A stretch of 64,000 bases of DNA from Spirochaetota bacterium (GCA_965205605.1 CBDBHE010000007.1:288001-352000); one strand, 5' to 3'; numbered from the stretch's first letter, positions 1 to 64,000 are shown. Notes: generated by a model from the letters alone, not told the origin. Program-made: numbers and translations.

Positions 1-143
1 AAAACTGACTTCATCTCCATAAAAATATTGCTTCTTTATCTTTGTTTTTTTTCCAACCAACCCTTCAATTTCTTCTAAGGTTTTTCTTTTTTCATAGCGA
101 TAAGCACTTCCATGAATAAAAAAAAATCGCTTGTTCACTTTCA

Positions 144-863
144 TTAATTCCTCTCTAAACCCTTGCGATCAATTTGATCAATTTTCTCTTCCCTGTTCTC
201 AATTTCCAAGTCTTCTGGTTTTCTTCCTAAAAAATCAGCTTCTTTTTCTTGGACTTCATTAGAAAAAAAAGGGTTCTTTTCAAACCACGTTTGATTGGTA
301 TTTTCTTCTAGTCCTTCGTAACCTAGTTGTCTCACCACTTCAAATTGACCCGTTTCAATTAAACGCTCTAAATGATAGCTGAGAAGATCAAACAATTTTT
401 CTAAAGCTTCTTTATAAGCAAAAAAATCTCCTTCCTCTTGATAGTGATACAATCTAGAAAGTTTTAACGGCTTACTTCTCACATAATAAGCTTTCGTCTT
501 CACATCTCTCATCGTCACCCAAACGTCTAATATCAACCTTCTTTGATGAGGCCCGCTGGGATGCCTGCGAACTAAGACTTCTTTCTCAAATCTCCTAATC
601 TCCAAGTCTAAATAAACATCAGCTGATTTTAAACGATTGACCCATCTTAATTCTTGTGAAAACTTAAAATGATTTTCTAAGTCTTTTTTTAATAACTCCC
701 CCACTTCCCTAGCACTAGAAAAATTAATCACCGATCCAATATAAATCGTTTTTTCACTATAAGGAATAAATCGTTGATTGTTTTTAACCTGCTTGCCCGC
801 ACAATCTATCAAAAAAAAAAAACCAAGCAAACAAGCCAAACCAAACAAATCAAAAAATCTCAT
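144..863 (-). CDS. LptE-like outer-membrane lipoprotein (LPS assembly)
   Basis: Signal peptide with lipobox-like LIDC; TIYIGSVINFS...ADVYLDLEIRRF...LILDVWVTMRDVKT pattern resembles the LptE fold. Confidence 0.55.
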   Translation of the reverse strand: MRFFDLFGLACLLGFFFLIDCAGKQVKNNQRFIPYSEKTIYIGSVINFSSAREVGELLKKDLENHFKFSQELRWVNRLKSADVYLDLEIRRFEKEVLVRRHPSGPHQRRLILDVWVTMRDVKTKAYYVRSKPLKLSRLYHYQEEGDFFAYKEALEKLFDLLSYHLERLIETGQFEVVRQLGYEGLEENTNQTWFEKNPFFSNEVQEKEADFLGRKPEDLEIENREEKIDQIDRKGLERN

Positions 864-1013
864 TAAAAAATTATAAACTCCAAACTTCTTTTCTACTCTA
901 AAAAGACTATCTTTTTTTAATATTTTTTAATACAATCTTTTAAATAAACCCTTCTTTTTTTTCAAATGAATTTTATTTAAAACCCATTTATCTTCATTTA
1001 ATTTTTAACTCTG

Positions 1014-2546
1014 ATGCCTTTTTTATTTTCCTTTCGAGCTAAAGCCGATCTCTTTACCTACCACCTAAAAAAAACCCCCCAAGCTCCCTTTCTTCATACT
1101 CCCAAAAAGACGTTTACTTATCAACGTTTTCATGAAAAAATTTTGTCTTTTAAAAAAGCATTGCTCTCTGAAAACCTTCTTGGCTTTCTTTCCCCCCCCT
1201 TTCCTGTCGCCTTTGCCATTTCTCTTTCCTCAGACGCTTTGGCAATGCTCATCGCCCTCTATCAACTCAAAAAACCAACCCTTCTCTTAAACCCTCTCTT
1301 GCCTCCAAAATCTCTCTTGCCTTATCTAAAACAACTCCATATTCATCTCTTCATGGTCAGCGAACCTTCTTCTTATTTTTTACAATTTCCCTTTCCAAAA
1401 CCAATCAAGCTTTTAACTCTCTCTTCCTTAACCTTCCAAACGGCAAAACCTTCTTTGCCTTTGCCTATTAAGAAGCCTTCTCTGAAGAAGCCTTCTCTAA
1501 AAAAAATTAAAAAAACTTTTTTACAAAAACCCCTTCATTACCTTCTAACCTCCGGGAGCAGTCAAACACCCAAAATCGCCACCCTCTCTTTACAAAATCA
1601 CCTCTCCAACGCCAAACAAGTCAAACACCACTTTCACCTAAAAGCCAGTGATACTTGGCTGCTAAAACTCCCCCTTTATCATGTCAGTGGACTCTCTATT
1701 GTTTTCCGTTGCCTTTTAGTGGGAGCTGCTATTTTTTTGAGCCCACTGGCAATCTCTTCTACTTTGTTTTCTCATCCCTTCATCACACACCTCTCCATGG
1801 TCGAATCTCAATTTAAACAATCTCTCGCTGATCACCCCAGTGCCCTTCAAATCCCAAAAGTCATTCTCTTAGGGGGTAGCCTTCTTTCCAAACAAACCCT
1901 CTCCCTTGTCCATCAATTCAAAAATCTCTACCCCACCTACGGAATGACCGAAATGGCTTCTCAAGTCGCCACTTACTGCCCTAAAAAAAAAAAATTAAAA
2001 ATACTTCATTCCGTCAAGCTCAAAATTAAAAACCAACAAATCTTTTTAAAAGGACCTTCTCTTTTTTTAGGGTACGCAAAAACCCCTCATCAATTGAGCC
2101 CCGCTCTCGATTCATCTGGCTATTTTCCAAGTGGGGATCACGGTCAAAAATTAAACCACCATTACTTACATCTCTTCGGTCGAAAAGACAATCTCTTTAT
2201 TTCAGGAGGTGAAAACATTAGAGCAGAAGAAATCGAAGCCATCCTCTTATCATTAAATCCCGTCAAAAATGCTCTCGTCATCCCTATCCCCCACCCAAAA
2301 TGGACCCACATTCCTATTGCAATCTTGGACCTCCACCTTCCTAAAAAAAAAACTTTTAAAGCAACTTGCCAGTGGATCCAAACAAAGCTTCCTTCTCTCC
2401 TCCCTAAATACAAGATTCCCTCTTCTTTTTATCCATTCCCTAAAAAATATCTCCCTAAACAAGCAAATTGGGGTAAAATAAAACGAAAGCAAATCCAAAC
2501 TTACTTTCAAACAAAACTGGCCTCTTTACATAAAAAAATAAAATGA
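1014..2546 (+). CDS. menE: o-succinylbenzoate-CoA ligase (AMP-binding family)
   Basis: LTSGSSQTPK P-loop, LPLYHVSGLSI, YGMTEMASQV, GRKDNLFISGGENI, PKYKIP. Confidence 0.8.
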   Translation: MPFLFSFRAKADLFTYHLKKTPQAPFLHTPKKTFTYQRFHEKILSFKKALLSENLLGFLSPPFPVAFAISLSSDALAMLIALYQLKKPTLLLNPLLPPKSLLPYLKQLHIHLFMVSEPSSYFLQFPFPKPIKLLTLSSLTFQTAKPSLPLPIKKPSLKKPSLKKIKKTFLQKPLHYLLTSGSSQTPKIATLSLQNHLSNAKQVKHHFHLKASDTWLLKLPLYHVSGLSIVFRCLLVGAAIFLSPLAISSTLFSHPFITHLSMVESQFKQSLADHPSALQIPKVILLGGSLLSKQTLSLVHQFKNLYPTYGMTEMASQVATYCPKKKKLKILHSVKLKIKNQQIFLKGPSLFLGYAKTPHQLSPALDSSGYFPSGDHGQKLNHHYLHLFGRKDNLFISGGENIRAEEIEAILLSLNPVKNALVIPIPHPKWTHIPIAILDLHLPKKKTFKATCQWIQTKLPSLLPKYKIPSSFYPFPKKYLPKQANWGKIKRKQIQTYFQTKLASLHKKIK

Positions 2547-3178
2547 TTCGTACCGTAATTTTTATCTCAGGTCGTGCTTCTAATATGTTAAACATTTTAA
2601 AAGCAACTGAAAATAAAGTCTTAAAAAAAATTAAAGTCACCCTCGTTGTTTCTGATCAAAAAAACGCCATGGGTCTTTCTATCGCCAAGGAAAAAAAAAT
2701 CCCTACTCATCTCCTTCCTGCTTCTCCTTTTAAAACCAAGCTCTCTACTAAAATCGAAGCCAATCTAGTTTCCCATCTCAAACACCTAAAAACAGACTTA
2801 ATTTGTCTAGCCGGCTACATGAAAATCATCAAGTCACCCCTTCTAAACGCCTTTGAAAAACGTATCTTAAACATTCATCCTTCCCTCCTACCCCTCTACC
2901 CCGGTCTTAACGCCCAAAAACAAGCCCTCCTCGACAAAGCTAAACAATCCGGCTGTACCCTCCATTTCGTCGATCAAAATATCGATACCGGTCAAATCTT
3001 ACAACAAAAAAAAGTCCCCATCCTCCTCAGTGATACCCTCTTTTCTCTTTCAAAACGCATCTTAAAACAAGAACACTCCCTCTACATCGACGTCTTAAAA
3101 AAAATCGAATCCGGGCAAATCCCTTTAGGAAACTCAAAAAAAAGCCCAAAACCCCTTTCTCCTCATGAACCCAATTGA
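2543..3178 (+). CDS. purN: Phosphoribosylglycinamide formyltransferase
   Basis: ISGRASN, LAGYMKI, LNIHPSLLP, SGCTLHFV, DTGQI. Confidence 0.95.
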   Translation: MIRTVIFISGRASNMLNILKATENKVLKKIKVTLVVSDQKNAMGLSIAKEKKIPTHLLPASPFKTKLSTKIEANLVSHLKHLKTDLICLAGYMKIIKSPLLNAFEKRILNIHPSLLPLYPGLNAQKQALLDKAKQSGCTLHFVDQNIDTGQILQQKKVPILLSDTLFSLSKRILKQEHSLYIDVLKKIESGQIPLGNSKKSPKPLSPHEPN

Positions 3179-4139
3179 AAAGCTTTTCGGAAACAAGTGC
3201 CTCTTACTAGCCCCCATGGAAAACGTCACCAATACCGTCTATCGACTCCTCTGTCGTCAAATGGGAGCCGATGGAGTTTATACCGAGTTTATTAGTTCTG
3301 AAGGTCTCATCAGAGGGTGCAAACGAGGGTTTAAAAAAATGGCCTTTCAACAAGCCGAACGTCCCATCGGCATTCAAATCTATGGCTCCGATGACGAAGC
3401 CATGACCAAAGCCGCTCTTCTCGCTTCAAAGGCAAAACCTGATTTCATCGACATCAATGCCGGGTGTTGGGTTAAAAAAGTTTCCAATAGAGGCGCCGGC
3501 GCCGCTCTTTTAAAAAATCCTAAAAAAATGCAAACCATGATTAAAAAAATCGTCAAAGCTGTCGACCTTCCCGTCACCGTCAAAACACGCCTCGGTTGGG
3601 ACCAAAAATCAATCGTCATTGAAGAAGTCGCAAAACGAATCGAAGACGCCGGAGCCAAAGCCCTCACCCTTCATTGCCGTACTCGCATCGGAGCCCACAC
3701 CGAAAACGTCAATTGGTCTTATATTAATAAACTTAAGTCTATTTGTGATTTCCCCATTTATTTAAACGGAGGCGTTATCCATTCAGCCGATGTCCTCTCC
3801 GCTTTTACACAAACCAACGCCAATGGACTGATGATCGCTCGCGGCGCCATCGGTAGCCCTTGGATCTTCTCAGAAGCAAAACAACTCCTAAAATATGGCT
3901 ACATCAAAAACCCTTTCTCTTTAAACCAAAAAATTAATCTCTGCCTAAATCACCTCTCCCTTTTCATTCAGCTCAAAGGAGAGCCTATCGCTATCAAAGC
4001 CTTTAGGCGTTATTACCACGGTTACTTAAAAGGAACCACTCACATCACCTCTTTTAGAAATACCCTCATGCAATTACAATCCTTCCACCAAGTCAAATCT
4101 CTTCTTCTTTCTTTACAAACTTCTCCACCTCTTTCTTAA
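3165..4139 (+). CDS. dusB: tRNA-dihydrouridine synthase B
   Basis: LAPM, YTEFISSEG, IDINAGC, PVTVKTRLGWD, MIARGAIGSPWIF. Confidence 0.9.
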   Translation: MNPIEKLFGNKCLLLAPMENVTNTVYRLLCRQMGADGVYTEFISSEGLIRGCKRGFKKMAFQQAERPIGIQIYGSDDEAMTKAALLASKAKPDFIDINAGCWVKKVSNRGAGAALLKNPKKMQTMIKKIVKAVDLPVTVKTRLGWDQKSIVIEEVAKRIEDAGAKALTLHCRTRIGAHTENVNWSYINKLKSICDFPIYLNGGVIHSADVLSAFTQTNANGLMIARGAIGSPWIFSEAKQLLKYGYIKNPFSLNQKINLCLNHLSLFIQLKGEPIAIKAFRRYYHGYLKGTTHITSFRNTLMQLQSFHQVKSLLLSLQTSPPLS

Positions 4140-4186
4140 AAAAAATAAATCACTCAGCTTACAAGTTACTAAAAAATAAATCCTTT

Positions 4187-4312
4187 TTACAAAGCAAGTA
4201 ATAACACCATAAGAATAATAATAAAAACTAAAACAAACCCTTGGATTAAAAAACTTTCTGTTTTTTTTAAACGTTTGATTTGTTTATCAAAACTTTCATT
4301 TTTTAGTGCCAT
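4187..4312 (-). CDS. Small single-TM membrane protein (41 aa, below the ORF-track cutoff)
   Basis: Translated by hand: MALKNESFDKQIKRLKKTESFLIQGFVLVFIIILMVLLLAL*; AAGGTGG Shine-Dalgarno just upstream. Confidence 0.45.
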   Translation of the reverse strand: MALKNESFDKQIKRLKKTESFLIQGFVLVFIIILMVLLLAL

Positions 4313-4415
4313 TTCACCACCTTTTTCTTAAGTAAAAAAAAAAATCCCTCTAAAAATCCCTCTTTTAGTGGCTTAAAATTAAAAAAAATTCATTCGCTTA
4401 AAAGAAAAAAGGAGA

Positions 4416-4449
4416 AAGGAGAAACACCAAAATGCTTCTCCTTTTTTTT
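4416..4449. terminator. Hairpin with A/T tracts, probable intrinsic terminator
   Basis: aaggagaaaca-ccaaaa-tgcttctcctt followed by a T tract; A-rich on the other side. Confidence 0.45.
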
Positions 4450-4693
4450 GTAAGCACAACAACCACTATTATTTTTATAATAATTAAGCAAGATAAAAGC
4501 ATGACACTTTTACTTGCCCTAGTGATATAAACGGTTTTTGAGTCTTAAATTATAATGTCCGGGCTTTTAATTTTTTTTTGAGTCTTTTTTAAAGATTCGT
4601 TTGAACAAAACCGACCCCCCCAAAAAAAAAAGTCTAATCTGAAGGTTGAAAATGAATGAAGAGAATGAATGAAAAAAAAACAGAACCATAATA

Positions 4694-4729
4694 AAAAGAA
4701 ACTTTCTTAGTAAAAAGAAGTTTCTTTTT
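4694..4729 (-). terminator. Probable intrinsic terminator after 4781..5872
   Basis: Imperfect inverted repeat aaaagaaactttct / agaagtttctttt about 50 bp past the stop. Confidence 0.4.
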
Positions 4730-4780
4730 ATTATACCTTAAAGAAAAAAGAAAAACCTAATAAATAAATTAGAACAGAGC

Positions 4781-5872
4781 TTACGCTGCTTTTTCTTCGT
4801 TTTTAGAATTAATAATTTCTTTAGCTTTAGCTTCTTTTTTAGCCTTAGCTTTGGCTTTAGCTTTGGCTTCTTTTTTCGCCTTTGTAGCTTTACAAGCACC
4901 ACTATACCAACAACCTTTGGAATCTGCATCTCCATCAGCATATAAATGATAGAGAGAAGACGTTTTGCTTACTGCAGAAGCTTCTTTAGACTTACATTTT
5001 TTACAAGTTTCTCCATCTTTACAGTCTTTACACCCCTTCTTTTTAGATTCACATTTTTTGCAAGCTTCTCCATCCTTACAATCTTTACACCACCTCTTTT
5101 TAGATTTTTTCTTCATCATCGAAGCCATTTGAGAACGCTGCTCTGAGTTTAAAAGAGAATGCATCGTTTCTTTGGCAGTAACTGATTTTTGTTTGGCAGC
5201 AGAGATTTTTGCAAGATAAGCCTCCACCTCACTAGTGTGTTCAGAAGAAAAAAAAGTGTCTTCAGCGACTTTGGCATAAAGCATTTGTTTAAAAGCGGCA
5301 TACAGTTTTGCCATGTTAACCTTGGCATCCATACTGTCCTCTAAGGCTTTTGAAAAAGCAGGTGCTTTATCGGCTGCCAAATTAAGAGATTGGATTAGTT
5401 TTTCTTTTTTAGCTTTTCTTTTATCCTCATTGACTTCTTTTCCAAAACGATTTGTTTTCATCTTTTTCTTCAAAAGAACCTTAGAGAATTGTTGTCTTTG
5501 GCTAGAATTTAAAGTCTCATGAAAAACTTTTAAAGCAGCAATCTTTTTATCTAACAACTGCTTTTTAACCTCCATGATTTTACTCACGTCTTTACTCGCT
5601 TTTTCAGCTGAAAAATCATCTGCCTTAAAAAGAGCCGTCATGTTTTTTCCGTATTCTTTTTTAGCATCTCTCATGGCTACTTTGCCTTCAAAACTAACAT
5701 GTAGATAATCTTTTAAGCATCCTTTTTGATGCTTATCTAACTTTAATTTTTTAGCAAGGACTTTTATTTTATTTTTTTTTTTAAGTTCTCCTCTATTAGC
5801 TGTTTGAGAACAACTGACCATTATCGATGTCCCAAAAGCTAATACAGTAACTAAGTAAATTAATTTTTTCAA
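4781..5872 (-). CDS. Lipoprotein with tandem Spy/CpxP-like helical domains and a Cys-rich/Lys-Ala-rich tail
   Basis: Lipobox MVSC; LTxxQ-like motifs (LDKHQ, LNSSQR, LNSEQR); duplicated CKDCKDGExCKKC. Confidence 0.5.
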   Translation of the reverse strand: MKKLIYLVTVLAFGTSIMVSCSQTANRGELKKKNKIKVLAKKLKLDKHQKGCLKDYLHVSFEGKVAMRDAKKEYGKNMTALFKADDFSAEKASKDVSKIMEVKKQLLDKKIAALKVFHETLNSSQRQQFSKVLLKKKMKTNRFGKEVNEDKRKAKKEKLIQSLNLAADKAPAFSKALEDSMDAKVNMAKLYAAFKQMLYAKVAEDTFFSSEHTSEVEAYLAKISAAKQKSVTAKETMHSLLNSEQRSQMASMMKKKSKKRWCKDCKDGEACKKCESKKKGCKDCKDGETCKKCKSKEASAVSKTSSLYHLYADGDADSKGCWYSGACKATKAKKEAKAKAKAKAKKEAKAKEIINSKNEEKAA

Positions 5873-5988
5873 GGGTATTATCCTCCTTTTATTTAAGCCC
5901 CAATTATAGCATACTCAATGCATAAAATGATAGTATCTAATAAATAAAATTTTTTTTTAACCTTACCAAAAAAAGAATTACATGACCC

Positions 5989-7242
5989 TTACATGACCCC
6001 TTTAGTGCTAGGAAGCTGTTTAGAAACAAGGGTGACCGCAGACGCTAAAGCCTTGGCAAACGCTTTGAAGCTGGCTTCAATTTTGTGATGCATGTTGTCT
6101 CCTTTAAGCGTAAGGTGCAAGCTTACCCCAGCAGATTTACTAAATGAATCAAAAAAATGCTTCAACATTTCTGTTGGAAAATCTCCCACATACTCTCTTG
6201 AAAAACTCCCTTCAAACACTAAAAACGCCCTGCCTGAAACATCTAAAGCACAAGCACTCACACTCTCATCCATCACCGCCACTTTTTTGATGCTTTTTTG
6301 CTCTTCTCTTTCCACCAAACTTACAGAAGTCAAAAATCCAACCTCTGGGTAAAACCCATATCGATTAATGCCTTTTTTATCCCCCAGAGCCTTTAAAAAA
6401 CACGCCCCCAAACAAATCGCTGTGTCTTCAATAAGATGATGTTCATCAACATGCAAGTCATTTTTCTTCACCTCTAGCTCCAAATCCATCAAACTATGAC
6501 AAGCTAATTGAGAAAGCATGTGATCAAAAAAATGAAGACCACTTTTGCCTTGATAAACCCCACTACCTTCTAAAGTCAACTTACAATTGATACTCGTTTC
6601 TTTCGTTTCATAACAAACCACCCCTTTGCGTTTTGAACAAAGGGTAAACTCTAATAACTCAAACCAATCACGACAAAAAGTCGTTTGTACCTCTTGCCAC
6701 CTTAACCCTTCCTCCTTGCCTCCCTTTTCATCTGCAAAAAGACCTTCTTCATTTCTTTTATCGTTTGGCACCAAAGAAAAACTTTCAATCCCTAGGTTTT
6801 TGGCAAACAAAGCATCCGTGGGCCTATCACCTATCATTAAAGAAGCTTGTTTGTCTATGTCATTATTTTTTAAATAGTCTAAAACCATCCCTACATTGGG
6901 CTTTCTCATGGGGCTATTTTCATGCGCAAAATGAGCATTAACAAACACTCGCTTAAAAAAAATGCCCTGAGAAGAAAAGGTTTGTAAGATGAAATCTTGC
7001 ACCTTATCAAAATCTGACTGCAAGTATTGCTCGCTACCCAAACCGTCTTGATTGCTGACCATCACAAGCTCATAGCCAGCTTCTACAAATTGCTTTAAAA
7101 CAATCACCACCCCCTTAGTAAAGCGAATCTCTGAAACCTCATTAATTTGTAAACAAGATCCTTCTTCAATTAAAGTCCCATCTCGATCTAAGAAAAGAAC
7201 TTTTGTTGCTTTCTTGGGTTTGAGAAGACTCAAAAAAGACAA
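5989..7242 (-). CDS. hisB: Bifunctional histidinol-phosphatase / imidazoleglycerol-phosphate dehydratase
   Basis: HAD motif FLDRDGTL, NQDGLG, RKP; IGPD motifs FFDHML, DEHHLIED, NMHHKIEASFKA, LPSTKG. Confidence 0.93.
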   Translation of the reverse strand: MSFLSLLKPKKATKVLFLDRDGTLIEEGSCLQINEVSEIRFTKGVVIVLKQFVEAGYELVMVSNQDGLGSEQYLQSDFDKVQDFILQTFSSQGIFFKRVFVNAHFAHENSPMRKPNVGMVLDYLKNNDIDKQASLMIGDRPTDALFAKNLGIESFSLVPNDKRNEEGLFADEKGGKEEGLRWQEVQTTFCRDWFELLEFTLCSKRKGVVCYETKETSINCKLTLEGSGVYQGKSGLHFFDHMLSQLACHSLMDLELEVKKNDLHVDEHHLIEDTAICLGACFLKALGDKKGINRYGFYPEVGFLTSVSLVEREEQKSIKKVAVMDESVSACALDVSGRAFLVFEGSFSREYVGDFPTEMLKHFFDSFSKSAGVSLHLTLKGDNMHHKIEASFKAFAKALASAVTLVSKQLPSTKGVM

Positions 7243-7297
7243 AAAACCATGCTGCTTCTATTTTTTTTAAGAAAAACTTAAAATAAAAATAAGCCGC

Positions 7298-7357
7298 ATG
7301 ATTTACTTTATGATTTACTTTATGATTTACTTTATGATTTACTTTATGATTTACTTT
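7298..7357. repeat. 12-bp tandem repeat ATGATTTACTTT x5 overlapping a stop codon
   Basis: Copies at 7298, 7310, 7322, 7334, 7346. Confidence 0.95.
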
Positions 7358-7884
7358 AAAGAAACACTTTTAAGTTGTGCTTTCATTCCAAGAGCCTTAG
7401 CATTCCCTAAAGAAATCACCAAACGATAAGCCTTTATATTTTCCGCTTTTTTAAAAACAATTTCTTTTTCAAGAGTCCCCTTTCCGGTTTTAGTGATAAT
7501 TTCGTTCAAAAGTCGTTTTTTATTAAAAGGTTTGCTCTTGTCGATAGGCTCAGTAGCACCGATTATCATGATAAGCTTGCTGGGTTCATTGCCTTTATCA
7601 GTCACTCGATAATTGACTTTAAACGTTCTTGTTTTTCCATCAGCAGGGACATAAACCTGAACCAATTCAAAAAGACCTTTCTTTTTTTTTTCACCCCATA
7701 ACCAGCCTCTTTTTACCTCTCCTCTAATCTTAATGTTTTTGTTTTCATTTTCCTTTTTAAAATCTAAAGAAAAAGACTTTATCGGCTCTTTTGAAAAACC
7801 CTCCGTCACCATTAAGGATAAGGCTAAAAGAAAAACCCCCAAAGAAACTTTTCTCATGATTTGATTCATTATTTTTTTAATCAT
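7351..7884 (-). CDS. Secreted hypothetical protein (paralogue of 8100..8693)
   Basis: Signal peptide; identical N-terminus and near-identical C-terminus to its neighbour. Confidence 0.75.
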   Translation of the reverse strand: MIKKIMNQIMRKVSLGVFLLALSLMVTEGFSKEPIKSFSLDFKKENENKNIKIRGEVKRGWLWGEKKKKGLFELVQVYVPADGKTRTFKVNYRVTDKGNEPSKLIMIIGATEPIDKSKPFNKKRLLNEIITKTGKGTLEKEIVFKKAENIKAYRLVISLGNAKALGMKAQLKSVSLK

Positions 7885-7978
7885 ATTTTTTCCCTCTCTA
7901 ATTAATTAAAGTAAAGTCATTGACTTTTTTAAAGTTATTATACAATATTTTTTAAATTTTTTTGAGATTGCAGGCCAT

Positions 7979-8100
7979 GCTCATCGCCAGCTTCTACAAA
8001 TTGCTTTAAAACAATCACCACCCCCTTAGTAAAGCGAATCTCTGAAACCTCATTAATTTGTAAACAAGGTCCTTCTTCAATCAAAGTCCCACCTCAATCT
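7979..8100 (-). pseudogene. Duplicated fragment of the hisB 5' region
   Basis: Near-identical to ~7069-7190 (gccagcttctacaaattgctttaaaacaatcaccacccccttagtaaagcg...). Confidence 0.9.
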
Positions 8101-8693
8101 CAAAAATAATCCGCATGATTGATTAAAGAAACACTTTTAAGTTGTGCTTTCATTCCAAGAGCCTTAGCATTCCCTAAAGAAATCACCAAACGATAAGCCT
8201 TTATATTTTCCGCTTTTTTAAAAATAATTTCTTTTATAAGAGCCCCTTTTCCGATTTTAGTGATACGTTCGTCCAAAAGTCGTAGTTTTTTATTAAAAGG
8301 TTTGCTCTTATCGATGGGCTCAAGAGCTTCGATCATCATAATAAGCTGGCTTTTTTCATTGCCTTTAACCATCACTTCATACTTGGCTGCAAGCTTTCTT
8401 ATTTTTCCATCAGCGGGGATATTAACCCAAATCATGTGATGCCAAACTCCCTTTTTTTTTTCAGCCCATAACCAGCCTCTTTTTACCTCTCCTTTAATTT
8501 GAATGTTTGTGTTTTCATTTTCCTTTTTAAAATTTAAAGAAAACGATTCTATCGGCTTTAGTTCCCAAGCCCTCTTTCTTACCCGCTTTGTCTTCTCTTT
8601 TGAAAAACCCTCCGTCACCATTAAGGATAAGGCTAAAAGAAAAACCCCCAAAGAAACTTTTCTCATGATTTGATTCATTATTTTTTTAATCAT
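8100..8693 (-). CDS. Secreted hypothetical protein (paralogue of 7351..7884)
   Basis: Same signal peptide MIKKIMNQIMRKVSLGVFLLALSLM; tandem duplicate. Confidence 0.75.
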   Translation of the reverse strand: MIKKIMNQIMRKVSLGVFLLALSLMVTEGFSKEKTKRVRKRAWELKPIESFSLNFKKENENTNIQIKGEVKRGWLWAEKKKGVWHHMIWVNIPADGKIRKLAAKYEVMVKGNEKSQLIMMIEALEPIDKSKPFNKKLRLLDERITKIGKGALIKEIIFKKAENIKAYRLVISLGNAKALGMKAQLKSVSLINHADYF

Positions 8694-8866
8694 ATTTTTT
8701 CCCTCTCTAATTAATTAAAGTAAATTTATTGACTTAAAAAGCAAGATTATTGACTTTTTAAAAGCCATTATACAATATTTTTTCTAAGAAATCGAAGAAG
8801 AAAATGGATTGATAGGATTATAAGATGGGTAATTAATAGAAGGGGACAAGAAAGAGACGAGAAGGC

Positions 8867-8895
8867 TTGATAAAAGCGATGGGGTAACGTATACT
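8867..8895 (+). promoter_or_regulatory. Sigma70-type promoter for the LEA_2-tsaD-hisA run
   Basis: TTGATA-N17-TATACT. Confidence 0.55.
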
Positions 8896-8921
8896 TTCAA
8901 GGATTTTAAAGTGAATCACTA

Positions 8922-9419
8922 ATGGAAAAAGAAGAGAGGAAGAAGGAAAAACGGATGAAAAAGTGGTTTTTTAGTTTGAGTGTGCCTCTTATTTTGATGG
9001 GGGGAGGTTTAGAAGGGTCGTGGTTTAAAAAACCGAAGATTGAGCTAAAGAATGTAACCTTTAAAAGCTTGAGTAAAGAGTCTTTAGAGCTAAAGATGAC
9101 GTTAATGATTTCTAATCAAAATAGTATTGGTTGTCGATATAAGATTGGGAAGATTACTTTGTATGATGAAAAAGGCCAAGAAATTGGATTCATAAAGAAA
9201 ATAGGTTATAAGTCTCTGAAAGCAAAAAAGAAGCATAAGGTGTCTGTTGAAACGGTGGTAGAGACAGAGCAAGTGGTGAAGTTGATGTTTAATTTTTTAA
9301 TGCAAAAAGATTTTAAGTTTAAAGTAAAGGGGAAGGCAGTGGTCAACATTTTTTTAATTCTTTTTTTTAAGGTTTCATTTGAAGAGCAGCTGGAGGTTGA
9401 CTCTGGGGCTATTTTTTAA
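8922..9419 (+). CDS. LEA type 2 (WHy) domain protein
   Basis: KPKIELKNVTFKSL...ISNQNSIG...FKVKGK pattern with an N-terminal hydrophobic segment. Confidence 0.65.
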   Translation: MEKEERKKEKRMKKWFFSLSVPLILMGGGLEGSWFKKPKIELKNVTFKSLSKESLELKMTLMISNQNSIGCRYKIGKITLYDEKGQEIGFIKKIGYKSLKAKKKHKVSVETVVETEQVVKLMFNFLMQKDFKFKVKGKAVVNIFLILFFKVSFEEQLEVDSGAIF

Positions 9420-9459
9420 AGGGGGCAGGGAAAAAAGAAAAGAGGAAGGAGGGTGATAA

Positions 9460-10653
9460 GTGATAGTGCTAGGCATAGAGACGTCTTGTGATGACACGTG
9501 TGTAGGGATTGTAAAAGACGGGAAGGAAGTGTTAAGTCATGAAAAAAGTGATCAGGGAGAGTTTCATCGATGGTATGGGGGTGTGGTTCCTGAAATTGCC
9601 AGTCGAAAGCACTTAGAGATGGTTTTAGTGACTTTAGAGGGAGCGTTAAAAAAAGGGCACTGTGGATTAGAAGACATTGATCTCATCTGTGCGACGAGTG
9701 AGCCAGGGTTAGTGGGGTCTTTACAAATAGGGGTGAATGTTGCTAAGAGTTTGGCGTTTAGCTTGGGGAAGGCGTTTTTACCCATCAATCATTTAGCGGG
9801 GCATTTGTATTCTTTACATTTAGAGCAGGCGTGTGCCGAAGAGTTTTTGGGAGTAATTGTTTCAGGGGGGCATACTCTGCTTGTGCATGTGAAAAACCCC
9901 TTAGAGATGACGATTTTAGGCACGACATTAGACGATGCCATTGGGGAAGTGTTTGACAAAATTGGTTATTTTTTTAAATTAGGGTATCCAGGGGGGCCTC
10001 TGATTGAAAAGAAAGCAAAAAGAGGAAACGCAAAAGCGTATAAGTTTCCGATGGCCAAAATTAAAGACAGAGATAATCCGTATGCGATGAGCTATTCGGG
10101 TTTAAAAACAGCGGTGATTCACAACCGTAGGCAGTACCGTGCCCCTGGTTTTAATCACAAGGATTTTTGTTTAAACGATTTACTGGCGTCGTTTCAAAAG
10201 AGTGCTTTTTCATCGATTGTGAGTCAAAGCAAGAAAGCGGCTAAAAACCTTCATTTAAAAACAGTCGGTGTTTGTGGAGGGGTGGCTGCTAGTAAAAGGC
10301 TACAACAATTTTATAAAGAAGAGAGGGTGTTTTCTAAAATTATTTTCCCCAAAAAAAAAACCTATTGTGTGGATAATGCTGCAATGATCGCAGGGCTCGG
10401 AGGGTATGTGGCCAGAGTCAATCCCGAGATACTCAAAGGAAGTTTTAATGAAAAAAGTGAGTATCTTAGACAAGGAAGTCGTAGTCGTTTGTTTGAAAAA
10501 AACACAGGGGGTCTTGGTTTTAAAAAAAAGAAAAACCCTTTAAAGAAAAGCGCAAAGAAAAGCTCTTTAGGGATTTTATCAGCTGTAGCCCCCCCTTTTA
10601 TCAAGCAAAAAATCAGCGAGCAAGCGTTTCAATCGGCAACCGGCAAAAGATAG
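9460..10653 (+). CDS. tsaD: tRNA N6-adenosine threonylcarbamoyltransferase
   Basis: LGIETSCDDT, GGVVPEIASRKH, HLAGH, VSGGHT, DDAIGEVFDK, DNAAMI. Confidence 0.96.
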   Translation: MIVLGIETSCDDTCVGIVKDGKEVLSHEKSDQGEFHRWYGGVVPEIASRKHLEMVLVTLEGALKKGHCGLEDIDLICATSEPGLVGSLQIGVNVAKSLAFSLGKAFLPINHLAGHLYSLHLEQACAEEFLGVIVSGGHTLLVHVKNPLEMTILGTTLDDAIGEVFDKIGYFFKLGYPGGPLIEKKAKRGNAKAYKFPMAKIKDRDNPYAMSYSGLKTAVIHNRRQYRAPGFNHKDFCLNDLLASFQKSAFSSIVSQSKKAAKNLHLKTVGVCGGVAASKRLQQFYKEERVFSKIIFPKKKTYCVDNAAMIAGLGGYVARVNPEILKGSFNEKSEYLRQGSRSRLFEKNTGGLGFKKKKNPLKKSAKKSSLGILSAVAPPFIKQKISEQAFQSATGKR

Positions 10654-10693
10654 GTAAAAAGATAGGTAAAAAAAAAAAAAGAAAGAAAACAAA

Positions 10694-11482
10694 ATGAAAA
10701 AAGGCATGCATTTTTTTAGACCTTGTCTTGATTTGCATGAAGGGAAGGTCAAGCAAATTGTCGGAAAAAGCCTAGGGAAAAGAGAAGGAATAAGAGAAAA
10801 CTTTGTAAGTGATCTCAGTAGTGAAGCTATCGCTCAAGTATACCGAAGAGATGGTTTACAAGGAGGGCACATGATTTTGCTAGGAGGAAAAGAAGGCAGG
10901 CAAGCAAACGAGCAAGCCGCTCTAAAGGCTCTAAAGGCCTACCCCAATGGGCTACAAGTAGGGGGAGGGGTGACAAGGGACAATGCTCTTTACTGGCTAA
11001 AGCAAGGAGCTAGTGGGGTGATTGTGACGTCGTTTATTTTAAGTGAAGAAGGGATTAATATAAATCGTTTAAAGCAACTGAAAAAAATCATCGGTCGAAA
11101 GCAATTAATTTTAGATTTAAGTGTGAAAAAAAAAGCAAAAGGAACCTATGTGATTGCCACAAAACAATGGCAAAAACAAACTAATCTTGTGTTAAATCAA
11201 GAGCGACTGGAAACATTAAGTGAGTATTGTGAAGAGTTTTTAATTCATTCTATTGACGCTGAGGGGGAAAAAAAAGGAGCTGATAAAGAGCTGATACGTT
11301 TACTCGTAAAGCTTTCGCCCATCAAAACCGTGTATGCAGGAGGCATCTCTAGCTACCAAGAAATTGAATGGATCGAGCACCTGAGTAAACAACATCAAAA
11401 CAAACTATTTTATAGTGTAGGGAGTGCGTTAGATTTGTTTGGAGGCGAGGGACTGTCGTATCAAAAGCTATCTTCGAGGTAA
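10694..11482 (+). CDS. hisA: ProFAR isomerase, eukaryotic His6-type
   Basis: FRPCLDLHEGKVKQIVG, LQVGGG, EFLIHSIDAEG, YAGGI, VGSALDLFGG. Confidence 0.88.
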   Translation: MKKGMHFFRPCLDLHEGKVKQIVGKSLGKREGIRENFVSDLSSEAIAQVYRRDGLQGGHMILLGGKEGRQANEQAALKALKAYPNGLQVGGGVTRDNALYWLKQGASGVIVTSFILSEEGININRLKQLKKIIGRKQLILDLSVKKKAKGTYVIATKQWQKQTNLVLNQERLETLSEYCEEFLIHSIDAEGEKKGADKELIRLLVKLSPIKTVYAGGISSYQEIEWIEHLSKQHQNKLFYSVGSALDLFGGEGLSYQKLSSR

Positions 11483-11687
11483 GGGAGAGAAGGTTTTTAA
11501 AACTTTTTTATCTTTAAACGTCTTTAAGCTGTTTTTATTTTTAAATGGGGGCACAAACTTTAAGTCATTGATTTTTTTTTTCTTTTTTTTTCCTTGTGTT
11601 TTCTTTCCTTGTGTCTTTTTTCCTTGGGCTTTTTTTTTCATTTTTATTCTCCATCATTTTATTTTTAATTCATTTTATTTTTAAGAG

Positions 11688-11849
11688 CTACTTTTTTTTT
11701 TTATTTTTACCGAAAAAGACGGCCTTGATACTATAAAAAGCAATCAGGATGAAGATGCCAATCATAAATAAACGAAAGGTCAGCTTCCACAAAATAAGGA
11801 TGATGACAATTTGTAATAATAACACTAATGGTTTTTTTAAGTTTTTCAT
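11688..11849 (-). CDS. Small membrane protein
   Basis: MKNLKKPLVLLLQIVIILILW...; two hydrophobic segments; start overlaps the folB stop. Confidence 0.5.
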   Translation of the reverse strand: MKNLKKPLVLLLQIVIILILWKLTFRLFMIGIFILIAFYSIKAVFFGKNKKKK

Positions 11850-12304
11850 GTTGTTTTTTTCTCCTTGTTTTTTTTTTCTTGGTACCAATAAACGGCCCCA
11901 AATCGAGCATTTTTAATAGCGGTGAGTTTTTTCAGTTTAATCAAGACCGCTTTAATCTTAGTTTGACGAAACAAAAAACGAGTCAAGTCTGCTGCAAAGC
12001 CTTCTAGAAGATACGGTTTTGTTTTTAGAAACAAAGCCCTAATGTCTGCTGCCAAAAGGGCATAATCGATGGTTTCTTTCAAGCTCTCACTTGTTGAAGT
12101 AAAACTTAAGGGATTTAAATCTAAAAAAAGAGTTATCGAACAATCAAGCCGTTGTTTTTTTTTTCGTTCTTTTGGATAAACACCGACAATTCCTTTTAAC
12201 TTCAAGTTGGAAATGACCACCCCAAAACCTCTATTAACTGAGTTTGAAAAAGAATTACTTTCAGAAGGCACGATAAAACAAGTTTTTTTTTTTACTAATT
12301 TCAA
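11846..12304 (-). CDS. folB: Dihydroneopterin aldolase
   Basis: GIVGVYPKER, ETIDYA, LLEGFA, IKLKK. Confidence 0.8.
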   Translation of the reverse strand: MKLVKKKTCFIVPSESNSFSNSVNRGFGVVISNLKLKGIVGVYPKERKKKQRLDCSITLFLDLNPLSFTSTSESLKETIDYALLAADIRALFLKTKPYLLEGFAADLTRFLFRQTKIKAVLIKLKKLTAIKNARFGAVYWYQEKKNKEKKTT

Positions 12305-13293
12305 CTAATTTTATTTTGAGTTTCACCTTTTAAAAAAGCATGAATATTATTAAAAGCAAGTTTTAAAAGACGCTTTCTAGCAGAAAAGCTTGCCCAAGCA
12401 AAATGAGGACTGAGAGTTAAAAGAGAGGCTTTTTTTGGTAAATGAAGAAGGGGATGATTTTTAGGAGGAGGTTCGATAGTGAGGACATCGAGAGCAGCTC
12501 CTTTTATTCTCCGGTGAATAAGGGCAAGGTGCAAATCTTCTTCATCAACGAGCCCTCCTCTTGAAGTGTTAATTAAAATTGCTTCTGGTTTCATTTCATT
12601 AAAAAAAAATCGATTGGCCATTCTATGAGTCTGGGGAATGAGAGGACAATGCAAGCTAATGACATCACTTTTTTGGCAAAGTTCTTTTAGAGAAGCCATC
12701 ATCTTAACACATGTGCCTTTTGAATGGCCACTAGGAGTATAAGCGATGACGTTCATCCCAAAACTTCTCGCTACGCCAGCTGTAAATTGCCCCGTCTCTC
12801 CAAAGCCAACAAGCCCCATCGTCAAATCAGCCATCTCTTGTAAAGGAAAAAGCCAGTAGGCAAAATCTTTTCCTTTTGACCACATGCCTTGTTTAATAGA
12901 GTCTGTGTGTTTTTCAATGCCCATTAAGTGAGTAAAAAGATGAGCAAACACGCATTGGCTCACACTTGCCGTGCTATAAGCAGGAACATTGGTCACGGTA
13001 ATGTTTCTTTTTTTGACCGCCTCTTTATCAATGATTTCATGGCCCGTTGCAAGGACCCCAATATAACGAAGCTTTGGTAGCTTCCTTAAAACCTCTTCCC
13101 TTAAAGAAACTTTGTTGGTTAAAATCATACTCGCTTTACGGCAACGACTGACAATTTGTTTTTCTTGGGTGTGAGAGTAACAAGTGATACGACCAAAACT
13201 CAAAAAATCATCCCAACTCAAATCCCTATCTCGATTGAGAGGGCTTTCATCGAGAACAACTATACGTTCTTGAAGCTTCATTTTCTTTTCCAC
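12301..13293 (-). CDS. D-2-hydroxyacid dehydrogenase (glycerate dehydrogenase-like)
   Basis: TNVPAYST, GFGETG, SDVISLHCPL, INTSRGGLVDE, ALDVLTIEPP, SPHFAWAS. Confidence 0.88.
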   Translation of the reverse strand: MEKKMKLQERIVVLDESPLNRDRDLSWDDFLSFGRITCYSHTQEKQIVSRCRKASMILTNKVSLREEVLRKLPKLRYIGVLATGHEIIDKEAVKKRNITVTNVPAYSTASVSQCVFAHLFTHLMGIEKHTDSIKQGMWSKGKDFAYWLFPLQEMADLTMGLVGFGETGQFTAGVARSFGMNVIAYTPSGHSKGTCVKMMASLKELCQKSDVISLHCPLIPQTHRMANRFFFNEMKPEAILINTSRGGLVDEEDLHLALIHRRIKGAALDVLTIEPPPKNHPLLHLPKKASLLTLSPHFAWASFSARKRLLKLAFNNIHAFLKGETQNKIS

Positions 13294-13362
13294 CTAATTT
13301 TGTAAGGGGCTTTTTTTATCTATCAATTGAATTCCGTGACTTAAGCTACGTTTTGAGCTGCG

Positions 13363-14304
13363 TTATAAAACATTCCCGCTGTCATCAAAGCTTATCATCA
13401 TCCCCTGTGGGTACACCTGCCCTCTGATGCTTGTAGAGGTATGTAATATCCCAGTGGCTACCTCTTCGTTTGGGTGAAAGGTAATTGGCCCCGCACCAAA
13501 AGAAATCATATTTCCCCCTACTTTGATTGTTATAGGTGTTGTAGAAGTATGTAATACCCCCGTGGCTACCTCTCCGCCTGGGTGAAAGGTAATGGGTCCT
13601 CCTCCAAAGGAAGCTGAAGCCCCACTAAAAAGAATTGTATTTTCCCCTACTTGTACTGGTATATTTACTTGCCCGTTGGGTAACGGCCCGCTTTTAATAC
13701 TGCCGTCTGGATAAAAAGTAAACGCCCCGCCAGTAGAAGAACTTATCCCACCACCAAACATTATCACTTGTCCCCCGACCCTTAGGTTTTGAGAGAAGGT
13801 TTCAAGTACAATGGCCCTTTTGACCTGTCCCGTTGCTTCATGAAATTGAATGTCAAAACTATCAAACGTTATCATTTGCTCCCCGACATTTAGCCGTTGA
13901 GGAGTGCCTTTGAGTAAAATGGCACTTTTTACCAGGCCCGTTGGGTAAAAGGTAAGCGTAGACTCTGAAGCAGCAAAGATTGTATTTAACACGTCCCCAT
14001 TTAACTCAATTGGTATCGACTGAACCCTCCCAAGCTCTCCGCTTTTCACATGCCCGTTTGGGTGAAAGGTAATGTCAATGGAGGGGTTCTCAAGATAATC
14101 AATCCCGTCGATGTTTGTCACGGGTGGGGGGGGTGGAAGTGGCGGTCTATTTGTCACGGGTGGGGGAGTGGGTGGCTCGGGTGTGATGGGAGGGGGTACA
14201 ACGACCCCTTCTTCTTCTTCTACTTCCGGCTCGTTTGGCAGCTCTCCACAAGAGACCAAAATCATCAAAAAAGCAACACTAAAAAATAAAGTCGTTTTTG
14301 TCAT
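13363..14304 (-). CDS. Lipoprotein with ITF[HY]xxGxVKSGxL beta-repeats and a Pro-rich linker
   Basis: Lipobox LVSC; repeated TFHPNGHVKSGEL / TFYPTGLVKSAIL / TFYPDGSIKSGPL. Confidence 0.7.
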   Translation of the reverse strand: MTKTTLFFSVAFLMILVSCGELPNEPEVEEEEGVVVPPPITPEPPTPPPVTNRPPLPPPPPVTNIDGIDYLENPSIDITFHPNGHVKSGELGRVQSIPIELNGDVLNTIFAASESTLTFYPTGLVKSAILLKGTPQRLNVGEQMITFDSFDIQFHEATGQVKRAIVLETFSQNLRVGGQVIMFGGGISSSTGGAFTFYPDGSIKSGPLPNGQVNIPVQVGENTILFSGASASFGGGPITFHPGGEVATGVLHTSTTPITIKVGGNMISFGAGPITFHPNEEVATGILHTSTSIRGQVYPQGMMISFDDSGNVL

Positions 14305-14478
14305 CCCTGTTTTACCTCACCTGTAATAAAAATTTGATAGTTTGATTCGTTTTAACAATTTAACCCAAAATATTCTTATCCAAAATATTCTTATCCAAAA
14401 TATTCTTATCAATAGACTCGTATTATCGTATCAAAAAATAATAAAGACTAGGCTTTGCATCCCTTAGTTTATTTTAAA

Positions 14479-15375
14479 TCATCTAATGTTACCTTGTCTA
14501 TCAAAATTTAAAACCGTTCCTGCTAAATACATCACTCCCCCTAGAGCCGAATCCGTGTGTAATGTGCCTGATTTTATCGCTTCGTCTATGTAAAAGCTAA
14601 GCTTCACTCCTCTAAAATGAACCATCATTAACCCTACTCGAAAGTGATGATGTGAGAATAAATCAAGACTTGCAAGAGAGCCGTTTTCATGAAAAGTAAT
14701 CTCCGTTCCTCCGGTAGGTTGGACCTGATTTCCAGCCATTTCTATCGATCCAAGGGGGGTTTCACCGTTGGTTCCTTTCTTAATCCCGCCACTTATGTGA
14801 AAGGTGACTTCAGTATTTTCGTAAAAATAGACATATTCTGCTTTTACTTGTAATGATATCCTACTGCCCATCACTCCGCTTTCTATCTCGCCACCCCTGT
14901 AAAAATTAATCTCACTCCCTCCCTTAAACTCTATCTCCCTTCCCCCTTCTCCTACCTTTCCTACCCTTAGGGTTTGATTTGAACCCAGCACTCCCGTTTC
15001 TACCACTCCCGTTTTTACGGTCCCTATAGGACTCCTAATGTGAAAAGTAATCTCCCCCTCTTTACAAGCGACCTCCTTTCCATCTACTATGATGATTTGA
15101 TTTGAAAGTAACTCTCCGCTTCTTATCCGTCTGCTTGTGTTTGCGTCTGCGTAAAAAGTCGTACTCCCTACTTTAAACGCAACCTCCCTTCCCTCTATCA
15201 TGACAATTTCACTTGTTGGGACCAATTCTTCTTCTTTCTCTTCTTCTTCTTCTTCGGTTATTTCTTCTTGTGTTATTAGGGGTTCTTGGGACAACGAAGA
15301 GAAGGAGGTACAGGAAACTAAAAAGACTAAAATAACCAATAAGGCCATACTAAAAAATAAAGTCGTTTTCTTCAT
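14479..15375 (-). CDS. Lipoprotein with the same beta-repeat family
   Basis: Lipobox LVSC; INFYRGGEIESGVM, ITFHENGSLAS; paralogous signal peptide. Confidence 0.7.
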   Translation of the reverse strand: MKKTTLFFSMALLVILVFLVSCTSFSSLSQEPLITQEEITEEEEEEKEEELVPTSEIVMIEGREVAFKVGSTTFYADANTSRRIRSGELLSNQIIIVDGKEVACKEGEITFHIRSPIGTVKTGVVETGVLGSNQTLRVGKVGEGGREIEFKGGSEINFYRGGEIESGVMGSRISLQVKAEYVYFYENTEVTFHISGGIKKGTNGETPLGSIEMAGNQVQPTGGTEITFHENGSLASLDLFSHHHFRVGLMMVHFRGVKLSFYIDEAIKSGTLHTDSALGGVMYLAGTVLNFDRQGNIR

Positions 15376-15516
15376 GCGTCTCTTGTTTCCTTCCTTTATA
15401 AAAAACTTAATATAAAAAACTTAATCAAAACGTTGTTACTTTATCATTATAGTACGAAAAAATAATAAAGACCAAACCGCTCAAAGCAGCTCCAAGGCGA
15501 TTGATTTTTACAGAGG

Positions 15517-16680
15517 TTAAAATCCTACCCGTTCCCCTTGTTCACTGAAGGTTAGCTCATCATTTTGTAGGTAAGTAGTCTCTCCTATCGTTTGAGTTGA
15601 GGCTAAAGTCCCAGCTTGTATCTGGCCACTTTTGTAAAAGTAAATTGGTTTGTCTGAGCCAAAAGATATCCTATGTACTCCTACTTGCAGGGTTTGGACT
15701 GAGCTTAAATACCCAACTTTAATCTCGCCACTTTCGTAAAAATCAAGAAAAAAAATGCCAAAAGAAAGGCTATTTTGCCCTAAGACAACGGTTTGAGGTG
15801 AAGCTAAAAATCCAGTTTTTAACGCCCCGCTTTCGTAAAAAGAAATTAAATGATTTGCGGCAAAACTTATCTGATTTGCCCCAGTGGAAATGCTTAAAGG
15901 CATGTCTAATGTCCCCCTTAATACCTTGCCACTTTCGTGAAAAGAAAGTTTATCAGAAAAAGTCACCGAGTTTCCCCCTAATTGAAATGTGTGGGCTCCG
16001 GCTAGATTTCCGCCTTCGATTTCGCCCCTTTGGGAAAAGTAAATGCTACCAGAAAAAGTTATCCTATTTCCCCCTAGTAATACCTCTTGAGAACGGTGTA
16101 AAACCCCTGTTTTTACCACGCCGTTGTTGTGAAAAGTCATCCAAGCACGACTAAAATCTAGTGAAAATTCTCCAATCATTATCGATTGAGATGAGACAGG
16201 TAGCTGTCCGCTTTTTACCGTCCCATTTTGGTAAAAATGAATCTCCCCTCGGTCAAATCTCACGTTGTTTCTCCCAACGATTAAAGTTTGCTCTGAGGCT
16301 AATCGTCCGCTTTTTATCGTCCCGTTTTCGTAAAAATTAATCTCCCCAAATCTAACGCTGTTTCTCCCAACGATTAAAGTTTGCTCTGAGGCTAATCGTC
16401 CGCTTTTTACCATCCCGTTTTCGTAAAAATCAATGACTTGGTCTGCAGCATACACTACCCCTCCAATTTCTCCATTCTCTTCTAAAATGCCACTGCGTAC
16501 ATTCCCATTCATATAAAAACTAACACTACCAGCTTTATAAGCTACTAAATAAGCTACTAAAGTTGCTTCCGTGATTTTCTCCTCCTCAAGTAGCTCCCCA
16601 CAAGAAATCAAAATAAGAAAAAAAATACCCCTAAAAAATAAAATTGTTTTTCTCACGGTTGTTTTGACCCCATCATCCAT
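15517..16680 (-). CDS. Lipoprotein with about ten FYExGxxKxGxL repeats
   Basis: Lipobox LISC; repeated FYENGMVKSGRL etc.; internal 93-bp near-exact duplication. Confidence 0.7.
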   Translation of the reverse strand: MDDGVKTTVRKTILFFRGIFFLILISCGELLEEEKITEATLVAYLVAYKAGSVSFYMNGNVRSGILEENGEIGGVVYAADQVIDFYENGMVKSGRLASEQTLIVGRNSVRFGEINFYENGTIKSGRLASEQTLIVGRNNVRFDRGEIHFYQNGTVKSGQLPVSSQSIMIGEFSLDFSRAWMTFHNNGVVKTGVLHRSQEVLLGGNRITFSGSIYFSQRGEIEGGNLAGAHTFQLGGNSVTFSDKLSFHESGKVLRGTLDMPLSISTGANQISFAANHLISFYESGALKTGFLASPQTVVLGQNSLSFGIFFLDFYESGEIKVGYLSSVQTLQVGVHRISFGSDKPIYFYKSGQIQAGTLASTQTIGETTYLQNDELTFSEQGERVGF

Positions 16681-16770
16681 AAAAAATAAAAATCTTTTGT
16701 TTGACTTTAAAGATTAACACCCAATATCAAAATGATAAAAACATTATCAACGCTATTATAATCTAAAAAA

Positions 16771-17031
16771 AATATCAAGCAAAATAAGTCTCTGTTTATG
16801 ATTAGACGTCAAGCATATCAAAAAAAATTAAAATCTTGCTTAAAGAAGAAATGCCAAGCAAAAAGAGTCTTTGTTTAAAAAAAAAAACACATAAAAAAAA
16901 ACATAAAATAATAAAACAAAGAGTATTTCTATTTATGATTAGACGTCAAGCACATTTTTTTTTTATATTCTTGACACTCTTTTTTAAACAGAGATTTTCT
17001 TTGCTTTATTATTTCTTCTTTAATTAAGCAC
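16771..17031. repeat. Cluster of 4 copies of the island-specific intergenic motif (left boundary)
   Basis: tttatgattagacgtcaagca twice; cttgcttaaagaagaaatgccaagca; one inverted copy at ~16969-17031. Confidence 0.8.
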
Positions 17032-17044
17032 ATAAAAAAAAAGT

Positions 17045-18046
17045 TTAACCCAGTCGAGTGCCAACCCAAGTGCGGAAAAACTTCCAATTGATAGGTCTTC
17101 TCAGGCAGATTTTTTTGTAAAACTCATACTGTTCTCCATCCATTGATTTTCTAAGGGCTTTTTGATAACGAGGAAGAAGAACTTCTAAAGCATCAAAAGT
17201 AGAAACCCCCAAACGACCATCATCAGCAAGCTTGTCTTTTAACAGCCCGTAAGAACAATGATTGATGGCTCGCTGAAGAAACTTAACGGCTTGTTTTTGA
17301 CCCACGTTAACAGCCGTATCAAAGAGCTCCATACGGACTTCAAAAGAAGAGATTTTGTGGCATTTAAGAGGAAGCCAAAAAGTGTTTTTATAAAAATCTT
17401 CAACGCTAGCTTGTAAAGAAAGGTGAGAGCTTAAGTTTTTAGGAAAAGCAGACTTGTTTTTTTTAAGCGTATCAATGGTCTTCCATCCAGACCATTTTGG
17501 GTGAAACTTACGAGAAACCCCTCGGTAAGTTTCACCCCCCCTATCATCTTTATCATGGACATAGCCGCCTTCATGATGGAGTGTTTTTTGTAAAATCGCT
17601 TGGAACGTTTGCTGCTCTCCTGTCGTTAAAATAAGTTGCTTTTCAATCCTTTCTTTGGCCTCAATTTGCTTGACAACCACCTTGCTTAACGACCGTTTTT
17701 CACTCATCTTCCCCAGCTCCCCAATGCCCAAAATAGACCCTAAAACAATCATAATCACCCCCTCCCCTATGCCTTCATAAATGGCTAAATATTCTTTTAA
17801 AATCCCTTGTAAAAAAGAAACCCTTCCCAAAAGAGGCGATAAAATTAAAATTAAAAAAAGACCCACAAAACAAAGAGCCGTTAACTGATACAAAAATGTT
17901 GAAAAATTAAGCTTCTTATGCTCGAGCTCCCCCATCAATCGACTGTGTTCTCTTTTTTCCCTCTCTTCCTTGTCCCCTGAAAAACCCGTTATTAAACTCT
18001 TGCTTTCTTTTAAAATATTCCCCACTCCACTTAAAAGATTGATCAT
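17045..18046 (-). CDS. Holin-like membrane domain fused to a GH108 lysozyme with peptidoglycan-binding domain
   Basis: EGGYVHDKDDRGGETYRGVS (GH108), LFDTAVNVG, LQRAIN...DDGRLG; N-terminal TM segments ending LGSILGIGELGKMSEK. Confidence 0.8.
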   Translation of the reverse strand: MINLLSGVGNILKESKSLITGFSGDKEEREKREHSRLMGELEHKKLNFSTFLYQLTALCFVGLFLILILSPLLGRVSFLQGILKEYLAIYEGIGEGVIMIVLGSILGIGELGKMSEKRSLSKVVVKQIEAKERIEKQLILTTGEQQTFQAILQKTLHHEGGYVHDKDDRGGETYRGVSRKFHPKWSGWKTIDTLKKNKSAFPKNLSSHLSLQASVEDFYKNTFWLPLKCHKISSFEVRMELFDTAVNVGQKQAVKFLQRAINHCSYGLLKDKLADDGRLGVSTFDALEVLLPRYQKALRKSMDGEQYEFYKKICLRRPINWKFFRTWVGTRLG

Positions 18047-18058
18047 TTTTTCTCTCCT

Positions 18059-18202
18059 TTATTTTTTTTTGATACTCTTAACGTTCTTTTTTATTTTTTT
18101 TTGAAACACTTCTTCTGGCATCAGCACCAAAGCCATCAGGGCCACAAAAATAATTAAAGAAGGGCTTAAGTAAACAATTTGTACCATTTCAATTTGGACC
18201 AT
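18059..18202 (-). CDS. Small single-TM protein in the lysis region (47 aa)
   Basis: Translated by hand: MVQIEMVQIVYLSPSLIIFVALMALVLMPEEVFQKKIKKNVKSIKKK*; AAGGA upstream. Confidence 0.45.
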   Translation of the reverse strand: MVQIEMVQIVYLSPSLIIFVALMALVLMPEEVFQKKIKKNVKSIKKK

Positions 18203-18245
18203 TTTATTTTTCCTTTTTTATTTTTCCTTTTTTATTTTTCCTTTT

Positions 18246-18767
18246 TTATTTTTCCTTACAAGTTATCTTTTCTAAGTTGTCTTTTCTAAGTTGCCTTCTC
18301 TGAATTGTTTTTTTTCTTTTTTTAGAGCTACTTGGGGAGTTTTTGGGCTTAAGCTCAAAAGAGATTTTACTTTCTTTTAAACTCAGCAAAAAATGAAACC
18401 CTTCAAACAGCTTGATTGACAAAAAATGAAGTAAAAAACAAAAGGGAGCCATCAGTAAAAAATAAAAATCTCTCCCATCATCCCACGCCTTTTCACTCAT
18501 TTTAAAGGTAATAAACACATACGGGCACACCATCACTGAAAAAGCAACGACTTTACGATGAAGATCAACACTTTCAATGCTTTCAAACGAATCCCTAAAA
18601 ACCCACATCACCATAAATCGAAAGACTTCTGCCATGGCAATCGAAATCAAGATGACCCCTAAAATCATTGAGATGAGACTTTCTTGAGTTAAAAAAGAAA
18701 CGATGTTACAAAAAAACTTTAACAAGTTTTCTTGATTAGAAAATAAAACTTCAATGAACGCCTGCAA
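18246..18767 (-). CDS. Multi-TM membrane protein (possible holin-like lysis accessory)
   Basis: Three hydrophobic segments, basic C-terminus, located between the tail fibre and lysin genes. Confidence 0.45.
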   Translation of the reverse strand: MQAFIEVLFSNQENLLKFFCNIVSFLTQESLISMILGVILISIAMAEVFRFMVMWVFRDSFESIESVDLHRKVVAFSVMVCPYVFITFKMSEKAWDDGRDFYFLLMAPFCFLLHFLSIKLFEGFHFLLSLKESKISFELKPKNSPSSSKKRKKTIQRRQLRKDNLEKITCKEK

Positions 18768-18881
18768 GTTTTTTTTCTTTTAGTTTTTTTTCTTTTAGTT
18801 TTTTTTCTTTTAAAAGGCTAGAAAGGATAAGAAAAGGTTTTTTTTTACCGATGGGTAAAATGGTCTGAGTGAAAGTGGTCA

Positions 18882-20432
18882 TTATCGATATTTAAAAAGG
18901 AAGAGGTCCCAAGTGTAAACTTTAAAAGTAAGTTTTAAGGTAATATCGTTATAGATCGTATTTCTAACGTGGCTTGAAAGCGAACGAACGCGATACTCTT
19001 TGCTGGCTAAATCAAAATAAAAAAAGCCTGCTGAAGCAATGTCATTGGAAAAAAAAATACTTTCACCTTGGAGGTCGGGAATATAACTTTGCGTCTTTGC
19101 AATGGCAGACTTTAAAACAAACTCAGACTTTAAAAGTCGGTTGTGGTCATTGCTTGCTCTGATAAGCGTGATGGGTGAGGAAGTGTTTAAATTAACATTC
19201 TTTAAAGTGTATTCAAAAAGAATGAAGTGCTTTGACGTACTGATGACATCCTGCTGGGCTGATGGGTCTGCAAGCACTGATTGAGAAGAAACAAGGACGT
19301 CATTAATCCGTAAACCGACACATTGATATAGCCCCATCGAGTTTCGAAGATAGTCTCCATTCGAATAATTAATGCGCATTTTAAGATGAGTATTAAGATA
19401 CGTGTACTTTCTACCTTCCGATAAGAGATTGCGATGGATACCTGCTCCGGTGTCATTTGTTTGGTAATCGATGTTGCAATCTTTAACGATAGCCCACTTG
19501 GCTCCAATGGCAACCTGACGCTCACTTGGAGTCACATACCAAGGGGCAATATGAAGATAAATGTTTTCAACGGTCACTTGTTTAAAATCGTAGCCGTCGA
19601 TGACCGTGGGGCCATAACCATGACCATGACGGTGGCCTTCAATTAAAAACTCCCCTTGGCTTTTTCCTTTGAGATGCAAGGTCCATTGGCTCAGATTTTG
19701 GCGTAATGCATCAGACAAAGGTAAAGTCTCACTCTGTGTGCTTAGTCGGTTCATCGTGCCCTCGTACTCTAGCATCAAGTTTCGATGCCCTAAAGCATGC
19801 AATCGGTCAAAATAACCACCACGGACAAAACCCTCAAAAGCTTCTTGAAGGGTAAAATGCCATCCTGCCAGACTAATCACTCCCCACTGGCGACAGTCAT
19901 AAAAAAGAATGTCGTGCCCTATGACTTTTTTAAACAAGTAAAGCGGTCTCTTGTTTTGCCCAATATGAGGGTATTCAAAATTACTTATTTCTTGCCTTAG
20001 CACGCTTATTTCCCCTGATGTATCACAGAGGACGACTTGATATTCGTCTTCTAAGACTAAATCTGTAAACGCGATATCACGGGTGACTTGGATAGGCTTG
20101 CCTTGAATAAGGACTTCCCCTTTTTGGATGGTAAAACTAATCGTCTCTTCACTAGGATAGTAAATATCAATCACTTCCATCCCCTTGATAACGGCATTGT
20201 CTCTTCCTAAAGCCGCTCCCCCAGCATCTAGCCTTTCTTTTATCGTGTCGTACCCTCCCCTAGCACTTTGGACTTCTGCGTCACTCAGTGGGCTGCCTTC
20301 TATCTCTCTCACTCGGTGCTCAAGGTCATTGTGAGCCTCCTTAATCCCTTCAAAGTTTTCATTTAACACATGCGAGCTGGCAAAAGCCTTTCTTTTAATC
20401 TCATACAAATCATTGGCATTAATTTGACTCAT
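18882..20432 (-). CDS. Putative tail fibre / receptor-binding protein
   Basis: N-terminal LNENF...AEVQSARGGYDTIKERLD motif typical of phage fibre anchors; last structural gene. Confidence 0.55.
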   Translation of the reverse strand: MSQINANDLYEIKRKAFASSHVLNENFEGIKEAHNDLEHRVREIEGSPLSDAEVQSARGGYDTIKERLDAGGAALGRDNAVIKGMEVIDIYYPSEETISFTIQKGEVLIQGKPIQVTRDIAFTDLVLEDEYQVVLCDTSGEISVLRQEISNFEYPHIGQNKRPLYLFKKVIGHDILFYDCRQWGVISLAGWHFTLQEAFEGFVRGGYFDRLHALGHRNLMLEYEGTMNRLSTQSETLPLSDALRQNLSQWTLHLKGKSQGEFLIEGHRHGHGYGPTVIDGYDFKQVTVENIYLHIAPWYVTPSERQVAIGAKWAIVKDCNIDYQTNDTGAGIHRNLLSEGRKYTYLNTHLKMRINYSNGDYLRNSMGLYQCVGLRINDVLVSSQSVLADPSAQQDVISTSKHFILFEYTLKNVNLNTSSPITLIRASNDHNRLLKSEFVLKSAIAKTQSYIPDLQGESIFFSNDIASAGFFYFDLASKEYRVRSLSSHVRNTIYNDITLKLTFKVYTWDLFLFKYR

Positions 20433-20555
20433 TTTTTTTTTCTCCTTCCTTTCTTCCTTCCTTAATTAATTAATTAATTATTTTTATTTTTATTATTTTT
20501 ATTATTTTTATTTTCAGATAAGTTTATTTTTATTATTTTTTTAAAAAAAAAAGCT

Positions 20556-22286
20556 TTACAAGTAGGGCGGAAAAGCGGGCGGCTTGCCTACAATCGCTTT
20601 AGTGGCTTGAAGGGCCAGTAAAGAAGGAAGTTCAAAATTGTCTTTTGTCAAAACCCCAATATCTCCCTTTTCGTCCGTATAAAAGTCATAAGCAAATCCA
20701 ATATCATACTCTCGTGCTTCATCATAGCGACTGGCTGTAAAGGCTTTAAAAGTATTAAGACCCAAAATGGTCTTGTTTAAGGCTCCGCTTGCAAACCGAT
20801 GAGAAACTTCGTTTACTTCAAAAATATAAAACAAGTCAATCGTCTTAACAAAAATAAACACTTTACTGCCAAGGGAAAAAAAAGGATACCCATTCCAAAG
20901 GACGAGTTTTTTAATTTGAGACAAGGTTTTGCTTTCATTGACGAGGAGTTTTTTAGCCAAGAAAAAACAAGCCACTTGATTTTGAAATAAAATGTTTTTA
21001 ACATCCAAGCTTTTAGAATAACCTTCTTCAAAAAATTGACTCATATTAAACACGCTAGCCGAAATCGTTTTGTCTGCTTTGTCCCCTTGAGCTCTCATCA
21101 AGTCTCTGCCTCTAATTCGACTTATGACCCCTGGTTTCAAACGTTCAAAGAAAAAATACCTGACTTTGTTTCCCGCTTCATTTAAAGCCGTGAGCGGAAA
21201 ATTAACTTTAAAGCTTCCCCGGCTGATAGTAGGAAAAAACTCTCCCGAGCCTAAATCTAGCTCAAAATAATCATTTTTTTCACCTGCTCTACTGGCAAAC
21301 CTAATGTTTTTTAAGGTTTTTTCTGGTCCAAAATCACTCCCTCGTTTTGAAACATTGACGATTTTAAAACCTCTTTCATCATTTTGTTGAAACTGACTAA
21401 GGCTTTCGATTTCACCTTCATCTAAATTAAGGACCTCAAGGTTTTCATTTGGATTTCGAACCACTAAAACCTCCCCAATCTCTTTTTTAACCACCGAAAT
21501 AAGCTCCAAATCAATCACGGACTTGGCGTATTCAAAGCACTTGTTCAAAGCTTCCAAGCAAGACATTCTTTCAATGTCTTCTAAATCAACCTCCCAGGGC
21601 CATTCTCCCCTCCCCCTTGAGTTTAATTGTTTAACCCTTTCATCCACTTTTTCCTTAGACAAAATCGCCAAATCTGCCCCCACAGACGTATCAAAAAGAA
21701 AGCCCGTGAGATGACTAAGACCCGCACTTTCTAAAATACTTTCTACTCCCCTTGTAAAAGACCATCCATTATCAAAAATAAAGGGAAGCTCATTATCGGC
21801 CAGCCGTCCAAAAATATCTCGAGCTTTGAGGTTGATTCGAGCTGATTTTTTTAAGGTCACTTCACTGATTTCTGCCTGGTCAATGCTAAAAAGATAATGC
21901 TTGTAATAAACCATTCGTCCCCTCAGCCGGCTACCGATATTCACCAAAAGCTTGTCCCCTACTTTAAAATTAAACAACCCATCATCTCCAATAGAATACT
22001 TGCCATCACTCACACTAGAAAGCGTCAAATCCAAAGTCGTGGCATTGCGAATAAAACGCAATTTACCCCTTCTGTTTTTTCCATTGGATTCACTAATTTT
22101 CAAACTTTCCACGTCGTTTAAAACCTCAAAAGTCTCCCCTCCAAAAACAAGCCCCCCCCCTTCGACTTGCTTGGAAACTTTCGCATCAAGAAGGTATTGG
22201 TCACTATTTTGCAAGAGATTTTTTATCTCAAAATCTTGTTCAAAATCAAGATCAATTAAGCTATCTGTTGAAAAAAAATCCATCAA
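20556..22286 (-). CDS. Putative baseplate hub / tail-tip protein
   Basis: Position after tape measure and Dit-like gene; INLKARDIFGRL and FEVNEVSHRF motifs. Confidence 0.5.
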   Translation of the reverse strand: MMDFFSTDSLIDLDFEQDFEIKNLLQNSDQYLLDAKVSKQVEGGGLVFGGETFEVLNDVESLKISESNGKNRRGKLRFIRNATTLDLTLSSVSDGKYSIGDDGLFNFKVGDKLLVNIGSRLRGRMVYYKHYLFSIDQAEISEVTLKKSARINLKARDIFGRLADNELPFIFDNGWSFTRGVESILESAGLSHLTGFLFDTSVGADLAILSKEKVDERVKQLNSRGRGEWPWEVDLEDIERMSCLEALNKCFEYAKSVIDLELISVVKKEIGEVLVVRNPNENLEVLNLDEGEIESLSQFQQNDERGFKIVNVSKRGSDFGPEKTLKNIRFASRAGEKNDYFELDLGSGEFFPTISRGSFKVNFPLTALNEAGNKVRYFFFERLKPGVISRIRGRDLMRAQGDKADKTISASVFNMSQFFEEGYSKSLDVKNILFQNQVACFFLAKKLLVNESKTLSQIKKLVLWNGYPFFSLGSKVFIFVKTIDLFYIFEVNEVSHRFASGALNKTILGLNTFKAFTASRYDEAREYDIGFAYDFYTDEKGDIGVLTKDNFELPSLLALQATKAIVGKPPAFPPYL

Positions 22287-22292
22287 TTCCTC

Positions 22293-22691
22293 TTATAAAA
22301 GCTCCGTTGAACTCATTTCAATCTCAAGCACATGACAAACTTCAGATCTCTTTTCACCAGAAAAAGTAGGGGATAAAAACTGTTCTTCTTCTCCTACATA
22401 AGAAAGCATGACTGACAATTCATTTCTCTTAGGCCGTACAAATGATTTTAAAGGGTCCCCCTCCTCAAGCACAATGGCAATATGACGAGAGCTTTGCAAG
22501 TACGTCTGAAAAGCCTTTATTTGCCCATACACCATCAAAGCCAACAATTTTACTTCCAGTCGCCACCCTTTAATCTGCTTTTTAAGCGAACCACTGAGCG
22601 TTTGAGTCCTTGACGACACTTCTTTAAAATAAATCCTCGGTTCATTATCAATGATTTCAAACAATTCTTCGTTTTCATTTTTAAAAATCAT
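22293..22691 (-). CDS. Putative distal tail protein
   Basis: 132 aa, SRTQTLSGSLKKQIKGWR, directly after the tape measure gene. Confidence 0.45.
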   Translation of the reverse strand: MIFKNENEELFEIIDNEPRIYFKEVSSRTQTLSGSLKKQIKGWRLEVKLLALMVYGQIKAFQTYLQSSRHIAIVLEEGDPLKSFVRPKRNELSVMLSYVGEEEQFLSPTFSGEKRSEVCHVLEIEMSSTELL

Positions 22692-22726
22692 TTCTTCTTA
22701 TCCTTTTTTTAAAGCCCTTTTTTTCA

Positions 22727-23761
22727 TTAAACCGTTTGTCCACTAAGACGCTGGATTTCATTTTGAGTTTCAATAAGGTCGACCGTATCAAAGTAAAAAT
22801 GATTTTCAGTTTGATAATGTTGAGTTTGTTGGTTTTCAGTTTGATGCCGAGAAGAAGAAGGACTGAAACCTAAGGCGAGTTTTTCAAGAATGCTCGTGGG
22901 AATGACCGCAGAAGGAGAAGCAGGAGTAACAAGCTCTGCCCTAGAAAAATCACCGGGAATATCCCCAACAATAGCACTCTTGCCAGCAGCAATCAATCCT
23001 CCTGAAAATAAAGAAGGGGCTTTTTGCCCAAGAATAGCACTCGTTTGGGCCGCTCCCGTCGCCAAAACCGTCGCCGCATTAATCAAGTTTAAAGGAAAAA
23101 TACTCGTTACAAGCGCTTTGGTCGCCGCCAAAGCCGCATTAATGATCGCAAGGCCTACCGATAAGTTTTGATTAAAAAAAAAGCCATCCCTCGCTCGCCT
23201 ATTTTCTGCTTTTTCCAATTTCTTTTGAGTTTCCCCTCGAGCAATTTTCGCTTTCTCCACATCATCTTCTCTCTTTTGACGCCTCGCTGCAATCGCTTCT
23301 TCAGCAAGAACTTTTTCGTCTTCAAGCTCAACCTTCCTTAAAGCTTCCTCTTCATCCAAAATCGCTCTGTCTAAAAACGCCCGTTCAAAAACATCCGCTT
23401 CACTTTTTTTCTCCGCTCGTAACAACTCAAGCCTCTCTTCAATCCGATTTCTCTCAGCTTCTTTTTTTAAAGATTGCTCTTCTTCCCCTTTTCTTTTTCG
23501 CTTTTCTCTTTCTTTCTCATTAAACTCATTAAGCGCCCTCACCGCCGCCTTCACCACCTTACCTTCGGCTTCCAAGTTTTTTCTTAAAGCCTTGATGTCC
23601 CCAAATCCTTTATCAAAATTAGTCTTAAAAAATCGATTTAATTCCCCAAAAATCCCCCCTTCCCTAAACTTAAAAACTTCCTCAGTCGACTTAAGACCCT
23701 CTCTAAAAAGATTTAAAGCCCCCTCAACTTCATTAATTCTCTTAGCCGTATTATCCATCAA
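22727..23761 (-). CDS. Short tail tape-measure-like protein
   Basis: Charged coiled coil, then Ala-rich AIINAALAATKAL...GAAQTSAILGQKAPSLFSGGLI...VGD...AELVTP, a typical tape-measure C-terminus. Confidence 0.7.
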   Translation of the reverse strand: MMDNTAKRINEVEGALNLFREGLKSTEEVFKFREGGIFGELNRFFKTNFDKGFGDIKALRKNLEAEGKVVKAAVRALNEFNEKEREKRKRKGEEEQSLKKEAERNRIEERLELLRAEKKSEADVFERAFLDRAILDEEEALRKVELEDEKVLAEEAIAARRQKREDDVEKAKIARGETQKKLEKAENRRARDGFFFNQNLSVGLAIINAALAATKALVTSIFPLNLINAATVLATGAAQTSAILGQKAPSLFSGGLIAAGKSAIVGDIPGDFSRAELVTPASPSAVIPTSILEKLALGFSPSSSRHQTENQQTQHYQTENHFYFDTVDLIETQNEIQRLSGQTV

Positions 23762-23976
23762 ATTAACCCTTCCCTTCCTTTTTTTTAAACCAGCCTTGTT
23801 GCTTCTTTTCTAAATCATTCATCTCTTCGGTCATCTGATTCTCTTTGATTTTCTTTTCATGAAGATTCTTTTTTTATTCTTTTTTTATTCTTTTGTTATT
23901 TCTGTTGCTTTATTTTATAAAAATCTTTTCTCTCAAGATGATTTTTTTTGAGATTTTTTGAGGATTTCAGCATGGT

Positions 23977-24558
23977 TTATTTGAAGGCGGATTTTTTCTT
24001 TTTCAAGCTCGCGAGCAGCCTGAATCTCAAGAAACGTTTTTGCTCCAGGGTCATCCCCTTCACACCACCCCCAAAATCCATCCTCTCGCCCTCGCCCTCG
24101 CCCTCGCCCTGACTCTGGTAAGGTGAAAGATGACGAATCGAGTCCACAAAAAAAAAAAGTCTCGTCTGATAAAGTAAGATTTTTTTAAATAAATCAAAAA
24201 AACTTTCCACGTTTTCAAACCCCCACTTAAAAAAAGCCCCCTTAAGACCCCTCTCAGCAAAAAAACCTCCCTTCTTTCGAAACGAATACACCAAGTCTAA
24301 CGCCGATAAATATAACCCCTTCTTCGTTAATAAACTCTCCTCAGCAAAGTTCCTCTCCCTAAAAAAAGTCAGTAAACGATCCTTATGCTCAAAAAGTAAA
24401 AAAACATCCAAAGCACTTTTAAGATGAAAACAAACACAGCGTCCCTTTCCTATCTCAACATAAAAAGGTTCGTTCCTCTTCAGCTCAAGAAACTTTAGCG
24501 GTTCATACTCCCAAACAAACTTAGTACCCTTTATCGAACGTTTAAATAAACCCTTCAA
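23977..24558 (-). CDS. Putative tail assembly chaperone
   Basis: Position between tail tube and tape measure genes only. Confidence 0.35.
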   Translation of the reverse strand: MKGLFKRSIKGTKFVWEYEPLKFLELKRNEPFYVEIGKGRCVCFHLKSALDVFLLFEHKDRLLTFFRERNFAEESLLTKKGLYLSALDLVYSFRKKGGFFAERGLKGAFFKWGFENVESFFDLFKKILLYQTRLFFFVDSIRHLSPYQSQGEGEGEGERMDFGGGVKGMTLEQKRFLRFRLLASLKKKKSAFK

Positions 24559-24696
24559 TTCCTTCTCTCCTTCTCTCCTTCTTTTTCAAATCCTTTTCAC
24601 CCTCAGCGATTTATTCTCTTAAATCTCCCTTAAAATCTCCCTTAAAATCTCTTAAGCTTCTTTAACTTTTTTTAAGTTTCTCTTAAACGACTTCGA

Positions 24697-24752
24697 TAAG
24701 TTTCTCTTAATAAGTTTCTCTTAATAAGTTTCTCTTAATAAGTTTCTCTTAA
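24697..24752. repeat. 14-bp tandem repeat TAAGTTTCTCTTAA x4 overlapping a stop codon
   Basis: Copies at 24697, 24711, 24725, 24739. Confidence 0.9.
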
Positions 24753-25627
24753 ACGGCTTCGACTTTTTTCATTCGAAAGCAATCCACTTGAGAGTTTTCT
24801 CTTAAAAGGTCGCTTTCTACTTTCCCACTCAGCGACAACGTTTTAAACTCTTGTCCCCCTACAATCCCCGTTGAAGAGGGATACAGCCGGATTTTAAAAA
24901 CTTCAAATAGCACTAGCTCTCCTTTTTGATTGCGACTGACCGCCTGCAGGCAACTATGGCGATGATTAAATGACCCTGAGCCAATGTGCGTTTCCCCATA
25001 CCCATTCTCATCTAGCCCACTCTTTTTACCCCCAAACACACCGGTGAACATCTCTAAACTAGAAACATTATTTAATGTCAAGCTAAGCGTCGCATCATTT
25101 CGAACCACCCCCGTACTTATCACTCTTTGAGGCACCGTGTCCGTCAGTAACTCCGCTTGAGTCGACTCAAACGTTAGCTCCCTCTCCCCTACGTCCCCAA
25201 CAAAACGACCTAAATCTTTATGAATATTCGTTTCACTGTACTCCCTCGCATCGCCTCCCGCATACACCCTAATCTCTAGTCTTTCCCCATCCGTTAAACT
25301 TACCCTCCTCTTGTCATCAGCAATTAACACATTCTCCGTGCTATCAAAAATAACCTTCCCTTCTACTTTGTCAATCGCCTTAATCTTCGCTCTCCCTAGC
25401 TCCCCTCTCTCCCCCTTAAAATACAAATTGAAAAACCCTCCCGAAACAAAGTCATCCCATTCTTCCCTCTCTCTATCAAGCTCCAACCTTACCTTCGCCT
25501 CCCTCTCATCACTAAGCTCTAACACACTCCCCCTCTCCTCATACAACACAAACGACCCATAAAAATCATGGCTGCTAAGCATCAAGTCTTCACTCAATTT
25601 TTGATCTCTCTCATTACGATAAAACAT
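24749..25627 (-). CDS. Putative major tail tube protein
   Basis: ELTFESTQAEL...ATLSLTLNNVSSLEMF...FKTLSLSGKV tube-like pattern; synteny. Confidence 0.55.
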   Translation of the reverse strand: MFYRNERDQKLSEDLMLSSHDFYGSFVLYEERGSVLELSDEREAKVRLELDREREEWDDFVSGGFFNLYFKGERGELGRAKIKAIDKVEGKVIFDSTENVLIADDKRRVSLTDGERLEIRVYAGGDAREYSETNIHKDLGRFVGDVGERELTFESTQAELLTDTVPQRVISTGVVRNDATLSLTLNNVSSLEMFTGVFGGKKSGLDENGYGETHIGSGSFNHRHSCLQAVSRNQKGELVLFEVFKIRLYPSSTGIVGGQEFKTLSLSGKVESDLLRENSQVDCFRMKKVEAV

Positions 25628-25641
25628 CTTCTGTTCTCCTT

Positions 25642-25733
25642 TTTCTTCTTTCTTCTTTCTTCTTTCTTCTTTCTTCTTTCTTCTTTCTTCTTTCTTCTTT
25701 CTTCTTTCTTCTTTCTTCTTTCTTCTTTCTTCT
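25642..25733. repeat. Heptanucleotide SSR (TTTCTTC) ~13 copies
   Basis: Perfect run immediately upstream of the tail-tube RBS. Confidence 0.9.
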
Positions 25734-25775
25734 TGATTTTTTTACAAAAAAAAAATCCCTGCTTTCTTTTAAAGA

Positions 25776-26105
25776 CTAAAAACGACTCCCTTCTTCTGTC
25801 AAATAATCCAAGCTAAAAAAAATCTTCGCCTCCTCTCTTTTAAACATCACTTTCTCAAAAATAAACGCTTTTTTAATCTTCTTAATCGCAATGTCAATTT
25901 TAAGAAAAAATGACCCCTCTCCTTTAAAATCTCCCGTAAAATTAAAAATAAAATAAGCCCGATTGACCCGCTTCACTCCCTTTTCCCCACTCACTCGATC
26001 AAAAACTAACTCCCCGTTTCCCTCAATCCCTTGCTCCTGTAAAAAACCTCTCACCTCTGTATACAGCCCAAGTAAGTTTTCACCCTTAATCACCCTTTCT
26101 ATCAT
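25776..26105 (-). CDS. Putative tail completion / head-tail joining protein
   Basis: Size and synteny only. Confidence 0.35.
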   Translation of the reverse strand: MIERVIKGENLLGLYTEVRGFLQEQGIEGNGELVFDRVSGEKGVKRVNRAYFIFNFTGDFKGEGSFFLKIDIAIKKIKKAFIFEKVMFKREEAKIFFSLDYLTEEGSRF

Positions 26106-26108
26106 TCC

Positions 26109-26139
<31 letters not shown>

Positions 26140-26157
26140 AATTTTTTTTTTATCTTT

Positions 26158-27081
26158 TTATCTCATTAAAGACACCCCTTTTTTCTCCCCTCTCCCTTCT
26201 TTCACAAACAAAGCTCTCTTTGAAAAATAATGAAGGTATTTCTTCTCATACTCATCCCCTCGTCTTTCATCATCCCCCTCAAAAAAAGACCCTAAGGCCA
26301 GTTTGTAGTAATTGGCAAAAAATCGAAAAATAATGCATTGGTTAATAAATCTTTCTTGATACTTCATCTCTCCTTTCTCGTTTCGAAATCCTTCTCCCTT
26401 TGACTTGAAAAAATCCCCAAGCTCCCTCGCAGCCTCATCCAAGCCGCCTCTAAGTCGTAAGCATAAATTAAACCCATTGCCTCCCTTCGCTATCAGCTTC
26501 TCATCACTTAAAATAAGCTTGCCCTCTTCTTTCACAAATCCCTTCACAAACACCTCTCTTACTTCTCCACTCCCTTCCTCTTCTACCTCACCACTCGCTC
26601 CTATCACTTCCTCTCTCCTCAGCTTCTTAAACCTCTCATCAACTACAAACCCTTCCCCACTAGCCCTAAGCCGCCCCGAAAGATAAAAAAAATTATTAAA
26701 AAAAAAACCCCTATGTCCCTTCCTTAACTCATGCTCATAAATCCGATACGTCATCTTTTCCCCCACCCCACAATAAAAAAACCTCAGTAAAACTTCTCTC
26801 TCCTCTCCCACAGTTTCCCCCTCCCCCATCACCGCCACAGATAAACCAGAAAATACTTCTAAAATAACCTTCTCTCCTACCTTAAATCCTTCCGTCTTCA
26901 CCTCAAGGTTGACCTCCCCTTCTATCGGCTTTACTCCATTCCATTCTTGCTCATTATTAAACCCTTCATTAAACCCTTCATTAAACCCTTCACTCCTCCT
27001 CAACAAACGACAATCAATCGCCTCATCCCCAGGAACATAAAAATGAACCCTGTCTTCACTCCCAACTAAAATCTCTCTCAC
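26158..27081 (-). CDS. Putative head-tail connector protein
   Basis: First gene after the capsid; helical C-terminal domain; in-frame EGFN x3 insertion. Confidence 0.4.
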   Translation of the reverse strand: MREILVGSEDRVHFYVPGDEAIDCRLLRRSEGFNEGFNEGFNNEQEWNGVKPIEGEVNLEVKTEGFKVGEKVILEVFSGLSVAVMGEGETVGEEREVLLRFFYCGVGEKMTYRIYEHELRKGHRGFFFNNFFYLSGRLRASGEGFVVDERFKKLRREEVIGASGEVEEEGSGEVREVFVKGFVKEEGKLILSDEKLIAKGGNGFNLCLRLRGGLDEAARELGDFFKSKGEGFRNEKGEMKYQERFINQCIIFRFFANYYKLALGSFFEGDDERRGDEYEKKYLHYFSKRALFVKEGRGEKKGVSLMR

Positions 27082-27223
27082 TTAACTTCCTCTCTCTTAA
27101 AACTTCCTCTCTCTTAAAACTTCCTCTCTCTCTTAAAACTTCCTCTTATTTGATGGCTTTTAGAACATAAAAAAATTAAAGACTTGCTTAAAAAAAAATG
27201 CCAAGCAAAAAAAGTCTGTGTTT

Positions 27224-27268
27224 AAAAAAAAAAAAAAATCAGGGGGGAAAGTCGCCTCGCCCCCTCTG
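27224..27268 (-). terminator. Intrinsic terminator after the major capsid gene
   Basis: Minus strand cagagggggcgag-GCGA-ctttcccccctg followed by a long U tract. Confidence 0.7.
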
Positions 27269-27321
27269 GGATTTGTCTCTGAGTTTAGGGATACTTTAAG
27301 ATGATTTAGGAATGCTATCGT

Positions 27322-28332
27322 TTAGTTGGTCACTAAAAGAGACATCTTGATATTTTTCCTCTCGCCCACTCGCTCCCAGTTGTCAGCACTACTAAGGTCA
27401 CTGTCAGCTGGATTCTTTTGCGTACCGGTGTATTTAAACCCGTTGGGGTGTAAGCCAAACTCTCTTCTAGAATAAAAAATCTCTTCCCCAGCCCCTTGAT
27501 TGTTTTCAGGCTTGCGGTCAATCTCTATCTCTCTTGTCGTCACTGAAGCGTTTTGTCCAAACAACAACGCCCCTTCTCCCACTAAAAGAGTCACGTATTT
27601 CTTCTTCTTCGGAGACCCGTAACTGATAACAGGCATCTCGTCAGTCACAAAAACATTCAGCCCTTGATAGCGAGTGACCACCATTTCGTTCTTCGACGGA
27701 GACGTGTAATCAATCTGATCTAACGCACTGAGCTCTTTGGCTTTATCACTATGGAGAATGATCGAACTTAAACAACTAATCTCCCCTTTCAGCTTGTACG
27801 CTCCTTCAGTAATATTACTCGCACTCAACCGATTGCTAGAACCTATTGTCGAAAGCGCCACATTATCAGCTACCGTCGATTCATAAAAAAGATCTCCCTC
27901 TTCACTCGAGTTTGCTTTCGCATACAAGTAAATCCCTTCGATGATTTTAGAAATAATCCGCTCATATTCCCCTTGCCAGTAATGACTCAGCTGACTTAAA
28001 ATATGCTCCACAGGGTCCGCTTTAGAAATACTCATTAAATAATTATTCCAATCCCAACTTTTAACTCGTAAAAGCTTGGCCGCTACATTCTCCCCTTGAC
28101 TCAAACTCGAAGAATTAAGAGCCACCGTAGAACCATTCGCCGGCATCGATGAACCACTTAATCCCTTGAAAAATGGAAAATGAATGCTTTCATTCCCCAC
28201 CACCCTATCAGCCAAAGGCTGAAAATAACTCACCGCTTGCGAACTAACAAACGGCCAAGTTTTATATATAAGCTCGCTTAACGTATGGGCAAACTCACTG
28301 CTTTTAACAATATCTGTTGTGCTTTGGGACAC
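27322..28332 (-). CDS. Major capsid protein
   Basis: IHFPFFKGL, DPVEHILSQLSHYW, LHSDKAKEL, YQGLNVFVTDEMP, HPNGFKY...DLSSADNWERVGERKNI pattern of phage coat proteins. Confidence 0.85.
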   Translation of the reverse strand: MSQSTTDIVKSSEFAHTLSELIYKTWPFVSSQAVSYFQPLADRVVGNESIHFPFFKGLSGSSMPANGSTVALNSSSLSQGENVAAKLLRVKSWDWNNYLMSISKADPVEHILSQLSHYWQGEYERIISKIIEGIYLYAKANSSEEGDLFYESTVADNVALSTIGSSNRLSASNITEGAYKLKGEISCLSSIILHSDKAKELSALDQIDYTSPSKNEMVVTRYQGLNVFVTDEMPVISYGSPKKKKYVTLLVGEGALLFGQNASVTTREIEIDRKPENNQGAGEEIFYSRREFGLHPNGFKYTGTQKNPADSDLSSADNWERVGERKNIKMSLLVTN

Positions 28333-28568
28333 TTCTTTTCTCCTAATTATTAATATTAATAATAATAATGGTAATTCTTTAAAGCTCTCTCTCCAAGACC
28401 CTCTCTAAAGGGGCATCCACCCGACTCCAATAATAGTCCCCTTTTCTCTTCCTTCCCCTACCTCCTAACTTCATAAATCTTATAAATCTTATAAATCTTA
28501 TAAAACTTATAAAACTTACAACAAGTTTTACTTCAAGCAAGTGAAAAAATGATGAAAAGTTCCCCTTT

Positions 28569-28596
28569 ATCCTAAACCCAAAATCGACTTTGTCAA
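28569..28596 (-). promoter_or_regulatory. Putative promoter upstream of the capsid gene
   Basis: Minus strand TTGACA-N16-TAGGAT, about 235 bp before the start. Confidence 0.4.
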
Positions 28597-28802
28597 CTTT
28601 TTTTTTTATATCCTTAATTACAGAAGAAATGTCAAGCAAACAAACCCTCTGTTTAAAAAAAAAATGTTAAAAACAGGAAAAAAATATCCTTGACATTTAA
28701 CGACAAACAAAGATTATCTTTGCTTTTTTATTTTTTGTAAAATAAAGTTCTTAAATAAAGCTTTTCTCTCGACTCACAAAGGCAGTTCTTAAGCAAAGCC
28801 TT

Positions 28803-29582
28803 TTACCCATTCCTTTTCATCAATCTCTCAAAAGCCAACTGCACCGGTTTCAAGCTCCCCCACTCTTCCCCTCGACTGCCATCAAGCAATGGTAATCCTT
28901 CCTTCCTTTCGTTTCTCCCTTCGCTTCTTCCTCCCTTCCTAAGACCCATCTTCTCTAAAACCTCCACTTGCTTGCCAAGCGAAAGTGACCCTTCAAGACC
29001 CTTAAAAAACTCCCTCTCTTCCTCTCTAAGCCCTTTTAACAATCGAGCCTTCCCTCCTAAAAAAACCTCTTCACTTTCTTTCTCACTCTCTCTTAGCCCC
29101 CTCACTTCCTCTTTTAATGCCCCCACTTGCTCCTCCAACAACTTCCTCTCTTCCTTCCCCTCTCTCACCCCTTCCTCTAATCGCTCCTTCTCTTCCTCTA
29201 CCTCATTAAGCGCTTCTTTTAATTTCTGATTCTTTTGTTTCACTTTGTTCCTAGACCGATACGCCAAACTTAACGCCTCTTTACATCCTTCTTCTTTACA
29301 TCCTTCTTCTTTACATCCTTCTTCTTTACATCCTTCCTCTTTACATCCTTCTTCTTTACATCCTTCCTCTTTACAATCCCCCTCAGACAAACCTAAAAAC
29401 CCTAAATCTTCCCTTCCTAAGACCACTTCCCCCTTCTTCTTCTTCTTCTTCTTCTTCTTCTTCTCCCCACCTGCCCCTTTCAATTCTTCTTCTTCTTCAC
29501 TTTCTTCTTCTAATTCTTCTTCCACTTCCATTTCCTCTTCCTCTTCTTTTTCTACTTCTTTTTCTAGTTCTTTTACTGGCAT
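28803..29582 (-). CDS. Putative capsid scaffolding protein
   Basis: Acidic N-terminus and coiled coil; lies between portal and capsid; in-frame (CKEEG)x6. Confidence 0.6.
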   Translation of the reverse strand: MPVKELEKEVEKEEEEEMEVEEELEEESEEEEELKGAGGEKKKKKKKKKKGEVVLGREDLGFLGLSEGDCKEEGCKEEGCKEEGCKEEGCKEEGCKEEGCKEALSLAYRSRNKVKQKNQKLKEALNEVEEEKERLEEGVREGKEERKLLEEQVGALKEEVRGLRESEKESEEVFLGGKARLLKGLREEEREFFKGLEGSLSLGKQVEVLEKMGLRKGGRSEGRNERKEGLPLLDGSRGEEWGSLKPVQLAFERLMKRNG

Positions 29583-29700
29583 TGTTTTGACTCCTTCTTT
29601 AATTTTTTTATTTTCTTCTTTTCATATCCTTGACATTTAATCATAAATATAAATACTCTTCCCTTCTTTATTCCTTCTTTAAGCAAGTCTTTATTTTTTT

Positions 29701-31158
29701 TTAACTTAAAATGTTTCGCTTCACTTGCTCGTTTTCTTCTTGATTCCTAAGCAGCCTTTCTTTAATCATCCCACGACCTACCCCTGGATTCTCTCGACCC
29801 ACAAGGTCCACAATCGAAAGCCGATTTTGCTCCAGCAGCATCCCTTCATGAGCATCTTGCTCTCTTTGAGTCAAAAAGCTTTTTAATTCCCCCCACTGAG
29901 TCGTCATCTTAAAAGGTGAAAGCTTTCGCCCCAGTCCCGCTTCTTTAGCAACCGACCCCACTAGCGCCATCAGTGAAAAAAGCTTCTTCTCACTTGACTT
30001 GTATAATGGCACCACTTTCTGCCTAATCTCATCCAACGCAAATCGCTGCAACATCATCGCTTCAGCACTTTGTCTCACTCCTCTACCTCCACTCCCTTCA
30101 CTCCCCAGTATCGCCCCTCCATTATCCGCAATCCGCCTCCTAAGCGTGTTTAGAACCTCCACATATCGACTGAGCTCTTCGGTAAACGTGTACCCATGAA
30201 CCCCAATGCGGCCGTTTTCTCCTCCTCCTCTCGCCACCAACACACTCAAAGCATCTGTCGAAAATTGCCTCAGTTTTTCCTCAATGTCCTCACTTAAGTC
30301 CCCCGTTAAAATCATCTGCCGATACCCTCCCAATCTTAATAACGAATTTAAATGAGTCAAATGAACATTCATCTGTAACGTCCCTTCATACAACTCTTCA
30401 TTAAACCCTCTCTCCCAAAAACTCATCCCCTTCTGCACCCTAAAGGCAACATACGGTATCTCATACCTCTTCAAATCTCCTTCATACCACTTATACGGGT
30501 TTTCTATCGACACCTTCGCTTTCGCTCTCTTAAAGTCAAGTCTCACCCCTTCCTCCAAATTATACACCCGATACTGTCCCACTCCCTCTCGATCAAGACT
30601 GCTCTTCCCATTCGTCCACACAAACACTTTCCGCCCTCCAACCCCTTTAACCCCTCCTTTTAAGCCCACTTCATTCACTAAAAGATTCATCTCAAAAGGA
30701 TTCTCCTCGCTCTCCTCCACCTCAACAGCGTACGAAGGCACCGGAATTAACTCCATCTTCCCCCTCACCACTCCAATCCGAATAAACCCTACCCCAGTAA
30801 TATTCGCATACTGGTCTACCACACTTAACCCATGCTCCACTTCCCCTTCACTCACCATCTCCTTGAATATCCCTTCGTCCCCTTCCATTTTGAAAAAAAA
30901 CTCCCTCACAGGTGACTTCGTGTACAAAACCGTCTTTAAATCAATCATCTTCCTAAATAAATTGTCCCACGATACAATCATCGGTCCCAGTTTCTCATAA
31001 TTCTCTCTCGAAAATTGCCCCCTCACTAACCCTTCCACTTCTCCCTTAAACACTCCCCAGTACATCTCAAACTTCTTTAAATCCCTCTCTCGCCTCATCG
31101 ACCAACTTCTTAACCATCTCTCTTCCTCTCTCTTCTTCTCATTTAATAAAAACTTCAT
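29701..31158 (-). CDS. Phage portal protein
   Basis: 485 aa directly after terminase; NLFRKMIDLKTVLYTKSPVR, IPYVAF, QSAEAM motifs of SPP1-like portals. Confidence 0.75.
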   Translation of the reverse strand: MKFLLNEKKREEERWLRSWSMRRERDLKKFEMYWGVFKGEVEGLVRGQFSRENYEKLGPMIVSWDNLFRKMIDLKTVLYTKSPVREFFFKMEGDEGIFKEMVSEGEVEHGLSVVDQYANITGVGFIRIGVVRGKMELIPVPSYAVEVEESEENPFEMNLLVNEVGLKGGVKGVGGRKVFVWTNGKSSLDREGVGQYRVYNLEEGVRLDFKRAKAKVSIENPYKWYEGDLKRYEIPYVAFRVQKGMSFWERGFNEELYEGTLQMNVHLTHLNSLLRLGGYRQMILTGDLSEDIEEKLRQFSTDALSVLVARGGGENGRIGVHGYTFTEELSRYVEVLNTLRRRIADNGGAILGSEGSGGRGVRQSAEAMMLQRFALDEIRQKVVPLYKSSEKKLFSLMALVGSVAKEAGLGRKLSPFKMTTQWGELKSFLTQREQDAHEGMLLEQNRLSIVDLVGRENPGVGRGMIKERLLRNQEENEQVKRNILS

Positions 31159-31374
31159 CTTCTCTTCTTCTCCTTCTTTAATTTTTTTTCTCTTTTTATG
31201 TTTTTTTTATGTTTTTTTTTAATTTTTTACTCTTTTATGATATACTTGTTCCGATCATATATATTACTGCTTGCTTGGTTATTTCTTCTTTTTTGCTTTT
31301 ATAAAGAGGGAATAGCCAAGCATTTTGTTTTCTTAATTAAAAAATTAAAATAAATCTCTCTTTATCATTAAACT

Positions 31375-33138
31375 TCAAGTCACACATGTCATCGGTTTCT
31401 TCTTCCCAAAATAAACCGCCAAAAAGTAATACAACGCACTGCCCAAATGCGAATGCCCATCATGAACCGGCCGATCGCTCCCATCCGTTTTCCACCCACG
31501 TAGCATCCTCGCACTCAAAGGGCATTGTTTTTCACACACCCTAAGAACAGGTGAATATTCCCTCGCCAAAGATAAGTAATCAATCAATGGCTTCTTAACC
31601 GTTTGAATCTTAATCTCAGGTTCTAGTACCCCCGTCCAACTTAAAGGCCTCTTCGAATACACCGCCCCACTCCTCGCTCGCCCCGCCGGGTCAGCCGCAT
31701 GTCCCCTAAAACAATACCCCTTCCTAAGAACCATCTCTTTACAAAATCCTGCCGTCTTTCCCCTCCCTTGCCACTCGTCAATCAACCGAACTTCAACATT
31801 AAATAAATCCTCCCTATCTCTCACCCCTTCCTCTCTCTTCACCACTTGTAAAAATAAAATAGCCGTGGGATCGTCTACCCCAAAATCCCAACTCGTCCAA
31901 ACTTCCCCCTCTTCCTCTTCTAATAAAAAAGCCTCCCTCACAAACGTCTCTTCACTCACTTCATACACCCTCCTCTCCTCACTATCTTCCCATTCACCCA
32001 GTAAAAATCGACTGCGATTAACTCCCCTTAACCCCTTCTGCGACAACAAGTAATCTTCACTCACGTATAAATTGTCCTTCGTTAAAAAATGAAACGATTG
32101 TATCTCTTCCCTTCCTCCCTTCCCTCTCTCTTCTTCCTCTTCCTCTCCATTATTTCCTTTTCCTTTCCCATTCCCATTTCCATTCCCATTCCCATTCCCA
32201 GTCCCATTCCCAGTCCCTTTAGAAAATGATTTAACAAATGACCCGCCTCCCGTTTTAGCACCAGAAAAAAAAGTCTTCTTTTCAATGAAGTACTCCCTTA
32301 CCCAATGCTCCCTGCCTTTCGGATTGCAATCACACACCAGTTTCGAAACTCGCTCTTGCATCAAGTCACGTCCCCCATGAAGCCGAGTAAGCAACTTCTC
32401 AAAATCTAAAAAATCAATGTCCGTAATCTCTCCAATAAAAATATCCGCCCATTCGCTTCCTAGCACCGCATCACGGTGGCGAGAGTTTTCAATCCCTCCC
32501 ATCTCAATCACCGAACCATTCCTAAACACAATCTGCCTTTTCGCTTTCTCTTCTCTCCACTCTCCCCCTTCACCCCCCAACATCCGTTTTAAAACCCCAA
32601 GCAACGTCTGCTCATATACCGTCTTCATCACACTCGTCACCGTCTTCCTCACCACTAGCCTCCTCGTCTGCGGCATCAAACAACTCCTAGCTACAAAAAA
32701 AACACACAATAAAAAAGTCTTGCCAGCTCGACTAGCCCCATACAATAAAAAACTCTTCCCTTCTCCCCAAAGTCGTCCCCACACTTCCTTTTGACGCTCG
32801 CTTAAATCTACCATCCGATATTTTAAAATCTCTCTCCCATTACCTCTCTCAAAACCTCTCCCATTACCTCTCTCAAAACTTCGTCCCTCTCCCAAACTTC
32901 CTTCCTCCCCTCTTTCTCTTTCTCTTTCTCTTTCTCTTTCTCTTTCTCTTTCTTCCTTCCTTCTTTTGCCTTCAAATCGCTCCATCATCTCGACAAGCTT
33001 AATCAGCCCACGAGGGTCCTCTTTACTCTTCTCCATAAACCCTCTCACCATTTGCTCTACCCCTCTTAGTCCCTCTCCCTTTTCCCCAAACAAGTATTCG
33101 CTAATAAACCCTTCTATCTTTTCTAAAATCCTTCTCAT
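31375..33138 (-). CDS. Terminase large subunit with an N-terminal extension
   Basis: Walker A YGASRAGKT, FRNGSVIEMGG, CDCNP, DNLY, RFLLGEW, nuclease WDFGVDDPTA. Confidence 0.9.
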   Translation of the reverse strand: MRRILEKIEGFISEYLFGEKGEGLRGVEQMVRGFMEKSKEDPRGLIKLVEMMERFEGKRRKEERERERERERERERGEEGSLGEGRSFERGNGRGFERGNGREILKYRMVDLSERQKEVWGRLWGEGKSFLLYGASRAGKTFLLCVFFVARSCLMPQTRRLVVRKTVTSVMKTVYEQTLLGVLKRMLGGEGGEWREEKAKRQIVFRNGSVIEMGGIENSRHRDAVLGSEWADIFIGEITDIDFLDFEKLLTRLHGGRDLMQERVSKLVCDCNPKGREHWVREYFIEKKTFFSGAKTGGGSFVKSFSKGTGNGTGNGNGNGNGNGKGKGNNGEEEEEERGKGGREEIQSFHFLTKDNLYVSEDYLLSQKGLRGVNRSRFLLGEWEDSEERRVYEVSEETFVREAFLLEEEEGEVWTSWDFGVDDPTAILFLQVVKREEGVRDREDLFNVEVRLIDEWQGRGKTAGFCKEMVLRKGYCFRGHAADPAGRARSGAVYSKRPLSWTGVLEPEIKIQTVKKPLIDYLSLAREYSPVLRVCEKQCPLSARMLRGWKTDGSDRPVHDGHSHLGSALYYFLAVYFGKKKPMTCVT

Positions 33139-33233
33139 TTCTATTTTTTTCCTCCCCTTGATACTTTTCTTTTAAACAGAGACTTATCTTCTCCTTTTTT
33201 TGTTTCGTTTCTTCTTCTTCTATCCTTCTCTTT

Positions 33234-33350
33234 ATAAAATTAACCTATAAAATTAACCTATAAAATTAACCTATAAAATTAACCTATAAAATTAACCTAT
33301 AAAATTAACCTATAAAATTAACCTATAAAATTAACCTATAAAGTCAACCT
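33234..33350. repeat. 13-bp tandem repeat ATAAAATTAACCT x8 plus one degenerate copy
   Basis: Perfect copies every 13 bp from 33234; upstream of terminase. Confidence 0.95.
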
Positions 33351-33764
33351 CATCTCTTACAAACAAACTTCATCAAAAACAAACAAACTTCATCAAAAAA
33401 AAAAAAAACTTCATCAAAAAAAAAAAAAACTTCATCAAAAAAAAAAAAAAAGTGTCGAAAATATAAAAATAAACATAAAAAAATAAAAAATATAAAAACA
33501 AAGAATGTTTATCTTTATCATAGAACGTCAAGCACATAAAAAGTTCGTTGCTAAACCTCAAACAAAGAAAATTAAAAACTTGCTTAAAAAAAAAATAAAA
33601 ATTAATCTTTGGTTTAAAAAAAAATAAAAATTTTTTTATCTCTTCTTACGCGCCTTATCATAAACACAGACTTTCTTCGCTTGGTTATTTCTTCTTTAAC
33701 TAAGAACTTAATAAAAAAAAACAAAATTAATTTCTGTTTATCGTTAAATGTCAAGCACATTTTT

Positions 33765-34049
33765 TTATGATATTCTTAACACCTTTTCTTTTCGGTGCCT
33801 CTCTTTTTCCACAAACTCTGGAAATAGCCTATCTACCTTCTCTCTAAGCTCTATCATCTGACAACGAGGACACTTCGCCCCAGCCACAAAGCCTCCCTTA
33901 AAACAAGCCCTCTTATCACAATGACACTTTAACCTCTCTAACATCTCTTCATCTCTCATCGAAATCGCTCGATTGTACACTTCCCTCTCTTCACTCGTGT
34001 ATCCCCATTCTTTCAGCCTCTTTTCCTTTAGCCTTCTCATCAAACTCAT
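33765..34049 (-). CDS. Small Cys-containing (possible Zn-binding) phage protein
   Basis: CHCDKRAC...CPRC; GAGAAGGG RBS. Confidence 0.5.
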   Translation of the reverse strand: MSLMRRLKEKRLKEWGYTSEEREVYNRAISMRDEEMLERLKCHCDKRACFKGGFVAGAKCPRCQMIELREKVDRLFPEFVEKERHRKEKVLRIS

Positions 34050-34314
34050 CCCTTCTCTCCCCTCTCATTTTTTTTTTTTTTTTCCTCAAAACTCTTTTTA
34101 AAATCAAAAAAAAAAAAAAAGTCGTTTTTAGATTACGCCAGTTTCCTCTCCTGTCAATTAATTTTCCCTCCCCTCAATGTGAAGCAGTCACTTTAAAAAC
34201 AATCCACACTCCTCCGTGCTTTTAAAACAGCAGCATTTTTTTTAATTTTTTCTTTTTTTTATGATATCCTTGACATTCGATAATAAATACATAAAAAAAT
34301 TAAAGGAGACTGCT

Positions 34315-34596
34315 ATGAGAGGATTGATTCATTTTTTTAGAGAGCTTGTCGGAGAGATTACAGAGTTGCTAATGGAGATTTTTGGGGAAAGAATGCGCTT
34401 ACTGCTCAGTGAATTGTTAAAAACTTCTTTCATTGCGATTTTACTCATCGCCTCGCTTCAAATCTTAGAAATCCCCTTTTTTAATCAAATCGATGTTTTA
34501 GGGCGGACTTTAAACCTCATTGACCGACTAGGCGACTGGGCAGGGTGGTTGGCTTTATTCACAGCTCTTTACTTTATTTCAAAACAAACCAAATGA
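34315..34596 (+). CDS. Small two-TM membrane protein
   Basis: AAGGAG RBS before ATG at 34315; two hydrophobic segments. Confidence 0.55.
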   Translation: MRGLIHFFRELVGEITELLMEIFGERMRLLLSELLKTSFIAILLIASLQILEIPFFNQIDVLGRTLNLIDRLGDWAGWLALFTALYFISKQTK

Positions 34597-34792
34597 ACTC
34601 CATTTTACAAAAAAAAAAAAGTAAATTATTTTCTTAATTAAAAAAATAAAATTAATCTCTGTTTATCTTAAAAAGTTAAGCATCTCAAAAAAAAAAAAAA
34701 AAAAAAAGTTGACCAACTCTTTTTTGGTTTTACAATTTACTTATTCTTGCCCCTTACAGCAATAAACCACCCAAAGGAGACCATCAAAGCCA

Positions 34793-35662
34793 ATGAAACC
34801 TCTCGTTAACGAGTTTTCTTTAATTTTTAGCCCAAGCCTTTCAAAACACTTGGGACTCAAACAAGCCATTTTCTTGCAACAACTTCATTACTGGATTGTT
34901 AAAAAAATCGAAAAAGACCCCGAAAATCCAAAGTCTTTTTGGGTTTACAACACCGCAAAACAGTGGTGCGAGCAACTGCCTTTTTTGTCTGAAAAATCTT
35001 TCTGGCGACTTATCTCGTCTTTGAAAAAAAAAAACCTTCTGCTTGTCTCAAACCAAAACCGACTTAAGTTTGATAAAACTAATTGGTATTCTCTCCATTA
35101 CCAAAACTTGCATTCTCTTTTTAAATGGCCTCTATCATCGGCCCCTTCATCACAACCAACTGCTTCATCACAATCCCCCAAAAGTCGTTTAAGCTCTAAC
35201 CCTCCTCCTCCATTGTTTCCCACTCCTTTAGTCCAAATTGACCCTTCCCACCTGCCCCCTTTGACCCCCCCTATACCAGAGACTAACCCTAAGACTACTC
35301 ATCCATCTATTTCTTTATCCATTCCTTCCCCATCACCTACTGATTTTTCTTTACCCCCTCAAGAGCCGTCATTAAAAAAACCCTTAGAAGAGAAAAATGT
35401 TTTTTTAAGTAAATCTCAAGTGGTCTTTTTGTTAAAAAAATATTCCAAGACCTTGCTTAGGAAGTTTATTAAAAAATTAAGCTTGTACAAGTGGTCTTCG
35501 GGAAAAAAGTACGCATGTGATTTCGCTGCAATTTTAAACTGGGTGGCCGTGGCCGTCTTGAAAGAAGAAAAAACAGCTTCGCGAAAACCTAGCTCAAGGG
35601 CTTATAAACTCCACCCCAATCAAAGGGCTCTTAAACGCTATTTGGAAATGGAAAAAAATTAA
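34793..35662 (+). CDS. Phage replication initiator / replisome organizer
   Basis: PSLSKHLGLKQAIFLQQLHYW...WVYNT...FDKTNWYS winged-helix N-domain; PIPET linker; KKLSLYK..GKKY..AAILNW C-domain. Confidence 0.8.
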   Translation: MKPLVNEFSLIFSPSLSKHLGLKQAIFLQQLHYWIVKKIEKDPENPKSFWVYNTAKQWCEQLPFLSEKSFWRLISSLKKKNLLLVSNQNRLKFDKTNWYSLHYQNLHSLFKWPLSSAPSSQPTASSQSPKSRLSSNPPPPLFPTPLVQIDPSHLPPLTPPIPETNPKTTHPSISLSIPSPSPTDFSLPPQEPSLKKPLEEKNVFLSKSQVVFLLKKYSKTLLRKFIKKLSLYKWSSGKKYACDFAAILNWVAVAVLKEEKTASRKPSSRAYKLHPNQRALKRYLEMEKN

Positions 35663-35876
35663 ATACTTCATTTAAAAACTACCTTTAAAAAACTCTATTT
35701 AAGAAAAAATAACCAAGGAAAAAGTATTTATATTGATGATTAAACGTTAAGAACATTTTTTTTATGTGCTTAAGTGTTCTACGATTTACACACCCTCTCT
35801 TTGCTTGGCATTTCTTCTTTAACCCCGCATATAAAAAAAAATGTTAAGCACAGGAAAGAATAAAAAAGGAGTCAAA

Positions 35877-36179
35877 ATGGACGTAGAGAAAAAGAAAGTG
35901 TTAAAAATGGTGATGAGTCTTTTTGAGTCAAAGCTCAAGCGATATAATGAAAACACTTTGGAAGTTTGGGTTGAGATGTTAAGGGGTTATGAAGAGAAAA
36001 AACTCAATGACGTATTTTTACAAGTCATTCGTAGTGGGGATGAGTTTCCTTCGGTTGGGAAAATGATTGAAATCATGGAGCACGGGGAGCTTTTAAATGA
36101 AAGCGAGCGTCAAGAAATCTACTACCGGCAAAAACGAAAAGAAGCTTTATTACTTTTAGAGGAGGCAAAGGAGGAATAA
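35877..36179 (+). CDS. Replicative helicase loader/inhibitor-like protein (SPP1 G39P-like)
   Basis: VWVEMLRGY...FPSVGKMI pattern; follows the initiator; RBS before ATG at 35877. Confidence 0.5.
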   Translation: MDVEKKKVLKMVMSLFESKLKRYNENTLEVWVEMLRGYEEKKLNDVFLQVIRSGDEFPSVGKMIEIMEHGELLNESERQEIYYRQKRKEALLLLEEAKEE

Positions 36180-36218
36180 AAAAACAAGAAGAAATAAAAA
36201 AAAACGAGGAGGTAATCC

Positions 36219-36659
36219 GTGAAACATGGTGATAAAAAAGCAAGTGAGTTAAAAGGTTTTAGTGGTCTAAAGGGAGAAGTAAGTGTGTACTTGGAAGGGC
36301 TAAAAAAAAGACTGGGAAGGGAGGAGAAGGACAAAAGTTGTCCGCGATGTCAAGGCAAAATGGTGATGCTAGGAGGGAAGGTGTTTTGTGGGGAGTTTTG
36401 TTTTGAAGAAGAAAAGGAAGCGAAGAAAAAGAAGGACAAAAGAAGGATGAAGCTAACGATGTTTGATGAAAAGATGCAGCAACTTTTTTTGTCTAAAGGG
36501 AGGAAGGTGCCTTCGATTGAGATGGTGAAGATTTGGTGGGAGGTGGTTTGCGAAGAGCAAGAAGAAAGTTTAAGGGGTGGATTTAAAACGTATATGATGA
36601 GTCTTAGGAGTGATTTGCAAGTTTCTGTTTTATTGGATTTTGCTAGGAATAGCCGCTAA
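36219..36659 (+). CDS. Zn-ribbon phage protein
   Basis: CPRC...CGEFC; GAGGAGG RBS. Confidence 0.5.
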   Translation: MKHGDKKASELKGFSGLKGEVSVYLEGLKKRLGREEKDKSCPRCQGKMVMLGGKVFCGEFCFEEEKEAKKKKDKRRMKLTMFDEKMQQLFLSKGRKVPSIEMVKIWWEVVCEEQEESLRGGFKTYMMSLRSDLQVSVLLDFARNSR

Positions 36660-37032
36660 GAAAAGGCTTTATTTTAGAAGGAATAATAAAGCGAAGAGTA
36701 TTTATATTTATGAAAAAAAATATCAAGCGAAGACAATTTTTGTTTGTCGTTAAATGTCAAGCTTTAACATAAAGTTTAAGAAAAAATAATAAAGCGAAGA
36801 GTATTTATATTTATCCGAAGAGTATTTATATTTATGATCAGGTGTGAAGCCGATCAAAAAAAAAAAAAAAAAAAAAAAGTGAAAAGTGTTAAGAACATAA
36901 AAAAAAAAAATCGTTAAATTTGAAGAACACAGGAAAATAAATAAGATACCGAAGACGTAGAAAAAACAATGGCTTTCATTTAAGAAAGAATAATGAACTC
37001 TATTTAAGAAGATAAAAAAAAGAAAAGAGGTA

Positions 37033-37356
37033 GTGAAAAGTATGGAAAAAATCAAAAATGAAAATAAAGAAACAGGAAGTTTTTTTGGAGAGAAGAAATT
37101 GGAAGTATTACTCAATCGAGTGAGGATGAAGATAAAATACGGCACTGACTTGACGATTGGAGAAGTGGCGGCTTACTTATCGCTGAGTGTGAGCAAAGTG
37201 AGGAACTTACTGGGGCTAGGGAAGGTTTTTTATGAAGGGAGGTGGCTTTTTTCGACTAAGAAATTAAACTTCATTCGGTTAGGACGTTCTATTCGGATAC
37301 CGACGAAATCATTTTTACTGTTTTTAAAAGAGACGGAGAACGAAAAGGATGTTTAA
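37033..37356 (+). CDS. Excisionase-like / MerR-type helix-turn-helix DNA-binding protein
   Basis: LTIGEVAAYLSLSVSKVRNL...IRLGRSIRIP. Confidence 0.75.
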   Translation: MKSMEKIKNENKETGSFFGEKKLEVLLNRVRMKIKYGTDLTIGEVAAYLSLSVSKVRNLLGLGKVFYEGRWLFSTKKLNFIRLGRSIRIPTKSFLLFLKETENEKDV

Positions 37357-37491
37357 AAACTTGCTTAAAGAAGAAATGTGAAGGAAGATTTGACATAAAA
37401 AAAAGAAGCGAAGAGTATTGATATTTATGATTAAACGTGAAGGACAGGAAAAAAGATAACATAAAAGATATCAAGGAGATAATAAAGAAAC

Positions 37492-37520
37492 TTGATAGAA
37501 TGGGAAAGGAATGCTAAGAT
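37492..37520 (+). promoter_or_regulatory. Sigma70-type promoter
   Basis: TTGATA-N17-TAAGAT with TG extended -10. Confidence 0.5.
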
Positions 37521-37619
37521 GATGTTTTTGGTGATTAGAGGGGCTAAAGAAATAAAAAGGCCGTGAGAAAAAAGGGCTTTAAAGGGTTTTAAAGGGTTTT
37601 TAAAAGGAGGTGGTATGGG

Positions 37620-38009
37620 ATGAAACGAACTGAGCTGGAAAGGAAAAAGAGAGACTTAAAAAAAAGAGAGAAGAAAGAGAAGTTGCTGGCAGAAAAGATT
37701 GAGCTTAGGGAATTAGTCCGTGGTGAAGTCCACAGCGAAGATTTTTTTAAGGAAGGGGGTGGAGGAGAAAAAGGTGGTATGAGGAAAGGAGCGGGAGTTT
37801 ATATCAAGACATTAAGTGGATTATTTCGGTATGACGAGGAAGAGATTTACAATTTAAGTGACGAGAGGATTTTAAACGTGCTCATTGAGATAAAGGAGGT
37901 GGTACCGAGAACGAAATGGGACAATGTTTTGAGGAAAGCGATTAGGAGCACGAAGGTAAGGAAAAAAGAGAATGCTTTTATTGAGTTAAAATCTCTTTTG
38001 GAAGATTAA
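37620..38009 (+). CDS. Hypothetical protein
   Basis: AGGAGG RBS, 129-aa ORF; no family recognised. Confidence 0.6.
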   Translation: MKRTELERKKRDLKKREKKEKLLAEKIELRELVRGEVHSEDFFKEGGGGEKGGMRKGAGVYIKTLSGLFRYDEEEIYNLSDERILNVLIEIKEVVPRTKWDNVLRKAIRSTKVRKKENAFIELKSLLED

Positions 38010-38092
38010 AGGCTTGGTTTAAGGCTTGGTTTAAGGCTTGATTTAAGGCTTGATTTAAGGCTTGATTTAAGGCTTGATTTAAGGCTTGATTT
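38009..38092. repeat. 12-bp tandem repeat AAGGCTTGRTTT x7 at a stop codon
   Basis: Copies every 12 bp from 38009. Confidence 0.95.
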
Positions 38093-38263
38093 AAAAACTC
38101 TATTTAAGAAAAAATAACGAAGCGAAAAAAAGTCTTTGTTTTACAAAAAATAATAAAGCAAATTATTTTCTTAATTAAAAAAACAGAATTAATTTTTGTT
38201 TGTCGTTAAATGTCAAGCATATGAAAAAAGAATCATAAGATTTTAATCAAAGGGAAGAAGGCT

Positions 38264-40858
38264 ATGAAAAAAAAGACTTTATTAATTTTATTGGTAATGT
38301 TGATGTTTTGGCTAGAGGTTTGGAGTGCTGATAGAGAGCGAGAAAGGAGCGGAGTGATATTAAAACGAGGGGATAATTTTTTTAAGGAAGTTTATTTAGA
38401 AGGTACACTTGAGGTTTTTTTAGAGAACAGGGTTGACTTTGGGACGGTTCAAAATGAGACGGTGGGGGGGCTTAGTGAGAGTGAGCGGTATGTATTTTCG
38501 CTAAGGGGAGGAGGGTATGTTTGGAATCAATTTTTTTATCAAGGCTTTAATATCACTGATAGCTTGATTAGTGGCAGTAGTTTGTATAAGCTTTTTCTTT
38601 TTGACAAGAGGTTGGAGATTAATGGGTCGAAGGGGCACTTTTCAATCGAGGACGATTTTTTGGGGGGAAGCGAATGGAGGATAGAAGGGCAGGTTTCTCC
38701 TTTTGGGGAGCGATTTTTTTTAGCGGATGCTTGGACGAGAGAGCTTGGAGGGTATTCTTCGGTGTATGAGAGGGAGGGCAATTTACTAAAGGACGAGGGG
38801 AAGAGGAGGGGACGAGTACCGTTTAGTTTTTCAGGGATGGTGAGGAAGGTGTTGAAGAGAGGTGGTGAGGAAAGGAATGAGGCAGGAGGAGGGAATGGGA
38901 GAGGGAGAGGAAATAATTCAGTAAGTGTGTTTGAAATGAGTTATCTTGAGATGAGGCGAGAGTTAAGAGAGATTGATTTTAGAGGGGAGGAGGGACGATA
39001 TGAGAGTGGGTTTAGGCGATTGGGGGGACGGTTTGAAAAGAAGTGGACTAGTGGAGTGGGGGAAGGGGCTAGTGAGTGGCACTTAGGGCAATTATTTTTG
39101 GTGAGTGAGAATGATAATTTTGATTCTTATTTAGGGCTGGATAAGAGGGAAGGGAGAAGGTTAGGAGGTGGGACGTGGAGTAGTTTTTTAAAGGGGAAGA
39201 AAGGAGGGTGGGAAGGCACTGGGGGAGTGAATGTGTCTTATAAGAGATTTGAAGGGCAAGTGGGAGGAGAAGGAGGAGTAAGTTATAATGTTTTTGATTT
39301 AGGGGGAGAGAGGGTGGGGTCTTTTTTATCTCCTTTGTATGAAGGGGTGAGTGTGTCGGTTCCTTTGAAGGTAGAGCTTGATTTAGAGGGGAAGGGATGG
39401 ATGAGGGGGACGAAAATAGTTTTAGATTCGAAGGATGATTTTATTTTCACATTTCCGGTTGTGAGGCGACGAACGCATGGGGTGTATTTTGAAACGGAAG
39501 AGGAACGTTTTTCACTTTACGCTAGGAGGGAGGTGTTGAGGGAAAGTGAGAGTTGGTTAAGTCATCGGTCTTTAGGGATAAAGGGATTTATGGATTGGTT
39601 TAAGGATAGGTTTTTTATGAGTGCGTGGGAGGTAGCGATGGAGGGGAGTGGGTTTATAATTAGAGGGGAGGAGAGATTATTTTTTATGAACGCGAGTTTT
39701 GAATTAAAAAACAGCTTTAATTTCAGCGATATTTTTGAAATTGAAATTGATATTGGGAAAAAGAACATTGGTTTAGAGAGCAAAACGATGTTATTTTTTT
39801 CCGACTCTTTTTCATCGAGTGAGAGTTATTACTGGGCGGATAAGAACGACAATCAAAGAGTAGAAGAAGGAGAAGTAAGTGAGAAGGTGTTTGATACGAG
39901 CGGAGGGAGATGGCATCGACTGAGGGAAGATTTAAGACAACCGTATTTGTTGTATTTGGAACTTCCTTTGAGGGTGAGGGCGAGTGAAGCGATTGGTTTT
40001 GAGTGGGGATTTTCTTACCGTTCGTTTAGGGACTTGTACTGGGTGAGTTACAAGGAAGATGAGAGGGAGGTAGGGTTTTTTGAAACCGATGAAGAAGGAA
40101 GGGAGTGGTATTTTTTAAAGGAAGGGGAGAAGGTCTATGAAGTGGGTAATTTTAATTTAAATGAAGGGTTGCTAAAAGAAAGGGTGAGTGAAGAAGAGTG
40201 GCCCAGGGGTCATTTTTTTTTAGAGCATCCTTTTTATTTATCGATGAGGCTTGGGCTTGATTATGAAAAGGAAGACATTAGGGCTGGGATTAGTTTCACG
40301 GCATTTTTAGTGATGATGATAAACAGCAGGGGAAATGGGGTAGGTTATCAAAGCTTGGGCTTACTTTCAGAACAAACGGCAAACCCAAACGGGTATCGAT
40401 TTTCAGCGGGCAGAGGAGATGCTGATAGGGGGTATTTTATGAAAGCGTATTATTACCATAAAATCAATTCGCATTTTTCTAGCAGCTGGACTCTCAAGTA
40501 TCGAGACGGACAACCTTTTGGGGTATCTGAGAGTCGAGTCAAAGAAACGGCTCTTGTGGGGGGAGGAAAAGGGAGGCAAGTGAGTTTTCAAAGAAGTAAT
40601 GTGCATGGAGACAATATTTTCAATGGTAAGTTTGGCAGGAGAGAAGACTCTCACTGGGATTTAAGTGGGCGCTTTAGAGTTTATTTTTTTAAAAGCAAAA
40701 AAAAGAATCTCAGTTTTTTTTTTTCTGTGGAAAACCTCCTTGACTTGGGGTCTGCTATCCTAGAAGACACGTTAAGGGAGGAGGGCAAAAAAAATCGACT
40801 TGCTCTCAAAGTAGAGCCGCCTAGGTCTGTTAGTGTGGGGTTAGAAGGGACTTTTTAA
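38264..40858 (+). CDS. Large outer-membrane beta-barrel (TonB-dependent receptor-like)
   Basis: Signal peptide; C-terminal FSVENLLD...PRSVSVGLEGTF signature; WADKNDNQ loop. Confidence 0.6.
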   Translation: MKKKTLLILLVMLMFWLEVWSADRERERSGVILKRGDNFFKEVYLEGTLEVFLENRVDFGTVQNETVGGLSESERYVFSLRGGGYVWNQFFYQGFNITDSLISGSSLYKLFLFDKRLEINGSKGHFSIEDDFLGGSEWRIEGQVSPFGERFFLADAWTRELGGYSSVYEREGNLLKDEGKRRGRVPFSFSGMVRKVLKRGGEERNEAGGGNGRGRGNNSVSVFEMSYLEMRRELREIDFRGEEGRYESGFRRLGGRFEKKWTSGVGEGASEWHLGQLFLVSENDNFDSYLGLDKREGRRLGGGTWSSFLKGKKGGWEGTGGVNVSYKRFEGQVGGEGGVSYNVFDLGGERVGSFLSPLYEGVSVSVPLKVELDLEGKGWMRGTKIVLDSKDDFIFTFPVVRRRTHGVYFETEEERFSLYARREVLRESESWLSHRSLGIKGFMDWFKDRFFMSAWEVAMEGSGFIIRGEERLFFMNASFELKNSFNFSDIFEIEIDIGKKNIGLESKTMLFFSDSFSSSESYYWADKNDNQRVEEGEVSEKVFDTSGGRWHRLREDLRQPYLLYLELPLRVRASEAIGFEWGFSYRSFRDLYWVSYKEDEREVGFFETDEEGREWYFLKEGEKVYEVGNFNLNEGLLKERVSEEEWPRGHFFLEHPFYLSMRLGLDYEKEDIRAGISFTAFLVMMINSRGNGVGYQSLGLLSEQTANPNGYRFSAGRGDADRGYFMKAYYYHKINSHFSSSWTLKYRDGQPFGVSESRVKETALVGGGKGRQVSFQRSNVHGDNIFNGKFGRREDSHWDLSGRFRVYFFKSKKKNLSFFFSVENLLDLGSAILEDTLREEGKKNRLALKVEPPRSVSVGLEGTF

Positions 40859-42051
40859 AACCCCAAGAGAAACTTTAAATCTTGGGTGTATTTTGTAAGA
40901 AGCTTTAGAGAAAGGTATTCATTTTTTTGGTGAGCTTGGCTAGGAAGGCCGAGTCCATAGTTAAGGGAGGGGATGGAGAAGTCGGTGAGTTGGGCGACGT
41001 CTGTCCAGGCTTGTTTAGGGTGAAGGGTGAGAGAGAGGTTGGTGATGGCTTTTTTGATGAAGGAGTCAAAAAAAGGCGAAGAGAGAGGGGTGGCTCCTTT
41101 AGTGTTGGAGACAATTTCAAGTTTCATGTTAGGGGGAGTTTTAATTTTTTTTAGGAAGGCTGTGAGAGAAAAAAAGGCTTGACGGGGAGTGAAAAAAGGA
41201 GCGTAGCGATAATTGACTCTCGCGGTAAACTTGTGGGGCAAGGTGGTGAAACTTTTGCCGATGCGATTAGAGTGAGCATGAGTGATTTGAAAGACTTCAA
41301 AAAAATCAAGGCCACCGACTTTAATTTTTTTAGGTTTTAGCGTTGAAAAAGCCTTTAAAAACGAAACCGCTTGATAAATCGCATTGCTTCCTTGCCAAGG
41401 CCTAGCCGAATGAGCTGACTTACCAAAAAACGTCATCTCAGCATGCAAGCTACCCAAAGCCCCTAAGTGAATCATCCCTTCGGTTGGCTCTCCCACGATG
41501 GCAAGGTTTACGCTTTTAAAAAAAGCTCGATGATTTCTCAGCATCGAATACAGCCCGTTGTCTTCTAATTTGGTGCCTTCTTCACGACTATAAAGCACCA
41601 CAGAAAGGCGGTAAGAAAGATGACGATACCTATTTTTTTGACACAAAAGCTCTAGCAAATGAAGGTACACCCCCACACTGCCTTTCATATCACTGGCCCC
41701 CCTGCCATGTAAAAAATCTCCTTTTACATACGACTTAAACCATTCTCCTACCACGTCCACATGCCCCACTAAAATCACATGCGGTTTCTTTTTCTTATCT
41801 TCCCTCTCACTTTCTTTAAACTCAACAATAAGACCATCGATTTCATTGCCCGTTAAAATCAGTTTTTCAAACACCTTTGCCTTCGACTTAAGTCGATTTT
41901 TTATAAACGTATAAAAAGGCTTTTCTTTATAAGTAGGGCTTTCAATATCCAACACTTGCTTGATGAGCTCCCCTAAAGCTTTTTCTTCTTTTCTCTCTAA
42001 AAGCGGTAATGGTTTTCCATTTTTTGTTTTTAAAGCTTGATAAACGGACAC
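40855..42051 (-). CDS. dapE: M20 peptidase, succinyl-diaminopimelate desuccinylase-like
   Basis: GHVDVV, GRGASDMKG, REEG, GEPT, AHSARPWQGSNAI, WTDVA, AHQKNE. Confidence 0.75.
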   Translation of the reverse strand: MSVYQALKTKNGKPLPLLERKEEKALGELIKQVLDIESPTYKEKPFYTFIKNRLKSKAKVFEKLILTGNEIDGLIVEFKESEREDKKKKPHVILVGHVDVVGEWFKSYVKGDFLHGRGASDMKGSVGVYLHLLELLCQKNRYRHLSYRLSVVLYSREEGTKLEDNGLYSMLRNHRAFFKSVNLAIVGEPTEGMIHLGALGSLHAEMTFFGKSAHSARPWQGSNAIYQAVSFLKAFSTLKPKKIKVGGLDFFEVFQITHAHSNRIGKSFTTLPHKFTARVNYRYAPFFTPRQAFFSLTAFLKKIKTPPNMKLEIVSNTKGATPLSSPFFDSFIKKAITNLSLTLHPKQAWTDVAQLTDFSIPSLNYGLGLPSQAHQKNEYLSLKLLTKYTQDLKFLLGF

Positions 42052-42057
42052 GGTTTC

Positions 42058-44499
42058 TTAATCTTTACCTAAACGGTCTTTTTTGGTTTCTTTCCCCTCA
42101 GAACTTCTTCTCTCGGAACTCCTTCCTTCAGAGTTTCTTCCTCGATCGGAACTTCTTTTTCCTTCTGAGCTCCACGTTTTAAAGCCTCGTCCCTCGGAAC
42201 TTCCTGTTTTAAATCTTCTTCCTTCAGAACTTCGTCCCTCAGAACTTCTTCTCTCGGAACTCCTTCCTTCAGAGTTTCTTCCTCGATCGGAACTTCTTTT
42301 TCCTTCTGAGCTCCACGTTTTAAAGCCTCGTCCCTCGGAACTTCCTGTTTTAAATCTTCTTCCTTCAGAACTTCGTCCCTCAGAACTTCTTCTCTCGGAA
42401 CTCCTTCCTTCAGAGTTTCTTCCTCGATCGGAACTTCTTTTTCCTTCTGAGCTCCACGTTTTAAAGCCTCGTCCCTCGGAACTTCCTGTTTTAAATCTTC
42501 TTCCTTCAGAACTTCGTCCCTCAGAACTTCTTCTCTCGGAACTCCTTCCTTCAGAGTTTCTTCCTCGATCGGAACTTCTTTTTCCTTCTGAGCTCCACGT
42601 TTTAAAGCCTCGTCCCTCGGAACTTCCTGTTTTAAATCTTCTTCCTTCAGAACTTCGTCCCTCAGAACTTCTTCTCTCGGAACTCCTTCCTTCAGAGTTT
42701 CTTCCTCGATCGGAACTTCTTTTTCCTTCTGAGCTCCACGTTTTAAAGCCTCGTCCCTCGGAACTTCCTGTTTTAAATCTTCTTCCTTCAGAACTTCGTC
42801 CCTCAGAACTTCTTCTCTCGGAACTCCTTCCTTCAGAGTTTCTTCCTCGATCGGAACTTCTTTTTCCTTCTGAGCTCCACGTTTTAAAGCCTCGTCCCTC
42901 GGAACTTCCTGTTTTAAATCTTCTTCCTTCAGAACTTCGTCCCTCAGAACTTCTTCTCTCGGAACTCCTTCCTTCAGAGTTTCTTCCTCGATCGGAACTT
43001 CTTTTTCCTTCTGAGCTCCACGTTTTAAAGCCTCGTCCCTCGGAACTTCCTGTTTTAAATCTTCTTCCTTCAGAACTTCGTCCCTCAGAACTTCTTCTCT
43101 CGGAACTCCTTCCTTCAGAGTTTCTTCCTCGATCGGAACTTCTTTTTCCTTCTGAGCTCCACGTTTTAAAGCCTCGTCCCTCGGAACTTCCTGTTTTAAA
43201 TCTTCTTCCTTCAGAACTTCGTCCCTCAGAACTTCTTCTCTCGGAACTCCTTCCTTCAGAGTTTCTTCCTCGATCGGAACTTCTTTTTCCTTCTGAGCTC
43301 CACGTTTTAAAGCCTCGTCCCTCGGAACTTCCTGTTTTAAATCTTCTTCCTTCAGAACTTCGTCCCTCAGAACTTCTTCTCTCGGAACTCCTTCCTTCAG
43401 AGTTTCTTCCTCGATCGGAACTTCTTTTTCCTTCTGAGCTCCACGTTTTAAAGCCTCGTCCCTCGGAACTTCCTGTTTTAAATCTTCTTCCTTCAGAACT
43501 TCGTCCCTCAGAACTTCTTCTCTCGGAACTCCTTCCTTCAGAGTTTCTTCCTCGATCGGAACTTCTTTTTCCTTCTGAGCTCCACGTTTTAAAGCCTCGT
43601 CCCTCGGAACTTCCTGTTTTAAATCTTCTTCCTTCAGAACTTCGTCCCTCAGAACTTCTTCTCTCGGAACTCCTTCCTTCAGAGTTTCTTCCTCGATCGG
43701 AACTTCTTTTTCCTTCTGAGCTCCACGTTTTAAAGCCTCGTCCCTCGGAACTTCCTGTTTTAAATCTTCTTCCTTCAGAACTTCGTCCCTCAGAACTTCT
43801 TCTCTCGGAACTCCTTCCTTCAGAGTTTCTTCCTCGATCGGAACTTCTTTTTCCTTCTGAGCTCCACGTTTTAAAGCCTCGTCCTTCAAACTCTTTTCCG
43901 CCTAAATCTTTTTCTTCTAAATCTTGTCCTTCTAAATCATCCCGATTTAAATCTTCGTCCCTCAGAACTTCTTCCTTCGGAACTTCTTCCTTCAAAGCTC
44001 CACGTTTTAAATCTTCGTCCCTCAGAACTTCTTCCTTCGGAACTTCTTCCTTCAAAGCTCCACGTTTTAAATCTTCGTCCCTCAGAACTTCTTCCTTCGG
44101 AACTTCTTCCTTCAAAGCTCCACGTTTTAAATCTTCTTCCTTCAGAACTTCTTCCTTCGGAACTTCTTCCTTCAAAGCTCCACGTTTTAAAACCTCGTCC
44201 CTCAGAACTTCTTCCTTCAGAGTTTCTTCCTCGATCGGAACTTCTTCCTTCAAAGCTCCACGTTTTAAATCTTCGTCTCTCAGAACTTCTTCCTTCAGAG
44301 TTTCTTCCTCGATCGGAACTTCTTTTTCCTTCTGAGCTCCACGTTTTAAACCTTCTTTCTTTACTTTCTCTAAGCTTTCTTTAGGTGAGTTTCTGGGGGT
44401 AGATGAATCATCTTTTGAAAAAAAAGAAGAATCCTTTTCACTAGATTCATTTGAAGATTCTCTTGAAAGTTCGTTTGAATCTGCTTTATTAAAGGTCAC
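42058..44499 (-). CDS. Low-complexity repeat protein (acidic block, then Ser/Arg/Gly block)
   Basis: 813-aa ORF ending 6 bp upstream of dapE; start and reading frame uncertain. Confidence 0.5.
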   Translation of the reverse strand: MTFNKADSNELSRESSNESSEKDSSFFSKDDSSTPRNSPKESLEKVKKEGLKRGAQKEKEVPIEEETLKEEVLRDEDLKRGALKEEVPIEEETLKEEVLRDEVLKRGALKEEVPKEEVLKEEDLKRGALKEEVPKEEVLRDEDLKRGALKEEVPKEEVLRDEDLKRGALKEEVPKEEVLRDEDLNRDDLEGQDLEEKDLGGKEFEGRGFKTWSSEGKRSSDRGRNSEGRSSERRSSEGRSSEGRRFKTGSSEGRGFKTWSSEGKRSSDRGRNSEGRSSERRSSEGRSSEGRRFKTGSSEGRGFKTWSSEGKRSSDRGRNSEGRSSERRSSEGRSSEGRRFKTGSSEGRGFKTWSSEGKRSSDRGRNSEGRSSERRSSEGRSSEGRRFKTGSSEGRGFKTWSSEGKRSSDRGRNSEGRSSERRSSEGRSSEGRRFKTGSSEGRGFKTWSSEGKRSSDRGRNSEGRSSERRSSEGRSSEGRRFKTGSSEGRGFKTWSSEGKRSSDRGRNSEGRSSERRSSEGRSSEGRRFKTGSSEGRGFKTWSSEGKRSSDRGRNSEGRSSERRSSEGRSSEGRRFKTGSSEGRGFKTWSSEGKRSSDRGRNSEGRSSERRSSEGRSSEGRRFKTGSSEGRGFKTWSSEGKRSSDRGRNSEGRSSERRSSEGRSSEGRRFKTGSSEGRGFKTWSSEGKRSSDRGRNSEGRSSERRSSEGRSSEGRRFKTGSSEGRGFKTWSSEGKRSSDRGRNSEGRSSERRSSEGRSSEGRRFKTGSSEGRGFKTWSSEGKRSSDRGRNSEGRSSERRSSEGKETKKDRLGKD
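42095..43885. repeat. 141-bp perfect tandem array, ~12.7 copies
   Basis: Unit recurs at 42101, 42242, ...; 47-codon period in the ORF translations. Confidence 0.97.
43946..44350. repeat. 60-bp-period repeats built from the same sub-motifs as the 141-bp array
   Basis: Lines starting 43981, 44041 and 44101 are near-identical. Confidence 0.9.
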
Positions 44500-44828
44500 G
44501 GGAGTATTGGTTTTTATTGATAATCGGTTTAAAGTTTTATTAGTTTTAGGCTTTATTAATGACGATTTTTTTTTAATTGATTTTTTTCAAAAAAAGATTA
44601 TTTTACTTACTTTTTTACTTACTTTATAAGATTATTTAAAATTATTTAAGATTATTTTATTTATTAAAACTTTATAAGAAAAAAAATACTTTTAAAAAGA
44701 AAGGTTCCACTTTACAATTAAACACTTAAACACTTAAACACTTAAACACTTAAAAAAAAAACAACTTGATTTTAACAAAAAAATAAGTTTACCATCAATT
44801 TTGATAATAAGTTAAGGAGTCAAAAAAA

Positions 44829-46772
44829 ATGAGCCAAGAAAACGAAAAACAAACAAAAACCATCAAAGCAGAAAAAGGACAAATTAGTGTCGACACTGAA
44901 AATCTCTTCCCCATTATTAAAAAATGGCTCTATAGCGAAGAAGATATCTTTTTAAGAGAATTGATTTCCAATAGTTTTGATGCCATCACCAAGCTAAATC
45001 AACTCAGTGATATGGGTGAATACAAAGGCAAGCTTCCAAACCCTCTCATCAACATTATCATCGACAAATCTAAAAAAAGCATTAGCATCATTGACACCGG
45101 TCTTGGCATGACTGGAGACGAAATTAAAAAGTACATCAATCAAATTGCTTTTTCAGGTGCTAAAGAGTTTATGAAAAAATACGAACAAACCAATAAAGAC
45201 ATGATCGGTCATTTTGGTCTAGGTTTCTTTTCATCCTTTATGGTCGCTGACAAAGTAGAAATTGAAACTTTATCTTATCAGAAAAATGCCACCGGAGTCC
45301 TTTGGCAGTGTGATGGGAGTACTTCCTTTACCATTGAGCCTCTGAACAAAAAGACCGATATCGGCACAGTCGTTCGCCTTCACCTAAACCCCCAAGCGGC
45401 AAAAATCTACCTTGAAGAACAAAAAATAAAAGACCTCGTTAAAAAGCATTCTAATTTCCTTCCCGTCACCATCCAAGTCAACGGTAAAAAAGAAAACGAA
45501 ATGCTAGGATTATGGGCAAAAAAACCTTCTTCCTTAAAAAAAGAAGATTATCAAGCTTTTTATAAAAAACTCTTTCCTCTTGAAGAAGAATCTCTTTTTC
45601 ACATTCACCTCAATGTTGACTACCCATTTAATTTAAAAGGTATCTTGTATTTCCCAAAGATTAAAACAGAAATCGATTTACAAACCAAAGGACGCATCAA
45701 GCTATTTTGTAATCACGTGTTTGTTTCTGACAACATTATTGATATCATTCCCCCTTATCTAAACCTCTTAAGGGGAGCTTTAGATAGCCCCGACATTCCG
45801 CTAAACGTTTCGCGTTCGTTTCTGAAAAAAGACCTAAAAGTCGAAAAAATTGGAAAGCACATCATTAAAAAAATTGCCGACAAGCTAAACGAACTTTTCA
45901 CTAAAGAAAGAAAAAAATATGAAGGCTATTTTAATAATATTCATCCTTTCATCAAGTTTACCATTTTAAGTGACACCGATTTCTTCGATAAAATTCAAAA
46001 AAGTTTCCTTTTTAAAACCATCAAAGACCAATTTTTAACCCTTGACGAACTCAAAGAAAAAAATCAAACTCAAAAAACTTTTAAAGACATCCTCATCTAC
46101 ACTTCCCATCAAGACAAGCAGCTCCCCTACATCACTCGCTACCAAGACCAAGTCTCTGATATCCTCGTCTTAGACAGCCCCTTGGACAATCACCTCATCG
46201 GGCAATTAGAAGCCAAACTTTCTCCTATCAAGTTTATGCGAGTTGACTCCAACTTTCACGAAGGAGCCCCTAGCCCTAAAGACAAAAAAAAAGAAGACCC
46301 CCAAGAGGAAAAAACCTTAAAAGAAGCTTTTAAACTCGCTCTTGAAAATGACAACCTAAACATTGAAATCAAAACAGACCCCAAGGGGACTTTTGCCCTT
46401 ACCTTTGTCCAGTCTGAGCAAATGAGACGATTTAGCGATATGTCTAGTTTAATGGGAAACAGCTCTTCTACCAGCTTCCCTTTACCAAAAACCTTAGTCA
46501 TAAACGACCATCACCCCATGATTAAAAAGCTTTCCCAAACTCTAAAAACAACCCCCTCTCAAACAAACAAAACAGAAAAAACAATCCCTAATAAAAAAGA
46601 AAGTGAAAAAAAAGAAGCAGAAAAAAAACCCTCTCTTTCTCTTTCTCCTTCCTTTAAACAAGCCGTCCTCACTCTTTATGACATTGCTTTACTCGAGCAA
46701 AATGACCTTAAAGGACAAAACTTAGAAAACTTCACCAAGCGTATCCTAGGGGGACTTGAAAAAACGTTTTAA
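44829..46772 (+). CDS. htpG: Chaperone HtpG (Hsp90)
   Basis: IFLRELISNSFDA, DTGLGMT, IGHFGLGFFSSFMVA, DIPLNVSRS. Confidence 0.96.
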   Translation: MSQENEKQTKTIKAEKGQISVDTENLFPIIKKWLYSEEDIFLRELISNSFDAITKLNQLSDMGEYKGKLPNPLINIIIDKSKKSISIIDTGLGMTGDEIKKYINQIAFSGAKEFMKKYEQTNKDMIGHFGLGFFSSFMVADKVEIETLSYQKNATGVLWQCDGSTSFTIEPLNKKTDIGTVVRLHLNPQAAKIYLEEQKIKDLVKKHSNFLPVTIQVNGKKENEMLGLWAKKPSSLKKEDYQAFYKKLFPLEEESLFHIHLNVDYPFNLKGILYFPKIKTEIDLQTKGRIKLFCNHVFVSDNIIDIIPPYLNLLRGALDSPDIPLNVSRSFLKKDLKVEKIGKHIIKKIADKLNELFTKERKKYEGYFNNIHPFIKFTILSDTDFFDKIQKSFLFKTIKDQFLTLDELKEKNQTQKTFKDILIYTSHQDKQLPYITRYQDQVSDILVLDSPLDNHLIGQLEAKLSPIKFMRVDSNFHEGAPSPKDKKKEDPQEEKTLKEAFKLALENDNLNIEIKTDPKGTFALTFVQSEQMRRFSDMSSLMGNSSSTSFPLPKTLVINDHHPMIKKLSQTLKTTPSQTNKTEKTIPNKKESEKKEAEKKPSLSLSPSFKQAVLTLYDIALLEQNDLKGQNLENFTKRILGGLEKTF

Positions 46773-46800
46773 TTTCTTTTTTGTGCAAAGCTCTCTTAAT

Positions 46801-48294
46801 TTAGAGATGCTTTTTTTTAGAAGGGAGTGTTTTTTCTTTTTCTAAAAGAGGAGATGACGGTTTCAAAAAAAAACGAGCTAAATTGAGTAGGGTTTGTTTT
46901 TCATTGAGAGAGGGTTCGTCGAGGACTTTTTCAAGGAGATGGTTTAAAATAAAGCCAATGGTTTTAGAAGGCTTTAAAGAAAAAGTCTTGATAAGGTCGT
47001 GACCACTCAAGTCTAAATCAGTAATTTTAAGAGCATTTTCTTCCAAGAGGCATTTAGCAATTCGTTTTTTAAACGCTTCGATTTGGGGGCAAGTTTTTAA
47101 ACGCAAGCCATTGCCCATGCGATCAGCTTGCCTGAGTAAAAACAAAGACTCAAGGTTTTCTTCGCCCACTCGTTTTAAAAATCGTCTCACCGCCCCGTCA
47201 CTCCATTGCTCGGTGTAATGAAACATGTGATTTGCAATGAGGTGAGAGGTTTTTCGGATTTGGTCTTTTGAAAAACAAAGGCGCCTCATCACCTTAGTCG
47301 CTACTTTTGCCCCGATGATTTCGTGATTGTAAAAAGTGCATTCGGCTTCGGTTTTCCCTGGTGAAATGCGTTTACAACTTGGCTTGGCAATGTCATGAAA
47401 AAGAGCACTGAAACGCAAAACTAAATCATTTTCACTAGGTAAAAAACTTTTAAGGACATGGAGCGTATGATGATACACGTCATATTTGTGATATTTATTT
47501 TGCCTCACCCCAATGGTTTTATCAAGCTCAGGGAGGATTTTCTTTAGTAAGCGAGTATCACGCATCACCTCAATCCCCAAGTCAGGGTAAGGAGCGGTCA
47601 GCATTTTGATTAACTCATCCCTTAGGCGTTCTTTAGAAATCATCTCGAGTAAAAACCCTTTTTCTCTCATCGCTTCTAACGTCTTTTTTTCAATCTCAAA
47701 GCCTAGCTTTGAAGCAAACCGACATGCTCTCATCATTCTTAATGCATCTTCTTCAAAACGTTTTTTCGGCTCCCCAATGGCTTTAATTTGTTGCTTGACT
47801 AAATCTTCCTTCCCTTTGAAATAATCCAACACCACCCCCTCAGTGATATCATAAGCAAAGGCGTTAATCGTAAAATCACGCCTTCTCAAGTCTTCGCTAA
47901 GGGTGCGGGAAAAAGTGACCCGATCAGGATGACGGTGATTTTTAAAAGCCGATTCACAACGATAAGTCGTCACCTCGTAAGATTGTTTTTCAATCAAAAT
48001 CGTCACCGTCCCATGCTTGACACCCGTGGGAATCGTCCGTTGAAAAAGACCCATCATTTGCTCTGGTAGTGCGCTAGTGGCAAAATCAAAGTCTCCTCTT
48101 AGATTGCCTTTCTTTTTTCCAACCCCTTCACCAACCCTTAAAGAAGAAGATGTACCCTCCTTGCTTCTTCCAAGTAAAAAATCTCGAACACTCCCCCCCA
48201 CAAGGTACAACTCAAAACCTCTTTTTTTAAAATTAGAATACAAAGTGTAAACTTCTTTAGGAAGAGGAATTTTAATCGATTCTTTTAATAACAT
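46801..48294 (-). CDS. cca: CCA tRNA nucleotidyltransferase with HD domain
   Basis: VGGSVRD, DFDFAT, EDLRRRDFTINA, EDALRMMRA, LFHDIAKP. Confidence 0.88.
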   Translation of the reverse strand: MLLKESIKIPLPKEVYTLYSNFKKRGFELYLVGGSVRDFLLGRSKEGTSSSLRVGEGVGKKKGNLRGDFDFATSALPEQMMGLFQRTIPTGVKHGTVTILIEKQSYEVTTYRCESAFKNHRHPDRVTFSRTLSEDLRRRDFTINAFAYDITEGVVLDYFKGKEDLVKQQIKAIGEPKKRFEEDALRMMRACRFASKLGFEIEKKTLEAMREKGFLLEMISKERLRDELIKMLTAPYPDLGIEVMRDTRLLKKILPELDKTIGVRQNKYHKYDVYHHTLHVLKSFLPSENDLVLRFSALFHDIAKPSCKRISPGKTEAECTFYNHEIIGAKVATKVMRRLCFSKDQIRKTSHLIANHMFHYTEQWSDGAVRRFLKRVGEENLESLFLLRQADRMGNGLRLKTCPQIEAFKKRIAKCLLEENALKITDLDLSGHDLIKTFSLKPSKTIGFILNHLLEKVLDEPSLNEKQTLLNLARFFLKPSSPLLEKEKTLPSKKKHL

Positions 48295-48332
48295 TTCTTT
48301 TGCTTAAAAAGAAAAAAAAAAAAATTTGCCGT

Positions 48333-48731
48333 TTATCGTTTTGAAAATTGAAAAGATTTTCTGGCTTTTTTATGACCATACATTTTTCTTTGTGTTTTTC
48401 TAGAATCTCGAGTAAGAAGACCATTTTTTCTAAGAAGAGGCCTTAGATTGATTTTACTCTGCAGTAAAGCCCTAGAAATCGCTAAACTTAAAGCCTCTGC
48501 TTGAGCGCTCAAACCTCCTCCATCAACCCTCACAATCATATCAAATCTCGCTTGTTCCCCTGTCACTTCAAAAGGACGATTGATTTTAAAAATCAAGCTT
48601 TTTCGCATAAAGTAAACCTCTAAAGACTTTCCATTACAAAGTATTTGCCCAGTGCCTTGTTTAAACCGAAGGCGAACAACCGCTGTTTTTCTACGACCAG
48701 TCGTTGTTTGATAAGGAGATTTTTTTTTCAT
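48333..48731 (-). CDS. rpsI: 30S ribosomal protein S9
   Basis: TGRRKTAV, GGGLSAQA, LLTRDSR, ARKSFQFSKR. Confidence 0.97.
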   Translation of the reverse strand: MKKKSPYQTTTGRRKTAVVRLRFKQGTGQILCNGKSLEVYFMRKSLIFKINRPFEVTGEQARFDMIVRVDGGGLSAQAEALSLAISRALLQSKINLRPLLRKNGLLTRDSRKTQRKMYGHKKARKSFQFSKR

Positions 48732-49219
48732 GACGATGACTTACGCTTTTCTTTTTTTTTTAAGGCCTTTTTTCTAAAAGGAACTATCTCCATTTTTTTA
48801 ACACCCTGAACCTCCCCCCCATGAGGGTGAACACTACTAGGATAAACTTTCAAGTTCTTCTTAAAAATTCGCCTCCCTAAACGATTTTTAGGCAACATCC
48901 CCCTAATCGCCTTTTCTACAATAAAGGTTGGTTTTTTTGCATGCAAATCTTCATATACCGTTTCTTTTAGCCCCCCCACATATAAAGAATGCTTAAAATA
49001 TATTTTTTGTTGCCATTTTTTGCCCGTTAAACGAATGTCTTTAGCATTAATCACCACCACTTTATCTCCATTATTAGTATGAAAATCAAAACTCGCCTTA
49101 TGCTTACCCATTAAATAGCCACTCGCTTCACTCGCCAGCCGCCCTAAAGGCAAACGAGAAGCATCTATTAACAACCACTCTTGTTTAATCTCTTTTTGTT
49201 TTAAAAAAAATGTCTTCAT
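48728..49219 (-). CDS. rplM: 50S ribosomal protein L13
   Basis: LGRLAS, GDKVVVINA, AIRGMLPKNRLGR. Confidence 0.97.
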   Translation of the reverse strand: MKTFFLKQKEIKQEWLLIDASRLPLGRLASEASGYLMGKHKASFDFHTNNGDKVVVINAKDIRLTGKKWQQKIYFKHSLYVGGLKETVYEDLHAKKPTFIVEKAIRGMLPKNRLGRRIFKKNLKVYPSSVHPHGGEVQGVKKMEIVPFRKKALKKKEKRKSSS

Positions 49220-49313
49220 GTTGATTTGATTAAGTCGTTTTTTTAGATTAATTTTTATTTTAAACAGATTACGAGCTGTCTTTATAAAAAAAGTATTATA
49301 ACATCATTTTAAA

Positions 49314-50033
49314 TCATTTTTTTCTCGTTATTTTTTTAATTTTTTTTTTTGAAGAAGTTCGTAAAGGTGATGTTAAGGGTGATTTTTGAGAAAAGAAAAA
49401 GTCGTTTAATGTTTTTCTTTCTTTCAAATAAAGCTTTTGTAAAGAAATAGCTTTAGAGAGGTAGGCTTTATTTTTTTTGGGATTTTGAAAATAATGGATG
49501 TAATGAGTGATGGCAACTTGTAAAAGTTGGTGTTTGGTTCCAATCAAGTCGTTGGTAAAAGGCAAAGAAGCCACTTGCGAATGCATAAAATGAAGCCTAG
49601 GCAAAACAAACAAACGAAGGTCTTTTGGGGTATTGAGATTGGTTTTAAGACCAAATGCAATGGGGGAAACTTTTGACAGCTTAAAGAGATTGGTGTAAAT
49701 GGCAAAATGAAGGTAAGAGAGAGGATGCTCTTTGGGGAGGTTTGGGGGGGGGAAAGATTGAGCAAGAGCTTGACTCAAAGGGGGGGGAGTGGCAGCCATT
49801 AAATGGCTGACTTTAAACTTAAAAGAAAGGAGACTAAAAAAAAGAGGACTAAAAGAAAAGACACAAAGGGCAGGAAGGGCAGAAAGGGCAGAAAGGGCAA
49901 AAGTGTTTTCATCCGACAAACCCCCTGGTGAGGGTGCTTTTCTAAGCCTTTCACTAAGCATTTCATTAATAAAGACATTTACAAAAAAATAAACAGCGAG
50001 GTAAAAAGATTTTTTTTTAAAAACCAAACACAT
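49314..50033 (-). CDS. Hypothetical protein (start uncertain)
   Basis: ORF between dapB and rplM on the same strand. Confidence 0.4.
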   Translation of the reverse strand: MCLVFKKKSFYLAVYFFVNVFINEMLSERLRKAPSPGGLSDENTFALSALSALPALCVFSFSPLFFSLLSFKFKVSHLMAATPPPLSQALAQSFPPPNLPKEHPLSYLHFAIYTNLFKLSKVSPIAFGLKTNLNTPKDLRLFVLPRLHFMHSQVASLPFTNDLIGTKHQLLQVAITHYIHYFQNPKKNKAYLSKAISLQKLYLKERKTLNDFFFSQKSPLTSPLRTSSKKKIKKITRKK

Positions 50034-50886
50034 CTTTTAAGCTATATAACCCAGGAGAAAATCCATAAAATCTCTTGACAGATTGCAAGACTCCTTTACA
50101 AAAAGCATCACGGGTAATGGCGGTGTGTTTAAGGGAAAGGACTTCTTGTTCACTTGCTAAAAAAACCGTATGCTCACCGATAGTCCCCCCTAGTCTAAGT
50201 GAAAAAAGACCAACTTCATTTTCTCTTCGTTTTTGATTCTTTTCAGTCCTTTTAGAAACAAGCCTCAGCTTATTTTTATTTCTGCCTTGTTGGCAAGCGT
50301 CATAGAGCATCAATGCCGTTTTAGAAGGAGCGTCAATTTTTTGATGGTGGTGGTTTTCAATGATATCAATATCCCATTCTTTTAGCTGCTGACTCAATTG
50401 TTTCACCACCCCTTTTAAGGCATGAACCCCAATAGAAAAATTGCCCGATTTTAAAATAGGAATCCTCCAAGCATACTTTTCAATCTTCTTTTCTTGCTCA
50501 TCACTAAAACCTGTCGTGCCAATCACATACCCTAAAAACTTCTTTTCTTTCTTTAAAGACCCACCAGCTCCCTCTTCTTTTTTTTTGATAAACGCCTCTA
50601 CTCGCTCCAAATGCTCCATCGTCCCCTCCGGTAAAGAAAAATCAATCATCACCTCACTCTCTTCTAAACAGCTTTCTACCAACCTATCTCTCACCAGTAA
50701 CCCAAGCGGAGCAAGCGATAATAAAACCCCATAGTCTTCATTGATAAAACGACTTTTTTTACAATCCACCGCCCCAACTAATTCAAACTCTTTTTGAAGT
50801 GACAAAATTAATCGTCCATTGACTCGCCCCATTCTCCCATTAGAGCCAATTAAACTTACTTTTAGGGGGTTTTTATTCGTCTTCAT
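50017..50886 (-). CDS. dapB: 4-hydroxy-tetrahydrodipicolinate reductase
   Basis: GSNGRMG, IDFS, VIGTTG, NFSIG, ENHHHQKIDAPSKTA, GEHTV. Confidence 0.93.
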   Translation of the reverse strand: MKTNKNPLKVSLIGSNGRMGRVNGRLILSLQKEFELVGAVDCKKSRFINEDYGVLLSLAPLGLLVRDRLVESCLEESEVMIDFSLPEGTMEHLERVEAFIKKKEEGAGGSLKKEKKFLGYVIGTTGFSDEQEKKIEKYAWRIPILKSGNFSIGVHALKGVVKQLSQQLKEWDIDIIENHHHQKIDAPSKTALMLYDACQQGRNKNKLRLVSKRTEKNQKRRENEVGLFSLRLGGTIGEHTVFLASEQEVLSLKHTAITRDAFCKGVLQSVKRFYGFSPGLYSLKDVFGF

Positions 50887-50889
50887 TTC

Positions 50890-50963
50890 GCAACCTTCCT
50901 AAGAGCAACCTTCCTAAGAGCAACCTTCCTAAGAGCAAACTTCCTAAGAGCAAACTTCCCAAG
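50890..50963. repeat. 15-bp tandem repeat x5 containing the dapB RBS
   Basis: GCAA(C/A)CTTCCTAAGA units; minus strand reads TAGGAAG. Confidence 0.9.
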
Positions 50964-51039
50964 GGTTTGAGACCATAAAAAAATAACCCCCGCCAAACAC
51001 CTTCCACCAAACGCCTTCCACCAAACGCCCGTCTTTAGC

Positions 51040-51651
51040 TCAATCACCAATGACCGTTTTTAAATAAGGTAAAACACGCTTGCAATAACGAATCAAGTAC
51101 GCAAGCTTTTTTTCTTCCTGACTCATCGCAAGCATTTCTTTTTTTGACCCAAAGCCCATTCCCATAAAATTAATCATATCGTAGTAAAAAAGGTCTTCTC
51201 CTAAAGGCGACTCTTCACCTAATTCACTTTCAAACAAAAATCGGATTTCTTTAAACTCTTTAGAGAGTAAAACTTTGAGACTTTCGATTTTTTTAGGATC
51301 GGATTTTTTTTCTTTTAAAACTTGAACCTTTCCCATTAAGTAAGGTTTGGGTTTTGTTTTTGACTGGGGGTAAACATCCCTTAACTTAAAGACTTGTTTG
51401 CCAACAATATCCACTTGGATATTACCATTAAAATGCCTTTTAGAAATCTTATAAACCGACGCCATCGTGCCGTAAATACTCCTGTCTAAAAGAGGCGCTT
51501 TGTTTTCACGTACCGAAAGTAAGCCAAAAGGTTTCTCAGTTTCTTCACATTCTCTAATGAGCTGTAAGTATCTTTTTTCAAAAACATAAAGCCTCTCTTC
51601 TTCTCCAGGAAAAAGAATCATCTCTAAAGGATAAAGGGGAACTTTTTTCAT
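51040..51651 (-). CDS. Lon peptidase N-terminal substrate-binding domain protein
   Basis: PLYPLEMILFPGE..LYVFEKRY; PYLMGKV. Confidence 0.8.
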   Translation of the reverse strand: MKKVPLYPLEMILFPGEEERLYVFEKRYLQLIRECEETEKPFGLLSVRENKAPLLDRSIYGTMASVYKISKRHFNGNIQVDIVGKQVFKLRDVYPQSKTKPKPYLMGKVQVLKEKKSDPKKIESLKVLLSKEFKEIRFLFESELGEESPLGEDLFYYDMINFMGMGFGSKKEMLAMSQEEKKLAYLIRYCKRVLPYLKTVIGD

Positions 51652-51783
51652 AAAGGCTTTATTTTTACTTTATTTTTATCTAATTGAAGAGTACCATGAG
51701 GCCAAAAAACTTTCAATCATGATTTTTAAAAAAAAAAACAAGTTTGATTTTTTTTCCATTAAAAGTTTTTTTAAAGATTATCT

Positions 51784-52731
51784 ATGTTTACAATCCTTCA
51801 ATACTTCTTATATACTCACAAAATTCAAATTATCATTAAAAAAATAATTAAAAAAACACCAAAAAAGCTTCAAAAAGAGTTTTTTTTCTTAAATCGAGGT
51901 AAAAAACTAAGACCTCGACTCATGTATCAAGTCGCAAAATCCTTTAACATCCCCCCTAAAAAAATTATCTTTCAAGCAGCCATTTTAGAAATCATCCACT
52001 CTGTTACCCTCTTACATGACGACATCATCGACAAAGAAAGCAAGCGGCGTGGTAAAAAAACGCTCTATCATCAAAAAAAAAATCAAGCCTCAATTCTCTT
52101 AGGAGATTACCTGCTCTCTCTTTGTCTTGAAACCTTGTCTAAAACTTCCCCCCCTTGGCTCCAAAAAGAGTTTTACCAAAAAATTAAAGAAGTCTGCCTA
52201 GGTGAAATCAAACAAGACATGGAAAATCAATTTGAAAAAAAACTCTCTAAGCAAGATTGCCTCCTCATCGCTAAAAAAAAAACCGGTGCCCTCTTTGCTC
52301 TTTGCTTTAAAACCCCCCCTTTACTAGCCGGTATGCCAAAGCCTATCACTCGCTTCGCCGAAGAATGTGGCTACGCCTACGGGACTATCTACCAACTACT
52401 CGATGATTTAAAAGACATTAAAAAAGATAACGCTCTATCAAAAAATCTTAAAAACTTTAAACATTGGACTCTTCCTAGCGTCCTTTGGGTAAAAAAAAGC
52501 CCCTCTACCTTTAAAAAATTTCTCCTAAGCCCTTCTAAAACCATCCCCCCTGTCCAAAAAAACTTTTACACTCAAGGCATTTTAAAAGAAATCAATGCCC
52601 TCCTCCAGCCCCTTGAACGCCAAAAAAAAGAAAATCCTCTCTTTACGCAACTGCTTTACCTAGCTAAAACAGACTTCAATTCCTTCCTTAAAACAATTCC
52701 TTTTTTTTCTTCTTCTATTTTTTCTTTTTAA
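51784..52731 (+). CDS. Polyprenyl diphosphate synthase
   Basis: GKKLRP, LLHDDIID..RRG, KTGALF, YQLLDD. Confidence 0.88.
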   Translation: MFTILQYFLYTHKIQIIIKKIIKKTPKKLQKEFFFLNRGKKLRPRLMYQVAKSFNIPPKKIIFQAAILEIIHSVTLLHDDIIDKESKRRGKKTLYHQKKNQASILLGDYLLSLCLETLSKTSPPWLQKEFYQKIKEVCLGEIKQDMENQFEKKLSKQDCLLIAKKKTGALFALCFKTPPLLAGMPKPITRFAEECGYAYGTIYQLLDDLKDIKKDNALSKNLKNFKHWTLPSVLWVKKSPSTFKKFLLSPSKTIPPVQKNFYTQGILKEINALLQPLERQKKENPLFTQLLYLAKTDFNSFLKTIPFFSSSIFSF

Positions 52732-52842
52732 TGGATTTATTTTTTTTAAAAAAAAAGAAAGGGTAAATCTTAGGTTAAAGAAGGTTTAAATAAAGAAGGG
52801 TTAATTTTGAGTGAGAAGAAATGGATTGTATAATTTAAAAGA

Positions 52843-53754
52843 GTGATGACGATGATTAAAAAATGGTTTTTATTTTTAAAAAAGATTTTTAAGGCTTACT
52901 GGGTCTTATCAAAAGGAGGGATTGTCTTTTTAGTGGTGATTTCAGCGGCCATGGGGTATTTTGTACAAGGGGGTCGATTTACAGAAAAGCTGTTTTTATC
53001 TGTGATGATTTCTACCTCTTTGGTGTGTGCTGGAGCGGGTGCGTTTAATCACTTGCTTGAAACGAGTGTTGATAAAACCATGAAACGCACTCAAAATAGA
53101 CCTTTAGTGATGGGCCATATTTCTAAGTGGCATGGCTTTATATTTGCCCTAGTGGTTTCAGTCCTTGGGCTTTGGATGATGTGGGAAAAAGTTTCTATTT
53201 TAATGATGGTAGGCGGAGCGACAACGATGGGACTGTATTTATTTATGTACACCCCTCTAAAGCAAAAAACAAAATACAACACCTTAATTGGAGCTATCCC
53301 CGGGGCACTACCTGTTTTAGGAGGAGGGGTTGCTAGTGCCACCACCCTCAATGAAATGAAAATCAGTGGGAGTGTTTGGTTGTTATTTGCTTTAGTGTAT
53401 TGCTGGCAACACCCTCATTTTCATGCCATCGCTTGGCTTTGTCAAAAAGATTATCAAAACAGCCGCTTTAAAATGCTTTCTAATGACGATGAAAAACTAA
53501 TGTTTTTTCATATGATTTTCTTTACTTTCTGTACTTTTTTATTATCAATGTTACTTTTTTTAACAGAACAACTCAGCTTTTTTTATTTCATTCTTGCCTT
53601 TATTTTAGGGGTTTATTTTTTATACATTACCCTCAAAGTTATCGAAAAAAGGCATAAAAAAGAAAATGCTAAGAAGGTTTTATGGGCTTCTATTGTGTAC
53701 ATTCCCTTACTCTTTGCTTTCCTTGTTTTAGATCAAGTCTATCTTTCTCTTTAA
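52843..53754 (+). CDS. cyoE: Protoheme IX farnesyltransferase (heme o synthase)
   Basis: DKTMKRTQNRPL, YTPLKQ, GAIPGALP, WQHPHF. Confidence 0.92.
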   Translation: MMTMIKKWFLFLKKIFKAYWVLSKGGIVFLVVISAAMGYFVQGGRFTEKLFLSVMISTSLVCAGAGAFNHLLETSVDKTMKRTQNRPLVMGHISKWHGFIFALVVSVLGLWMMWEKVSILMMVGGATTMGLYLFMYTPLKQKTKYNTLIGAIPGALPVLGGGVASATTLNEMKISGSVWLLFALVYCWQHPHFHAIAWLCQKDYQNSRFKMLSNDDEKLMFFHMIFFTFCTFLLSMLLFLTEQLSFFYFILAFILGVYFLYITLKVIEKRHKKENAKKVLWASIVYIPLLFAFLVLDQVYLSL

Positions 53755-53804
53755 CTTTAACTTTAACTTTAATTTTAGCTTTGCCCCACCGATAAAATAA
53801 CCTT

Positions 53805-54377
53805 ATGAAAAAAACCTCTCAAAGTTTCAAAAAAAAAAAACAGCGTTTTGCCTTTTCTTTTAAAATAAGAATGAGCCTTATTTTTACTCTAATCTTTTTT
53901 CTGGGCCTTTGTTTTTTTTATTTTATTTTCACCCCAAAGACTTCACAAAGCCCAAATATTTTAAAGACTCTTTCGTCTTATTTTCCAAAAATTAATGTTT
54001 CTTTAAACGCTCTGACAACTCTTTTCATCACTTTGGGGCTTATTAGTATTTACAAAAAACATAAAACGCTTCATCAGGCATCGATGATAATGGCGATGGT
54101 GTTATCGACTTTGTTTTTAGGAACGTATGTGATATATCATTTTTATCATGGGAGTGTTACTTACCAGGGGCAGGGAATGGGGCGTTATTTTTATTACACG
54201 ATTTTAATCACGCATATTATTTTATCGATGTTTATTTTACCGCTTGTTTGTATGACGGTATTTTTTGCCATCAGCCGACGTTTTACTTTGCATAAAAAAA
54301 TGGCAAAAATCACTTACCCTATTTGGCTGTATATTTCAATCACAGGGATGGTGATTTATTGGATGCTCTATCAATAA
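53805..54377 (+). CDS. DUF420 family membrane protein
   Basis: HQASM, FLGTYVIYH, ILITHIILS, HKKMAKITYPIWLYISITG. Confidence 0.85.
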   Translation: MKKTSQSFKKKKQRFAFSFKIRMSLIFTLIFFLGLCFFYFIFTPKTSQSPNILKTLSSYFPKINVSLNALTTLFITLGLISIYKKHKTLHQASMIMAMVLSTLFLGTYVIYHFYHGSVTYQGQGMGRYFYYTILITHIILSMFILPLVCMTVFFAISRRFTLHKKMAKITYPIWLYISITGMVIYWMLYQ

Positions 54378-54458
54378 AGGAAGAATAAAGAGAGATAGAA
54401 TGAATGTGAGGTTTGTGTTAAAGTTTTTTGTAAATCGCTATTATTTAAACCGTTATCG

Positions 54459-55148
54459 ATGCTAGCTAGTCATCAAGGGCGGCCTATCAAGCTTGAAAAA
54501 AGTTGGCTACGTCTTGTCCAAGACGAGTTTAACAAACCATCGATGAAAGCTTTAAAAGCGTTTTTGTTAGAAGAAAAAAAAAAGTTTGTCGTCTACCCAA
54601 AAGGAAGTCAAATCTTCGAAGCCTTTAATCTCACTCCCTTTGATCAGGTAAAAGTGGTCATCCTAGGTCAAGACCCCTACCACGGGCCAAATCAAGCCCA
54701 TGGGCTTTCGTTTTCTGTCAGCCAAGGCGTCAAACCTCCTCCCAGTCTCATCAATATTTTTAACGAACTAAAAGACGACCTCCATCTGCCCCTTCCCAAA
54801 ACAGCTCACCTCGCCAGCTGGGCCAAACAAGGCGTCTTTTTACTCAACACCGTCCTAACCGTCAGAGCCAAAAGCCCCTCCAGCCATCAAAACAGAGGCT
54901 GGGAACCCTTTACCGACCAAGTCATTACTCTTTTAAACCAAAAAAAAACCAATCTCGTCTTTATCTTATGGGGCCGCCAAGCCGCTTCTAAAAAACCCCT
55001 CATCAATGAAAAAAATCATTTAGTTTTATCTTCTCCTCATCCCAGTCCCTATTCCGCTAGAAACGGTTTTTTTGGCTCCAAACCGTTTTCTAAAACCAAC
55101 CACTACTTGTCACAAACTAAACAAACTCCTATTGACTGGTCTTTATAA
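54459..55148 (+). CDS. ung: Uracil-DNA glycosylase
   Basis: GQDPYH, AHGLSFS, PPSL, LLNTVLTV, HPSP. Confidence 0.97.
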   Translation: MLASHQGRPIKLEKSWLRLVQDEFNKPSMKALKAFLLEEKKKFVVYPKGSQIFEAFNLTPFDQVKVVILGQDPYHGPNQAHGLSFSVSQGVKPPPSLINIFNELKDDLHLPLPKTAHLASWAKQGVFLLNTVLTVRAKSPSSHQNRGWEPFTDQVITLLNQKKTNLVFILWGRQAASKKPLINEKNHLVLSSPHPSPYSARNGFFGSKPFSKTNHYLSQTKQTPIDWSL

Positions 55149-55174
55149 AACCAAGGTCTCTTTTTTTACCTAAA

Positions 55175-55455
55175 TCTTGCAGAAGCCCTTTCCAGCGAAT
55201 TTTCGGTTGACGTTGACCACAAGGGTGATTTATTTTGCTTATCTCAACATTCCCGTTCTTTTGGACTGACAGCAGGCTTTCAAATCGATGAATCGGTAGA
55301 CATTTTTGCCACCTTAGAGGGAGGTCTTAGCTTTCTCAACTTGCTTTACCCTGAAGAGACTGTTGTCAAAGTTAATCAAGAAGTTACATTGCAACATCAC
55401 CTAGGGCAGGTTGCTCTTTTAAAATTTGGAGTGGGGTTTCTTTTTTAGTTTTTTT
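55175..55455 (+). pseudogene. Deleted, frameshifted remnant copy of the 60323-61115 outer-membrane protein gene
   Basis: Matches ~60637-60847 joined to ~61042-61120 at a shared ATCAAGAA. Confidence 0.88.
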
Positions 55456-55973
55456 TAAAAAAAAACACCCATCACTGACCCTCAAATTGACCCTCATTGA
55501 CCCTCAAATTGACCCTCAAATTGACCCTCAAAAAGGGGTTTTTAAGGAGCGGCCTTGATAATAATATTCTCTTCTTTTTTTTTGTCTTCGCTCCAAACGT
55601 AATCGATCACCTTATAAGTAGGGTAACTAAAAATAAAAGTTTTTGATACATCAATAAACTTCTCTTTAAATTAAAATCATCTTATCTTGTTTTTTCTTTT
55701 TTTATTCACTTAATTTTCCAAAAAAAACCCCCTTCAACCGCAAAACAATGAAGGTTTGAAACATTCTCCGAAATATCTTCCTAATGCTATTTAATTATTT
55801 AATGCTATTTTTTATGTTTAACCCAGTTGGTCTTAGGTGATAACAAAAAAAAGGGTTGAGTTTTTTCAGGTAAAAAAAAGAAAATGGGTTCACTGGTGAT
55901 AAAAAATGTCATTGAAAAAAAAATAAAACATAAAACATTTCATCTCAATTAATCTTCAAATTGTAAGCGAAAG

Positions 55974-57080
55974 CTAATAAAAAAACACCAAGCCAGCAAA
56001 AATAGATTGGCTAAAGGCATTTTGGTTAAAGGCATTTAAAGCAAAATGGTAAGTCGTTTTTACAGCCAAATGGTCTTTGTAAAAATAGGTGCTAAGCCCT
56101 ACTTTAGCGATGATGCTATCATAAAAACGACCTTCACTTTTACCAAAGAGGTGATTTAAGATTTCTCCACTAAGAGCGTATTGCCAGTTGGCAAGCCGCA
56201 GCGACAAAAGACTCACTCCCCCAAAGAGAACTTCGCTCGAAAAGCCATCCGAATTACTTTCAAGTGTGTTAAAAAACGTTTTCACAAAGACTTCACTAAG
56301 CCACCTTAATTGTTGTTTTTTTGAACGCTTATGTCTAAGCTCAAAAGACAAACTTTGATTGATTTTCGCCTGTGAATTATTCTCTTTTTTCGCATAAAGA
56401 GAATAATGAAACAAGGTCCTCAGTGGCTGAGACCACTTTTGACGAAGGCCTATCTGGGTGAAAATATCAATTTTATTTTCAAGATTGATTAGAGGTTCTA
56501 AAGCTTCAAAAGAACCATCCCCATTAAAAATACCCCCTTTTATCTCAAAAATCGATAGCAGCCTTCTAGCAGAATATAACACCCCAACCCCCCTACCTGG
56601 AGTAAACTCTCGGCTCACTTTTGAATGATAAAGAAAGGCTCTCTCTTCTAAATTAAACGAACGTTCTCTCCCATAAGGAATCTTAAATTGCCCTAGACGA
56701 AGGGAGTGGTCTTTAAAAAACATCAGCTGTAAAAACGCATTTTTTAAATACGCCTTCTCATTGTCTCCATCAATAGGGTCAAAAGAAACATGGTACCTCA
56801 CTTGTTTCCCCGCCAAATCTCCCTTAAGACCAAGCCGCACACTTTGAATGGCAAATCCAGCTAAGTTTTGTTTTTCAATATGTTCAAAAAAATGAAATGA
56901 AAATCGCCCATAGGTTTTTAAAGAAAACTTGTTAGGTTTTTTTGTCTTTTTGTCTTTTTTTTCTAAACCCTCAGTAACATTAAGGTTTTTTTTAATGGGT
57001 GCGTTGTCCTTAGCCACTAGGGCAAAAGAAAAAAAGAAAGCAAAAATAATTAATTTAATTGAGTTTGAGCGTGTTGCCAT
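55974..57080 (-). CDS. Phosphate-selective porin O/P-like protein
   Basis: FAIQSVRLGLKG, LKNAFL, LRLGQFKIPYGRE, GRGVG, GIFNGDG. Confidence 0.7.
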   Translation of the reverse strand: MATRSNSIKLIIFAFFFSFALVAKDNAPIKKNLNVTEGLEKKDKKTKKPNKFSLKTYGRFSFHFFEHIEKQNLAGFAIQSVRLGLKGDLAGKQVRYHVSFDPIDGDNEKAYLKNAFLQLMFFKDHSLRLGQFKIPYGRERSFNLEERAFLYHSKVSREFTPGRGVGVLYSARRLLSIFEIKGGIFNGDGSFEALEPLINLENKIDIFTQIGLRQKWSQPLRTLFHYSLYAKKENNSQAKINQSLSFELRHKRSKKQQLRWLSEVFVKTFFNTLESNSDGFSSEVLFGGVSLLSLRLANWQYALSGEILNHLFGKSEGRFYDSIIAKVGLSTYFYKDHLAVKTTYHFALNAFNQNAFSQSIFAGLVFFY

Positions 57081-58312
57081 CTTTCTTTAATCCAAGTTTT
57101 AATCCATTGGATTTCATTTTCAAAGTTTCTAGCTTGAGCTTGAGCTTGAGTGACGTTAAAGTATTGTTGTAGATGTTGTTGCCACTTTTCTTCATCTTTT
57201 TTGGCAAGGTCTTCAATCTCAAAAACCCACCGATCGATTTGATTTTGTATTTTTACTAGCTCCCACTCATTTTTAATCAGCTCACGAGCCCTTTGATAAA
57301 GACGATCTCGAGTGATGGGGTTGTCTAAAAATACTTTGAAAAAAAGATTTTTATCTGCAAACAATCTCGGTAAGTTGTCAGGCCTTGAAGAAGTCAAGTT
57401 GCCTTTAGCAGGTCCTCCAAAAGATTGTCCAAAAGAAGCATTAAAATCCCACGGCAAGTACCGCCACTTGCCTCCTTTTTCATGATACAAATAGGCATTC
57501 TTCCAAGCCGAATCACTGGCATGAATCAAACTGGCAAACACCCACCAATCTTCAAAATCAGCCCTCCTAGCCACCTTCTCAAAATGATGAGAAAAAGCTT
57601 CTTTTGACGGTCGGATAAATAAATCCATCAATTTAATCATTTCATCAAAACCCCCGATTGGATTTTTTAAACCCGAAGACTTAATTTCCATCGAAGTTCT
57701 AATTTCATTAATCTCATCCCCATCAGCTCCCTGGTGGCCTATAATTTTAAAAAGCGTCCCTTTAAAAGGATTGAGCCCTTGAGAAGCAAGAAGGGATTCA
57801 TTAACGTGATCAATCGCTGTGTAGAGCCCGTGAAAGTGACCTTGTAAAAATAACTCCACAAAAAAAGTTTCTATCTTAAGGTGGTTTTTCGCATCAAACC
57901 ACCCCCATAATGTAAAAGCAAGACGGCTTCTAATATAAGAAGTGTCATCAAAATTAGACGTTAAAACAAGGTTCCCATCATTAGATAGTTTCCCAAAAGT
58001 ATTTGGAAAACGACGTTTTAAACTCGCAAAGCTTTGTTTTGAAAAACGCAATGTATAACTTTTTTTAGGGTAATTAAAACTAACCGCCCCTCGCTGTTTT
58101 GAATCCACTGAGTACAATTCATCTCCTATTTTTACCATACTCGTTTGGTAGCTTTTACTTTTAGCAGCAGACTGTAAATCTATTTTAAGCACCCTACTAA
58201 GGTCTATCGACTCATTAAAAGGCTCAAAAAAAGCACAACTAGAAAACAACCAACAAAACAACAAAAAAGGTCTGAGAGAAAAAAGAGATAAAAACACTTT
58301 ATTTTTTTTCAT
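57050..58312 (-). CDS. CotH kinase family lipoprotein
   Basis: RGAVS...PKKSY, DTSYIRSRLAF, FVELFLQG.FHGLY, KNAYLY, LPWDFNASFG; lipobox FSSC. Confidence 0.88.
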   Translation of the reverse strand: MKKNKVFLSLFSLRPFLLFCWLFSSCAFFEPFNESIDLSRVLKIDLQSAAKSKSYQTSMVKIGDELYSVDSKQRGAVSFNYPKKSYTLRFSKQSFASLKRRFPNTFGKLSNDGNLVLTSNFDDTSYIRSRLAFTLWGWFDAKNHLKIETFFVELFLQGHFHGLYTAIDHVNESLLASQGLNPFKGTLFKIIGHQGADGDEINEIRTSMEIKSSGLKNPIGGFDEMIKLMDLFIRPSKEAFSHHFEKVARRADFEDWWVFASLIHASDSAWKNAYLYHEKGGKWRYLPWDFNASFGQSFGGPAKGNLTSSRPDNLPRLFADKNLFFKVFLDNPITRDRLYQRARELIKNEWELVKIQNQIDRWVFEIEDLAKKDEEKWQQHLQQYFNVTQAQAQARNFENEIQWIKTWIKERWQHAQTQLN

Positions 58313-58555
58313 TTAAATCTTTCTTGATAACAGTCTCTCACCATTAATTGTAACATATCTCGTTTTGAAAACAGAGCATGACAGACTTGGATGCCTTGAG
58401 TCAATTCAAATCAAGCGGGCAATCTTAAGCGCCCTCCAAAGAAAATTAACTAAAAAAAGTGACCTCATTCCTTGTAACCTATCCATCATAGACATAAAGT
58501 AAAATGAAGCTTTAATCAGGAGAAGAATCGATTAATTTGCGATAAAAAAATATCA

Positions 58556-59188
58556 TTAAAAGCGACCTTCATCTCTAAAACAAGGATTTAAAGAAGAGAG
58601 AGACTTACAAACATCTGCCCAAGTTTTTCCTTTTTGAAGAGAAACTAAAAACGTCGCTGAAGTGCTATTTTTATCAGCTCGAATCCCCCTAAGCTTTATT
58701 TTAGAAAACAGTTTGACAAACTTAGGGTCTTTTTGGGAGTCATAGGGATTAAACTGATGGTCTCCAAAACAATCTAATAAAAAAGTAGTTTCATCTTCAT
58801 TTTGTTTTAACCATTGATTCATGACCCAAATCACAAAAGGCGAGATAAACGTCATTAAGATTCCTAAGGAAAAATAACCCACCCCACTTGAAAACCCAAT
58901 AATCATCGCAATAAAAATCATCACCAAATCTCTAGAATTAGAAAAATTAGTCCGAAATCTCACCATGGCAATGGTCACAAAAAGACCAATAGCCCTTGCC
59001 ATGTTGTCACCTATCACCACGATAATCACTGAAAAACTCATCGTCAGTAACACCATCGATTGGATGACTTCTGCACTTGGTTTTTTTTCAGAAGCAAAAT
59101 AATACAAAAATGCCAAACAAATCCCTAAAACAAGTGCAACGAGCATGTTGTCAACAAAAACAAACTGGCTATGGGTAAAAAAATCCAT
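58556..59188 (-). CDS. DUF4956 family membrane protein
   Basis: IGDNMARAIGLFVTIAMVRFRT, IGFSSGVG. Confidence 0.82.
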   Translation of the reverse strand: MDFFTHSQFVFVDNMLVALVLGICLAFLYYFASEKKPSAEVIQSMVLLTMSFSVIIVVIGDNMARAIGLFVTIAMVRFRTNFSNSRDLVMIFIAMIIGFSSGVGYFSLGILMTFISPFVIWVMNQWLKQNEDETTFLLDCFGDHQFNPYDSQKDPKFVKLFSKIKLRGIRADKNSTSATFLVSLQKGKTWADVCKSLSSLNPCFRDEGRF

Positions 59189-59236
59189 TAAAAATAAGTT
59201 TTCTTTATCAATGCTTTAAATGAAATAAAAAAAAAA

Positions 59237-59965
59237 TCATCTTTTTAAAGCGACCCTTTTTGAAGCCATCAAAGCTCTCATCGATCTTTCATATTTAGAA
59301 AATTGCAAACGAGGCAAATGAAAAGCAACCACTAACTGTTTAGCCCAAAAAGGAGCTTGAGCTTCTTTTTTAATTTTAATTTCAAGAATAGCAGCATTTT
59401 TTGAAGGGAGCATTTTATTTTCAAACGAATGCGTTTTGGGAAGGGCTATTTGAGAAGTAAGGGGTTGGTTTAAAATATTTTGATCTAAAGTGACACGTAG
59501 CGTTTTGTCTTGAGAAACCCAGCTACGCCTTAAATAATGAATCAAAATCACCGGCTGAAACGAAGAAGAAGAAGAAAAAAAACGATCCTTTTGATGGATG
59601 GTTAAACTTTTTGCCCAATTTAAAAAATCACTTAAAGAAGTTTTAGGAAATGATGTTAAAACCAGTCTGTCTTTTGCTGACACTTTACCCCATTTTTTCT
59701 TTTTTTCAAGCCAAACTTTCTTTGGCATCTCCTCGAGCAAATTGGTATACATCCTAAGACGCAATTTAAACCGAATCGGATCTCGCCTCCTATGCGCCTG
59801 TAAACAACTAAACAATGCGTCTTCAAAATAAACAGACGTATACCTCACCCCATCTCGACGAGAGTACGAGTCCATCGGTAAATAAGAAGAAAAATACTTG
59901 ATAAAACTTGTCACCATCTCTGGATACACCAAGTATTTTTTTTCAATTCTTTGGTCCATCTTCAT
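59237..59965 (-). CDS. VTC-domain polyphosphate polymerase-like protein
   Basis: RIEKKY, SVYFE, RFKLRLRMY, LEKK, YLRRS, RVTLD, ILEIK, FSKY. Confidence 0.85.
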   Translation of the reverse strand: MKMDQRIEKKYLVYPEMVTSFIKYFSSYLPMDSYSRRDGVRYTSVYFEDALFSCLQAHRRRDPIRFKLRLRMYTNLLEEMPKKVWLEKKKKWGKVSAKDRLVLTSFPKTSLSDFLNWAKSLTIHQKDRFFSSSSSFQPVILIHYLRRSWVSQDKTLRVTLDQNILNQPLTSQIALPKTHSFENKMLPSKNAAILEIKIKKEAQAPFWAKQLVVAFHLPRLQFSKYERSMRALMASKRVALKR

Positions 59966-60322
59966 GGTTGCTTTTCCTCTGAAATTTAATAAAAAAAATC
60001 AATCGATTTATTATAGCATTAAGTATTTAAAATAAAAAAATTAATGCTGCCAAGCCTCCGTTTCGATTTCTATCATCAGCTAAACCCAAATGATTTTCGA
60101 CTTGCTCTTACTCTTGTTCTTGTTCTTTCTTTTACAAAATTTAACCCCCATTTTACAATCTTCAAAAAAACACAACGCCCTATTAAAGCAATAAAAGCAT
60201 TTTAAGGCATCATTCAAAATTAAACAAGGCAGGATTTTAAGTGATGGCAATGTCACCGAAGATATTTTTTTTGAGGAAATAAAGAATGTTATAATAAAAA
60301 AATAATTATTTTTAATTAATCA

Positions 60323-61115
60323 TTGCAAAGGAAAAAAACAATGAAAAAAATTTTAATGTTCCTATGGTTTCATTTTTTATGTGTTAGTTTTATTTATAGC
60401 CAAGACTCTAGTGAGAAGAAACATCATTTACTGCTCAAAGCAGGTGGATCGTTTCCAACGGTAGGGACTTTTTCAGATGAAGAAGGGTTAGTAGACCCCT
60501 TAGATATCTTGACGGGATTTAATATTGGCATCCGGTATCAATATTTACTCACCCCAATGAAACCTGAAAAAGCTTATTTTTTGATTAATCTTGGAGCTGA
60601 CTATATCTTAAACCCCGAAGAAAATTCTGAAGATCGTCTTGCAGAAGGCCTTTCCAGCGAATTTTCGGTTGACGTTGACGTTGACCACAAGGGTGATTTT
60701 ACTTATCTCAACATTCCCGTTCTTTTTGGACTGACAGCAGGCTTTCAAATCGATGAATCGGTAGACGTTTTTGCCACCTTAGAAGGAGGACTTAGCTTTT
60801 TTAACTTGCTTTATCCAGAAGAGACTGTTGTCAAAGTTAATCAAGAAAGGTCTTTTATCATTACCCCTAATGAAGTAGAGGGTCTTATAAAGCCGTGTTT
60901 ATCCATCCATAGGGGGAGGCATTAAAATTGCCAAGCGATTTATTGTGTATGGGGAATATTTTACGCTTATCAATTCTGAAGATACGATTGAAAGTGAGGT
61001 TGGGTTTCAATTCTTAGGGGAGATTAGAGAGATTGTTTCAGATCAAGAAGTTGCATTGCAACATAACCTAGGACAGGTTGCTCTTTTAAAATTTGGAGTG
61101 GGGTTTCTTTTTTAG
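60323..61115 (+). pseudogene. Outer-membrane beta-barrel protein interrupted by a 4-bp duplication
   Basis: Removing one ATCC at ~60901-60908 restores the frame to ...LSIGGGIKIAKRFIVYGEY...LKFGVGFLF* (TAG 61113-61115). Confidence 0.75.
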
Positions 61116-61133
61116 TTTTTTTTTTTAAAAGAA

Positions 61134-62015
61134 TTATTTTAAACAAGAGAGAAACTCGATAAGTTTATCGATGCGTTTTAAGGCTGGTGTTTTAGTGTGA
61201 GCTAAATAATCAGCTGCTTGCTCAAATGTTTGGATAAACTGTTTTTCATTTTTTTGATGAATGGAGCGAAAGAGTTTTTTTTGGACTCTTAGATACTCTT
61301 TTAAAACTGGGCCAACAAACTTGTTTTTCATTGAGATACTGGCGTAAAGAGAAGGGTCTTGAGCTAAGATACGAGTGGCCAGATCGATTTGGATTTTATA
61401 AAGAGGCGAAGAGAATGTTTTGATTTGGTTTTGGTCGATACCAAGAGAGGCTAAAGTCCCAATCAAATTGATCGCTGTAAAATGAATCAAACCCTGCACC
61501 ACACTCATCATTTGATCATGAAATAAAGGCGTACTAAGGGTGACTAAAGCGCCTTCTTTTTTTAAAAAAGTGGTTATAAACGAAAGCCAAGGACTATTTT
61601 TTTCACTAGGGCAAAGGACCACGACTTGGTTTTTAAGAGTTTTAAGATGAGGGCCAAAAACAGGGTGGGCACCAATGACTTGGCAGTGAGCATGCTGCTT
61701 CATCAGCTCAAAAGGTTTTTGTTTGATGGAAATAAGGTCCATGAGCAGGCCATGTTTTCCGACAAGAGGAGCGAGGTCTTTAATGACCCGCTCACACCCA
61801 CTGATAGGCACAGAAAGGATGAGAATATCACTTTTTTTAGCACACTCTTTCATTGAAAGTGACGTCGAACGAGAAGCAATGAGGGTTTTATGGCCTTTTT
61901 TTTCAAACAGCTTCTTAAACAACTGTCCCATGTTACCCTTGCCTCCAATGATGCCAATGACATACGGAGGCTTGGGAAGCTTTGGAAGCTTTTTTTTAAT
62001 CGATTTTATGATCAC
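61134..62015 (-). CDS. tyrA: Prephenate dehydrogenase
   Basis: IIGGKGNMG, DLISIK, HPVFGP, HDQMMSVVQGLIH, QDPSLYASI. Confidence 0.88.
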   Translation of the reverse strand: MIIKSIKKKLPKLPKPPYVIGIIGGKGNMGQLFKKLFEKKGHKTLIASRSTSLSMKECAKKSDILILSVPISGCERVIKDLAPLVGKHGLLMDLISIKQKPFELMKQHAHCQVIGAHPVFGPHLKTLKNQVVVLCPSEKNSPWLSFITTFLKKEGALVTLSTPLFHDQMMSVVQGLIHFTAINLIGTLASLGIDQNQIKTFSSPLYKIQIDLATRILAQDPSLYASISMKNKFVGPVLKEYLRVQKKLFRSIHQKNEKQFIQTFEQAADYLAHTKTPALKRIDKLIEFLSCLK

Positions 62016-62145
62016 AAAAAGGCTCTTAAACTCTTTCTTAGACTCTTAAAAGTCGATTTTATTTCATCGTTTTTTTTTGCCCTTGCCTGCTCTAAAAAAG
62101 AAATTTTCTCAAAATATAAACTCAAGTACTCACTCATTAAATGAC

Positions 62146-63948
<1,803 letters not shown>

Positions 63949-64000
63949 TTAAAGAGAGATTTTTTAATTTTATTATAAAATATCCTTTCATGATATTCTT

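Follow-up and report, generated by a model that had tools for sequence, protein, structure and literature searches.

In Bartonella, a phage-derived initiator is fixed in the chromosome together with head, tail, and lysis genes, genes for envelope proteins (paralogues) lie nearby, and the GC content of the core genes forms a gradient over several hundred kb that peaks at the phage-derived run-off origin (Guy et al., PMC3610622; bioRxiv 10.1101/2024.11.20.624540). The modules of this BaGTA/ROR locus come from two phages, and the parts of these two reports used here describe no dispersed intergenic cassette family. Among the spirochaetes, Brachyspira VSH-1 (BhGTA) retains head, tail, and endolysin genes by vertical inheritance; in the portion of its description used here, its packaging shows no regional bias and its terminase gene is located outside it (PMC9662315).

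Families of repeated intergenic sites are described in phages, and the statements that follow rest on parts of the cited papers. The T4-type phages RB49 and phi1 carry dozens of homologous, inter-recombining regulatory cassettes (PeSLs) 5' of genes; these contain a stem-loop and a Shine-Dalgarno site in addition to consensus sigma-70 promoters, and the genes beside them are dispensable (PMC2839356). The cluster A stoperators and cluster K SAS/ESAS comprise at least 20 phage-specific intergenic sites absent from the host, which are 13 bp long and near-uniform in orientation, the ESAS adding 17-bp inverted repeats near start codons (PMC9283540; PMC3203893). Excisionase-fold proteins can act as repressors at repeated sites, as do Apl of phage 186, which acts at short direct repeats spaced by one helical turn (PMC7498355), and Gp36 of phage D29 (PMC12266134).

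Here we describe an island in a 64,000-nucleotide stretch of a Spirochaetota genome (GCA_965205605.1, CBDBHE010000007.1:288001-352000), all of which is called the window. The island is a domesticated element over which a chromosome-scale GC3 tent reaches its apex, a larger context missing from an earlier, sequence-only reading of the window that had drawn attention to its repeats. It shares with the BaGTA/ROR locus an initiator gene fixed in the chromosome, neighbouring envelope-protein genes, and a GC3 gradient of host genes peaking at the locus, and it holds the intact, selected head, packaging, tail, and lysis genes of a gene transfer agent (GTA). Unlike that locus, it is one contiguous 20-kb element in a spirochaete and restricted to one lineage (a capsid query found nothing in 40 other genomes), its tent decays within ~50 kb, and no Q-like antiterminator was recognised in it. 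Unlike BhGTA, with which it is compared by description, it has both terminase and initiator inside the element, and its footprint is local. Run-off replication coupled to a GTA is described for Bartonella, and our literature searches found no report of it in a spirochaete.

Genes of the island and signs of domestication

The genes are as follows.

17045..27081, minus strand: lysis and tail module (GH108 endolysin, tail proteins, 344-aa short tape measure, tail tube; a holin is probable from hydrophobicity and place)
27322..33138, minus strand: head module (major capsid, phrog_247; scaffold-like ORF; portal; large terminase)
33765..36659, no single strand: early genes (94-aa Cys-rich ORF, minus; membrane ORF at 34316, plus; zinc-ribbon ORF at 36219)
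34793-35662, plus strand: replication initiator (phrog_6493, E 4e-29; phrog_428, E 2e-14)
35877: G39P-like ORF, a weak match (E 0.029)
37042..37356, plus strand: last phage gene, an excisionase-family winged HTH protein (HTH_17, TIGR01764), candidate binder of the repeats
37620..40858, plus strand: host genes preceded by repeats (LB_289 family protein; 864-aa probable outer-membrane protein)

The reading frames are open throughout. The portal ORF is homologous to a viral ORF of L081 in portal position. In the large terminase the catalytic motifs are intact, and its helical N-terminal extension is conserved. A search of the island ORFs found no free small terminase, and the three-helix extension matched nothing, which gives no support either way for a small-terminase identity; RcGTA-type small terminases are described as having no specific DNA-binding domain (PMC6854486, in part). 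The terminase alignment matched only distant phages (23-34% identity), none carrying the repeat motif. Capsid searches in viral and JGI metagenome contigs returned no relative, and Atlas searches with LB_289 and the 94-aa ORF no usable match.

There is no integrase or recombinase gene in or near the island. The genome has two tyrosine recombinases only, both on contig C6, and no large serine recombinase, with one truncated resolvase ~120 kb away from the island; att-like repeats are absent beyond pieces of the motif itself. A diverged relative has matches to the capsid (86%), the HTH protein (78%), and the host LB_289 (60%), each on a contig of 64,494 nt. If these are taken as one contig, the element adjoins the same host gene in both of the lineages known. 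The capsid changes (20 of 29 changed codons synonymous, over 73 codons) indicate purifying selection. We are highly confident of these three points together, the lost integrase, the shared neighbour, and the selected capsid. The element thus appears to be transmitted vertically as a part of the chromosome, without independent mobility. Its neighbours, the LB_289 and 864-aa protein genes, are each present in eight of ten genomes of the class.

A mosaic family of intergenic arms

The sequence-only reading had claimed about 25 copies of a degenerate motif filling the intergenic gaps of the island and marking its ends. All 26 coordinates that it gave hold a piece of one family, 23 falling on full or truncated arms and three (31300, 33578, and 37358) on upstream halves only. 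Our catalogue of the island and neighbouring gaps contains 25 arms of ~57 bp and three half-arms; a two-armed element of ~165 bp is present in three full copies. The positions are listed below (+ and - give the strand of an arm).

16771..17050, no single strand: left-end array (arms 16780+, 16859+ truncated, 16917+, 17003-; two-armed element 16885-17050)
First left-end arm: overlapped by promoter candidate TTGCTT-16-TATAAT of host gene 15517-16680
27181..27230, plus strand: truncated arm at the 3' end of the capsid gene
28590..28760, no single strand: complete two-armed element (~165 bp) 5' of the capsid gene
28596 to 28569, minus strand: TTGACA-16-TAGGAT, adjoining the preceding element through an A-tract
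29627..29690, minus strand: full arm, sense, ending 45 nt before the start of the scaffold-like gene
31238..31381, no single strand: portal/terminase gap (arms 31273- degenerate, 31346+; half-arm 31296+)
33157..33195, minus strand: truncated arm ending 19 nt before the terminase start
33499..33790, no single strand: array (33499+, half-arm 33578+, 33679-, 33722+; inverted end box 33770-33781)
34267..34302, minus strand: partial arm, alone not significant in leave-one-out
34620..34736, plus strand: arm 34647+, A-tract, then TTGACC-16-TACAAT, candidate promoter of the initiator gene
35680..35850, no single strand: full two-armed element directly behind the initiator gene, in a candidate run-off origin region
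36667..36945, plus strand: densest tandem array (arms 36692, 36728, 36795, 36816; further end boxes) with promoter candidate TTGAAG-16-TAAGAT, upstream of the Xis-like gene
37358..37520, plus strand: half-arm 37358, arm 37409, and promoter candidate TTGATA-17-TAAGAT, upstream of host gene LB_289
38098..38222, plus strand: arms 38123 (truncated) and 38184 between two host genes, in a gap that is an inversion breakpoint relative to kin

The arm family is real and confined to the element and its adjoining host gaps. When a 36-nt matrix built from 10 seeds was scanned genome-wide, the enrichment expected by the sequence-only reading was found: the 16 best matches are all in the island (lowest 22.6 vs best outside 16.4), and in leave-one-out 15 of these 16 arms, all except 34267, score above every one of 3,329,928 outside strand-positions, in agreement with its statement that no clear copy lies elsewhere. 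Among 56 gaps of at least 80 nt in C7 250-390 kb, nine reach in-sample scores of 30.8-46.8; the truncated copy at 27182 gives 7.9, and none of the 40 host gaps on the flanks exceeds 5.7. The highest score is 16.7 over 120 foreign loci (1.39 Mb) and 16.3 over 40 tiles from the genomes G005 and G007, and the exact motif had one single-copy match in one scan of viral contigs and none in another. A matrix of the upstream half was rejected as a specificity test; this half is by itself A-rich and unspecific, and the matrix drifted into poly-A when iterated (76 genome matches, 16 in the island).

The gaps are filled, as claimed, in the head and early modules, whereas the family is absent from all six gaps of the tail module between 17050 and 27180. 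Likewise, the left-end array marks one end of the island, whereas on the right the phage genes end at 37356 and the copies at 37358-37445 and 38098-38222 lie in gaps preceding host genes. Two details of the described motif are rarer than stated: the spacing of two CAAGC about 34 bp apart occurs in exact form (CAAG-30-CAAG) only twice, and the palindrome TTGCTT-N14-AAGCAA is found exactly only once in the island. The autocorrelation of the arms peaks at lags 4, 21, 29, and 34-35. Arms lie 19-355 nt from start codons and follow transcription only loosely (16 sense, 9 antisense of 25); a minus arm is present in five of six leftward gaps vs one of five rightward gaps (Fisher p 0.08).

Several identities were rejected. 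Structured RNA is ruled out by folding z-scores (one of 30 folds, from 15 arms on both strands, with z below -2) and by an Rfam search of 13-42 kb without a match at E up to 1. The host has dif-like sites on C4, and a pattern for the 28-bp XerC/XerD site matched no island position. A LexA box was set aside because the 91% complete genome has no LexA match.

The arms appear to have been exchanging sequence. Identical blocks of 22-28 nt are common to seven of 66 island gap pairs, as against a maximum of 18 nt in 3000 pairs drawn from 335 host gaps; together with the mosaic form of the copies, this indicates that the arms were physically copied. The impression that arms are mixed between copies is borne out, as the grouping of left halves does not follow that of right halves (Mantel r 0.04, p 0.32). 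Mean pairwise identity is 67%. One arm-to-arm joint in the contigs (28664 to 33730) proved to be the left-end copy, its inserted letters being identical to window 16888-16925, and assembled contigs over 21900-41800 gave no credible case of such a joint.

The compositional tent and the replication signs

A GC3 tent fitted on host genes alone (n=541) has its apex at 29.5 kb of the window, with 25 of 25 bootstraps inside 24.5-39.5 kb, and falls symmetrically over ~50 kb on either side; GC3 near the island is 0.339, vs 0.231 on the mirror replichore (p 1e-18). Tandem repeats per 20 kb number 28 and 23 at the island, 15 in the preceding bin, and 0-11 in all others. In plus-strand genes, the fourfold-site skew flips at ~35.8 kb (18 G/38 C vs 54 G/10 C, p 4e-9), a position that differs from the transcription switch, and the cumulative GC skew has its minimum at 35825, inside the two-armed element behind the initiator. 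It should be mentioned that the positive skew to the right of 35.8 kb can be relied on only as far as 38.0 kb, the sequence beyond being a mosaic explicable by inversions. The assembled-contig depth of three runs over 21900-41800 (island 4.2-6.7 vs right flank 5.5-6.2) is not a copy number. An origin at 33233-33450, with AT-rich 13-mers and 21-bp repeats, was rejected as indistinguishable from many slippage repeats.

The genome of a relative, G007, has two similar GC3 peaks, each over a terminase-bearing prophage unrelated to the island; G005 has flat GC3 and no match to three phage families; and G001 was left out as a clean tent control, because its prophage adjoins the probable oriC. The G007 prophages look decayed, and the tent is therefore a sign of in-place activity, not of a useful GTA. 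In the host genes around the island it may be read as a compositional scar, suggesting a remnant that has the DNA around it copied and exchanged again and again, much like the Bartonella gene transfer agent.

What the arms may do

The sequence-only reading, which had offered operators like the mycobacteriophage stoperators, antisense promoters, or recombination sites, is partly supported: repeated protein-binding or regulatory sites still give the best reading, but the stoperator analogy and the antisense promoters fail. That the arms are stoperators, or antisense sigma-70 promoters silencing the head genes, is very improbable. Their reverse strand does often read TTGACA or TTGACG, as observed earlier (10 of 16 arms, two with TACTCT at 18 nt), and their intergenic placement is like that of the cluster A sites (PMC9283540, in part). 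However, host promoters peak at TTGAC-17-TAnnAT, and read from TTG the arms have a TAnnnT hexamer in 0 of 16 at a spacer of 16, 0 at 17, 2 at 18, and 2 at 19; of all positions in the box, the G of TTG is conserved least (10 of 15). Unlike the cluster A and K sites, the units are 57-165 bp long, mosaic, and mixed in orientation, and no CI-like, stoperator-type, or other immunity repressor was recognised among the island ORFs (Pfam, PHROGs, NCBIfam). They differ from PeSLs in having no stem-loop or full promoter, in being present in both orientations, and in lying beside core head genes. It is also improbable, though slightly less so, that their main role is PeSL-like, to provide homology for inversions and deletions by which modules are rearranged and host genes recruited. 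Their two orientations would suit this, and so would one inversion: LB_289 is immediately 5' of dapE in six of seven kin, and the outer-membrane gene follows the CCA-adding enzyme gene in both kin inspected, whereas here the LB_289/outer-membrane block is inverted, with one breakpoint in the motif-bearing gap 38010-38263. The other candidate breakpoint (gap 44499) has no arm (score -1.7), the phage gene order is conventional, and there is no recombinase nearby.

A somewhat better, still distinctly unlikely, reading makes the two-armed element an origin or titration site for the initiator, or a bidirectional packaging start that sends headful series into both flanks. A full copy immediately follows the initiator, where the skew flips; a clear iteron array is missing from the initiator gene; the terminase has a conserved extension and no separate small subunit; and both orientations would suit a symmetric tent; against this, copies also precede host genes and most head genes, the mean identity is low for iterons, and the extension could not be linked to small terminases. 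Less unlikely, but still improbable, the arms are neutral by-products of an ancestral promoter region, scattered by template switching and gene conversion in a hotspot of replication and recombination and surviving where harmless. The region is full of fresh tandem duplications, block sharing between the mosaic copies is independent of distance (r -0.12), the variable columns are mostly C/T or G/A mixes, and many arms are truncated or replaced by A-tracts. On the other hand, the six tail gaps and 40 flanking gaps in the same hotspot are empty while the left end 10 kb away is occupied, and this selective placement counts for a regulatory function. Moreover, the G's of the end box GTnAAG are retained in 14 of 15 copies (partly circular, as the 10 seeds were chosen on that word), and in several arms whose middle has been replaced, the end box still lies 34-36 nt from the preceding box.

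We favour, tentatively and at a little under an even chance, a reading of the arms as homogenised operator/promoter cassettes belonging to a GTA-like element with run-off replication, to which the Xis-like protein may bind. A long-resident prophage without integrase would have been kept by the spirochaete, and the repeats would be its control cassettes. Almost certainly, one ancestral ~57-bp arm, often paired head-to-head into the ~165-bp element, gave rise by copying to the arms in all gaps of the head and early modules, at the left end, and in two host gaps next to the element, and short gene conversions still patch the copies. On induction, the initiator very likely starts replication in situ near 35.7 kb, with forks entering the chromosome in both directions; this additional replication and recombination would produce the symmetric GC3 and tandem-repeat peak and also supply the copying. 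Particles that transfer host DNA are predicted with somewhat more confidence than doubt. With moderate confidence, the arms may be binding arrays beside or over sigma-70 promoters, through which one element-encoded factor would gate the capsid gene, the initiator, its own gene, and the adjoining host envelope genes. At five genes, a host-type promoter candidate adjoins or overlaps an arm (capsid, initiator, HTH, LB_289, and the left host gene); sigma-70-like sites are not enriched in 26-39 kb (26 vs 20.5 +/- 5.0 in shuffles), so these may be partly chance. Against control cassettes, 57 bp is far beyond operator length, and nine arms are antisense; moreover, a forward TAnnnT, present in 11 of 16 arms, has no conserved -35, and its -11 A is lost in 3 of 15.

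That this factor is the Xis-like protein, conserved though no integrase remains for it to direct, is a tentative proposal of weak standing. The fold matches Pukovnik Xis with probability 0.98 but E 0.1, from a model with pLDDT 65, and sequence comparison with the PDB gave nothing informative. Binding, as by Apl and Gp36, is putative here, and unlike the Apl sites, the arms show no 10-11-bp periodicity (z 0.1 and -0.3) such as Apl-type directionality factors need.

It is possible, although doubtful, that spirochaetes independently domesticated a run-off-replication GTA from a single prophage, whose self-homogenising two-armed cassettes, as control or bidirectional origin/packaging sites, spread to bring host envelope genes under element control. 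Through the cassette family, one can study concretely how a captured prophage comes to be rewired once its integrase and repressor are lost. The lack of a method for recognising new GTAs in genomes has been called the main barrier (PMC6854486, in part). The host-gene GC3 tent, of which there is one case here and two in G007 over unrelated prophages, takes little computation and would make the question testable across assembled genomes; if the reading is true, such elements could be found in uncultured bacteria from sequence alone, with tents of GC3 and tandem repeats as the marker. A small-genome spirochaete that keeps such an element would have a means of preferentially recombining one region of its chromosome.

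The phage-derived block and its age

The source genome (1.69 Mb, 91% complete) is the only member of its own family among the genomes compared. Its phage-derived block lies on contig CBDBHE010000007.1 (C7), of which the window covers 288001-352000, together with the following features.

Features of the region (window coordinates)
13363-16680: left edge, three lipoprotein-like paralogues that carry MORN-like repeats; more paralogues at C7 691-693 kb
17045-37356: phage-derived block, with GH108 endolysin, tail genes (tape measure of 344 aa), major capsid, portal-position ORF, large terminase, initiator and excisionase-family HTH
16885-17050, 28590-28760 and 35680-35850: complete two-armed elements
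31375-33138: large terminase; three-helix N-terminal extension conserved, 21 invariant residues against the relative
33233-33450: AT-rich 13-mer (8.5 copies), then 21-bp repeat (4 copies; two further copies of its core lie in the initiator gene); the layout is origin-like, but the region has many slippage repeats
42058-44499: ORF containing a 141-bp repeat (12.7 perfect copies), with more than one frame open

No separate small terminase was found in the island, and the N-terminal extension of the large terminase is possibly a fused small subunit without its DNA-binding part. The element is old and fixed in the chromosome. Both tyrosine recombinases of the genome are on a contig other than C7, no large serine recombinase was found in the genome, and a truncated resolvase is about 120 kb from the island; it adjoins tRNA-Asn (C7 182992-183249) and is a relic of another mobile element.

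The protein collection contains one relative, with identities of 86% (capsid), 73% (terminase) and 78% (HTH). The capsid and HTH relatives and an ortholog of host LB_289 lie on contigs of equal length, 64,494 nt. The LB_289 ortholog is 60% identical by BLAST, and over the aligned core it reaches 69%, where this method gives the HTH 71%. The relative's organism is present in run X1, where the variant capsid codons give the residue of its capsid protein (P0002) in 29 of 29 cases and are synonymous in 20 of 29 (counted on the 37 capsid differences listed, out of 336 rows). At third codon positions of the capsid gene (27511-27729), the source genome has G/C where the relative has A/T in 15 differences and the reverse in four, so the GC gain may be partly lineage-specific. 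A distantly related prophage in a kin genome (G001, 293-319 kb), complete-looking, of the same broad phage group and adjoining the probable oriC, still has its integrase, along with a DUF5681-like small terminase and, as we read its ORFs, a repressor; it has no dispersed repeat family.

A copied family of intergenic arms

The sequence-only reading had listed 26 positions of a repeated intergenic motif, and the family is present at all 26, as 23 arms (units of about 57 bp) and 3 upstream halves. With a matrix from 10 seeds, 16 island sites outrank every other genome position, and in a leave-one-out analysis 15 of the 16 score above all 3,329,928 outside positions, so the equal genome-wide density that the same reading had named as counting against itself is not what was found. 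In foreign DNA (120 loci; 40 tiles), no score exceeded 16.7.

The first half of an arm is A-rich and about 21 nt long, frequently starting with CTT and ending in AAG. A 17-nt stretch with alternating T's follows, then a TATGAT-like hexamer and, after 6 nt more, the end box GTnAAG. The island has 14 copies of the 12-nt end box, and there are 9 elsewhere in the genome. Two facing arms with an A/T-tract between them form an element of about 165 bp, complete three times, and the arms elsewhere are single, tandem or truncated. The 15 significant arms have a mean identity of 67%. Left and right halves show independent patterns of similarity (Mantel r 0.04), in agreement with the earlier impression that arms are mixed between copies, and their similarity is unrelated to the distance between copies. 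Identical blocks of 22-28 bases, some inverted, are shared within 7 of 66 gap pairs (control maximum 18, in 3000 pairs); because convergent binding sites would not yield such identities, the arms were copied and still undergo patching. The homology between the left end (17015-17057) and the region upstream of the capsid gene (28584-28630) extends a few bases into the last endolysin codons, hinting at the direction of copying.

The claim that copies fill the island's gaps and mark its ends holds only in part. The arms are absent from all six tail-module gaps, as from the 40 flanking host gaps, and on the right side the family continues beyond the phage. The ORFs at 37620 and 38264 are host genes, present in 8 of 10 class genomes. 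The former belongs to the LB_289 family, whose gene is immediately upstream of dapE in 6 of 7 kin; the latter, an 864-aa gene, is downstream of the CCA-adding enzyme gene in both kin whose upstream side was inspected. Judged by this gene order, the block with the 864-aa gene and dapE is inverted in the source genome, and one breakpoint falls in the gap holding arms 38123 and 38184.

What the arms would do

We favour the reading that the arms would be regulatory cassettes, which replication of the element itself would have spread and kept alike, because their placement is selective, the densest array lies 5' of the HTH gene (37042-37356), and this HTH is conserved with no integrase to serve. 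The structural model of the HTH is similar to Xis of Pukovnik (probability 0.98, E 0.1), and Xis-like proteins are described, in the parts consulted of PMC7498355 and PMC12266134, as promoter repressors in phages 186 and D29. The one-turn periodicity typical of Apl sites is absent from the arms, which counts against the favoured reading. Copying and patching would also be expected of neutral by-products, an explanation that faces the same selective placement and that we think unlikely, while still giving it some weight. That the arms are origin or packaging sites is quite improbable in our judgment. Least credible of these alternatives are shuffling sites.

The antisense promoters proposed earlier are unlikely, since the host promoter consensus is TTGAC-17-TAnnAT and in 16 arms read from TTG a -10 lies at 18 nt in two, at 19 nt in two, and at 16 or 17 nt in none. 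Read forward, 11 of 16 contain TAnnnT, and a conserved -35 is absent; 16 arms are sense and 9 antisense. Five candidate promoters of ordinary type (capsid, initiator, HTH, LB_289 and left host gene) touch or overlap an arm, usually with an A-tract at the junction. Such placement is suggestive only, because promoter-like sites are not enriched over the whole region (26 vs 20.5 +/- 5.0 in shuffles). Structured RNA, dif, LexA boxes and att repeats were each excluded as the identity of the arms.

Among known systems, the element would work like the Bartonella gene transfer agent with its run-off replication. The arms resemble the PeSL cassettes of T4-type phages, yet they fail the membership tests for PeSLs, as they do for Apl-type operators and for stoperators, the analogy first suggested for them. 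The comparison drew on parts of PMC3610622, PMC2839356, PMC9283540, PMC3203893, PMC9662315, bioRxiv 2024.11.20.624540, PMC6854486, PMC12266134 and PMC7498355; repeated sites may be described in the supplements of the Bartonella papers. Literature searches turned up no relevant report of run-off replication in spirochaetes or of prophages at GC tents.

A GC3 tent over the island

GC at third codon positions (GC3) is about 0.21 across the genome and climbs to 0.40 in the island. A tent fitted to 541 host genes of C7, with the ORFs of the phage and the one bearing the 141-bp repeat removed, peaks at window 29.5 kb, with the peak inside the island in 25 of 25 bootstraps and a decay of 50 kb, equal on both sides. 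Tandem repeats peak in the same bins, so that at C7 ~240-400 kb a symmetric tent and a tandem-repeat peak are centred on the prophage. An effect of distance from oriC is ruled out, GC3 being 0.339 vs 0.231 on the mirror replichore. The fourfold-site skew reverses near 35.8 kb, a point within the two-armed element that follows the initiator gene and 1.6 kb away from where transcription switches; past 38 kb it becomes mosaic and carries no weight. Local GC skews in the C7 stretch are strong and take both signs, which suggests many small inversions. In Bartonella, according to the portion consulted of Guy et al. (PMC3610622), the GC gradient tracks amplification and peaks at the run-off origin, core genes included.

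Three kin genomes were tiled as controls, too few for a statistic. In G005 (89% complete), GC3 is flat over 20 tiles and three phage families gave no match; G001 is confounded by oriC. In G007 (39 tiles) GC3 and tandem repeats peak at two places, both of them at an unrelated prophage that carries terminase and replication genes. At the apex of one (L189 and L154, ~1794-1813 kb and 1-20 kb) is a lambda-like head cluster, which adjoins an expanded lipoprotein-like paralogue array and contains a 1252-aa, repeat-inflated ORF that matches both small and large terminase families. The other (L166 and L179, 1080-1142 kb) lies over phage replication genes and a repressor, together with a contractile tail of the Mu type and short coiled-coil paralogues arrayed in tandem. 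Because the G007 prophages look decayed, the tent is a mark of in-place activity and not necessarily of a useful gene transfer agent.
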